Positions 1-64,000 of a stretch of DNA of 64,000 nt are shown here, piece by piece. Under the pieces are notes generated by a model. The model was not told where the DNA came from, did no database searches, and was given only the letters and a program-made list of their open reading frames with translations. The position numbers and the translations under genes are program-made. This stretch comes from Leucoraja ocellata (lineage: Eukaryota): positions 4,154,001 to 4,218,000 of the forward strand of contig JAWMAR010000193.1 in NCBI GenBank assembly GCA_036785375.1, given 5' to 3'. Each line of letters opens with the position of its first letter. Position 1 is the first letter of the stretch.

Positions 1-156
1 CATCCTTACTGCTTTCCCATTTCCTTAACAGCATATTGAAAACTCCATGGGTATCACTGGATTTCTCCCGATCTCTGGCATGTGTAGTGTAGTGAAAGTA
101 AAGTTTCAAACCACCTTATAACTTTCTAAATGCATCAAATTCAGATCAAATAACTA

Positions 157-478
157 GGGTGGCACAGCTGGTAGAGCTGCTGCCTCACAGCGCCAGAGAC
201 CTGGGTTCAATCCTGCTCGCGGTGATGTGTCTGTGTGGAGTTTGCACGTTCTCCCTGTGACCGTGCAGGTTTCCTCCAGGTGCTTCAGTTTCCTCCCATA
301 TCCCAAAGACGTGGAGGTTTATACATTAATTGGCCTAGTGTAAAATTTCCCCTAGTGTGTAGGGTGTGAATTTGAATGTGGGATAACACAGAACTAGTGT
401 GAACGGGTGATCACTGGTCAGTTTGGGCTTGGTAAGTCAAACGGCCTGTTTTCCTACTGCACCTCTAAACTAAGCTAA
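157..478 (+). mobile_element. V-SINE (HE1-like) full-length copy
   Basis: tRNA-like head (ggtggcacagctggtagagc...gggttcaatcc), V-domain core (tgtgtggagtttgcacgttctccctgtgacc...gtttcctccca), LINE-like tail ending ctaaactaag. Confidence 0.8.
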
Positions 479-718
479 GAGAACAGCAGCCTGCCAGTGA
501 AACTATATAGAAGGGTAAGAACGTTCTGAAACTCATTGGTAGGCAGAATTTAAAACCAGTTGACTATGACATTAAGAGAAAAGGGGAAGAGGTCTTGGAG
601 AGGCTATGTGGTTGGATGGGAAAGTTGAAGATTATGCATTTTCTGTCATAGAAGAAAAATAGATCAAAGCATCAAAATTCTATTTCAAACAGTTCTATTA
701 TGATCTACATGAAACTGC

Positions 719-1490
719 AGGCTGAAATCTTGAGCTGGAGGAACTCAATGGGTCTGACAGCATTCGTGGAGGGAATGGAGAGACAATATATTGGGTCGGG
801 ATCCTTGAGCAGCACTTCATATTCCGCTTGGATTGCTTACTAAAATGGTATTCACATTGAATTCTTCAATTTCAGATAAGGCCCCTCTAACCTCAGCTCC
901 CAACACCTTAGTCACCCTAGAGAGAAGGAATGGGTGACGTTTCGGGTCGAGACCCTTCTTCAGACTGAAATGTCACCCATTCCTTCTTTCCAGAGATCCT
1001 GCCTGTCCCACTGAGTTATCCTGTCTTTTGTGTCTATATTTGGTTTAAACCAGCATCTGCAGTTCCTTCCTACAACCCAGTCACCCCGATCTTTTCCCCT
1101 CCTCTACAAGCTTGTCTACCATCCCTGGGACCCATATTTTCCTTTTATTCCCCCTTTTCCCCCTCTCCAATTCCAACACTATCCCTCCCTCAAGCTTTAC
1201 ATTTCACACCTACTTTTCTTTCCTTATCTGCCCACCTTTTGTCTCTTTTTCACCTCGAGTCTTTGTCACCTACTCCATCCATCTGTCAGCCTGCCAACCA
1301 CCTCCCTCCCCAACCTCCTGTGTCTGTCTATCACTTGCTAGGCTTTCTCTCCCCCCTACTCCATCAGTCTGAAGAAGGATTCAAGCCCAAAACATCATTT
1401 GTGCTTTCCCCACGTGACCTGCTGAATTCCTCCAGCAGTTTGTTTTTTTGCTTGAGATTCCTGCAACTGCAGTTTCTATTGTCTCCAATA
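719..1490 (+). mobile_element. Penelope-like element remnant with nested short palindromic pLTR insertion (~918-1078)
   Basis: 808-877 encodes a degenerate GIY-YIG C-terminal tail (EQHFIFRL...IEFFNFR), followed by a pyrimidine-rich UTR and pLTR-type motifs. Hammerhead-like core on the - strand at 936-963. Confidence 0.65.
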
Positions 1491-3903
1491 GATTACAACA
1501 GAATTGTTTGACAAAGTATTTTGCAGAATGAACAGCATGGCTTCTCCTCAGTTTAACCAGGTAGGTAAGTGTTCATTAATAATGAAAAAGGGAATCCTTC
1601 CAGGGGTGTTAGAAAGTACAAACAAGTCAAAGCATTTGTTCCTCGGGTAATCTACACATCAATTATCCTGCTGGGCTAATTGCTACTTTCTATACCTCAG
1701 GTACCTAAGCATTCACGCATATTCAGTCTTTCATGCTCCTGATCAAAAACTAGTAGATTGAGGAGATATTGTGAAGATAGCTCTTCTTGTCAGGCAGTCA
1801 TTTACTTATTGCACGGAGGTGGGATGGGAAGAAAAGCCATTTCCTGCACCTTGTTGTTACCTGGTGGGGTTGCTATTCAGGTGACAAGGATTCTGGCACA
1901 GGAGGGGAACAGCTGTGTTTTATACTTCATTTCCATTTGAATGAAACTCAAGTGAACCTGGGCAGAGACCTAGACTTCACCTGGATCCTATTTTCTCTGA
2001 TCTTTTAGCTCCCGAGAGAAAAGGCCTCGTGACCTCCTTGAAATCCTATTTCCTATCTAATAATTCGCAAAGTTCACGTTGGTGAACCAGTTCAGCACAG
2101 CACAAGACGCAGATACTCATCAAAATGTGTTTACGCACTGATTTTGCGCATTGTCTTTAGGAAAGTGAATTTTTAAAAAAACTGGTATGTAACTATTTAT
2201 TTTGGTAAGGGTCCAAAGACCTGATTTTGATGGTTCTCTCCAGCAAGTAGGATAGTACCTTATAAAATGTGGCCACTTAGTCACATAACCTAAGGAGTTT
2301 GATGCTGTTCATATGGGTGTAACATTGTTATGCCTGATTAAATAACAACAAGGTTCCTTGGGTTAGGATGAATATTTTCCAAGATGTTAATTCATACTTC
2401 TTTTTGCAAGTGTATGTAATTTATAAATAGATTCTCTTTTTGTCATTTTCTCCTTCCACTCTAAAAAACAATTATTTTTCTTTTAAAAAGTACTGGGTTG
2501 CAAGCCCTGACCCAGCATCCATTCTCTATTGATCTGTTCAGCGTATGTCACCCAGAACAAAATCTTCTTAGTGTTCCATTGGTACAAAAATGTAAGTACT
2601 GAAAATAATGGCCAAGATCCTCAAAGCAGCCACGGAATACAATATGCTGCCCCCCTAAACTAGGTTTAATTTGCAAAATTTAGGAATTAGTCCTCAAACA
2701 TGTAGATTGAGTAGTATTTACAGACAAGCCAATCTGCGGACCCAGGCTAAAATGGAAGCTTTTGTGACGGAAAGGTTTTCTGTTCTCTTTGGATGCATAT
2801 TGTGCCAGTTTAATTTGACCCCATTGGCTCCATACCACATTAAAGGTGGATTTCCTCACCTAGAGGCTGCTGATCAAGGTCTCTGGAACGTACTGTATCT
2901 ATTCACAAGCAACGATGACAAGGGATGGCCCTCGAATGAATTAAAATGCCAACTTTTTGCAGCTATGGGGAGCAATATAATGAGAATTTCTACAAATGTT
3001 GGCTACCAATGACAGTTTTAATCTGACTGGTTTGGCTCATCACACTTATTTCATACAGCTGTCCAAATGATCATGTAAAAGCATTGCTATTGAAATATTA
3101 TGATCCAGACAATCTAATACCTGTTTTGATGATTGCCAGCAATTGAGAAATAGCAATTTCGGGATTCACCTTGTCCAGGCTTCCAGAGGAAGTGATTATT
3201 TCCAATTGTGCATTTTTATGGTAGGTCAGACCATATTTTGGATCACGTCACTTTGGTAGTGATCATTGCGTTTTGACTTTGTAGCCCAGATACATTAAAC
3301 AGTACTCTCAAACAAAGAACCTGCATTAAATAGTTCTCAAAAAGAATGCAAAATAACCTTGAATAATTCAGATTGATTTCCATCTGTATGTCACTGATAT
3401 TCCGATTTTTCCAGTAAAGTAAAATAAATCTGTGGGAAAATATGCTAGGAGCATTCATAATTTTAATTAGGTATTGTGTTACAGGATTTTTTAGTAAAGC
3501 AAAGACTGGCAACAGCAAAACTTTGAGTCCTACAGTTCTCATTTAGTTTACATGGTAAAAGGAAGCAACTGCTATTAAATTACTTTGAAACATTCTTTAC
3601 TTATAACTCAAGCTGTGTGGAACTGTGTTGTGTTGAAACAGTGTTCAACATATGCTTGATGTGTTAGCATTTAAATTAGTCTTTACTAAATATATATTTA
3701 GCAAGTGGATTGAATTTGAAGCATGAGGTTAAAGATATTCGCAGTAGTGCATTTATGGGGTGCTACAAATGAATAATTGAAAATGTAAGTTACCTTATTA
3801 TTTTCAGTGCTTGGTATACGGGAATACCAAAGGAAAAGGGTCTGTTCATGCCATTCTAATGGAATTTTTACTACCCTGTCACCAGCAAGTTACATGCTAT
3901 ATT

Positions 3904-4324
3904 NNNNNNNNNNNNNNNNNNNNNNNNNNNNNNNNNNNNNNNNNNNNNNNNNNNNNNNNNNNNNNNNNNNNNNNNNNNNNNNNNNNNNNNNNNNNNNNNN
4001 NNNNNNNNNNNNNNNNNNNNNNNNNNNNNNNNNNNNNNNNNNNNNNNNNNNNNNNNNNNNNNNNNNNNNNNNNNNNNNNNNNNNNNNNNNNNNNNNNNNN
4101 NNNNNNNNNNNNNNNNNNNNNNNNNNNNNNNNNNNNNNNNNNNNNNNNNNNNNNNNNNNNNNNNNNNNNNNNNNNNNNNNNNNNNNNNNNNNNNNNNNNN
4201 NNNNNNNNNNNNNNNNNNNNNNNNNNNNNNNNNNNNNNNNNNNNNNNNNNNNNNNNNNNNNNNNNNNNNNNNNNNNNNNNNNNNNNNNNNNNNNNNNNNN
4301 NNNNNNNNNNNNNNNNNNNNNNNN
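3904..4324. other. assembly gap or masked run of N
   Basis: 421 N. Confidence 0.99.
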
Positions 4325-5480
4325 TGCTATTCCCCTCTCACCTCTCCCTCCGCCTTCTTCATTCCCCCCTTTCTCCGTCTGCCCATCCTGTCGACGCACC
4401 ATTGTGATATTGCTAATTTTATTCCCTGAGTTGTTATCATTATTTGATAATGTGGTCACCCATTTGAAAAGTAAACACGATTTAAAATATGTATAACATG
4501 CTCTAAATGCCTCAGTGTACAGTTCTCAACAATTCTTACGCTCCTTTATTCCCTAGCACGATGGAAGCACTAAAGATCTGCCAAATGTTCATATCTCAGA
4601 TGATGTAGTGGGGAGGTACTCCAACTAACAGGGGACTTTGCACATGCGAAAACATTTAGGCCTCCGTTGCAAGAGAAAGGAAGCTGATAGCAGTGCAGTG
4701 TGACTATCTGCCTGACTTTTGCCACACCCTGCGTTAGACTGATGAGCACCAGTTTACTACCCACGTCAGCAGATTCCAGTACCTGAGAGATAGGGTTCAG
4801 CAGGCTGCTGATGGCATCGGGCCATACAGGCCTCCCAGAACAGCTGAAACTAACAGGAAAGGGATTGGAATCTGAATGCCGTATGAGGCCAGGCTTCAGA
4901 GAAAGGCCACAGATAAGTGTTTTGACTTTTGAGCAGTTACATCCACAGCAGACGGATTGTACCGCCCGTACCATGTGTTATGTTGAATCCTCAAGCCAGT
5001 GCTTCAGTTATGTCTTCCAGGATGGTGTAGAAACATTTGGGAAAGCTGGAAAAATATGTTTATTGGGGCCAGATGGGAGAAAAGATACAGCAAGTGTGTG
5101 AAGGCTAATGAGGGTGAGGTGAAAGCCACTAGGACAAAGGTAAGCTTGACTATTTACCCAGGTGGAGAAAGAGTATTTATTCCTTAAAGAAAATAAAAGC
5201 TGCAAGAAGTCCAACAGAATAAAAGGTGAATCATGTAGTGCCTTCTCCCAAAATGACACAAGGTCTTATTACAGCAGATCAAGATGCTGATATTGGATCT
5301 TAGCCTGAATTAAATTCAAGCAAACAACCGATCGCATGTTCTCTTTAACAGGACATATGTAAGTGAAATAAATAGAAATAATATCAAGCTTTCTGGCCCA
5401 ATTCACACCAGATGAACTATTTTAGAACTTTGATGTTTGATTTGTTTGCAAATGGAACAGACTGACGTACCACAGAAATA

Positions 5481-5708
5481 GTGTAGAAACAAGGCACAGC
5501 AGATGCTGGTTTGCACAAAAGGACACAAAGTGCTGGAGTAACAGGTCAGGCGGCAACTCTGGAGAACATGGATAGGTGGTGTGCCTGGACGGGACCCTTC
5601 TTCAGAGTGTGGAGTCTGAAGAAGGTTCCCAACCCAAAACGTCACCTATCCATCTTCTCCACAGATGCTGCCTGGCCCACTGACTTCCTCCAACACTTTG
5701 TGTCCTTT
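5481..5708. mobile_element. palindromic Penelope-pLTR-derived short repeat
   Basis: ggacacaaagtgctggag...cttcttcaga followed by its inverted copy tctgaagaag...caacactttgtgtcc. Confidence 0.7.
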
Positions 5709-6681
5709 TCCCACAGAAATCGTATATTGATTCTGTATTCTTATGCAGACGGTGGGCTCCATTTTGCTTGACCTACAAAAATTCTGCAAATCCACATGAT
5801 TTCACAGTTCATATATTGAGGTGTATTTACACAACGATAGCCCTCACAAGCGCAAAAGGCATGGCTGTGGCAGTATAAATTACACGGGGTAAGTTCATTG
5901 ATCCCATTCTCTTCAGCAAGATGCTGTACTTGACAAGTCTCTGAGCTACAATATCCAATGCCACTTTTCCAGCATTTTTTCCTTTCAGTGTGAGATCGAT
6001 GAACGTAATAGGTGGCCCAAAAGTTTTTTTTTTTGGCCCGTGTACATACTTTGTAATGAATAGATTGTGTGAAATACCGCAAGCAAGTCAGCTGATGCAC
6101 ATACTCCAGTCCGTCTTGGTGCAGGAACTGGGAATATATATCAGGTTAGTAATTGTTCTTTGTCCGTTTAGCCAGGAATAGTCTGCCTTATTCCAATGCC
6201 CTGTGTATATTCTGATGGAATCGGTCACGTTTGCATTAAAACAGTTATTGTGATAGTTTGGGTCTGGCCCATGTTGCCTGATACATTGAGCCACTGAACC
6301 AATGAAATGGTTCAAATGACAAAGCTCATACCATGAACCCATTTCAAAGTCATGAATTGAAATCTCTAGTCTGCTCTTTTCAAAATTCTTGATGGCATGG
6401 CAACAAAGAAGCAAGCAAGTGTTTTACGTTGCGAACTGTATAGACTTCTCTTTGAGGCTGCAGTAATTGTGCAGAGGCGTGCAGAGTGTATATGTGTGGC
6501 GTATGTGTGCCTTTGTGTGCCTGTGTGAGTATGTGTGTGCATGCGCATCAACATGTGTGGGTGGGTGCACGCATCTGTAAATGGATAAGGAAATTAAAAT
6601 GCATGTTAGAATAATGAAATCGATATGTGTATAAGATGTTAAAAGAGAGAGTTATAGTCATACAGCACGGAAACAGGTCAT

Positions 6682-6841
6682 AGACACAAAATGCTGGAGT
6701 AACTCAGCGGGACAGGCAGCAGGTCGACCCAAAACGTCACCCATTTCTTTTATCCAGAGATGCTGCCTGTCCCGCTGAGTTACTCCAGCATTTTGTGTCT
6801 ATCTTTGGTTTAAACCAGCATCTGCAGTTTCTTCCTACACA
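6682..6841 (+). mobile_element. palindromic Penelope-pLTR-derived insertion with 12-bp TSD
   Basis: Inverted arms agacacaaaatgctggagtaactcagcgggacaggcagc / gctgcctgtcccgctgagttactccagcattttgtgtct. Flanking direct repeat gaaacaggtcat at 6670-6681 and 6842-6853. Confidence 0.75.
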
Positions 6842-7753
6842 GAAACAGGTCATTTGGCCCACTTTGCCCATGCTGATTAAGATGTCCCCACTGTGCTTGT
6901 CCCACCTGCCTGCAAATCTAATAACCTAAAGTTGTTATTACAAAGTACACTCATTAAGTCCATGAAACAATTTCAAGATTGGATTTACATGTTTGAACCC
7001 CAAAGTTTCAATTAATTGAATACTAATATCACTTAAAAGTTATTTTAAATTTACCTCCTGATGCTTTAGGAAATACATGCAAGAGACCATCATTTAAATT
7101 ATAACGCTAAGATATCTGGAGACACACCTTGCAGTCAATCATAGTGTTGCAACCAATATCAAATTTGAACCATCTGGGTTTTTTTTTGTTACAACTGTGC
7201 TGCCATGCCATGACGTGATGATTTGTGAGGTACAATTAAGTATTTGATGAATAAATGTTCTGTGCCATAAGAAATGCTTACATGTGATTTACAAATAAAT
7301 CTATGGTGAGAATGTTCAGCATCAAATTTGAACCAGAAACTAACTTGGAGGTAGCAAATGGCAAGTTGAACCGTGAATGTGGTCTGGTTGGTTGCTTACT
7401 TCTTTTGAATGTTTTTTTCTTCCCATACCTGTTCAAAATCTGCCAGCTTTCCTCCTGTTTGCACCAGTGTATCGAGGGGAGGAGTTCAACAAAAATACTG
7501 ATTAAATTATGCATGGGAGCAGATAAGATACTTAATTTAGTCACTGCCTTTTTTTTAAAAAGCCGTAGGAAGCTAAAAAGAGACCTTTATTTTCTAAAAA
7601 GAAATTGGCCCCTTTGTGACAGCAAAGTACCAGCTTGCACACAGGCGAAACTGTAACAATTTTATATTCTCAACGTTTTGTGTGTATTTGGTTAGTTACA
7701 GTAATTATGCCCAATAACTGACAGCCGAAATCACGTAGGGAAAGGCAGACTGC

Positions 7754-8105
7754 NNNNNNNNNNNNNNNNNNNNNNNNNNNNNNNNNNNNNNNNNNNNNNN
7801 NNNNNNNNNNNNNNNNNNNNNNNNNNNNNNNNNNNNNNNNNNNNNNNNNNNNNNNNNNNNNNNNNNNNNNNNNNNNNNNNNNNNNNNNNNNNNAAAGCTG
7901 ATAGGATGTGGTCGCTGGCTCACCTGTGTGACAAACAGATTTTTTTTCCTTTGCTCTTTCGACCTGANNNNNNNNNNNNNNNNNNNNNNNNNNNNNNNNN
8001 NNNNNNNNNNNNNNNNNNNNNNNNNNNNNNNNNNNNNNNNNNNNNNNNNNNNNNNNNNNNNNNNNNNNNNNNNNNNNNNNNNNNNNNNNNNNNNNNNNNN
8101 NNNNN
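7754..8105. other. two N runs (7754-7893 and 7968-8105)
   Basis: runs of N separated by 74 called bases. Confidence 0.99.
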
Positions 8106-10134
8106 CTTGATGGGGGCTCTGTGCATTTGTTGCAAGATAGAACATGTGTGGATGTGTGTGCACAGATGGCTGAGTGTTATGGGGTGAGAAAAGGTGGTAC
8201 CTCAGAACAGTTGAACAAACCTTGCTCTGCTAGCCTGTTGCTTGGGATTGAACAAATAATGGGACTTTAATTGAATTAAAGACCAGCCTCAGTCAGTGCC
8301 TCGTGACAGAAATTATCGAATCTCTCGTTTCTCATTGTTCCATTTACACGTCGCTGAATTTCCTGCTTTTGTGCTTTGTCACCCCTGCTATAAAGAATAC
8401 CCGTAATGCATTGAACGTCTGCCTCTGTGCTTTTTCACTTCTGTCACTTCTTGCCTAGTTTTGGTGGGTTGTGAGGTGAGGTCTGGTATAGTCAGCTGCA
8501 TCTTTGTCAGCTTAACAAGGCCCAAAACTCCCTGGAAACCTAGCAGACAATGACCTCATTTCCAATTTGCAAATGCGCACACCTCCCCATTGAGCCATTC
8601 AGGTGATTAACATACTTCCAAATCCTTTTTTTTCTAAGCACGACAAATTTGCTTTCATCCAATGAGGTGAATGTCCGTTCACATCCCATGCAAGTGATGG
8701 GCTGGAAAGCAACACATGCCTGTGAGCCGTGCCAGACAGAGAAGGCCCTTGTTAATTCCCAGCACCAGAAATAAATATGATTCTTAGCTGAGAGGATTAC
8801 ATGGCATTTGAGTATAGGCTGCCCCAACCAGAAGTGAACTTTGTATTTTTCCTTATAAAACAACTGCTCTGCTGCTGATGGAAGGCACTCACTGTGAGTC
8901 TTTAGCTGCATGGGATCACGAGAGTTTATTTGCACTAAGTTATTTCCTTGTGGACCCGGCTGTCAGTTCTACATTTAAAGGTATGGTTCGATTTTAGTCA
9001 CTCCTGTACAAGCGATTTTGTAAAAGAGGTTCTAGTAAAAGTTGAGATTCACCGACGAGAAGGCTGACGGGGACTCTGGCTGAATGAATTTCATTGCTGT
9101 TGTTCTTGGATGCAAGAAGTTATGCTTTAGGTGGAGACAAAAGGCCTCAAAAGAACTATAAATCAGGATTAGTATTCTGATTTTGATTGATAATTTATTG
9201 CAAGGGCTTTTCGGGGGAGATTTGCTAGTCAGTTTTAAGTGATTTTAGTACTGATACATAGTAAAAAAAAGTGATCTTTCGTTCCAGTGCTGCCTGATTC
9301 TATTTGCATGTATATTAATCAACACTAAACCCAGGATTGACTTGTGGCCTTGAATTGGAGATGATCCAATGTTTCAGGTACTACTCCCTTTGGGGGAATA
9401 AAGCATGGTGCTGAGTACAAGTGGATGGTCAGAATACTTAAAATGTATCATAACCTTTGATCTAAAAGCTTCAAACTGTTCTTTCAGTATTTAGTAGAGA
9501 AAGAGTATATTTAGCCAATGCTTTTACCATAATTTATATTTGCTGGGTTTTCTGCTAAAAGCATTGCTGTGAAAGCTGGCACACGAAGACAATGATCTGT
9601 AAAGGCAGGAGGTTTAATGCTTTATGTAAGATCAAACCTTTGCAATGTTCTGTTTTCATTTTATTTTCCCCCGCATTTGACTCTGTTATTTAAGCTCCAT
9701 TCATTCAGAGGCAATCGAATCAGCTGTCAGTTCTGTTTACAAGCCTGCAATTAATGCATTGTCTTTACTTGATGCCCCCATGCCATCTAATTTGCTTGGT
9801 CACAAGTCAGGAAACAATTTGGCGCGATGACGTCTTTGCTGAGCGTGATCATCATTGATCGCACTGGTTGCTGAGTGCATGTTATTTCAGTTGCAGCAGA
9901 GGTGCCAAATGGATGGTCCATTATTACAAAGCCTAGGTCATCCACAAGGGGCTCTTTGCCAAATTGGTTGTCTATGTTGAAGCGAGGATCTTAAACCGTG
10001 CAAAACACTTTGACCAGGCATTATCATGTGGACCCTGTGGCAAAATGGCTGCAATAGTAGGTGAGCATCTGAGTAGGAAATAGAACATAATCACCTGAAC
10101 TTGAGGACCATTCGCACTCTCTTTTCGCTCATTG

Positions 10135-10356
10135 CTCTGTTTTACACAAAGGCTAGTAGGTGTTTGGAACGAGCTGCCGGAGGAGGTAGTTAAGGCAGGT
10201 ACTATCAGAATGTTGAAAGTATGTTTGTATAGTTACATGAATAGGATAAGTTTAGATATGGGCCAAATGCAGGCAGATGGAACTAGTGTGGATGGGGCAT
10301 GTTGGTCGGCATGGGCAGGTTGGGCTGAAGGGTCTGTTTCCACGCTATTTGACTAT
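10135..10356 (+). mobile_element. CR1/HER1-type LINE 3' end
   Basis: Encodes FTQRLVGVWNELPEEVVKAGTI, typical of the CR1 ORF2 C-terminus, followed by the tail gggctgaagggtctgtttcc. Confidence 0.75.
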
Positions 10357-10865
10357 GTTCGGAGCTGACCCATTAGACAACCTTTCATCTTGGAATAGGT
10401 GGGGATATTAAAGGAGTAGCAAAATTCAGTCAGTCTAATTCTGTTGGTGAAGGATCGAATTGGGACTGCTCTGACTGGAAACATCACCTATCCATGTTCT
10501 CCAGATTTGTTGCTTGATCCACTGAGTAACTCCAACACTTTGTGTCTTCTTTATGATATAAGCAGTCCAATTTTTTTGCCAGAGGCAAGTGATAAACCGC
10601 CCTCATTAGAAAATTGATGATAGTGGTGGAGAGCCAAGGACAGGGAGAGAAACCTAGTTAAGATAAGTTGAATTTTAGCACTAACTAACGGATAGTTTAA
10701 AGCAAGTTGAAATAAGTTATCCTTATAAATAATGCCTTGAAACATAATTTGCTCACTTAACCCCTCCTGAAATTGTATTTAACATACAGGTATTTTCTAA
10801 ACTCTGTTTGAAACTTCCTTCTTATTTTACTGGCCTAAAACATAACTAGATATCTCTTATCAAAG

Positions 10866-11490
10866 TCCATATATGTACATACAAGCATAGGATTGAGGAA
10901 GCCACTTAGCCTCTTAAGTCTGTTCTGCCATTTAATGAGATTATTACTGATCTGATTGTAACCTCATCAATGTATTCCTATGTACCCAAGCTAACCTTTC
11001 AACACCTTGATCGATCATATCATACATTCAACATCATATCGACCACCCTTTGAAGAAGTTTCAAAAATTCAGGACCCTCTGAGAGAAAGAAATAATTGTC
11101 ACATCCCTGTTTTAAATGAGTGACTCCTTAATTTGAAAGGTGACCAACAGTTCTATAATCTCCATCAAGGGGAATCGTCGTCTTCTTTGCATGTCTCCTC
11201 AGCAAATTATATGTTTCAATCACATTCCCTTTCACTTGTCTAAGCTCCAGTGAATGTAAGTCGCTAGCGATATTCTACATGTGGTATGTAAAAACCTGCC
11301 AAAGGAAGTGGTTGAGGTAGGTACTATAATAACATTTACTGGTAAATTATATTTGCACAGGTACATGGATAGGAATGATTCGGGGAAATATGGGTTAAAT
11401 TTGGGAAAGGGGACTAGCGTAGATGGACATCGTGGTTGGCATAGACAAATTGGGCCAGAGGGTCTGTGTCCATGCTCAACAACTTTATGA
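10866..11490. mobile_element. degraded CR1 fragments (minus ~10866-11260, plus ~11275-11490)
   Basis: KNLPKEVVEVGTI motif on +; antisense CR1 3'-end motifs (gttctgccatttaatgagatt...) on -. Confidence 0.55.
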
Positions 11491-12409
11491 CAACAACCAT
11501 GTAGTCATATAGCATGGAATAAGGCCCTTGGGCTCACTGAATTTGCACTGACCATAAAGCACTCATTTACTCTACTCCTATTTTATTATTTTTCCAAGAT
11601 TTTACCACACCTCCCTCTTTGGGGCAATTTACAGAGTCACCTGCTATTTTGCACGTTTGGGATGTTGCCCAATACCTCTTCCTGAGAATGAGTTTGGATC
11701 ATATAGTTACACCAACACTCAGACCACACGGTTCTCACACTGAACACCACTATGGTCTGAAATGGCCTCAATGTATGTCAGAAGGAACTGCAGATGCTTG
11801 TTTACACCGAAGATTGACACAAAATGCTGGAGTAACTCAGTGGGTCAGGCAGCATCTCTGGAGAAAAGGAGTAGGTGATATTTTGGGTCGAGAACCTTAC
11901 AGTCTAATGAAGGGCCTGATCCGAAACGCCATCATCTCTCTTGCCTCAATATATCTTCTGTTAAAACTGTCATCTACGCCTTTCTTAGTTTTGATCACAC
12001 TATTCCAATACAATCCTGAGTATCATATGGTTCTTTATAAACCAGAGAAGACTGGAACCTTCCTGCCCAAGTCAAAACTGGATCCCACTACTTGTAGGCT
12101 TTCTAACCTATCGAGCTATCTTAATTCTTACCAATTTTAAAATCCCATCTATAGGCTTGGTTGACTTTGTCACCAGCTCTGAAACCCATTAATGTTTCCG
12201 TGCTCCTTCAATTCTTTGTTATTTCCAAATTCTATTCCAGGTCTGCCTTCAGCATTCTTCTCCCTAAATCTCAACACCTCCTTTCAGATGATCTTTGACA
12301 TTTATCTCTCTAACTTATCTTAAGCTCATCGAATATATCTTGTGGCCAGATGTCAAACTTTATTAGCTAAGTCTCGTGAAGCACCTAAGGCCATTTTCCC
12401 GTATTAAAA

Positions 12410-12760
12410 ACTCAGCAGGTCAGGCAGCATCTGCAGAAGGAAAGGACAGATGACGTTTCGGGCTGGGGACCTTCTTCAGATTGATGAGTAGTGGGGAGAA
12501 AACTGGTAAAGAGATGGTCGGGTCGGGCAAAGCCTGCAAGTGGTAGGTGGCTGCAGATGAGGGGGGCTGATTGGCAGATGGGTACAGTAGGTGACAAAGG
12601 CTAAAGGTGAAAAGGCGACACAAGGATATCAGATAAGGTAAGAAGGGTCTAGACCCGAAACGTTGCCTATTTCCTTCGCTCCATAGATGCTGCCTCACCC
12701 GCTGAGTTTCTCCAACGTTTTTTCTACCTTCAATTTTCCAGCATCTGCAGTTCCTTCTTA
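12410..12760. mobile_element. Penelope pLTR fragments in both orientations
   Basis: Hammerhead-like core on - at 12452-12479, plus an oppositely oriented copy agaagggtctagacccgaaacgttgcc at ~12641. Confidence 0.65.
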
Positions 12761-15700
12761 ATTAAACAGGTAAGAAGAAGTGGCGTGCGATGCAAAGCTG
12801 CAAGAATACAAAAGGGAGCAAATACCCAGATGTAGTGAATTGATGATTATGGTTAGCACCTTCCTGAGAATGTGATTATTACCCAACCCGGCCAAATGAC
12901 ATGTTTCTGTGCTCTAAACTCTTTATATTCCTTTGCATGTAATGAGGAGGCCGTCAGTCTAGATACTCTGCACACTTTTTTAATAACAAACCAACTGGAT
13001 GTATTGTGGGATTTTATGGTTGCTGTAAAAATTATGATGAGAAACTGCCGGAGATATCGCTTTTATTTTGCAAAGAAGGGTGTCACTTCCACAATAATGA
13101 TGATATCAATTGCTAGTGATGCAATGGCATGTTGAACATGATTTGCACATTTGCAAACAAATGAAAAATGGTTTGCCAAACATGGTGTTGTTAGCGCAAC
13201 ATGTCCTTGCAATCCTTTATTCTGATAGAATAAAGCCATTTTGAGGTGGCACTGTCTTTTTTCAAGCCAGCTTTTTGCAAAAGCAGCTAGATAATTGTTT
13301 CTCTGACAATCTCACTAAAGCCATTTAGTTTGTGTAGGTGTCTGGCTGGCTGAGCCTGAATTTCAATGGTTCAGAAAAAATGTTGTAGGAACAGTGCAGC
13401 CTTAAAAAGTGCACAGTAAGTCTGTTTCCATTGAGACATTTTATCTTATCACTATGTTCGGTTTAGAATGAGAAAAAAACAAACACTGGACCAAAGCATA
13501 CACAGCCTTCAGAAATATATTTACTTTGTTTTATTTGATTTGCATGGTACTTCAATAACAAGAGCCGGAAGGAGCAATGTAGGCAAACATTTTCTTGGAC
13601 TTATGAGAGCATCTGATTTGAGCTATAAATGAGAAAATAAAATGACAGGACTGAGTTAATATGGTATTGCTTACGTGTGGGTGCACGATGTACCAAAATC
13701 ATACTTGGAGCATTATTTATTTATATTTCAGCATAGCTTGCAGCAAGTTGGTAGCTCAAATTTTATTTTTTTTTTCAGAAAGAGGGTGGCTAATCTACGA
13801 TTGCTTTTGTGTGACATTTTTAATAATATTTTGATCTTGTTCCTTTATGTTTTAAAGTTGTCGTTGGCGTTTGGTATCTTGCTCCGTTGAAGGCTAAAGT
13901 CCTGTTAGCTGTACATTTTAAAATATCTCTTGTGATATTGCCTTGATATATGCCGGTAAAACAGCAAAGTTGATATTTTCCTTATAAAATAAACATACAG
14001 TAGCAATCTCTTTTTGAAAAAAAAGTGTTTGTATGGTTGATTTTCACTTCATCAAATGTGCCACTGACAATTATGGCTAGAGGCATTAATGTTTGATCTA
14101 TTTCTTCATAAATAACAAAGGAAATTTTACACCTACAAAAGTTGTATGTTGTTTTTCTTATTTAATACAAAGTTTTTTTTTCTGCACCACTCAAAAACCC
14201 AAGACTATTTATTGTAGGGCAGACACTGCTGGGCTCGAGTGAATTTTTTCAGAAGGAGGGATGTACACTATTGAAATCCTGCATGGATCTCAATGAGATT
14301 TCTGTATTTTTAGTTTGCTGGGCTTTGCAGTCACTCACATGGCAGGCATTTTGCATTGTTCTGAGGCTAACACCGGGCCATTGTTAGCTCAGAGCCAGCA
14401 AAGGGACATCTCCCTCTCTCACTCTCTCTTTCTGTTCATCCCTTGAGTGGTTACAAAACAACTCAGAAAATAAATTCAGACACCCACTTCTTTGTAGGTT
14501 GAAGTAATACTCTGTACTGATGCCAACTTATAGTCTGATATTTAAAACCTCACTGGTGACTTTTGGATAAATCTAGAGGAGCCACATGTAAGATATGGCC
14601 CACTTTGGATCAGAATCAGACAACACTAGACCAAAATCAGCACAGCTATTAAATGAAGGGGGGAAAAACTTGCTTGATTTTGTCTTTTTAATCAGAAAAA
14701 ATCCTTCATTTTAAAATAAAAAAGAAGCCCAATAGTTTGTTATTTTAGCTCAAATTCACATTTTCTTGTCAATTATTAAACATGTTTTTGTTACTTAAGG
14801 TATCTAGGCAGAGTAGACCAAGTCTTATTTCTGTAAACTGCATTAATTAAAAATGGGGAGGTTTGCTGAAGTTATTGAACAAGCAATCTTCAGATTACCC
14901 CCAAGAATGCTTTTATTACCATTCTGATACTGATTTGTTTTTGTTTAAAAGAGGACATTTTTAGTATCAGCTGTAGTTGTCTTGGTAAGGGGTGCTGGGC
15001 TTAGCAGTGCAATGAAATGGTAATGTTCTATATTTTGTACAGTCAGAGTGAACCAGTGTAGCAGGGGTTGTGGTTTGTGCTTATTGCTCAGAGGAGATTT
15101 AGTTGTCAGGACAGAAGTTGGTATTTATGAAGAGAACAATATTTACTGTCATCCAGGTCTTGCAGGTTGGGAAGGTATTCCTGCCCTTCCAGGGTGATAT
15201 ATGTCCTGCTGCTGCCCCTTCACTGAGACATGACTTCATTGCTTGTTTAGCTTGTGCTGATATTTGTGAGTGCAGTACCTAGTGATTAATCATGTATCAC
15301 CCTTTTCTCTGAAGTATTTGAATCACACTGCACTGGGCCACTCACGTGTTATTCAGAAAGAATGCTGTGGACAAGCAAAAGACCTTACAAGGCATGTTTT
15401 TTGTGAAATAAAAAGCCTTTTAATGCTTGTCCAGCCTTAGATAATTTTATTCACTCCTTCAAGCCCTCCCATTATTTCTTTTGCACCCAGAGACCAGTTT
15501 TTAGGGGGTGGGTTGATAGCTTCCCAGGGCTTGGGCCTTTTGTTGTAGCCTGAGACAAATATATCCAGTGAAGCCTTGAACCCTTGTGCAATAAAGTATC
15601 TTCGACACGTTGCTAAGAAATGGTTAAACTGCTGAAGCAAAGGAAGGGCACAACCAATTGTGCCAAGGTATATCTGGACCACACAGCTAGATTGAAGACG

Positions 15701-16938
15701 AATATCCCCACTTTATGTTAAAAAAAATCATTTATTTTCAAAGGGCATTTCTTAGGCTGAACTTGGCTAAACCCTTGTGGTCACACCTCTTTGAAAAGGT
15801 TTTGTTTCGTCCGTCAATTGGTATTCAAACCAGGTCAGCATTTCTGTTTGCCCAACTTTGCTGCCGTTTTCATTTTAATTTGCACCTGTTGTGCAGTTGT
15901 TGGAAAGGCAAGTGCAGACCCGCGGATTGTACAAAGATCATATTATGAGAAGATATGCGCGGTGCAATCTTTTTGTCTGACTGATGTCGTTTTTAAGATT
16001 TTTCTTTAACGGTACTTTTCAAAGGATTAAAATTGAACTACAAACCTTACAGAAAGCTGCCGATATCATAGCCTGGAGTTGTTAGCAGAAAAGATTTAAT
16101 CGTCGAACAAATTCATGAGACCAGGACGCTAAACCTGATACAAGCAAAATTCTGCTCCTGCCACTCTATATAATCTGGTCGCTGGCAAGAGCTGTTCGAG
16201 ATAGTTCAGCAGATAAAACCAAAGGATTTCTCGATTGAGAGTAAAGAAATCAAAATGAGCCTGAAAAGAGTTGGGATGTTTTTCTTGGTTCTTCTTCCCA
16301 TGATGTCATATAACTGAGCTGTTCTGTTGTGAGCATGTGTATTTGCATGCAAGTATGTCCATTTGTGTTTCCCATGAGCTGGGTTAAACAGTTTCTGGCA
16401 GTGTTGTGTCTGCATATGTGTATCTGATGGTATGTTTCGCTAGCTAAACTAATGCCCCTGTGTTTATTACTCTAATCTTTCTTGTCGAGTGGCAAAGTGG
16501 ACAATTTATGTACTACCATGCACACTGAATGACTGGAAAGGAAGACTAATGCAGAAGCAGCCACCTTCAATTCAGTTCAAAGACCTTATTTATAAACTGT
16601 CCATTTTAAGGAATGCTAGTGCGAGTGTATCAGGTCTGTGTAGCAAAATAAACTGGTTTATTTCGTTCCTGATTTGTTCTGACATTTGAAACATGTTTTG
16701 AAGCATAATCTGCATGTTTTGTCAGTGTTCTCAAAAAACCGTAAAGTGGAGGGACTGCTGTGGCAGCTTGGGTGAAGGAATTCATTAAAAAAAGTTAAGA
16801 CATGGTCAGGTCTGGAAGAATGTAAGAACTGTGCAGCTTGCAATGTACTTTGCTTCATGAAAAGCTATGGTTTTGTCCACCTATTTATTTTTATTTTTTT
16901 AACTCCAGCATCTCCAATTCTCCTTTTCTCCGCTACAG

Positions 16939-17196
16939 TTTTGAACTATGAGAATGTAGTGGACACGGGTTCGGAAACAGACGATGAAGACAAGCTTCAC
17001 ATTGCAGAAGAAGACAGTATTATGAACGCCCTGGACCGCGACTCCAGTCCAGTGACTATGCCCAACCACGATTCTTCCCCACATGGGAAACAAATATTGT
17101 TGCCAAGAGAAGACGAAGAAAGTGAGAAGAGAGATTGCGGCATGGACCACACCTGGCACAGCAGGGAGACACTACCTGTCTCAATGGATGGTACTG
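16939..17196 (+). CDS. ZEB2: ZEB2 coding exon (equivalent to human exon 3), 258 bp, phase 1-1
   Basis: ctacag|TTTTGAACTAT...GGTACTG|gtaagt; (V)[26 protein letters not shown] matches the ZEB2 N-terminus. Confidence 0.96.
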
Positions 17197-17769
17197 GTAA
17201 GTCAAACGTCTGGACTAAGAATAAGACCGATACTCAATTAAAAAAAAATATATCTGTTGTTGGCCTTCCACAAAATACTTCATTCCAATTTATCTAACTC
17301 AACATGTGGGTTAAACTGTGGAATGAACTACACATTTTTAAAGTTTGTAATATTGCTTGTTAAGTCAACCACTGTTATATATTAAACTAGTGACACCCTT
17401 TAGAAGCCAATGCAACTTTGTAAACCAAAGGTTAAACTCATAAAAGGCCCCTGTTATCAGTTTTATGGATCTTTCACTTACCTTGTGTTGAATTTAATTA
17501 AAGAAAAACATTGGGGAGTAGTGCAGATGTAATTATTGCTTAATTATAGGTAAATAATATCACTTCATCATCCTTTCTAAGGGCTATAGTCTCCATAAAA
17601 TGACATTAAAAAAATTCCACTAATATCCCCTGTCAATCAAAGAGCTACATGCTCTAATATATAGAGTTGAGATCAGTGGAATAACCATTAAAACTGTTTA
17701 AAATATAATCTGAGATTACAATTCCAGCTGTGGTCGACATATCTTAATAGCAAATGTTAAAAAGTGCTT

Positions 17770-18062
17770 TTAGTTTAGTTTAGTTTAAAGATACCGCATG
17801 GAAACAGGCTCTTCGGCCCATCCAGTCTGCGTCGACCAATGATCCCTGCACATTAACACTATCCTACACACACCAGGGATATTTTATAGTCATACCAAAC
17901 CAAGTAACCTACAAACCTGTACGTCTTTGGAGCGTGGGAGGAAACGGCAGAACTCGGAGAAAACCCACAAACGTACAAACTCTGTACAGACAAGCACCCG
18001 TGGTCAGGATCGAACCCAGGTCTCGGGCGCTGTAAGGCAGCAACTCTACCACTGTGCCACAC
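17770..18062 (-). mobile_element. V-SINE (HE1-like)
   Basis: Antisense tail tttagtttagttt, V-domain and tRNA-like head. Confidence 0.8.
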
Positions 18063-19559
18063 ATGCTTTTATTTCCATTTATTTAATACTTAAAATGTTA
18101 TTATATAGGTCATAGTTGATGCTATACTTGGTGTCACAGAGCAGATCAAATAAAACATAGGCATATGCTAAATTCACCCCACATTTTGATTGCAACATTC
18201 ATAAAGTCAAGGAATTGTCATGGTACAGAAGAAAACCTTCCAGCCATTAGGGCCTTGTACTGCCAGACTCTCCTTTGTCTTTCTGTACAGTTCTGCAAAC
18301 TATTTCCCCTCGTTCTTCTCCAATTCTCATTTGAAATCCTAAGTGAGTCTGTACCCATCAGCCTTGCAAGCAGTGAATTGTAAATTATATCAACACTGTT
18401 TTAGAAAGTTTTTCTTCACTTGCACCCTACCTTTTGCTCACCTTTAAAAATATGTATTACTTGGCCACTTGAACCATTTGCTACAGGAGTTGGCTTAGAG
18501 GAACTGCTGAGCCCAGTTACAGTAATAGCTGAATCGGAACAATTGTCACAATAGATGCAAACTCTGTTCATATCTGTATCTGTTAAACTTAGCTTCATTG
18601 CGTCATGCGATTTGGCTGGCCCTCCTGTTGTCAGCACTGTTTTGTAAAATTATTCTTTAAAAGCATGCACATTTTGGGGATTCTTTAACACATGGTACTG
18701 AGATTTACCATCTTTAATGATTTGCTTGGGAACACACTTTTGATGAAGGGAAAGAAGGACACAAGATAGCTGAGCATGTTTTCAAACTGCTGTGAGTGAT
18801 TGACTTAAAGGTAAATTGGGTGTAATTTGTTAGTTTGGCCAGAGTGAGGAGAGATGCGGTGAAGTAATAACATTGGATAAGCCCCTCATCACACAAGCTG
18901 CTCTTATGCACTGTCGAAAAAATATATTGCAGTTGCAGGAAAATCGCTTACTTGCTAAAAACTCTGTCATGTTTCATGTTAAAAGGTAATGGTACAGTTC
19001 ATGATGAGTCAGAAGACACATTTTCACATGTAGAGTTTACAGAACAGAAATAGTAAGATTAAACGAGAACTTACCAGTTTGAAGTTTGATTGTTATTTTA
19101 TGAGGAGTAACGTTGAGGGATTACGTGAAGAACCCCACCAGGACGCATGGGTGTCATTCTTCAAAGCAGCGGTGTGAAATCACAGATAACTGTAATGACT
19201 AAACTTAGTAAGATTAAAGAAGAGATACCAGTTGAGTATATGATCAAGGGTGGGAGCGGAGGGCACGTAATCCCTCAACGTTACTCCTCATAAAATAATG
19301 ATCAAACTTCAAACTGGTAAGTTCTCGTTTAATCTTACTATTTTACTTCGCAGTCACGTGAGTGACTACGTGAAGATTTTAAAGCTCTGTGATTTCATGC
19401 CGTGGAAACGAGTCCATGCATCACATCTGCCTTGATTATGGGGAGAATAATGTTAACATCATTAGACATCAATACGATATTGAAAACCCAACGATAAATA
19501 TATTAACACCAAATTATCGCCCCTATTTATGGGGTAAATTATATTACAGAATTTAAAAT

Positions 19560-20502
19560 TGTTTCTGCAAATGTTCCAGGTTCAATGACGGTTTGTTATA
19601 AAATCGTTGGAAAGTTTTCTCCGTTGACCATCCTGCTGTCTTGAGGATTTGGTCCATAGGAACATCCAACTTCATAGCTGCCGATGTAGCTGCAGCCCTG
19701 GTGGAGTGAGATTTAAAATGCTAATGTCCATTCCAGCCTTATTAGGACCTGTTTTAGCCATCTAGAGATGGTCTGGACTGTCACTGTTTTGAGTGGCTGT
19801 TTGTAGCTGATTAAAAGTGACATTTCTTTCCCTCTGATGATCATAATATACTCCATATATAATAAGTGTGTTACAATACAGCGACGATCATCTGTCGGGT
19901 ATGCCCTGAATTCTGTTTTTAAGCCTGCTGACCCCTGTCTGTTCTGTTTGACTAATTCATTGATGTGAAAAGTTAAATTTCCAGATGAAATAGTCATGTT
20001 GTCCAGCCTTAGTTTCTGTAGTGACTGGACCCTTTGTGCCGTGACCAAGGCCATCAGCATGACTGTTTTCATAGTCAGTTTCTGTAGGGACAGAGCTGTA
20101 GCTGGAGACCAGCTTCTTAACATGGTCAGTACAATGCTCACATCCCATATTTGGGAGTACCTGGTTCTTGGGGGATTAACATTAAAATGCCCCTCATGAA
20201 TTTGGTTACCCGGGTGTGTCCCAACGGAATGCCGCTCTGTTCCTTGCCACAGGTATGTTGACAGAGCACTTCTGGGGCAGTTGATGGCACTATGACTGAG
20301 CCTCTCATCGTAATGGAGGCTTGCCAGGAATTCCAGAACAGACGGGATGTTCATAGATCTGTGGGTGATGTTTATTGTTGTGACAGTACTTCCCATTTCT
20401 TGATGACAGCAAGTACTGTTTTTTGGTGGACTGTCTGTGGGCCGATGCAATCATATCCATTGTTCGGTCCGTCAGTCCCAGGTGTTGTAGAGGTGCTTTC
20501 AA
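19560..20502 (-). pseudogene. DIRS tyrosine recombinase (frameshifted)
   Basis: LTMKTVMLMALVTAQRVQSL (catalytic R region); in another frame SHSTRAAATSAAMKLDVPMDQILKTAGWSTEKTFQRFY (HxxR motif, catalytic Tyr). Confidence 0.9.
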
Positions 20503-20623
20503 ACTCTACAAATTAATAGGTTTATATAATTATGACATGGGTGACTTTCCTTTGTTACTGGATGGACCAGTAAATTAGGTCTATGATGGATGGTGATGCA
20601 TGGTTCTAATACCATGTCTAATA

Positions 20624-21388
20624 TCACCGAGAACCATGAGTAGGGCAATCGGGTACTATCAAAATACCAGACGCAGAGTCTTGCTGTATTTTCCTTAATA
20701 CCCGACTGATGAGGCAGAAAGGAGGGAATGCATAAATAAACAATTTCCCCCAATGCAGCGAAAATGCATCTGTTGCCGCTGCCCCAGGGTCTGGTTCCCA
20801 TGAAACATAATTTGATAACTGGTGATTGAGCCTGGAAGCGAAAAGATCGATATCTGGTGTTCCATACCGTGCTGTAATTTCAGCAAATACATTTTTATCC
20901 AACATCCATTCAGTGTTTTCATTGAATTTGCGTGATCTGGTGTCTGCCACTAAATTTAGTTTACCTGGTAAGTAGGTAGCTGATATCCAAATATCTCTCT
21001 GGATACACCATTGCCAAATTGTGTTGGCCAGATTGTCACGTGATGTCGATTTGTTTCCACCCATATGGTTGATATATACTACCACGGTGGTGTTGTCAAT
21101 CTGTAGTCTAACATGCTGGTGATTTAACCCAGAACAATATGACTTAAGGCCATGGAATGCACTTAACATTTCCAGGTAGTTTATGCCCAGTGTTTGTAAT
21201 AATGATGCCTCCTGTGCATTCCATCTCCCTCCACAGCTGGAGATGGAATTGGTAGCACCCCAACCAAGTGCACTGGCATCAGTTTGTAGTACCATAGACA
21301 GTTTGCTGATAATTATTGGATTGGAACAATACCTGATGTTATGTTCCCACCATTTTAGTTCCATTATGGCCTCTGTTGGTAGCTTCAT
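20624..21388 (-). pseudogene. DIRS RNase H plus N6-adenine methyltransferase-like domain
   Basis: TDASALGWG, INYLEML, IDNTTVV, NLVADTRSR (RNase H); DLFASRLNHQL and YAFPPF (MT-like). Confidence 0.9.
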
Positions 21389-21858
21389 TGGTCGTCAAAA
21401 TGGCCACCATTAATTTTGAGTGCTCTTATTTTTGCTCTCTGTAAATTTCGATAGTGTAAAGGTCCGAATTGTGTGGCTGGAAATGCAGCCACTATCTTCC
21501 CAATTATTCTAGCTACCAGTCTAATGGATGGTTTGGTGATGTCAATGATTTCGCTACAAGCCTCTATTAAGGCTGTAACCTTTTCTTTCGGCAAAGTCAC
21601 TGACATGAGAACTGAGTTAATGGTGAACTCCAGATAATCCATTTTTGTTGAAGGCGTTAATTTAGACTTAACTGGATGGATGATAAACCCCAGTTTTTCA
21701 AACAATTGTTTTGTGGCTGTTCCCGCTTGTTTAGACAATTCCAAAGTTTTGCCAACAATAAGTATGTCATCTAGATATGCCATTACCATGTGTTTTTGTT
21801 TCCGCAGTAACGCTAGGGCTGGTTTCAAAATATTTGTGAACAGCCTGGGGGCTGATGT
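21385..21858 (-). pseudogene. DIRS reverse transcriptase, C-terminal part
   Basis: TSAPRLFTNILKP...MAYLDDILIVG...LGFIIHPVKSKLTP. Confidence 0.9.
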
Positions 21859-22319
21859 TCTGCCGCTAAGGGGAACGTCGTCCCCCCTGCTGTGACTCGT
21901 TGCAATGCGTGTAGCGATATGACACGCATGCGTCCTGGCAGGGTTCTTCACGTTGTCACTCACGTGACTCCGAAGTAAAATTCACCATTCCATGTACCAG
22001 TCTCCGCTACTTCCACTATAAATGGTTCTTTCCACTTCCACATTGTCACATATAAAGACCACACTGCTACATTCATCAAACATTACCCCTATTACTGAAT
22101 CCTCTCTCACTAATAATCATCTCCGCTACTTATCACATTCTCTTTCCCTGTACATCTGCTTCTCATAGAGGCATAGATAATACTGATACATCAAGGAAAC
22201 ATGCCCTTCGACCCAACTTACCCATGCTGACCAAGATGTCCCATCTACACTAGTCCAACCTGTCTACCTTAATTTATCCTCAAATTCTCTCTCTTTCTGT
22301 ACCATACAATCACAGATAA

Positions 22320-22627
22320 ATACAGTGTGGAAAGCGTTCCTTCTGGCTCACTGAGCCCACGTAGACCTTCAACCATCCATTTATACTAATCATACATTAA
22401 TTCCATTTTTTATTCACCCCACATTCCCAGCAACGTACTGAAATGTACTGCGGGCAGTTTGCAAACATACTGGGGAAATCTACCGACCCGCTCATCTTTG
22501 GGATGAGGTAGGAAACTCACGTGATCACTGGGAGAATATGCAAACTCCATACAAACAGCACCTGAAATCAGGACAACACTCTGGCCTCTGACGCTGTGAG
22601 ACATAAGCTACACTAACTGTGCCACCT
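22320..22627 (-). mobile_element. diverged V-SINE
   Basis: Antisense V-domain (gggagaatatgcaaactccatacaaacagcacc) and head. Confidence 0.65.
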
Positions 22628-25600
22628 TCTTTGCTCCTCTCTGTTCTCATTGCTCCACTTCAGGACAACAGGCTGGTGACTTGTGGATAGTTGCCATTTG
22701 GCAGGGAAGGTTGTGGTCAAAGTCTTTAGTGTGAAGTTTTTGTTTTGTATGGTGGAGTCTGGGCATGGAATCTGAGCTGTAGCTCAGATGTAACAGGCAT
22801 TTAGATAGTATTTCAAATTGCCTATGGACTGCTGGGTTCGCAAGGTATGCATGGACACAGGTGGGTGGCAATAACTACAGGCCATGTATTAGGGGGAGAA
22901 TACGAAATAAACACTCAATGAAACATTCACATGGGAGCTCTGAATGGTAAGTATAATGCTACATGTACAAGACCCACTGCTTAAACTCTTGACACCTTGT
23001 CATGGCAAATGACATATCAGCCAGAATCATAACACCTGAAGTAAGTGTGACACAAACAAGAATCTAAACTTTAAAAATACAGCAGATAAATCATGGTGAT
23101 TGTAATAGCTAAGTGGCATTAAGCACCATGATAAGGTTACAGTATATGCCTCAACGTCCTTTCTGCTTATATATTAAAAAACAAAATTTGCAGGGGCTCA
23201 CAAATGTTTCCTGCCTGGTTCATTGCCTCTGACACATTGGGTGAGTACAAGATGCTGCAGATAATGTCATCTTTGTCATTTTGTCTTACTTGAACCCTTT
23301 AATCTGTGGACAATTGTAAGCTATCACCATTTAATGATATATATCCACTTGGAGCTGTGAGGCTTCAGACAACCCTGCTCCTATTTTATAATTCATGGCC
23401 TATCTAAGTCAATGGAAAGTAAAATCTGATTGACTAGGAAGATCCCAAAGAGAATCACCCAGGACATCACAATTCAAATCCCTGGCTAAGGGAATGAAAG
23501 CCACATGTATCAGCTTTTGACTTCCAGTGATTTCAGGGAGCAGGAACATGATTCTTATCCTGCTGCAGATCTCGGCCCGAAAAGTCGACAAATCATTTCA
23601 CTCAACAGATACTGCTCAACCCGCTGAGTTCTTCGAACAGATTGTTTCTTGCTCTGGATTACAGCATTTGTAGTCTCCTCCATTGACATGATTTCCTATG
23701 CTTGCTATCCACGAGAAACCAGACTGGAAATGTGGTCTTATATCAGTTAGCACTACCTGTGTGCTCAGATTGTGTCCATGGACATTGAAAGAAGTCTCAT
23801 GATGGATAGTCAGAACAATATTGGCACATTAGATCTTCAGGGTCCCCAATTGAAAGCTGAAGTAGAAGTGGGGAAAATTACTTGTTACTCAAACGCTGCC
23901 CAATTGTCCCTTCAGTGACTTCAAACTATGATTTGTGAGCTCGAGAATGCTATGGGCTTTTAGCCTTGACTCACTTGCATTTGTCCCCCACTGTCCTCCT
24001 GCTCAGTTTTACTGACATGTGACCTTGCTTGATGTAAGAGCCAGCCTTCAGCTGACCAGCTGATCTACCATGCGCACTGAATTGAATATGTGTGACTTCC
24101 TGATGGAGTGTTGATAATGCTCAAGGCTGCACCTCTGCTCCACAGGTTGCTCAGTCAGAGATCCGAATCGGTTGTTGCATTCCTCCGGCCAACAAGTGAT
24201 AATCACTACAGTCAAACGGCCAGGTCATGTTGAAGCTGCTGCTGTGATAAAAACTGACTGCTGACCTCTCAGAACCGTACCTCGATAAGAGTCAGCATTT
24301 ACAGAGAGCAAGGGGAAACAGAACTTTCGGTTCATGCCAAGAAGCACAACTAAGCTACGTTGCCACTGCATGCAATGAGGATTACAAAGCTTCAGCAGAT
24401 TCCAAAAGTAGGGCTGTGAATTGTGCTCCCCTTGACCCTCACGGCACCATTTTAAGAATGTTCAGGAGAATTCCCATGTAGTTGCAGCAAATGCATGAGA
24501 ACAGCAGGAGAATAGGATTTTTCTTATTGCAAAGCAGCAATTTATTTAGTTTTAAGCAAGCTGACAAATGTCAGCTGCAAGTCCGGGCACCTGAAAAGAA
24601 GGAAGTAGGTGTCCTGTGGGATATTTCGCAACCACTTAAAAAAAAAAACTGCAGTGACAGCAAGGCCGATTGCCCTGATCTTAAACCTTAATGGTCATTG
24701 GTTAGGGTTAGAGGAGACAGCTCAACCTAGATGGACCTGTGATTACAGCAACCCACCATCATTACCCTCTTCTTCCTCAAGTGGCTGAGCAGACGTTGGG
24801 CTGATTACATTTGCCTCAACCCTAGTCTTATCTGTCTATGGTCAGATATCTTGTCCACTTTTGAAATACGTGCTATCGTTTATAAACAGGCTTCAGTGCA
24901 CCCAGTTTTTCCAGGTGGGGCAGCAGTATTTGGGTGTAGGAATTACGAGTAGTTATATTTGCTAGGTGGAAATGATCATTCCAAAGGGAGCACTTTGTAA
25001 CACAGTGCTTCTGGCGAATTAACCCAAAATGGTGCACTACATTTGGACAATGTCCAATACACATTCACAGCATGCACATTTTCATGCTCAGAGAGCAAAG
25101 CTGGACTCCCTTCCTACATGTAATTATGTACTTAGGATAAAATCTGTCCAAAGTCTCGCATAGGATGTTGTTCCAAAGGAATAAATAAACAAGAGCAGGT
25201 CAATCAGCCCATTGAACCTATTTCTGCTGCTCAGTAAGACAACGTTGCTCGGGATCTTAGCTGCATTTGCATTGTCTTTTTCACAGGCCTGAATATTAGC
25301 CACATTCATTTCTGTACACAGTGCTAGAATATCGAGCACGTGAGTCTTGGTTAAAGTTAGTACCCTAGCACAAGGGATTTCACTTTAGTTGCATTTCCTT
25401 AATAATTCTACAAAAAGTCTTTGATTTTATTTTCAAAAGCAGGCTGTAGGAGATCATGCTGCAGAATGTGTACTAGTAGGAAAGTTATGCCTCAGCACAA
25501 AAATTACCATAATATTTTGTGTTGTAAATATAAAGCTGTGGATCATATGCTTTTGTGACTCTAATAATTCACAATCACTCACAGCTTTAACCTTTATACT

Positions 25601-26060
25601 TAATAAATTTACACTTGAAAAATATGTGACTGTTAACAATAAAGTTAAAACGTAATAAAGAAGTTACAGAGAATGGGAGAAAGATAAATATGTTTAATTA
25701 GGGTAGAAGATGATTGCCCAAGGAAATGTAACTCCTACAAAAGGCACTAACATATATAAATTAATCTTTTAGATTGAATCGTTTTCATGCATCTAATGAG
25801 AAGAATGATTCCGAGTGTTGTTAACCTTAATACACAGTCCAAACTTTTGCTGCAGATTAAATCACAAGCTAAATTTTAAGTTATTAGGTGTCAACTTGGG
25901 TATCTTCAATAAACAAACATTGTTCATTTCACTACTGACAATTGAGACACTCTTAGAAATTCTCCTTATGTACTGTTTATTACAATACAACATTTATTAC
26001 ATCAATCAGAGGTACATCATAGAGTCACAGAGCTGTACTGTATGGACACAGGGCCTTTTG

Positions 26061-26386
26061 TGGGCAGCACAGTGGCACAGTTGGTAGATCCGCTGCCTCA
26101 CAGTCCCGGGTTCGATCCTAATCGTGGGTGCCATCTGTATGAAGTTTGCACGTTCTCCTGTAATTGCATGGGTTTCCTCCGTGTGCTCCGATTTCCTCCC
26201 AGATCCCAAAAGCATGTGGGTTTGTAGGTTAATTGACCACTGTAACATTGCCCCTAATGTATACAGAGTGGATGAGAAAGTGGGATAACATAAATGTTAT
26301 GTGAATGGTTGATTGGTGTTGGCATGGACCTGGTGGGCCAAAGGGCATGTCTCCATGCTGTATATCGAAACTAAACTAAACTAAAC
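26061..26386 (+). mobile_element. V-SINE (HE1-like) inserted into the tail of a minus-strand CR1 fragment
   Basis: tRNA-like head, V-domain, (aaact)n tail. Confidence 0.8.
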
Positions 26387-26820
26387 TTTAGCCCACCTTG
26401 TCCATGCTGACTAAGTTACCATTTTGCCTGCATTTGGCCCAAAGCCCTCTTAAACCTTTCCTATCTATATATATATGTCCAAAAGTATTTTAAAAGCTGT
26501 AATTATTTCTTCTATGGTTTCCTCTGGCAGCTCATTCCAGATACAAACTATCTTCTGAGTGAAAAAGGTGCCCTTGAGGTCCCAGTTAAATCACTCCCCT
26601 CTCAACTTCAGCTTCTTTCCTTTAGTTTTAGAATCCTCTGCCCTGGGAATAAGACTGTGAGTGTTCAATTTATCCATGTCCCTCAGGATTTTGTGTACCC
26701 TCAGCGTCCTAAGCTCCAAAGGTAAAAGTCACAGCATATCCAACCCCTCCCTGCAACTCAAGCCCACAAGCCAAGATAATATCCTGGTTAATCTCTTCAG
26801 CACCATTTCCAATTTGTCAC
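26387..26820 (-). mobile_element. CR1/HER1 LINE 3' fragment
   Basis: Antisense CR1 motifs (ggcagctcattccagatac, ccctgcaactcaagccc); a further RT fragment at ~27165-27345 (GVPHRLLLGP). Confidence 0.65.
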
Positions 26821-29001
26821 TGGATGCAAAGCAATTTGGAACATCTGAATCTTGGTTCTACTTAGAATGGAAGACCAGCCTTCAGACCAATAGAAGTGCT
26901 TTCAGGCAGTACCAAATTGACAAGACATTAGTTCTCTTCTTCTTTTTGCGTATGGTATGCACAGCCTAAAGTTGTAGGACAACTTGTTCTATTTGATATT
27001 ATTTGATTGTGCACACCAGGTTGATTGCATTCGTCGAAACAGGACGGACCATGTGAAGGTTGCAATCTCCCACCCCAGGAATTTAGTTGATCTTGAAGAA
27101 AGCTATGTATTTTATGTTATTGCCCCATTAAACAGTTTGTGCTAGATCTAGCTCCTCCAAAGGTGGCAACTTTCATCCAAGTTATCCATAATATCATAAA
27201 AGAGAGAGGTCCCAGCAATAATCTATGTGGAACACCGCGGGTCAACAGACCTCTGCCAGAATAATGCCTTTCCACCACTATCCTCTGTCTTGTATGGGAA
27301 CACAAATTCTGAATCCAAGTTACCATCACCATGGATCTCACACATGCTAATCAATGTAAATATAATCAGGACATAGTTTAATCAATACAATACAGTTACT
27401 CTTTAACAGTGTTATCTAAACCTTAAGAAGAAAAGCAATGAAAACGTTGCAATGTAATGAAAACATATCCTTTTATAGGTAATATAGTTCCTTTCTTTCC
27501 TGTAATCTTTTCTGTGTAATCTCTTTTGCCTTTTCCTGTGAAGATTCCAATCAGTTTAACTTCCGTCTACAAGTTCAATGTCCCGATTCAGCCACTCAAA
27601 TATCCTTTAACTGATTGGAATAATTTGTGTGGATTGTCAGAACTGACACTAGGATTTGAAAATGAGTTACATTTAACAAATGCCTGTGTTGATTCAAAGA
27701 GAGCTCTGGCATTTGTTAAATGCAACATAATTCCTCCCTCTTGAACCTCCAGTTCAAAAAAGAGTCCAACTTGTGTGCTGAATTCAGTTGAAGTGTGTAT
27801 TTGTAACTTATTTAAACACAGGCTACAATTACATGTATGTTGTGATGGGAATCAAAGGAATAATAGTGTCAATTCTAATTTGATTTTTGATATAATTTGT
27901 TGTATTTGCAATCAACCACATCAAGTTTAATTCCTTACAATAAACATGTACTTAAATTTAATTTAACAAGTCAGGATCTAAAAAAGTAGGGAAAAGCAAC
28001 AAATGGGAAGATTTCAAGAATTATTTGGTGAGAAGTGCTTTGTAAAGTATTTTAAGGTAATCCAATTGAATATTAAATAATTGAACCTCAAAAGTACATT
28101 AACCAAAACATAGGCTTTCCAATTCAGAAGACCTAATATTGCCTCAAAAATACCTCTGTACATCCTTCTGAGAACATTGCTTCTGAAAACTTGGAGGCAC
28201 CCTAGCTTAGAAATCTGGCCCATTCTCCTGAATTGGCAGACACATTAGGAATACCACTTTATTTTGCTGAGGGAGGCAAGATGCGAGCACCAACTGTATT
28301 AGCAGGATATTGCTGGCTGGAGGCTTTGAACGGCAAGACACGGTGTGGCCAGCAATAATCCTCAGGTAGGTTGTTAAATGGGGAGTTGGAGATGTGCGAC
28401 TCGGAGGGTGATTGTAAGAGGAAACCAAGAACACCTTCAGCTTACATAACTGCGAAAACATACTAATGCTATTCCAACATGCAGTTAGTCATGTTGTTCC
28501 CTTTATCTGAGATTTCTTCATTTCTTTCGCATTTAGCAGTGGCCAGTCAGAAAATCAACCGCACCTGTCTCATAGTTTTTCATAGCTTTCTTGCTGGCAT
28601 AGGACCAATAGACAGCAATTTTTTAAGACTGTGATGATGCAAATTTTTTCTTCATGCAGAGAACTGCAGATCCTTGAAATTCCATATTTAAGATGGCTTT
28701 GAATGTTATTAACAATGGGAGAACTGGAGGATACGATGATTAGATGAGTAAATGGATGAGATTCAAGATCAGCAGTTGCAGAGCATTCTGAAGGGGCTGC
28801 ATGCCACTCTCCCACTTCTAATGTTCTCGTGAAGTTTCATCAGTTAAGCTCTTGACTACCCACATGAAAAGTCACTGCTTTCAAAAGTAATTCAGTGAGA
28901 AGTGCTTTGTGAAGTGTTTCACGACGATAATACGTGATACGATTGAATATCTAATAATTGAACTTCCGAAGTACATCAACCAAAATGCAGGTAATTGTCA
29001 A

Positions 29002-29143
29002 GGTGTGTAGGAAGGAAATGCAGATGCTGGTTTATACTGAAGATCGACACAAAATGCTAGAGTAACTCAGCGGGTCAGGCAGCATCTCAGGAGAAAAGGA
29101 ATAGGTGATGTTTCAGGACGGAACACTTCTTCAGACTGTTGCC
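29002..29143 (-). mobile_element. short Penelope-pLTR-derived insertion with 9-bp TSD
   Basis: aattgtcaa at 28993-29001 and 29144-29152; body matches the other pLTR copies. Confidence 0.75.
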
Positions 29144-30445
29144 AATTGTCAATTGGGTCTGAAATGCTAAAGGCCCAATATTGCCCCCAAATAATGCTTT
29201 TATCTTAAAAACAAGATTTCCCCGTCATAAAAATTCCAAACCAAAATAAACATGCACATAATACCGTGTAGGTAATAGAGGTGGAATGGGAAAAAAAAAT
29301 AATAGAACTCCGGTGCTATAGGTGCTGGAATTATCCTCATTTTTTTCAGTCATGTATAGCTGTTGGTTAGAATAGCATCACATTATTTTTTTCAGTTAAA
29401 ACAATTTTATAACAAACTTTTAGACAGTGGAGGCGGAAAGATTCAAGAGTACATTAAGTATTTTCTGCCTTTACTCCACAACAGGAAAACTCTTTGTCTC
29501 CTCCGCTCCCCTGACTGGTGTTGGGCACCATGAGTGGTTGTTGCCCTCAGATATTTCATGCAAGAAGCCATTGTTCGCATGTGAATGGAAAGGCTGTCTT
29601 AACAGTGGTCGATGTTGCAGCCAAACCTAATACTACAGTCATCTGCTGTGCTTACATTGGTACTATCAGTAGGGACTAGGCAGAGTTATGAAGAATGAGA
29701 GCCAACGTAATGTTGATGTGGTGTACTTTGATATTCTAATTGTCAAAAAGTTGATAAAAAACACGTATAATATCTTGTGGGGGATCTGATTGAGACATTG
29801 TATACCCTTAATTTATTAGTGTACAGAGAAACTAATCTTGGTGGGCGATACCTTCCAGAATGTCACTTAGTGAGTTCATAGTACTTAGTTTTTTCTTATA
29901 GCTATGTTCTAAAGTAACAAGACTTACGGGTTGCTATGACTGATGCTAAAGGCTCTCATGGAACAGAGCATTATGTGTAGTCAATCCACACACAGTTTGC
30001 GCCTACACGAGTGAAGGCATAGCAGTGTCATACCAGCCTCACTGAGGTCTGGCAATAATCCACATTGCTAAAAAATACAATGGGCTAGTGAAAGGTCACC
30101 CTAGAGAACATGCATAACGCCTACTGCAAAGCTGTCAAGGCTACATTCTGAAGAAATGGTCAGGCATTAGAGATTCAGTAGCCAACATCATTATAAATGG
30201 GTTAACCCTTCCCCTGGATCAGAGCTATCCTTTAACTGCAGATGGACAAATGGCGAGAGATAGATATTGAAAACAATGGAAAATCCTTGAGCATGGTATG
30301 AGGAAACTCCAATCGCTTTCAATTTGAAAAAAAAATAGAGGATTTTACACTGTGTCATTGTGTTCATTGATACTAATCTTGGGGGGGGGGGGGGGGGGGG
30401 ATACCTACCAGAATGCCACTCAGTGAGCTTATATCACTTTGCTTT

Positions 30446-30876
30446 TAGAAATATAGAAAATAGTGAGCAGGAGTAAGCAATTTGGCCCTTCGAGCCAGCA
30501 CCGCCATTCCCGATGATCATGGCTGATCATCCAAAACCCGTTCCTGCTTTAACCCCATATCCCTTGATTCCTTTAGCCCTAAGAGATAAATTAACTATCT
30601 CTTGGAAACATCAAGTGAATTGGCCGCCACTGCCTTTGTGGCAGAGAATTCCATAGATTCACAACTCTCTGGGTGAAAAAGTTTTTCCTCATCACAGTCC
30701 TAAATGGCCTACCACTTATTCTTACCCCTGGTTCTGGACTCCCCCAACATTGGGAACTTTTTTCCTGCATCTAGCCTGTACAATCCTTTAAGAATTGTAT
30801 ATGTTTCTATAAGATTCCCTCTCATCCTCCTAAATCCCAGTGGATACAAGCCCAGTCGACCCATTCTTTCATCATA
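30446..30876 (-). mobile_element. CR1 LINE 3' end
   Basis: Antisense of FTQRVVNLWNSL and of the 3'UTR stem and tail. Confidence 0.85.
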
Positions 30877-30877
30877 G

Positions 30878-31648
30878 ATAATTTAGATTAATTAATTAAA
30901 AGTAATATTAGCAAATTTGCAGATGACACAAAGCTGGGTGGCAGTGTGAACTGCGAGGAGGATGCTATGAGGATGCAGGGTGACTTGGACAGGTTGGGTG
31001 AGTGGGCAGATGCATTTTAATGTGGATAAATATGAGGTTGTCCACTTTGCTGGCAAGAACAAGAAGGCAGATTATTATCCGAATGGTGTCAAGTTGGGAA
31101 AAGGGGAAGTACAATGGTATCTGGGATCCTTGTACATCAGTCACTGAAAGTAAGCATGCAGGTACAGCAGGCATTGAAGAAACCTAATGGCATGTTGGCC
31201 TTCATAACAAGAGGAGTTGAGTATAGGAATGGAACAACTGGGCTTGAATACAGTGGAATTTAGAAGGTTGAGATGGGATCTTATTGAAGCACATGATTAT
31301 TAAGGGATTGGACATGCTAGAGGCAGGAAACATGTTCCTGACATTGGGGGAGTGCAGAACCAGGGGCCACAATTTAAGAATGGGGGGTAGGCCATTTAGA
31401 ACGGAGATGAGGAAACAGGTTTTCACTCAGAGAGTTGTGAATCTGTGGAATTCTCTGCCTCAGAAGGCAGTGGAGTCCGATTCTCTGGATGCTTTCAAGA
31501 GAGAGTTAGCTCTTAAAGATAGCGGAGTCAAGGGATATGGGGAGAAGGCAGTAACGGGATACTAATTGTGGATGATCAGCCATGATCACAGTGAATTGCG
31601 GTGCTGGTTCGAATGGCTGAATGGCCTACTCCTGCACCTATTGTCTAT
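30878..31648 (+). mobile_element. CR1 LINE 3' fragment
   Basis: SKFADDTKLGG RT motif and ...RTRGHNLR...FTQRVVNLWNSLPQKAVE; 3'UTR ggcctactcctgcacctattgtctat. Confidence 0.9.
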
Positions 31649-32397
31649 CATATTTCCTATATTGAAGTTCTGAAGTTGCAAGATTTAAGCATTTCTATAG
31701 CACAGTGTTACTGTATGTGAACAAATTACCATGATCAGTTGGGAGAGAGTAGGAGTAAGTCTTGTGATGGATTGACTCAATCAAGACATGGAAGTTATCA
31801 TCAATGAAGGGAGCGATATTAACTGAAAATTATGGCTTCTCGCTTTCCCGCCTTGACCTGAGAATTAACTCCAATTCTGCTTCATCGTCCTGAAGTCACT
31901 TACAAACACGATTCTCTGAATCTCAGATTTAAAATGACAATTGACTTTGCATCAGTTGCCATTTATGGAAAAGAGTTCAAAATTTGTTTCCTAACTTCAC
32001 TCGTAAATAGCCTGATCAAATTTCCACTGCCAACCAGAGGGAATAGTTTGTGCCTCCCAAACCTTATACTTTATATCTCAAAAACTTAAAACGTTACCCA
32101 TTAGTGTACTAAATTCCAAAGAATACAATGCTTGCTTATGAAATATCTCCACACACTCTAACCAGGCAATACCTATCATTCAGGAAAAGCTTCACTCCCT
32201 CCTAAACAAATTTGCCTACCATACCCAGCAAAATACTAAGTGCTGGAGGAACTCTGTGGGTCAGGCAGAATCTGTAGAGGGAAATGGACAGATGATGTTT
32301 CAGGTTGGGATCCATCATCAGTCTGAAGAAGATTCCAGCATCTGAATTCTCTTGTGTCTCCTTCTTGCACTACTCGGTTTTACAGCACGACTTTCAC

Positions 32398-32547
32398 CAT
32401 GTGTAAGAAGGAACTGTAGATGCTGGTTTAAACCGAAGATAGACACAAAAAGCTGGAGTAACTCAGCGGGACAGGCAGCATCTCTGGAGAGAAGGAATGG
32501 GTGAGAGAAGGAATGGGTGACGTTTCGGGTCGAGACCCTTCTTCAGT
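32398..32547 (-). mobile_element. short Penelope-pLTR-derived insertion with intact hammerhead core
   Basis: Flanked by ctttcac (32391-32397, 32548-32554); - strand reads CTGAAGAAGGGTCTCGACCCGAAACGTC. Confidence 0.75.
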
Positions 32548-32656
32548 CTTTCACAATTACTTGCCTATGATTGATGCACAAAGAGGCCTGAATGCTGAAT
32601 ATCTGAAGATAGAGCACATAATCGTTGATTGGTCCTATCACTATATCAAACTATGG

Positions 32657-33763
32657 TAGACACAAAATGCTGGAGTAACTCATCAGGACAGGCAGCCTCT
32701 CTGGAGAGAACGAATGGGTGATGTTTCAGGTCGAGACCCTTCTTCAGACTCATGTCAGGGGAGTGGGCACGACAAAGATAGAATGTAGTCGGAGACAGTA
32801 AGACTGGTGGGAGAACTGGGAAGGAAGGGGATTGAGAGGGAAAGCAAGGGCAATTTAAAGTTAGAGGTCAAAGTATGGTGATGGTCATTAGGGAATGTGG
32901 TGTGATGGGCAATTCAAAACAGAATGACTCCCACACCAATCTCGACTATACTTCTTTCCACCCTGCTTCCTGCAAAGACTCTATCCCCTACTCCGAATTC
33001 CTCTGTCTACGCCCAAGATGAGGTGTTCCATACCAGAATATCCGAGATGTCCTCATTCTTTAGGAAACGGGGTTCCCCTCTCCCATCATAGATAAGGCCC
33101 TCACTCGTGTCTCTTCGGTAGCGCGCAGCTCCGCCCTTGCTCCCCCTCCCCCTAGTCACATTAGAGACAGAGTCCCCCTAGTTCTTACCTTCCACCCCAA
33201 CAGTTGTCGCATACAACACATTATCCTCCAAAATTTCCGCCACCTCCAACGGGATCCCACCACGAGCCACATTTTCCCATCTCCACCCCTTTCTGCCTTC
33301 CGTGGCGAGACCAAACGCTGACTGGGCAATCGTTTCGATGAGCATTTTCGCTCAGCCTGCCTGAACCATGCTGATCTCTCTGCTGCTGGACACTTTAATT
33401 CTCCTTCCCATTCCCACACAGACCTATCTGTCCTCCATTGTCAGAGTGAGGCTAAACCCAAATTCGAGGAACAGCATCTCATATTTCGCTTGGGCTGCTT
33501 ACAGCCCAGTGGTATGACTATTGATTTCTCTCACTTCAGGTAGCCCCGGCATTCCCTCGTTATCCCTCCCCCTCCCAGGTCGCACTAGCTTCTCATTTTC
33601 ATCCTACAAACAGCTTATAATGGCCTGTTTCCTTTACCATCATTGCTTTTTTGCATTTCTTTCGTTCATTGTCTGAAGAAGGGTCTCGATCCGAAATGTC
33701 ACCCATTCCTTCTCTCCAGAGATACTACCTGTCCCGCTGAGTTAATCCAGCTTTTTGTGTCTA
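32657..33763 (+). mobile_element. 5'-truncated Penelope-like element with inverted 5' pLTR
   Basis: RT C-terminal remnant (LDYTSFHPASCKDSIPYSEFL) and GIY-YIG remnant (GETKR...HFNSPSHSHTDL...EEQHLIFRLG); ~90-bp inverted arms at 32657-32749 and 33671-33763. Confidence 0.85.
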
Positions 33764-34294
33764 TCTTAGAATTATGGTGAGGTGGTTGTGGAGAAATAAG
33801 GGATCCGGAGACATGATAAAAATAGAGGTTGACTGGAAAATGATTTGAGATCCTTACACAGTGAAGGTTGACCATTAACTCGCTTCAATCCATTGGCACA
33901 GCCCCTGAATGTCCTAACAGTAAAATGCCATTTAGCAACAATCCATCCACTAACCCATTTATAATGTTATCACCTGATGACATAAATTCCACCCTTTGAC
34001 TGTATAATTTTACTTGAACCATTTACATTTTTTTTGTCTCTCCAGCGACAACTCCATCTATACAGTTTTACACACATACACATTTACAAACCTGCTGAAT
34101 ATGGACACACATACAAGTGTAGATCCATTCACCCAATATAAGTACACATGCACATAACAAAATATATACACAAATATTCTTCAACTTTAGTCAATCACCA
34201 GCAAACTCAAAAATAATGTTATTTCTCTGCCACTCCACAAAATATTTAGCATTAGTGCGAGCTCTGATTGTCTTTTCTATCAGATCTGTTGCCC

Positions 34295-34354
34295 TTCTCT
34301 GTCTCTTTCTTTATCTCCCTCTCTCTCCCTCTCCCTCTCTCTCTCTCTCTCTCT
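34295..34354. repeat. (TC)n microsatellite
   Basis: imperfect CT dinucleotide run. Confidence 0.9.
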
Positions 34355-35717
34355 TTTGCTCCCGTGTCACTATACTTTGTTAGCAGGAAATAGATTCTCA
34401 GCTGAAGAGCATAGTTGACCTGCTCGAGTTCTTGCTGTTCCTTCCGGTAACAGCACAATAAAAGTTTTGTGTTTTGAATTGTCCTTGACATTCTTTTATC
34501 CGACAGTGGTGGACACAGTGTGCTGGAAAACATGACATCATTATCACTGACAGATGCTCAAATAAATCACCTGCAAATCTGCTCCTTTTGCTTCTTCAAA
34601 CCTTTGTGTCCAGAACCAAGTGCCTCTTTGAAATTTTATTCCATGCATGATAGATAATAGCACTTTATGATTGTTCAGGAGTATGTTAGGCTTATTGCAT
34701 TCCCATATTTGTTGAAGAAAAAGAATCATTGAGTGGTGTGTGGTGAGAGAATATATGTACTCTGCAGTGTTTAACAAGCAAGCTTTCTGATATGTGCCAT
34801 CCATGCCTGTTGTATTATTTACTGCAGTACATTGATCATTTTGCACTCGAGGACAACGAGAAAAAGTATGTTTCTGTCCGTCTTTCTTTCAAACCTGGCA
34901 CCAGGGGATCAACCCCAGGGATACTGCCTCTTTTACGCAGCTTGAATGTTCTGTTTTGAGTCTAGTTTGTTTACAAGGCCATGATTGTAGTGGTTTTCAC
35001 TTTAGGTGCCACACTGTCTATGCAACTGCAACAACAAAATTAAGTTCACAAAATATCTGTAAACATAGTTCCTATTTATGAATGTTGTGGAAGCAAACAG
35101 ATAGCACGGAACCAAAGAACCTCTCTCACTCACCCTTTACCTAAAAAAGATTAGAGACGTGGTCAGAGAAATAGAAAGCTCCAACATTGCCTTTATTATG
35201 CAAAAGTATGGTGTCATTTTATTCCTCAGCTGGTTAAAGTGCCATAAGATGAAAAACCTTTGATGTGCCTGACTCACATGAGTCACATGAGATGAGCAAT
35301 GGTACAGTACAATAGTTATATTTCTAATAGTCGCTCCTTTGAAATATCTTAAAATCAGTGTATCTTTGTGAGTTAACATTGCCGGCTTTGTTTGTTTATC
35401 GAAGCTGGCAGCCCTTTTTGTGTGTGCTTATTTCACTCCTCCATTTTAATTGTTGAGACTTTTCAATCCCCATTTTCTTCCATGAGTACCTCTTTATTTC
35501 ACCGCTAGCTGTAACATTAAAGGTAAATAAATACTAGTCTGGCATAGGGTGATTGGAATCATTGAAAAGAGCAGAACAAAGATGATGGAAGCAACAGTTT
35601 AAGGCACTCTGTGTTTACCTTAAAAGAAAACCTCACTCTCCTGGCAGTATGGAGGTTACAACACCACAGTAAAAGCTCGGAAATACTTAGTCCCTTCTGT
35701 CTTTTGTTTCTTTACAG

Positions 35718-35789
35718 AAGAAATGAAGGAAGAGTATGACACTATGGGGCCTGAAGTCACACTTCAGCCAAGGAGAGGTAATGGTACAG
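35718..35789 (+). CDS. ZEB2: ZEB2 coding exon (human exon 4 equivalent), 72 bp
   Basis: tttacag|AAGAAATG...GGTACAG|gtgagt; EEMKEEYDTMGPEVTLQPRRGNGT. Not represented in the ORF track. Confidence 0.94.
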
Positions 35790-35916
35790 GTGAGTACATA
35801 TGGTGTTATTTCAAGAATTTTTTTCACGAGCATTATATTTTATTCTAAAAGGCTCAGCATGAAGCAGTGGTCACTTATTTTTCAAACATGACTTTCTGAA
35901 GTTCTGCTCTTATAGT

Positions 35917-36464
35917 TAGGGTTGCCAATAGTGTTGCCAACTTTCTCACTCCCAAATAAGGGACAAAAAGGTCAGAATAAGGGACAAATTCCCGACGGCA
36001 ATTCGTTGACCGACTCGGCCGTGGCTGGGTGAATGATGAGTTGACCCGGGTGCTGGACTGCACACAAAGCCCAGCCGGCGGGCCAGCTGAGGAGTTTTGG
36101 CCCGGGCGCCGGGGGGGCATGCGACATCGCGCGCAAAGTCCGGCACCCCATCCAACTCATGAACCGATGACCGGCCATGAGAAGGAGGGGTGGTGGTGTC
36201 GGCAGTAAGCGAAGGTCCAAAGGTCAGACAGTTGGCCGGGCTGCCAACTGACGGGGCCACGGGCGAGGCACTGCTGCTGCACTCCATGGGCTGCACTACG
36301 TCGGGATGGGTGAGGCGGGGCCAGATGCCGTGCTACGACCCGACAGTCCCCTCGACCCGAGTAGCAGCAGTCAAATATGGAACAAGGGCGGTCCCGTACA
36401 GGACAAACCAATTTAGCCCAAAAAACGGGATGTCCCGGCTAATACGGGACAGTTATCAACCTTG
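35917..36464. mobile_element. non-autonomous hAT-like DNA transposon (MITE)
   Basis: Left end tagggttgccaa, right end agttatcaaccttg; 8-bp TSD cttatagt / cttataat; GC- and CpG-rich interior with repeated gggaca/tgtccc motifs. Confidence 0.75.
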
Positions 36465-37884
36465 CTTATAATAAAGCTGCCAGTTCATTTTGATTGGGTG
36501 TGCATCAGCCGGATTTTGAGTCTTCCTGCGCTTTCCAATTAGCTTTCCCTTCCAACCACATACCACCTCCTTAGTCCCCTCCCAAAATAATCTAACCGGT
36601 CCAATTCCCTGTGTGTGGCTGGAAAGCCACAGATGTAGTAATGTTTGTGTATCTAAAGTCTCTGCAGTCTAAATTAGCTTATTCGTTATGTAAACAGCAG
36701 TAAATTAAACTGCAGACAGTCATGGGCTGGGTGCCTTTAATTCTGATCCAAGTTGTTCAAAGCTATCCTGGGTGAATCCAACAACTGATTTTAAGTAGGA
36801 AATGAGGAGCCATGTGCATACGTGGGCATTCCGAGAATTTTTTTCCACCTGATAAAGAGCTTTCGTTAAAGCTATATAGCACAGCAATATTGAAAGTTTG
36901 TACTCTTTGTCCCAGTGGCTGCAAATGGGTTCCTTTCTCCCTTCTCTCTGTTTGTAGGCTGAGCCCTATTAAAAAAGATTTCAGTTCATCAAGGTGTTTT
37001 CCAGAATGCAAATCAAAGTTGCAACACTGAACCACAGAGACATATATTTCGGTCTAAATTTAACTTCAGATGGGAACTTTACCAGTAGCTGGTTGCACTA
37101 TGACATATTTTGCTAATCTCGTGAAAACTGGTCACAGGTTTTGAAATAAACAGAAGCAACCAGCTAAGCTGTTTCTGATTTTGCAAGTGCATCAAAAACC
37201 AAAGATAGATTTAAATACATCTTTTATGTTTCTTTTCACACCGGTTAATAGGTTCCTCATACTGTATTTTCAATGTCTGTGCAGCCACTCCATCTAACAA
37301 ATCAAGTTTTGCTGCAGCATTGTGACTCGTAAAACGTCAATTTTTAAAAAGTTTATATTCTTTAATAGGACAATCTATATTATAGTCGTCATTCTAAAGT
37401 TATAAATATTCAAAAATACACATGAGAAGTGTAATTCAAATTCCTCTTTATTTACTTCATCCCCACAGATTAACAAATGGTCGGCAAATTTATTTTCACA
37501 ATTTTCTGAGGACATTTAATTTTTTGTTGGTCAGCCATTCTTTAGTGGATATCATGCCACCATTTCAATATTCCCTTTAAGCCTTCCAATAGCTTTCAAT
37601 GCACAACCCATTGGCAAAACTCTGCGTGCAAGGGCTATTAGATTTAAATCTGTCATTTTATTTTCCATCCACATGCATTCAGGTAGAAACAAATGTTAGG
37701 CCTTGCATAAGTCAAAACTCAAAGAAGGTCAGGATTTCTGTTCAGACCAGTATGGTCTTGTAAAGGGGGGTTACACCAGTTATCTCTTCCAAGATGGTGC
37801 CCAACACAGGAGACTATTTGCATGCTAGCCCCAGAAGCTGATCTCCAAACATATTATAATCACTCCACACACTTAATCTATACA

Positions 37885-38000
37885 CGGTAATGGATCGATT
37901 GTAATCATGTATTGTCTTTCTGTTGATTGGTTAGCACGCAATAAAAACTTTTCACTATACCTCGGTACATATGACAATAAACTAAACTGAACTGAACTGA
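37885..38000 (+). mobile_element. LINE/SINE 3' end, family uncertain
   Basis: tttcactatacctcggtacatatgacaataaa followed by an (actga)n tail. Confidence 0.55.
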
Positions 38001-39745
38001 GTTCAACAGCCTGTCAATGCCAGCATAAAATGTCAGCCTTAGTCATGAGGTAGAAATTGGAGCATGTGACACTAATTTTTCAGCTGCAAAATACTCAGGC
38101 ACACCAATTTCAGCAATAAGATAGACTGCACTCATTCTCTACAGGCTTTGACCTCATTGCTCAATTCACAATTTTAATGCAACCCGGTCATCTTCTTGAA
38201 ACAAACATACAACCATTGAACTATACTAAAGGGAATAATCACTTACAAAAATGTGTTATTGGTGTCCCTGTATGCCTAAGATCATCCCGTCGCACCTTGA
38301 TATTTCCAATTAAAGCAATAGAATTTACCTACAGACTATCTTCTGTTCCGTCCAAATATTGAGAAATTGTGACTTGTTGCCTTATCAATTCAATTGGAAA
38401 ATGCTGCTTTTTGTTCAGTTTAAACAATTTGTTTCCAGAAAAGAAGATTGAAAAGGGATTTGGGGTCATTTTATTTTACCCTATTACTTTGTCAAAAGTG
38501 CATTCTAAAGTGAGTCACCTTGATCCTTCTGATGTGGCATTGGCATTGGCTTGATGGAATGATGCCATTGCCTATGCCTCCCCATCTGAGAGCATTGTGA
38601 AGAAGGTAGACTAAATTCTATCTCGATCATCCACTTTTGAATAATGGGTGGCTGTCCAAGATAACTGGGTCTTCACCACATTACCGCGAATTCGGAAGCA
38701 ATTGAATCCCTTAGTTAACTTTCTTCTTTCAGGTTTACCCCCTAATACTTCATCCACCACCCTTTCCCTCCAAATCTTGATGTCCACCTCACTAGGTCCA
38801 GATCCTGACGCTCCTGAACGCCATAATCCTCTAATATACAGGCCCCAACCAACACCCCATCCCAATCCCCCCGACCTCCCACATTCCACCTTGCTTTCCC
38901 AGATGGCAGCTGTATTTTCTAACCACTCATATTCACCAGAACTCCCACCCATAACTTGACTCATGGCCCTCCTATTCCTTGCCTTGTGATTTTGGACCCC
39001 TTTATCCAAACTTCAATCATTTAACAAAAATATGCAACACTAAAAACTAAAGTCTGCAGTGGAATGGTGGGGTAGGCAAAACATTTGTGACTGTTTCCCC
39101 ACTCCAAAACCAGGCTGCCATGCACAATTGAGATCTTTACATTTTTATGGTAATTGTGCAAAAATACCATTATAATGTGGCAATTCAACATATAACTTTA
39201 TCTTTTGCACTTTATCTTTTACTCTTTCTCTGCGCATAGAAGTTCTTGGTAGCCATATTGTTGCTGAAATATGTCGAGTTGCTGTAATGTGGAGGGGTTG
39301 TAATTTTTATTTCTTTAAATACCACCAAGTTTCCCAGTGTAACTATGAAATGCCAGTAACAAAAAATAAAAAATAAAGGAAAAACCCTGAAAGATAACAA
39401 GACTGAGGAAAACAGAAGTAAAACTTGGCATGGTAGCAAGTCAGGCAGTTTAGGCTTGTAATCAGCATGTACCAATAAGGGTCTGTCATTTCCTGGCTAA
39501 TGAAGGCTGTGGTTTTATTTGCTTTGTTTGTGATTATTTCAGCTATCTACACCTAACAGTTAGAGTTCCCACAAGAGCTAAACAGTATGGGGAAGCAAAA
39601 ATTCCAAGTAAAATTGCAGTTCTTCAAAGCTGTACATTGTGACTCGAGAGATGCCAAGTCACTCAGGCTTGTGCAGCAAGATTGGTCTGTGCAGAACTGA
39701 CATTCTTCTCCCTCCCTCCCTCCCTTCCCCAATGTATAATTTTAG

Positions 39746-39934
39746 GAAAGACAGTAGGTTGCACGACAGATCTCGAGGAGTACTTTGCCAAACGGAAGCT
39801 CGAGGAAGGAGACAGCCATGCGGTTAGCATTGCAGAATACTTGCAGCGGAGTGACACAGCCATTATCTACCCGGAAGCGCCTGAAGAACTGTCCCGGCAT
39901 GGAACACCAGAGGCCAATGGGCAAGAGGAAAATG
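39746..39934 (+). CDS. ZEB2: ZEB2 coding exon (human exon 5 equivalent), 189 bp
   Basis: ttttag|GAAAG...AATG|gtgagc; [11 protein letters not shown]...[18 protein letters not shown]. Confidence 0.97.
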
Positions 39935-41080
39935 GTGAGCCTCTGCCAGCCCAGTAGTCATTATATTGATATTTTCTGCTCATAAGTTCAGCTGGTGCTT
40001 ATCCTCAAACATTGGGACATTTGTTCCAGCTTTCAGAGGCCTTGTCTGAAATATAGAGTTACACACTTTGCCATTGGCATTCATATATGTCATTTTATGG
40101 ACTCCATTTTACAACTTCCTATGCTTTACCCCACACACATACATTATAAATGCTACTTCAATCAAGTGAGTAGTCACTGTCATGTGAGTTGTAGATATAG
40201 CATAGGGATACTTGATTACTGTTCATAGAAAGACTTTACCTAAATACGACAGCTTGTTGAAGTTATTTTAAAATTGGTATCCTGCATAACTACTCTCATG
40301 ACCTTCACACAGAACTTATGCTTAACTCTTTGAATGATTTTTCATGCACAACCAGTGACATTTTATGCAGTGAAATGATTGCATGCTGATATACAGCTCT
40401 CAAATGCTGTACACAGCAACTGCCAGTAAAGATTGCAATAGTTTGGTTTAGAGATACAGCGCGGAAACAGTCCGTTTGGTCCATTGAGTCTACACAGACC
40501 AGCGACCCCTCACACTAATGCTGTCCTACACATACTAGGGACAATTTACCAAATACACAAAGCTAATTAACCGACAATTAAAAACAGAAAGTCCTTTAAC
40601 ATTCAGCAAGCCAGACAGCTTCTGTGGAAAGAGACATAGAGTTAACATTTCAAGTTGAAGATTCCTCATATGAACAGTGAAGGTTGATGTATTGTCACAT
40701 GCTGGAAAATGAAAACAAATTAATTTATCTCCCGGGAGGTTTAGATGACCATTATAACTGCTCTTCTTTGGGCATTTGTAGGGATTTAAATTTGATCAGT
40801 TTTGAGACGCATGGTTATTATACCAGGTCTCTCAAATTAACCAAGGTACAGATAATTATCCATTGACTTCCCATTGGAAAAGGTAGGATTGCAAATGGAT
40901 ATTGGATAAGAACAAAATATAGTTTGCAAGCGACGATCCCACCATCTCTATTTTACAAACATGGTTCTGTGCCTTATTATACACAAATGCATTTTGATGC
41001 CTATTTGGGGGGGGGGGGGGGGGGGGGGTAGGGTGTGCTACTAATATTCCACTTTGTTAATGTCTCTGAATCATGGACAA

Positions 41081-41397
41081 TTTAGTTTAGTTTAGAGATA
41101 TAGGCAGGAAACAGGCTCACTGAGTCCATGCCAACCATCGATCACCCCTTTCACACAAGTTCTATGTTATCCCACTTTCGCATCTACTCCCTACACACTA
41201 TAGGCATTTTACAGAAGCCAATTAAACTACAAACCCAAACGTCTTTGGGAGCGAACAGAGCACCTGGAGGAAACCCATGCGGTCACTAGGGGAATGTGCA
41301 ATCTCCACACAGCCAGCACCTGAGGTCAGGATCGTACACAGACTGGTCTTTGCTGCTGTGAGGCAACAAGTCTACCAACGATGCCACTCTGCTGCCT
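41081..41397 (-). mobile_element. V-SINE (HE1-like)
   Basis: Antisense tail, V-domain and head. Confidence 0.75.
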
Positions 41398-41755
41398 AAT
41401 TTCCTGACTGGAAAATGGAATACAGTGGTCAGGAGGAAGTCTGGATTAAATGAGGGGAAAAGTAAGGCAGTTGTTTTTCTGAAAAGTTGAAATCAAACAA
41501 TTTGATCTTGTGATCTGATGACCAGGTCAACCAACAGTGACTCAGACTTAGACAGTGTTGCAACACCAGTTATTCCTTCTTCTGCCCTATTCCCATTCTG
41601 AAATGTGCACAAATGTTGTCTCTCTGATGAAAGCACAGGCAGAATGTCGGAAAGATGTTATGAGGATCAACTGGAAGTTCAGTTTTACAGTTGCTTTTTG
41701 CATAAACTGCTTTGGACCAATTAAAGGTCCAAAGCAGTTTGGGGATGTACTTTTT

Positions 41756-42082
41756 TGGTTTGGTTTAGAGAAACAGCGCGGAAACAGGCCCTTCAGCCCA
41801 CTGAGTCCCCACCGACCAGCGATCCCCACACACTAACGCAATCCTACACACACTAGGAACAATTTACAATTTTACCAAGCCAATCAGCTTACAATCCTGT
41901 ACGTCTTTGGAGTCTGGGAGGAAACTGGAGCTCCTGGAAATACCCATGCAGGTCACGGTGAGAACATAAAAGTCAATACAGGCAGCACCCGTAGTCAGGA
42001 TCGAACCGGATCTCTGGCACTGTAAGGCAACAACTATACTGCTGCATCACCTTCCCACCCTCACTGCGCTACCACGCCGCCC
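41756..42082 (-). mobile_element. V-SINE (HE1-like)
   Basis: Antisense tail, V-domain and head; a partial tail-only copy lies at ~40441-40575. Confidence 0.75.
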
Positions 42083-42734
42083 CAGTTGCTAGAGAAGCCA
42101 TGCCGCAGAAACATAATTGCTGGCCCTAAAATGTCCATTCCATTGGTCTATTGGAACTTGCTTCTATTATCTGGCCATTTCTGTTGCTGAGCAGTGGCAA
42201 CAGTTAGCAGATATGAACATTTCTGGAAAGTTATTCCCACTGCGTTAAAATGTATATGCACAAAGGTCACTGTTCAAAGCACAGATGCATAAACACTTCT
42301 ATGAACAAGAAGGAACTGGTTGAATAATTGTGAAAGAGCAACTTTCTTTTAATGCTCCTACATATTCAGTTGGCAACATTCAGGCAAATGATTTGACCCT
42401 CCTCGTGGGTGGGCATAATAACCTGCAATTTTGTCAGTCTGATGACTCAAGATTATAAAAATATCTTGAGTCATCAGGAAAAGAACATCAGTATTGTCAC
42501 TTTCCAAGCTTCAAGTACAAGTCTGCTGTTAAAATTGACAACCAAATGTTTAGAGCACGCCAAAGGTATTAGTGGTTGTTTGGTCAAACTTGATGGTGGG
42601 TCAGTGTGTCCTCTGAATTTCAGATATGCTGATGAGTGTTGAAGAAATAAAAGTTAAGTTTTATTTTTGCGAAAATGCTGCACCAACAATACCTATAGGT
42701 TTACGTAATGAGGAACGGGGTTTCCACCTGAGCA

Positions 42735-43730
42735 GAAAATGAACTGCTGGAAGAACTCAGTGGGTCAAGCACAATCTGTTGAGTCAAAGGGATGGTCAAT
42801 GTTTAGGGTCCAGAGCCTACATCATGACTTAGCGTGTAGTGGGAAGGTAGCCAGTATATGGAAGAGAAAGGAAGAAACGAGATAGAGGTGGTGGTTTGTT
42901 TCAGATAGAGTGGGGAAGGGGGTGGCGCTGAATGACAGAAGAAAATAGGTGAGTGAGGGGGCGAGTTGAGACAAAGTCTGGTAATTGACAGATGGAATTA
43001 GGTGCGGGTGGAGGAAGATGGGCAGATAGAACCAGGTGGGGGAGAGATAGGAGAGGTGAACAAAAGAGAATAAGCCCAGGAAACAAGTTTTGTGGGTGGT
43101 GGGCTGATGAGATTGGGTCCATCGGTCCCTCCACTTACTGACCAATTGAACTGGTTCCCATTGCCTGGGGGAAAAGGATAGGTAACATTTCCAGTCAGCA
43201 CCCTTCTTCAGATTGAAAGTCGGAGGGGGAGGGGGATGGGGGATGGAGGGGATAGATTGGAGAGGCAAGAAAAGGCCAGGCCAAATCGGGGCAGGCACCA
43301 GATGACTTCAAGCAGGGTGGTTCCCTTGTAGACCAAGGAAGATGTGATCTCAAGAGAGATGCTTTGTTGCAAACTGTGGAACAGGTTAAATGACCAGGGT
43401 GGAGGAAGGTTGCAAGGTATCTAAAGAAGGGTATTAGAAATTATTTAAACTTAGAGCATTTTACATTCATATCACAGGATTGTAAGCTACCCAAGCAAAA
43501 TGGGAGGTTCTGTTTTTCCAATTTGTGTGTGGCCTCACTCTGACAATGGAGGAGGCCCAGGTCAGAAAGGTCAGTATGAGAATGGGAAGGGGAGTTAAAA
43601 TGGTTAGCAACTGGGAGATTCTCATAGGCTTCGGCATAAGTTTTGAGCGAAACGGTCGGCTCGTCTATGCTTCGTCTTGCCGATGTACAGGAGCCCACAT
43701 CGGGAACTCCGGATGCAGTGGATGAGATGA
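42735..43730 (-). mobile_element. Penelope-like element 3' fragment (GIY-YIG endonuclease remnant)
   Basis: LIHCIRSSRCGLLYIGKTKHR, then frameshifted PVANHFNSPSHSHTDLS; purine-rich UTR and pLTR motifs on +. Confidence 0.8.
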
Positions 43731-45511
43731 GAGCTTCAGTCCAATTCTTAAATGTCCCCTGTAAGATCACAAAACCTACATGCTTGACCAGACTTTGGTC
43801 ACCTATCATTGAACAACTACAATGAAGGAGCACATTCAGCCCATTAGTTATATGTAGCCCTTGTAGAGCTATTCCAATGTGCTTTTCTTGCATGTTTTCC
43901 CCATGAAATTTTACTTTGTAAATTGTTTTCCTTATCACTCCCAAGAAGCGCTTTATTGTGAAAATACCGTCAGACAATTGGAGGTTGCTTTTACTATTAT
44001 TTGAATAGCTGAAGTTTATGAAGTTGTTCATTATATGTTATTAAAATTGACTAAAGTGGCTTTATTGCTGAATCAGTGGCAGGGCTGCCTTTTTTGATAT
44101 TCTTCCCTTTGGTTGTAAGCATAATGGTTCAATTATTTTCTTGATAATAATTACATTTTATGTACTCTGCCATCAGAGGAATATACTAAATTGGGAATAG
44201 GCAGGACAAACTCTAAACTGTGCTTTATAATGCCTCTGATGATCACATGCAGACTGTAAAAATGCACCTCATTTATATACAGCCAGAGCACAGCTGTGAA
44301 CATTTTAAAAGCACTGCTGGCCTCATGTGCAAGTGGTCCAGTTTCAACCAGCAGATGGGGAAAAAGGCATGACTGATTTTACTGAGAGAACTGTCACCCA
44401 TTCTCATGACTCTTGTTATGGTCCTAACTTGTCATTTGAATTCTTAATCGCCTCTGCTTACCTCACTTTTGCTACACCTTTGCCCCACTTTCAACCTTGT
44501 ACTAGCTTTAATGTTTGAAGTGTGGGCCTTGTACAGTAATGAAATCTATAATTCAAACTTGAGAGCAGTAAACATAAAAACACTAAAATGTGATTTCATT
44601 GACCATTAAATGGTCTTTAAAAAACATCATATTCTTTAAAATTATTTTATACAGATTGAAAAAATCTTGACTATTTTTATGATCCCTATTTTTGTCACAT
44701 TTTTAAACAGCAATCTGTGCCTCTTTAAATGTGGACGTGGTTTGCTATTTTAATATATCTTACTTTCTTACAAGGTTCAGCATATTCCAATTTTATCTTT
44801 CAACTTGGTTCCTTCTTAGTTGAATTCCGCATGCTGCCACTTTTTCTTCACGCAAAATATTCACAGCTGTACACACTTTCTTATTATTTTCATGTCACTG
44901 TAGTCAGAGCCAAATGCTCCCTGTAAAGAGTATGGAGCAAACTAAGTCCTTGCAAATTTCAGTGTCAAATGCAGGAAGTGATTGACTCTCTTTTAAACAA
45001 TGATTTTCTTGCATAATGACACTGTTTAACATATTTCTTGAAGGGAAAGCTCAATATACTAGTCTCCTCAGTAACATTTACATAATAATTAACAATATTT
45101 TAGTCTTAGACAAGAGCGTAAGTACAATTGACAGAATTTTGATTTATTTTAACACAGCATATAACATTAATATTTTAAATGCATATTATTTTGGCATAAA
45201 TTATCCTTTTTGCACATTAAAATATTGAAATATTAGATAATGCTGTAGAGCTATTTTGTAAATGTGTTAGTAAATTTTGAAAAGTAAACCAGATTTTTGT
45301 CTGAAGTTGCAACCACAGTATGAAATGACATGTATTAGCTTGGCCTGGATGTGCGTGGGGAATCGAAGTGTGCAGAGGCCACTGTAATGATGGCACTTGA
45401 AGCAGCAGATTGCAGCGATTCCTGTCATACCATCCAGGCAGTTATCCCATTAATTGCCATTGATTGCTGACCTCTTGGCCTATGCTCTCCCTTTCCCCTC
45501 CCTGGCTGCAG

Positions 45512-45726
45512 ACCTGCCACCTGGAACTCCAGATGCTTTTGCCCAACTGCTGACCTGTCCATACTGTGACCGGGGCTACAAGCGCTTGACGTCATTGAAG
45601 GAGCACATTAAATATCGACATGAAAAGAATGAAGACAACTTTGCCTGCCCTCTGTGCAACTACACATTTGCCTACCGCACCCAGCTTGAACGACATATGG
45701 CCACGCACAAGCCAGGGAGAGATCAG
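45512..45726 (+). CDS. ZEB2: ZEB2 coding exon (human exon 6 equivalent), 215 bp; N-terminal zinc fingers 1-2
   Basis: ctgcag|ACCTG...GATCAG|gtgggg; [43 protein letters not shown]. Confidence 0.98.
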
Positions 45727-48578
45727 GTGGGGCTCATCGATGGGTATGGGTAACCCTTAGAGGATAAATATCATTTTAATTGCCATTGACTATTAATTTT
45801 TTATGGCATTTTGAAGATGCAAATCTTTAATGGTAATAGCTCTAATTTAGGTTTAAATGGTTTTTTGATGGTCTTTTCCAGGATGATTTAATATCATGTA
45901 CTCACGACTGAATGAGCATTTTAATATCCAATTTAGAAACATTATCAGCACTTGAACTCTGTTTAAGTTTAGCTTAAGTTTCGGGTTTTACCTTCATTTT
46001 CAAAATCTCATTAAATTGGTGTTTCATCGTAATAATACCACTGTGCTCGTACCCCATAATCAACTTGGACGATTCATGCCTGTGTGGCCTCCAGTCCAGC
46101 TAATAACAGTAGCTCAAAGTAACTATTTTTTTTTTAAAGAATGTACCACCTCTGCTGATCATTCACATATTCTGCCTGTCATACTTGTTTCTTATTTTAA
46201 TAATTACTTACAACTTCCTTCCACTATGGATTACGTTTCATTGAGCAAATACACAGATTTCCAATTTTAAACGACTTTCTGATTGTGTGTTGCCAGTTTC
46301 TATTGATGTGTTTTGCCCACAAATCCTCTCCTCCCTCCAAAAAAATAATTTCTTCCAAGAGACTAAATTTTATGATTGTAATTGCTGACTTGGACTATAT
46401 CACAGAGGGAGGAAAAGTTAAGTTTACACAAAACTGTTTCTCCATTTTTTGGCATGCACTCGCATCCCGTTCTCAGTGGAATACTTTGCTGGATTAAATA
46501 TTACAATTTGAGTTATGCTGTGTAACTTCCTCTGGTTCCTCTTGGGAGATGTGAAATACCGTATATTGTAAATAGTAGTGTAAAACTGTATTTATTCCAT
46601 TGTTGCCATTTTAAGAGAATGACTTCATTCAAATATTTACCTTTGCACTTGACAGCTTTGTAACTTTGTAAGATGAGATAATTATCTATTGCATAGCAAA
46701 AAAAAACCCATTCCATTGGTAACTTTAAACATCGTTTAATAACTGTTTTATTTTGTAGTGATACGCTGATTTCATTTGTATTTTTTATATACCTCTTCCT
46801 GTCACTGTCACTTTATTATATTAAAAAAATCCTTTTCACCTTTAAGTGTAGGACATCCTGCATTAAAAATCGATTTTAAACTGTTTTCGGCAATCAGAGA
46901 ATGTGCTTTATTTAAAAAAAAACACAATGTTCATTTTATCTCAGCATTGTTATAAAGGTTGAGGGCAATATTTTGACCCTGATTTATAATTTTCTTTTGA
47001 AGGTTCAAATATTACAGATGCCCTTTGTCGTGAAAATAATTCACGCCCACAGAATAACGACGTTCTCATTTTTACTGATGGCACTTTAACACAATAAAAT
47101 AGGATTCAGCAAGCATCACTCAGACCGACACACTCAAGCTTTGTGGGCCACATTCCCTTATTTTATTTTATTTTAGCTGCTGCACTGAATCTGCAGCGGA
47201 GATCCATGGTTTCCAGTGCTCCAGATGAGGGAAGCTGGACTTTTATTTTGCTTAGCTGGGAGCTCAATTGCTACTTGCAGAATTTAGCATAATGTAAATT
47301 GTCACTGGTGTCAAATCACTGGAGGTGGGATCAGTTATATTAAAGAATGCCACCAATGCTGAGAGCACAGTGCAGCTGTAGTTGACAGTTCCCCATCAAT
47401 ATAAAACCACTTTAATATTCTGCAAGGGCTTTACTAAAATTATTTTTGTTTAGCATAGGTGTAATTGAATACAAAACCTTTCCTTCTTTTATCTGAAGGA
47501 TTAAGAATACTGAATATAAAAGAATAATATTCCCATTCTCAAAAGTATATGCCTATGTTTCCATGCCAAATTCATACTATTTTCAATGTATTTGGCTGGC
47601 TTATTGTTTTCCCAGTGTGTGTCTCGTGTTGTTTCTTTTTTTCCATTGCCATTGTTTTTAAATTTTATTTATTTGTGTTTAGCTTCAACATTGAAAAAAA
47701 AATCCCATAATTTAATCGCGGTACTCCCACATAGTAATTACAAATGATTGTTTCATATTATCAGAGGCGCAACTAAAGTTTGCATCAGTTCTCTAAGGAT
47801 TGAGGGGAGACAAAGCAGCTGTTGCTGTTTGTTTATGCAGCTCAGCAACATATGAGCACCAGCCCCACACTGGCGCTCTGCAGGCCAGGGTTTGCTTGAT
47901 CTTTGAAGGTTGCTGCTGTTTGAACAAACCTCCCTGTGTCCTGTCCAACACCATCTGTCTCACCAGGAATGTGGGAAGAGTCAGCACACCCTAGCAGTTG
48001 TCACACTGTTCAGTCCTGTTCCTTTGCAAAGCTTTTGTGTCTTGCTAGTTTAGAAAGCTGACCTCCTACCTTGAGTATCCGCTGTCATCAATTTCATTTG
48101 TTGCCAGTTAATATTCATATTGTGTTTTGTGCCAGATGTTTAAGAAAGGTCAGCTCTGTTGAGATTTTAACTATTTTTTTACACACACATAATGCCACAA
48201 AGAGTTGCATATTAATTCATTTTAACTATTAACCTGCAATTGCTGAAATATTACATCCACATTAAATAAGCACATTCCCAAGACAAGATTAAATACATTT
48301 CTGTTTCTGGCTGCTACAATATCAATGAGACTATAAAATGTTATATACGGAGAGACATTTTAGGTGGTGTTATTATCCATTATAGCCATATATATCTTTA
48401 AAAATATATATAATCTTGTGTGATGCGAGATCTGAACTGCTTACCAGTTCTTTGAAAAAACATTATGTGAAAGACAAACAGATTCAGAAGCTTGCTGGTG
48501 TCTGAGTTGCTTATATATGAATGGGGTTTATTTGACAGGCTCTGCTGTTAGCTGTGACCATTCACAAATGTCTCTTAA

Positions 48579-48743
<165 letters not shown>

Positions 48744-49188
48744 TAGCCTGCCCATTCAAAGTTATATTTCGAATGGTGAGAAGAGGTTTTATAAATATGT
48801 TCCTGGAGTGGGGTTTCACCTGCGAAATGACTGGAAGTTCAGGAGCAGAGAGCTCAGTATACCCTGCAGGGCATCTGTCCATTAAAATTATTATCCAGAA
48901 AGCCTTAAGGGGACGGCCGATCTCATCTCCTGATCTCCTGAAATGTGCTCCAAGTTGTATGAGCTCCACACCATAAAGCCAAAGTTGCTGAATTATTCTT
49001 ATGAAATTGATTGTTATCAAACAACAATTAAGAAGCGTAGAAAGTATGGTGATCCTGGATATGTCATTATTCTGGATGAACTAATTTCTTCTCCTGTATA
49101 TGTAACTCACTACATTTCATGAAGTCTATCTGTTTGATGTGCATTGATATCTACATTAAAATTCAATGGTTCAAAATATTTATTTCAG

Positions 49189-51164
49189 GTGAAAAGCCAT
49201 ACGAGTGTCCAAACTGCAAGAAGCGCTTCTCTCATTCCGGGTCCTACAGCTCCCACATCAGTAGCAAGAAGTGCATTGGCTTGATTTCGGTCAATGGCAG
49301 GATACGACCCAGCCTGAAAGCGGGCTCCTCTCCTACTTCAGTCTCCTCCTCTCCTACCAATTCAGCAATTACCCTGTTGAGGCACAAACTGGAGAACGGC
49401 AAGCCTCTTGGTATTCCTGAGCAGCCAGGACTACTTAAAATCAAGACAGAGCCACTAGATTTCAACGACTACAAGGCCATGATGGGTTTCCCAAATGGTG
49501 GAATGGGAACTGACAGCCAGATGTCGATCAACAGTTCAGTTCTAAGTCCCATGCAGCACTTTGGAGTAGGCATGGAAGCACACATATTAAGCTTTGCAAA
49601 TGTAGCAAGCGGTAACTTAAGTGAAGTCCAAAAAGTCCTCAAAATTGTTGACAATACAGTGTGTAGGCAAAAAATGGACTGCAAATCTGACGAGATTTCA
49701 AGACTTAAAGGTTATCATGTGAAAGAGCCACAATCTCAAGCTTCCCTGGCTGAGGAGCAAGGAATTACCTCCCCTGTAATGCCATCAGTTGGTCTTCCAG
49801 TTGTCAGCCATAATGGTGCCACTAAAAGTATTATTGACTACACACTAGAGAAGGTGAACGAAGCCAAAGCTTGTCTCCAGAGTTTGAACACAGACTCACA
49901 AAGGCAAGTGAACAATTTGAAGAAAGACAGGATACGGAACATGAGTTGCTCTGCATTAGATCTTGGCATGGAGGAAAAGACATTTAACAACAGCATCATA
50001 TCTCCTTACTCCTGCCAGTTCTGCAGGGAGATTTTCCCTGGTCCCATTCCCTTACATCAGCATGAACGCTACATGTGCAAGATGAATGAAGAAATCAAGG
50101 CTGTGCTACAGCCTATTGAAGCGATTTCCAATAAACCAGTAATGCTGGGTGAAAGGCAAGCTTATATGTTGTCCTCCCTTCTTTCAGAAAAAAATATCCC
50201 CAACCCCATACATACTTATAAGGACCACATGTCTGTATTAAAAGCTTATTACGCCATGAATATGGAGCCAAATTCTGAAGAACTACTGAAAATTTCCATT
50301 GCTGTTGGCCTCCCTCAGGATTTTGTAAAAGAATGGTTTGAGCAAAGGAAGGTCTATCAGTTCACTAATTCCAGGTCACCCACACTGGAACGGACCAGTG
50401 CTGAGATGGCACTGACTACCATCGAGCCTTTCATAATTAAAGACTGTCTGTCAGCTAGGCATCCAACAGCAGCATTAAGATCGATGGACTCAATAACGTC
50501 ACCTTCGATAGCAGAACTGCATAACAGTGTTACTAATTGTGATGCACCTCTCAGGCTTAGTAAATCTCAGTTTATCAGTATTAAACAGATTGGTGATAAA
50601 ATGGACCACTCAAGGAGCAATACTCCTTCCCCTTTGAATCTTTCCTCTACTTCCTCAAAGAACTCCCATAGTAGCTCATACACTCCAAACAGCTTCTCTT
50701 CAGAAGAGCCTCAGGCTGAGCCACTGGACTTGTCTTTGCCAAGACAAAAGAATGAACATAAAAGCATTGTCACAGGAAAAATAAGAAATAAAGCCAATAG
50801 TATTATCATTGACCATAACAGTATTTCCTACCCATCAGAGAATTCAGATGAGCCCTTGAACTTGACTTTCCTGAAGAAGGAATTACCTAATATGAACAAC
50901 ATCCTAGACAAAAGCACTAAGCCAGTATACAGTACAAATCCATTTAGTGCCAAACCTTTGTACACAACTCTTCCACCACAAAATGCATTTCCCTCAGCTG
51001 CTTTCTTGCCTTCGGTCCAGAATAGTATTCCGGGTCTGCGACCGTACCCAGGGCTAGATCAAATGGGCTTCCTCCCGCACATGGCCTACACATATGCAAC
51101 AGGCGCAGCTACTTTTGCAGAATTGCAACAGAGGAGAAAGTACCAACGAAAGCAAACGTTCCAG
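49189..51164 (+). CDS. ZEB2: ZEB2 large exon (human exon 8 equivalent), 1976 bp: CCHC finger, Smad-binding region, central finger, homeodomain-like segment, CtBP motifs
   Basis: tttcag|GTGAAAAG...TTCCAG|gtaaca; [90 protein letters not shown]. Confidence 0.98.
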
Positions 51165-51974
51165 GTAACAGCAACCAACTGATTCTATCACATTTTTCAA
51201 ACTTTTATGAAAAAGTAAATCCGAAAGGATACGTTGAATGTTGTGATGGATTGATAAGGAAGTCTAGCTATATAAAGCTCGGCTACCTGCTACTTACTTC
51301 TTCAAGAGGACCAATTAAATGATAGTATATGATTAACATAAGAAAGATTTACAACAATGTAATAGTGCATCTTCACCAAATAATGTATATTTACAAGGAT
51401 ATATCAGGAAAGATGAATGTTCAGGGTTAAAGACAAAGTGCTGGAGGAACTCAATGGGTTAGACAGCATTTGGGGAGGGAATGGACATGACATTTCAGGT
51501 TGGGACCTTTATTCAGACTGTTTCTTTTTGCTTGAGAAAGGAAAGGTGAGGGCTGACCTAGAGGAGGTAATTGAAGTTATGAGAGCAATCGATAAGTTGA
51601 CAAGGGAGAATGTTTCCATTTGTGATCAAGTGCAAAACTAGAGGCCATCAATATAGGATAGTGGGTGAAAAATCCGGATAATTCAGAAGAAATGTATTTG
51701 CTGATAGAATGAAGAGACTAAACTACAGAGAGGGTGATTGAAGCGAATGATGCAAGAAGTATTTAAAAAGACAATAGACATCTATATGAGGGGGGTACTG
51801 AATATAGGGTTATGGCAATGAACGTAGCTGAGGAAATATAGGACGTTTTGATTCTTTGGGCTAAATAGTCTCTGTAAATATATTTTCCAAACAAATTCAT
51901 TTTTTGAAGTATAAAACCTCAATATTCCTTAATATCATTATTACATAAAACAAACCTATGCCTAATAATGGAAA

Positions 51975-52650
51975 CTAGACCGTTGGGTCCCGTCCCCTCA
52001 ATGCGTGGGGGGGCCTGCGGCATCACACACACACACTAACCACCCCCCACACACACGGGGGGGGGGGGGGGAGGGGGAGAGGGGGGGAGGGGAGGGGGAG
52101 GGGGAGAGGGAAGGTAGGGAGGGGAGAGGGGGAGGAGGGAGGGATGGGGGGGGAGAGCAGGGGGGAGAGGAGGAGGGGGGGCAGAGGAGGGAGAGAGTGG
52201 GGAGAGGGGGAGTGGAGAGGAGAGGGGGAGAGAGTGGGGAGAGGAGGGGGAGAGAGTGGGGAGAGGGGGGAGTGGAGAGGAGAGGGGGAGAGAGTGGGGA
52301 GGGGGGAGTGGAGAGGAGAGGGGGAGAGGAGAAGGGAGGGGAGAGGGTGAAGGGGGGGGGGAGGGGAGAGGGGTGGTGGAGAGAGAGAGGAGGGGAGAGA
52401 GGAGGGGGAGAGAGCAGGGGAGAGAGAGCAGGGGGAAGGGAGAGAGAGGAGGGGGGAGAGAGAGCAAGGGGGAGAGAGGAGGAGGGGGGGCAGAGGAGGA
52501 AGCGAGGGGGGAGGGGGAGAGAGAGGAGGGTAGAGAGAGAGGGGGGTGGGGAGGAGGGAGAGTAGAGGGGAGAGAAGAGTGGGGAGAGCGGAGGTGCAGA
52601 GGAGGGTAGTGGGGTGAGAGGGACTCATAGAGGGACACAGAGAGGGACAC
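51975..52650. repeat. G/A-rich low-complexity insertion
   Basis: about 560 bp almost entirely G and A on +, with ggggagagagtg-type subrepeats. Confidence 0.85.
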
Positions 52651-53635
52651 TATTACATAAAACAATGCCTAATAATGGAAATGGGTGCTACCATTTCTTA
52701 CCATTACCTTATGAACTGAGTTCACACTTACAACGTAATATATATATACCATATATCATTGGTTATGTTATGCAGCTAATTAATATTTTGAGCATTGAGG
52801 ACAATTTAGAATTGATACTGTCTTGTAAATCATATTGGGCTGGAAACTGCAATTAGCTGACATTCCCTGCTGAATTTGAAATAATGCTTGAGTTTAACTT
52901 ACTGACCTGAACAGTGACAACCCATAAGAATAAGCCTCCCACATCTCCCATAGCAAGGCTCAAGTGCTGTGATGGTCTTACGCATAATGAAATCACACAG
53001 GAGTGCAAACAAGTCCCCTGTGTAATCCCCTGTAACTTAACAAAACTTCAGGATGATTCTTAATATTTAAAGCAATTTAAAATCATTAAAAACACTAAAT
53101 GCCTTTTGAAAAAAACAGATATTTAAAAACACTCAAACAATTTAAAATAATTGAACGAACTGAAAACAACTTCAATTCCTTTTTGCTGTTTAGCTTCCCT
53201 GAAATGAATGACAAACATCGGTTTGTCATTTGAAATCATCGGTTCCAATTTGGCTTGTCAGTTTTGTGGGGGTTTCGCTGAAAAATGCTGGGGAATTGCT
53301 GCGATTTCAGGCTGTCACGCTGAACTCCATGATGTCTAGCATTCAAGCATTCAATGGAGAAACATTGACAAACAATTCATCGCAGTTGTGGCACATCCTA
53401 GTTCCTGTGCACATGTGCGGAAATCCCAAAGTTGCTGATAATTACGTGGTGAAATATCAGCAGTTTTGCAAAGGCTGGTTCATTGATAAATCAATCCTTA
53501 TTACCTCGACTCTAATGGGAGGATGCTTCTGAAAATAAAATGTTGGAACCAGAACACAGCACAAATACATTCAAAAACTAGGAATTTTTTATATTTTTAG
53601 TCTTACAATGTTAATGCATGTTCGAAAGTTATTTA

Positions 53636-53971
53636 ACATAGAAACCTAGAAACATAGAAATTAGGTGCAGGAGTAGGCCATTCGGCCCTTCGAGCCTGCA
53701 CTGCCATTCAATATGATCATGGCTGATCATCCAACTCAGTATCCCGTACCTGCCTTCTCTCCATACCCCCTGATCCCTTTAGCCACAAGGGCCACATCTA
53801 ACTCCCTCTTAAATATAGCCAATGAACTGGCCTCAACTACCCTCTGTGGCAGAGAGTTCCAGAGATTCACCACTCTCTGTGTGAAAAAAGTTCTTCTCAT
53901 CTCGGTTTTAAAGGATTTCCCCCTTATCCTTAAGCTGTGACCCCTTGTCCTGGACTTCCCTAACATCGGGA
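53636..53971 (-). mobile_element. CR1 LINE 3' end (young-looking)
   Basis: SRTRGHSLRIRG...FFTQRVVNLWNSLPQRVVEA; (tttctatg)n-type tail. Confidence 0.9.
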
Positions 53972-54802
53972 GAATAAGGCATTATATGACACTATATAAA
54001 AGTTATAATTACATGTAGAAAGGTGTATGTAAACTGAATTATAGCACCTAATTCATATTTATTCAATTTTCTTTCAATTTTGACAGTACAGTTGTCTTAT
54101 TTAGCAAATGTATTCAGACCAGTTAGTTATTTTATATCATATTCAGGTATTAATTAATACATTTCTGTCAGTGAAATGTAATAGGCACTAACAAAGTAGG
54201 AAGGTGCACGTGCATTTTTACACTTTAGATTACTTTTAGCACTTCATCTCATGCCAAAATAAATGTTGGTGTGTAGTAATGCACATCTCTGTGTATGTTA
54301 CTGTTGAAAGAAATCCTGCTTTTACATATAAGGAGTAATTTTCATCATAATTACACAGCCTTCTCATCAGCCTTTTTGCATTAAGAATACGTTATAATCA
54401 TAGGATGAATATATTTAATTCAGCTGCTACAAGTGTGTCATCAGAATTAATACATTGAAGAATGTCTCAAGACAGTTACTCAGAAGGCTACTTGGATAGC
54501 AAATCTTATCAGTAACTAATAGATTTCTTTTGCATTTCCAGTTAAGGAGTTCCATAGTGAGACAAATTTATATTATGCACACATACACACACGCACACAC
54601 AATTTACATTGTGCATTTAATACATGTATCTGTCTCTTTCATTTGATTCTCAGGTTTAATGCCTTTTCAGAGTTGAGACATAAATTAAATGTTATATATA
54701 TGGCATTGCATTTTCCTGCTGTGAAATCATAAGAGACAGCAGAAGGTATTTATTTGTGTTGGAGGTCAGTGGGTTTTCTTATAAAAATGTATGTTATCTT
54801 AG

Positions 54803-55805
<1,003 letters not shown>

Positions 55806-56681
55806 TTTGTTTAACTTTATTAACCATTGGATTTTATTTTCCTGTCTCCATTCTAAAAACTAAATAAAAGTCATTGCTTTTTATTCCTTGTGGTGGTTCA
55901 ATTGCTTTATTTTTACAAAATGAGATTTAAGGCCATTTAATATGATTCCAGAGATATGGATATGACCTGCGTTTGCACGTGGGGGTGGGGTGAGAAGGAT
56001 GACATTACTGTCCTCCATATTGTCCTGCAGGGCTGGGCTGACAGCAATTTGCAGTTATGTCTATTTTTGAATTCTGCTTCAACTATTGCAGTTATGGAAG
56101 GTGTTGAATGGATTCCAGTGCTATTTTTGGTGTGGAATTAGCCAGATGTTTGCTTGGCCAATGCTCCAAGTTCCAAACTCTGGTCATACGCTGGCTGAAA
56201 TGCCAAAGTAGATACTCTCAATTACATAGGTTAAAAATGAAGTGTGTATTTTAACTTGATACTGTTATAAATATACCTCTTTCTTTTCTTTCCTTACACC
56301 TGCTTTCCGAAAAAATATATATAATTCCTTTTCCAATTTTGACATGAATCCTCCCTGTTAGTAACTCAAGAATGTTCACAGTGGCTTTTACTAGAACTTA
56401 CAAAATATATTTTTTTAAATTGTAAATTATCTTTTGTAAAGAACACATAGTTTGTGTTCAAAACGTTGTTCAGCTTTAGGGGCAGAAAAAAAATGATCCG
56501 TAGTTACTTTGACAGTTATGATTGACAGTAATTCTGGACACTTGACAATTTCTGACACTTTGACATGTGCTTGGAGATTCGCCAAAGGTATCTAAATTAT
56601 TAGAAGGTTGTTAAATCTTATTGGAACATTTTAGCCTTATATCCTAATCTGTTTTCCTGCCTGTGTTTCTTCTTATTATAG

Positions 56682-57253
56682 GAAAGCGGCCACATCAATG
56701 TCAAATTTGTAAGAAAGCATTTAAACACAAGCATCATCTTATTGAACATTCACGACTGCACTCTGGTGAGAAACCATATCAGTGTGATAAGTGTGGCAAA
56801 CGCTTCTCACACTCAGGGTCCTACTCACAACACATGAACCACAGATATTCCTATTGTAAACGGGAGGCAGAGGAAAGGGAAGCAGCTGAACGAGAAGCCC
56901 GTCAGAAGGGACACTTAGAACCTGCAGAGCTACTGATGAATCGCCCCTACTTACAGAGCATTACTCCTCAGGGGTATTCGGACTCGGAGGAACGAGAAAG
57001 TATGTTGAGAGAGGTGGAGAGTGAACGTGAGCAGGAAAAAGGAGAAGAGGACGAGGAGAAACTGGTCAGGCGAGATGGGGAAGAGGAATTTGATGAAGAA
57101 GAAGAAGAGAGTGAAAATAAAAGCATGGATACAGATCAGGACACAATAAGAGATGACGAGGAGAATGGTGACCACTCAATGGACGATAGCTCACTTGACG
57201 AGAAAACGGAAACCAAATCAGAACATGAAGACAATGTGGAAGATGGCATATAA
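56682..57253 (+). CDS. ZEB2: ZEB2 terminal coding exon (human exon 10 equivalent): C-terminal zinc fingers and acidic tail, TAA stop
   Basis: ttatag|GAAAGCGG; [58 protein letters not shown]...EDGI*. Confidence 0.98.
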
Positions 57254-57924
57254 TAACTACTGCATTTTAGCTTCCTACTTCTTCCAGTAGTATTGTTACT
57301 TGCTTGAAACACTGCTGTGTTAAGCTGTACATGCACGTGCCTGATGCTTCCTGGAAGCCTGAGTGTTGGACAGATGGGGCAGTCTGTCAGATGCAAAAAA
57401 AGGGAAAAAAAACGAAAAAAAAAACGAGACAGTGTTAGGACGAATTAGTCAAGTTTGGGTTGTGAAGAGTTGCATTATGCAAAAAAAATGTTCAGTGTTA
57501 GGGCCTAAAAAAATGTGTGGTTCAAGCAGCCTAAATTATCCTTCTGTCAATAGTTTTTTTTAGCACAAAATAATGGAGTATATTGCATTACATGCCACTT
57601 GTATTACTACACAAAATTTTATGAAGAAATGTATTGTCTGTGTTTTCTACCTATGTATATTATTACACAAGAGTAACTTGAAAATGAAATGCCTGTGCTT
57701 TTACCCATACCTGCAAAAGTAAACAACAGTATTTTAGTGGACTGTTTGTAGTTTGACCCAGCCATTAGGCCTAATACTGCAACCACACAATATTTTAGGT
57801 TCCCAATAATTCATTGAAGGATCATGAAATGATGCACGTGTGATTTTTTTTAGAAAATGAAGTCTTAAAAGTGGCCCAGCTATGAAGGACGAGAGAGTGA
57901 GAGCAAGAGAGAAAGAGTGCCTGC

Positions 57925-57961
<37 letters not shown>

Positions 57962-58790
57962 GGAGAAAGAGAAAGATAGAGAGCGAGAGAGAGAGAGAGA
58001 GAGAGAGAGGCAGAAATGGTGGAGAAAGCCTTTTGAAAGGTGATTAAAAAAAAGCCTTATATGCAAACCTTTTAATCTGTGTGTTCTGCAAGTGCCATCC
58101 TTGTATAGTGCTAAATGAAGGTAACTAAAGTTACCTTGCACCAGCTTCAGTGTTAAACAGCTCACCCTGTTCTTTGAAGCACCCATGTCAGTATTAGAAT
58201 CTAGGCAGCAGTTCCTTAGTTTACATATGTTTGTGCAATTTTCTGTACTTTTTTGTTCATTAACTTGTCAGTATTACACCAAACTTTGCAACAATTTGCA
58301 TTCATTTTATTTTAGGTCAAATAACATTTATTTATGTTGCTCATTTTATATTTCCTAATTTTATTTATTTCATACTGTAGTGTACAGTATTATAGTTCTT
58401 CAATATATAGATATATTTTAGTAAAGGAACATGAGGTTGATCATTTGGGCAAATTTTACGTAATGAGAAGAGCATTTATTGTGTTTTCAAACATGAATTG
58501 TGAGATACGAATTTTCAATTTATTATTTTATTTTGTTTTCCAATTACTGGATTCCAAATTTGAGAACTTTTGATACGATCTTGTGAAAACACTGTATTTT
58601 CGACTGAAAATTCCACTTTCTTCATCTGTTTTTTAGCTAAAAAAGAGGGACTGTTAAAATACAATGTATGATACCATGACAGAAATCTTTCCTGAATTGT
58701 CTTTGTAAAAGTATTATTAAATTTTCAATTTGTAATTTCTCTTTGAAATGACCATGCTCGAATAAAATGTAGCCAAACTAGGACCTGTTA
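57254..58790 (+). promoter_or_regulatory. ZEB2: ZEB2 3'UTR with miR-200-family seed sites and poly(A) signal
   Basis: CAGTGTTA at 57430, 57493, 58148; CAGTATT(A) at 57727, 58189, 58269, 58385; AATAAA at 58761-58766. Confidence 0.8.
57892..58009 (+). repeat. (GA)n microsatellite in the 3'UTR
   Basis: imperfect AG dinucleotide run. Confidence 0.9.
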
Positions 58791-61700
58791 CGTGCAGCTT
58801 AAGGTTCTATGGACATCACTGCAGCAAACAGATGTGCATAATAATGTATAATGTTTCCTTCCTAACTGTAGGATTGTCTTCAAACCATAAAGAATTACAT
58901 TTTCATCCATAGCATTGTTAACAAAAAATATTTATTAACTTAAATTTATATTGTCGTCCTATTTATTTCACTCAATGTCCACTTTTATATTTCTCTCACC
59001 ATCTCAAAATAAACAAAATTATATGGTTGGATTTATTTCATAAGCCTGCTGAGAGGATAACAAGCGACTAAATGAGTCCTGGACACATTATATAAAACTG
59101 ACATTGCATGAAGGAAATATTTTCCCTGGGGTATCCTGTATTTAGTTGAGTTGGGCTTTAAAGGTGATCTGTAATCAGACCTTCAGGATACATTCTTTCT
59201 TTCATCTACTTTTCCATTAAGGTGCAAAGTACCATCCAGCAATGTAACACAGTTGGTGGATAAACAGGGACTTTAAAAAAAAAATAGACTTATCTGGATA
59301 TTATAGGAATTAATTTGAAAGAAAATCAATATCAAGCTTTTGATTAAGGATAGAGTACTTTGATAGTTGTGCACACAGATTCATCACTTTATAATAGTCT
59401 GCACAAAATGGACTACTATCTTTTTTGAATAAAGAGCGTAGGGTTTCCTGCAGAAATGGGCAATAGTGATTTAAACTGTGCCTCCGTAATAGTGCAACTG
59501 GAGTCTGGTTACACTTAAGTCTGAATTTCCAGTAGGCAATTAAGATACATTACATGTAAAGAAGACAAATCGGAGATCAGATGATAACTAAAAGACCAGT
59601 GATTGTGATTGACGTGCAGTTTTTTTGAACTGCCTAACCATTGATTTTAAATGGCTTTTACAGCTCGTTTAAGTTGATCTCAGGAATATACCAATTAATT
59701 GATTGGTGTCTTAAAACAAAACATCAATTTCTTACTGGTGCATGTTGAGAGGAAGACTTTTAAAAGACATCCATTACAAAATCCAATTAAAAAAGGTACT
59801 GTCAGACTTGCCTGGGGTTGTAAAATTATTTTCAGCTATTCAGCTTTATACATAAGCAAGCCGGTTAAAAAATACTTTTAGCACTCTACAATTTAAAATG
59901 TAACCTCATTTTTCTTAACATTTTTACCTTAAAACCCATAAATGCTTCATAATGTACATTTACAATGTGTGTCACAATAGAAGTTACTAATATGAATATC
60001 TCTTACTATCAGCTATATTTTTTCCATTTTATGAAAATTGCAGATACCAGCTTTCCATAAATGGATCGATAATTTCCCATTAAATAAATCCTTTTTAATC
60101 TTGTACATTTTCTTAGTACTTATTTTTTTTTTAACTTTTAAATTAAAGGGGTCACAGAAATGAAAAGATTGAGGATCTTGAAGGATTACACTTAGTATTA
60201 AATTCCCCATAACAAAATAAACACACAAGAGACCCATCATTGCATGGGTGGTAAAGAATAGTAAAACATCTTTATAGATTAAGGAACAAACAATTTTCAA
60301 TTTCATGTCAACTTGTCTTATTTAAATCTGCAGTGCAACATTGAAGGCAACTTTTGGGATTTCTATAACAGCCAAACAATTTGTTCAAACAACGGGAGTT
60401 AGATTTTATCTGTCACTGTATTAGTGATTTTTAAAGCATTTCTTTAACATTCAGAATTACCATTTGCTGTAAGGAGGCCGAGGTAGCTTCTCTGCTTCAC
60501 TTGATGTGAGGCCGTGTAGTGTTGATGATACATTTCTTGTGACATTAGAAAATAGTCAAAAGTAAATACTCAAAAAAAAATCCCTGCTGCATTTTTAGTT
60601 TTAAAAAAAAACCTCATTTTTTCAATATTAAAGGATGATAAAGTGTTCCCCAATGCTTTACTGCAGAATGCTATACTGACAGGTTTTGAACTTTCACAGC
60701 ATTTTAAACAAGACTGTTGTTTAAGGCACTCTCTGAAGATCTGTGAAATAGCTTGGACATAATTGGCTGCAAGAATAAAAGTAGTAAAGATCATTATATG
60801 TCCGTTGGAGAATGCCTGGAGCATTTTGGTAATATTTCCACTGAACATCCAGAGCACTAGAAAAGCCTTTAAAAAAAGATAGTAGTAAAATACACATGTT
60901 TCATTCAAAGTGCCCATAAAACTCTGCAAAGTGAAGCTTTTAAATCCTTTCCCATGTAAGTTTTTTTTTTCATTTTGTTCTGTAATTTCTTTTACAATTG
61001 ATTGATTTTAAAATAACTCTTAGTCGTAAGAAACAGCTCACAAGAATCCTTGAGAATAATAATATTATAATCTCTCTAAGGAGAGGAAAAAGAAGCAATT
61101 GATTTTTCCCCTCTTGTCTGACCCTTAATACAATAGCAGATTTCTTCTTGTTACTACCTATTCACAATAATATAAAATATTACATTAAATGATTCCCTCT
61201 GGATCACTCTAAAAATATGTTTAATTCCCAATCCAACCGTGGGAAGTAACTAAACAGATAAAATATTAACACCTTTAAAATGGTTTAGAGGTTGTTCCAT
61301 ACTGTGTTCTAACGTGTATAAAGAGATCTTATTTATTTTCATACTTAAGCATGCTTGTTGTTAGGACGCGGGGAGAAAGGTTTGTAAAGCGATAAAAATA
61401 GAATAAGATTTCTAGAGTTGATTGGATTCTTTGTGGACGTGTGAGTGAACATTTCTGAAGAAAGCCCATGAACGCTGTCATTAACACATTAAACAAGTAT
61501 GCAGCAAAGGCAAGGTTTATAAATAGTGATCTAATAAAAGACAACGAAGACGTGTCGCCTTGTTCCATCAAATTTTAAAGAAGTCTTGACACAGCTGTGC
61601 CAACCGTAACAGCATAAAATCATCGTTTTGAACACATTTTACAATGGAACATCTGATTTTTTTTAAGTTTCAACAACTGATTGAATTGCATTTAACATTC

Positions 61701-64000
61701 ATGCCATGAAGTCCATGCAATTTAAACAGTCCACATTACTTTTACAAGAAACATAGTTCATGATTTGGATTGTAGTTAGGCTTCAGATTGCTTCTTTTAA
61801 AAAATTCAATAAAGCAATACAAAAGCTAATACTAAATAAAGTTGTTTTCTTCTGTTGTAAATGTGCGATGGTGGCTGCATGTGCCATTACTATCAGAGGT
61901 GTTGCTAACAAAATTAATGGGATTTCTTACTGAAATTAGAATTTCAATCTTGGGTCCTAACACACGGTCACATCACAACTGTTAAATGTATTTTACAGTG
62001 GGACTAATGATGTGCATGCAACTGGAACAAAAATGTTAGTGTAGAATTGATCTGCACTGTACAAAATGAAGAAAATTGTCATTCAGAGAATTTGAAGAAC
62101 GAGGGAATCAAAAGTTTACTTAATATATAAATTTAACGTTTTAAATAAATTATTACAGATATGCATTGATCAAATGATGATGTGGTGAGACATATTTTAG
62201 CATGTGATCTGAATATATAAATGCCATTAAATAACTCCTCACCAAGTTACATTGCAGTTACTTTATGCATATAATGCAGATAATTTTGTACAAGCTGTAA
62301 ACCATGAAAAAAAATATATGCTGGATCCATTCGACTATAATCAATAAAGCACAATTAATATGCATAACAATGATTAAATACTATTAAACCACACAGGACA
62401 AATTATAAACAGGGTCACTTCAGTTTAATTCAATGTATAATATCCATTGAGAGTGACTCCCTAGATAAGAAAAGTCATGTTACCGTTTCAACTGCTTTAA
62501 CTATAATTTATTGATTTTATCATTTGTACTTTATGCAAATGGATTCATGTTAATGGATGATAGGGCAAAATAAAGTTTTATTAATTTGCCTTCTCCATCA
62601 AAAAAATAGGAGAAATGTAAAAACATTATTAAATACTCCAACTGAAGCTAAAACCATGTCCTGTGAAGCCACGAGATTCAAATAGTAAACAAGATAATTT
62701 CAATCATATTAATAAATTTACCATCTGTTATTACTGTCAGGCAATTTTTCTCTTATTTTGAATCTAAACTGGGCTAAATGAAATTTACACAAATCTTAAT
62801 TTTTACCCATGTTATCAATGTTATAAATAGCCTTAGCACTGGAATATCTGACTAGCATCGTTAAAAGTGTGAATCTTCAACATTTCAATAATAATAATTC
62901 AACATGCATTACATTGTTGTGTGTGCGCAATACACATCTAATGAAAATCTAGTTTTAAAATGGCCAGTTTTTTTATAGCTGGAATGGGACGTGTTTGAAA
63001 ACTTGCATTAAATAGTTAATTAAGCATATTTCCAAACTATAATTTGACTTTGAAGCATATGAGGTGAATAATGTAATGTTTTCAGGTTATTTCTCTATAA
63101 TAAAATTTGGAAATATTTATCTAGTCAGGCACCATCCAAAAAAAATATCCGATGCTGGGCAACATGTTCTGAGCAAGGATCTCATCTGAAACATGAACAC
63201 ATTTGTACCTTTATAATACTATTTGATTTCTACATTTCCAACATTTTGAGATTTCTTTTTTTGGGGGTATTATTTTTGTGGATGTTTTGCTCTCTTCAGA
63301 AACATTTCACATTTGATAGTACCAGATACACGATGAGAAATATCAGTTCCTACATTGGAATCCATATTACTGTATCATTCTGGTCCCACTATTCCGGAGC
63401 AAGGACTAAAAAGAATAGCAAATAGGTAAGATTGAGGTTATGGTTTATTTTTAGTCAAGTCTACCAGCAATGTGTAAACTATTTGTTGGCAACTTGTTTG
63501 CATGTTTCAGATGTAGTTAACACCAGCAGAAATCTGTTATCCTGCAATTAACTACAGAACCATTGTTTTAAACAAAACAAAAAATCCAGAGCAAATGTTG
63601 CTTTCAATGGATGAAGCAAACCAATTCAGCATTCCACTTTAAAGGAGAAGATTTTTAAAATATATAAAAACAAAGATCCATTAATTATTATACAGCAGTT
63701 TTCCTTTCCTCGAGTTCCATCGGTTGATAATACTAATGGCTGGTTTAGGTGTTAACCAGCCAATGCTGAGCTTGGCATGTTTTCGGTAGTTTCAGTGCAT
63801 CCCAACAGTATTTATTTAACACAGGTACATATCTGTGTGGTACAAGTACTTCTGAAAACCAGTGAACCTCAAAAGGCTCTTTCCTGAAGCCATTTGGGCA
63901 TAAATGTCTTGGGAAAAGCAAATAAGTTGAGCCCGTTCTGATGTTAGGACTTCAGCATCTTTACCAAATTTATATTAGCTAGAACTATGAACCCAAAAAG

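Follow-up and report, generated by a model that had tools for sequence, protein, structure and literature searches.

Motif copies at the ZEB2 locus

The window, by which we mean the whole 64-kb stretch of DNA analysed, contains two exons of ZEB2 on the + strand, together with dispersed copies of a short hammerhead motif and remnants of the retroelement that carries it (Table 1). A sequence-only reading of the stretch had already described the motif and placed a + strand copy in ZEB2 pre-mRNA, and the strand of the ZEB2 exons agrees with this placement. The exact 28-mer of that reading was recovered at 936-963 and again at 32519-32546, both on the - strand. We also recovered the near-intact + strand copy at 33673-33700 (two substitutions relative to the 28-mer), the - strand copy with a weakened stem II at 12452-12479, where the third pair is broken, and decayed copies near 1369, 5616, 11904, 12637, 29107 and 32720. 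The 32519 copy had been called intact: its 28-mer is indeed exact, but the first pair of helix I is absent, with A opposite A.

A degenerate core pattern matched the window 12 times, against 0.02 matches expected from 100 shuffles. Additional copies were found at 5578, 11877, 23560, 32294, 43184 and 51489, and a profile of the segment 3' of the motif detected 19 copies in the window. The 32720 and 32519 copies lie 200 nt apart on the same strand (-); overall, the window copies are solo or inverted, never tandem non-coding units. The Rfam check suggested earlier gave no support: searching the window with cmscan (E<=5) returned four matches, none of them from hammerhead families. Plastid psbJ and miRNA matches at 6.7 kb were rejected as chance matches to the hairpin of an inverted end-piece pair.

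Table 1. Motif copies, element remnants and ZEB2 exons in the window
Feature	Position	Strand	Remarks
Minimal hammerhead, exact 28-mer	936..963	-	helix I 2 bp; arm of head-to-head inverted pair; antisense to ZEB2
Inverted partner arm of 936 copy	968..1074	+	begins within motif (GAAA), through tail
Decayed copy	1369..1396	+	breaks in palindrome and in one stem II pair; pyrimidine-rich 3'UTR upstream
Inverted pair, decayed	5481..5709	both	5578-5605 (-); 5616-5643 (+; G12 to A)
Inverted end-piece pair	6680..6911	both	core unrecognisable
Inverted pair, decayed	11760..11930	both	11877-11902 (-); 11904-11930 (+)
Motif with intact core	12452..12479	-	stem II pair broken (older subfamily type)
5'-truncated copy	12640..12760	+	from ~+10 of motif; 10-bp target-site duplication
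Short stub	28998..29141	-	full tail; 9-bp target-site duplication; stem II broken
Decayed older-type copy	32227..32331	-	motif 32294-32321
Stub with exact 28-mer	32400..32549	-	motif 32519-32546; short internal duplication; full tail
Copy with upstream 3'UTR	32651..32870	-	motif 32720-32747; palindrome broken (CA)
GIY-YIG endonuclease ORF remnant	33300..33542	+	broken, C-terminal
3'UTR and motif	33543..33769	+	motif 33673-33700; end ~+96; sense in ZEB2 intron
Decayed motif and second endonuclease remnant	43184..43619	-	motif 43184-43211; remnant upstream, 43467-43619
ZEB2 large exon	49188..51170	+	homeodomain matches PDB 2DA7, E 5e-30
Decayed older-type copy	51429..51522	-	motif 51489-51516; G8 changed
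ZEB2 last zinc-finger exon	56690..57250	+	C2H2 matches; gene inferred from neighbouring exon

Hammerhead architecture and predicted fold

The window motifs belong to the minimal type I hammerheads and sit in the pseudo-LTR (pLTR) of a Penelope-like retroelement of probable Neptune type. The catalytic boxes (C3-A9, G12-A15.1 and U16.1-H17) are complete, 11/11, in the 936, 32519, 33673 and 12452 copies and in the intact units of the element. Helix II had been read as a 5-bp stem, GGGUC/GACCC. Because such a stem leaves a loop of only 2 nt, we assign 4 bp instead, GGGU/ACCC with the loop CUCG or UUCG (GGGU/RCCC in general, including G10.1-C11.1). An extra A follows A9, and the palindromic positions 15.2-16.2 are CG. 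The 33673 copy has one G-U pair in stem II, and its palindrome reads U-G instead of CG. The short stem I noted earlier in this copy and in the 936 copy holds: helix I has two contiguous pairs, followed by two mismatches and then one or two more pairs, compared with 3-7 bp in relatives and a median of 4 bp in a set of 22.

The predicted probability of helix II was approximately 0 in 8/8 of the element's own copies, against a median of 0.94 in the 22 relatives. A competing helix, GAAGG/CCUUC, is predicted to trap the core, in folding predictions that ignore dimers, Mg2+ and protein. On these predictions the dispersed copies would be catalytically weak or silent. Minimum free energy folds of the 5' RNA were no more stable than those of shuffles (z-scores not significant), and with one usable copy per old cluster no shift was apparent from "open" folds in older subfamilies to "trapped" ones in younger subfamilies.

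The parent element

The Penelope origin proposed for the motif was supported by the GIY-YIG remnant directly 5' of the 33673 copy and by full units with reverse transcriptase (RT) and endonuclease (EN) in the genome. Intact units of 3,946 bp stand head-to-tail in tandem (loci L416 and L418-L421) and are 99.97% identical, with the motif 120 nt 3' of one ORF and 164 nt 5' of the next. The order within a unit is the motif, end sites at ~+93 and ~+130, the ATG at +165, the ORF and a pyrimidine-rich spacer of ~120 nt. The single ORF of 1,221 aa has a long repeat-bearing N-terminal part and encodes RT and then a C-terminal GIY-YIG domain; its Pfam matches, RVT_1 (E 1.6e-6) and GIY-YIG (E 0.013), both fall narrowly below the curated cut-offs, and its homologs carry PF00078 and PF01541. 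The best named homologs, from Chiloscyllium, Rhincodon, Mobula and Hypanus, share 65-73% identity, in line with the elasmobranch host assumed earlier.

The RT-EN linker is C-X4-C-X2-C (CNRKRCNTC or CNRKKCNTC in the translated ORFs); the Neptune/Nematis clade is defined by a zinc-finger-like linker, C-X(2-5)-C-X2-C, joining RT to EN (Craig et al. 2021, PMC8557442). By this linker the element, an EN+ Penelope-like element, appears to be of Neptune or Nematis type. The endonuclease end lies 5' of the motif in 27/407 sampled copies, the 33673 copy among them. A second tandem arrangement, of ~720 nt, also occurs; each tandem found consists of coding units or of composites that bear the endonuclease. 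Among 80 related metagenome loci there were 29 minimal hammerheads (0.15 expected by chance), 28 of them sense to the ORF. The motif was found in none of the viral contigs and none of the GTDB genomes searched.

Copy number and decay

The high copy number suspected from the window is real: the exact 28-mer occurs 21,383 times genome-wide, and we estimate ~1.5 million end-pieces of the element in the genome. Across seven subfamilies, 1/16 core positions varied compared with 21/62 downstream positions (p=0.03), so the core is better conserved than its flank, as the family proposal required. Within the core the oldest subfamily alone shows a change, at one CpG-prone position. An old subfamily has C at core position A9 (20/25 inspected copies, 86 exact matches) and still spread. 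A canonical variant with a 3-bp GUC/GAC helix I and intact A9 gave no exact match; a looser pattern led to the A9C subfamily. In stem II, where covariation had been proposed as a check, we found a compatible one-sided change (U-A to U-G) but no two-sided covariation in the genome. The loop stays YUCG, and every young subfamily retains G10.1-C11.1.

Once inserted, copies decay almost neutrally: non-CpG decay was 7.6% in the core and 9.4% downstream. Within a sample of 407 matches, 181 copies reach position -1, and 37 of these keep the core, stem II and the palindrome together.

Ends of the stubs

Among 225 non-inverted copies, 48 start at -3..-1 and 6 at +28..+30, with a background of 1.3 per position. 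None of 27 starts defined by target-site duplications lies at +29. Genome-wide start patterns numbered 1,879 at -2, 649 at +29 and 298 at the control position +33, and 18/30 inspected matches to the +29 pattern were classed as deletions or indels. Loose ends at -3/-2 also appear in independent runs from other organisms. The 3' ends are bimodal, at +91-96 and +123-135, which are the two Penelope tail sites, and a subset of stubs has target-site duplications of 9-16 bp.

Since the stubs start 1-3 nt before the core and end at the tail sites, they are likely reverse-transcribed from uncut RNA. The missing +29 starts mean that cut RNA is not copied; they do not mean that no RNA is cut. The 5' end of the uncut template, just before the motif, is probably the transcription start.

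A capped template RNA is expected to leave a cap-templated G. Such a signature looked promising in a sample (17/21 non-C), but genome-wide it was weak (1,100 G of 2,965 non-C), and we therefore do not claim it. Inverted pairs made up 163/388 sampled copies. Separately, many -2 starts are explicable by GTC microhomology at inversion junctions.

Interpretation and alternative explanations

We consider it probable that the motifs are Penelope pLTR hammerheads whose window stubs, 5'-truncated or inverted, likely derive from uncut RNA and, by prediction, have little or no catalytic activity. Against this, the near-invariant core in seven subfamilies speaks for master copies being selected for catalysis. 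Transcription would begin at the A of the conserved, initiator-like TCAGT (-3), and with such a start the RT start site would therefore be present twice per transcript. Priming at its 5' copy would reach the RNA end within 95-135 nt and give the mass of stubs, priming at its 3' copy would give long insertions, and inverted pairs may come from second-strand or template-switch events. The 2-bp helix I and the competing helix would hold the ribozyme off unless the element protein refolds the RNA. A cut at the 3' motif would detach the ORF from the RT start site, and cleavage would thus serve as a late step or a brake. Taken together, these steps would make a self-silenced switch at the mRNA 5' end, with the start at -3, the core off and priming on uncut RNA, leaving more than a million promoter-bearing stubs; we regard this fuller scheme as possible but on balance doubtful.

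The sequence-only reading favoured a working ribozyme family of dispersed copies. This finds no support in the 2-bp helix I, the helix II predicted not to form or the near-neutral decay. An active dimeric family, in which pairs in tandem units or host introns such as that of ZEB2 cleave through an intermolecular ACGU helix III, would fit the core and G10.1-C11.1 kept in young subfamilies, the compatible stem II change with its YUCG loop, the genuine tandems at 3,946 nt and ~720 nt and the low activity of such motifs as dimers and trimers (PMC4209133). Nevertheless, we judge it improbable: helix I falls short of the relatives' median, the core is predicted to be trapped and 37/181 sampled copies that reach -1 retain core, stem II and palindrome. 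Furthermore, +29 starts are not in excess, 18,989 polyA reads of a related organism show no pile of read starts, and the ZEB2-sense 33673 copy has no intact + strand partner within the window. The ZEB2 copies are probably fossils rather than working ribozymes, given their predicted poor folding and the likely origin of stubs from uncut RNA.

Alternatively, the motif could be a catalytic vestige kept as a DNA or RNA signal (an internal promoter or a protein-binding site) with no cleavage in this lineage. The spread of the A9C subfamily, the reduced helix I of young subfamilies and the position of the motif within the 30 nt that follow the inferred start, a region in which Penelope carries internal promoter elements (PMC2377424), all point this way, and Naiads thrive without hammerheads (PMC8557442). 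A promoter role alone, however, leaves the stem II pairing and the palindrome unexplained, and the Anolis motif likewise seems inert before protein is added (PMC11167929); we regard a vestige as rather unlikely. It is quite improbable that a splice acceptor or a reverse-transcription stop, instead of a transcription start, underlies the 5' boundary that the copies share. A C/T-rich tract and then YAG do precede T(-1) in all subfamilies, an intron of Drosophila virilis extends up to the 5' end of helix I (PMC4209133), and the near-palindrome CAGTCTG favours fold-back. In three inspected copies, however, the target-site duplication abuts A(-3) and no foreign exon intervenes, which puts the AG inside the copy; moreover, the upstream flanks of copies are unrelated to one another, and no sense GT-AG joint to -1 occurs among the joints listed.

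Comparison with known systems

The association of hammerheads with Penelope-like elements is already published across animals, and as a ribozyme family this one is ordinary. The minimal hammerheads of metazoan Penelope-like pLTRs (described by Cervera & De la Pena 2014, PMC4209133) share its type I topology, its boxes CUGANGA and GAAA, the additional nucleotide that separates A9 from G10.1, the G10.1-C11.1 pair, palindromic 15.2-16.2, pLTR position and mass of solo copies from truncated elements. Helix I has 2 bp here and in D. virilis, compared with 4-5 bp in Schistosoma families, and helix II has 4 bp compared with 7-8 bp in Schistosoma. The copy number is two orders above the 4,000-9,000 of coelacanth and Xenopus in that study, which names no cartilaginous fish as host but whose supplement may still include one. 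Likewise, no elasmobranch report of such hammerheads was among the literature matches listed, although published supplements may name cartilaginous fish.

Neptune/Nematis EN+ elements (PMC8557442) resemble this one in the RT-then-GIY-YIG ORF, the linker, CCHH, partial and full tandems, an inverted 5'-truncated copy and a 30-40 bp tail; the clear target-site duplications and the long N-terminus of the ORF set ours apart. In Poseidon of Anolis carolinensis (Frangieh et al. 2024, PMC11167929), too, two adjacent 3' end sites bound the tail, RNA-seq ends are absent at the cleavage site and the template is uncut RNA; that element is reported to start RT internally at the tail, to be cleaved with help from protein and to insert without need of cleavage. 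Its ORF begins within the hammerhead, and RT initiates 111-118 nt into that ORF, whereas here the ATG lies past both end sites. Non-LTR retrozymes, surveyed in a set with one chondrichthyan (bioRxiv 10.64898/2026.07.22.740005), are also non-coding, hammerhead-bearing and derived from Penelope pLTRs. They form tandem arrays with a hammerhead per unit, whereas our stubs were inserted singly or head-to-head, each with junctions of its own. We rejected a retrozyme identity, as tandem non-coding units with complete hammerheads were not seen.

The value of the family lies in evidence on the unsettled role of Penelope hammerheads. Its insertions, a very large set, indicate that cut RNA is not the template, in agreement with the one in vitro study, and point to a start site just before the core. 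If the switch scheme were true, the near-identical intact units would provide a record at nucleotide level and a tractable system in which to study the role of the hammerhead. In the related organism 0.26% of polyA reads carry the stub; were the element protein able to activate even a small fraction of these, there would be effects on host RNAs.

Hammerhead ancestry and conservation

With the C of CUGA (C3) as +1, the cleavage site of the motif lies between +28 and +29. Judged by comparison with its relatives, the motif is a hammerhead by descent. A descriptor that demanded the core plus a helix I of 2 bp or more was run on 80 metagenome loci whose ORFs are related to the carrier ORF; it matched 29 minimal hammerheads, compared with 0.15 in shuffled or reversed sets. 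All were sense to the ORF except one, in an inverted terminal copy. Across these relatives the stems vary freely, and the core, the inserted base and the palindromic 15.2-16.2 are kept. Within the genome, the sequence-only reading had made conservation of core over flanks across subfamilies a point to check, and the core was indeed better kept in master copies: the majorities of seven subfamilies varied at 1 of 16 core positions versus 21 of 62 downstream (p=0.03; clustering covered the 213 of 407 copies of sufficient length). Single insertions show near-neutral decay, with 7.6% in the core versus 9.4% downstream at non-CpG sites and 25.6% versus 18.8% at CpG sites. Core, stem II and palindrome were all intact in 37 of the 181 copies that reach -1. 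In an old subfamily (86 exact hits with a 24-letter pattern), A9 of the core is replaced by C and one more C precedes the core.

Carrier element and copy number

The proposed high copy number was borne out. The 3.44-Gb genome contains 21,383 exact copies of the 28-mer (reversed control, 0). A profile of the segment 3' of the cleavage site found 350 copies (reversed control, 0 at E<=0.01) in 80 stretches of 10 kb at fixed positions on the 60 largest contigs, or about 1.5 million copies by extrapolation, each arm of an inverted pair counted. The attribution to Penelope also stands: 27 of 407 sampled copies, window copy 33673 among them, are preceded on their own strand by the end of a GIY-YIG ORF (a few of these ends belonging to neighbouring insertions), and intact units combine RT and GIY-YIG with the motif. 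These 3,946-bp units lie head to tail with 99.97% identity within one array. Their 1,221-aa ORF (Pfam RVT_1 and GIY-YIG) begins at the ATG at +165, with 120 nt between its stop and the following motif. The linker CNRKRCNTC agrees with the Neptune/Nematis definition. Shark and ray proteins are the best named homologs, which favours an elasmobranch as the likely host. First-look candidates numbered 151,256 for the endonuclease, 36,160 for the RT thumb and 2,039 for the N-terminus, which is the usual 5' truncation gradient.

A young subfamily (UUCG loop, GUU triplet) has intact ORFs in near-identical units at many loci; such tandem units suggest recent or current activity. In its N-terminal part the ORF includes a short peptide repeat whose copy number varies. 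A composite repeat of ~3 kb, with copies ~88% alike, carries two endonuclease-end plus hammerhead blocks ~720 nt apart, and would be the most plausible candidate for a natural dimer.

Motif copies in the window and the host gene

Every motif copy listed by the sequence-only reading was found, and a degenerate core pattern gave 12 window matches against 0.02 expected; an Rfam search of the window returned no hammerhead match. Stem II, drawn there as GGGUC/GACCC, is better represented by 4 bp and a YUCG loop. Helix I is short as described in the 936 and 33673 copies (2 bp in each), and the 32519 copy lacks the first pair. Placement of the 33673 copy within ZEB2 on the + strand was upheld, since the homeodomain of the large exon matched the ZFHX1B structure best (E 5e-30, versus 4e-10 to the ZEB1 structure). 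The 33673 copy, whose core is complete, is therefore intronic and sense, and the 936 and 32519 copies are antisense. No other intact copy was present on the + strand of the window; the 100 kb of flanking sequence searched held three.

Positions of features in the window and at loci elsewhere in the assembly
Feature	Position or locus	Strand
Motif copy 936	936-963	-
Motif copy 32519	32519-32546	-
Motif copy 33673	33673-33700	+
Open frame, presumably an early ZEB2 exon by resemblance	16776-17297	+
RT, RNase H and tyrosine recombinase-like ORFs	19713-21981	-
Fragments resembling, we assume, CR1-type LINE 3' ends	30393-31648, 53647-53971, 55008-55810	
Second dispersed repeat	156-478, 17769-18060, 22510-22626, 26063-26385, 40439-40578, 41081-42039	
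Young subfamily	L416, L418-L425, e.g. G000:C300:1139423-1151300	
Old subfamily	L261-L285	
Composite repeat	L021, L022, L025, L030, L032, L045, L048	
12-nt deletion	L356-L385	
~70-nt tandem units	L081:9050-9200, L083:9080-9220	

Predicted folding and signs of cleavage

Helix I has 2 contiguous pairs; the median for 22 relatives is 4. For the monomer, modelled without Mg2+ or protein, the hammerhead-like fold is predicted to lie 6.2 kcal/mol above the optimum (relatives, 3.0; p=0.003). The predicted probability of helix II is ~0 in 8 of 8 own copies versus 0.94 in relatives, because the core GAAGG pairs with a downstream CCUUC. Of 51 intact copies drawn from the clusters, most are predicted to form this competing pairing, those of cluster 0 the least. 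The old subfamily has sequence that could form a 3-bp GUC/GAC helix I, but A9 is C in 20 of 25 copies inspected, all found with a pattern whose 5' half was fixed. In a related organism, the repeat accounted for 18,989 of 7.3 million polyA reads, both strands alike; 98% of these repeat reads extend into unrelated sequence, and they show no pile of molecule starts at one site.

Ends of the stubs

Stubs are short 5'-truncated or inverted end-pieces of the element that carry the motif region. Inverted pairs made up 163 of 388 alignable copies. Among the 225 non-inverted copies, 78 start at -7..-1 (10 of which may run on into unrepresented UTR), 48 of them at -3..-1, and six at +28..+30, where the background is 1.3 per position over +8..+45. 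Target-site duplications of 9-16 bp flank 27 of 221 copies versus 2 of 657 shuffled pairs; they place 15 starts within -10..-2 and no start at +29. Genome-wide, the base preceding AGT plus motif is C 9,433, G 1,100, A 952 and T 913 times. Inspection of 30 G copies and 20 A copies showed 25 and 20, respectively, to be short or inverted stubs; in three of these G/A copies the duplication adjoins A(-3). Loose ends at -3 and -2 were seen again in runs of other organisms. A genome-wide pattern score gave 649 for the +29 start versus 298 for an uninspected +33 control, and of 30 +29 matches inspected, 18 were assigned to internal deletions or indels. A 12-nt deletion between two ACCC words, with loss of GAAA and the cleavage triplet, recurred in 14 of 30 inspected.

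The 3' ends form two clusters, at +91-96 and +123-135. Within the repeat, at positions +48..+82 and +108..+116, AGAUGCUG has two alternative pairing partners, both CAGCAU words, one shortly before each of the two end sites; this pairing is a candidate RT-start signal, its modelled folds not being significant. Short tandem arrays of ~70-nt units also occur, built from the sequence that follows stem II and without CUGA.

Proposed origin of the stubs

The transcript would begin at -3, within TCAGT, which we take to be initiator-like by its consensus. The RT start site would then occur twice, in the 5' UTR and in the read-through 3' end, and stubs may arise when uncut RNA is primed at the 5' copy. 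A cap-templated G signature is weak genome-wide (37% of non-C bases versus 28-34% expected). An internal Inr/DPE promoter is described for Penelope in PMC2377424.

Comparison with known systems

PMC4209133 already describes minimal hammerheads in the pLTRs of Penelope elements, along with solo copies, low in vitro activity and one case of a 2-bp helix I. PMC8557442 gives the tandem, inverted and tail layout of Penelope-like elements and calls the hammerhead role unclear. Our two 3' end clusters are the tail signature of PMC11167929, which links paired 3' tail ends to two internal RT starts. Literature listings showed no report of the elasmobranch family, nor did two of the three supplement files of PMC4209133. 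The main value of the family lies in its end-point record and its intact young units.

Other repeats in the window

The retroelement-like ORFs in the ZEB2 intron belong, we presume, to a DIRS-type element. The second dispersed repeat is ~320 bp long, with copies 65-75% alike.
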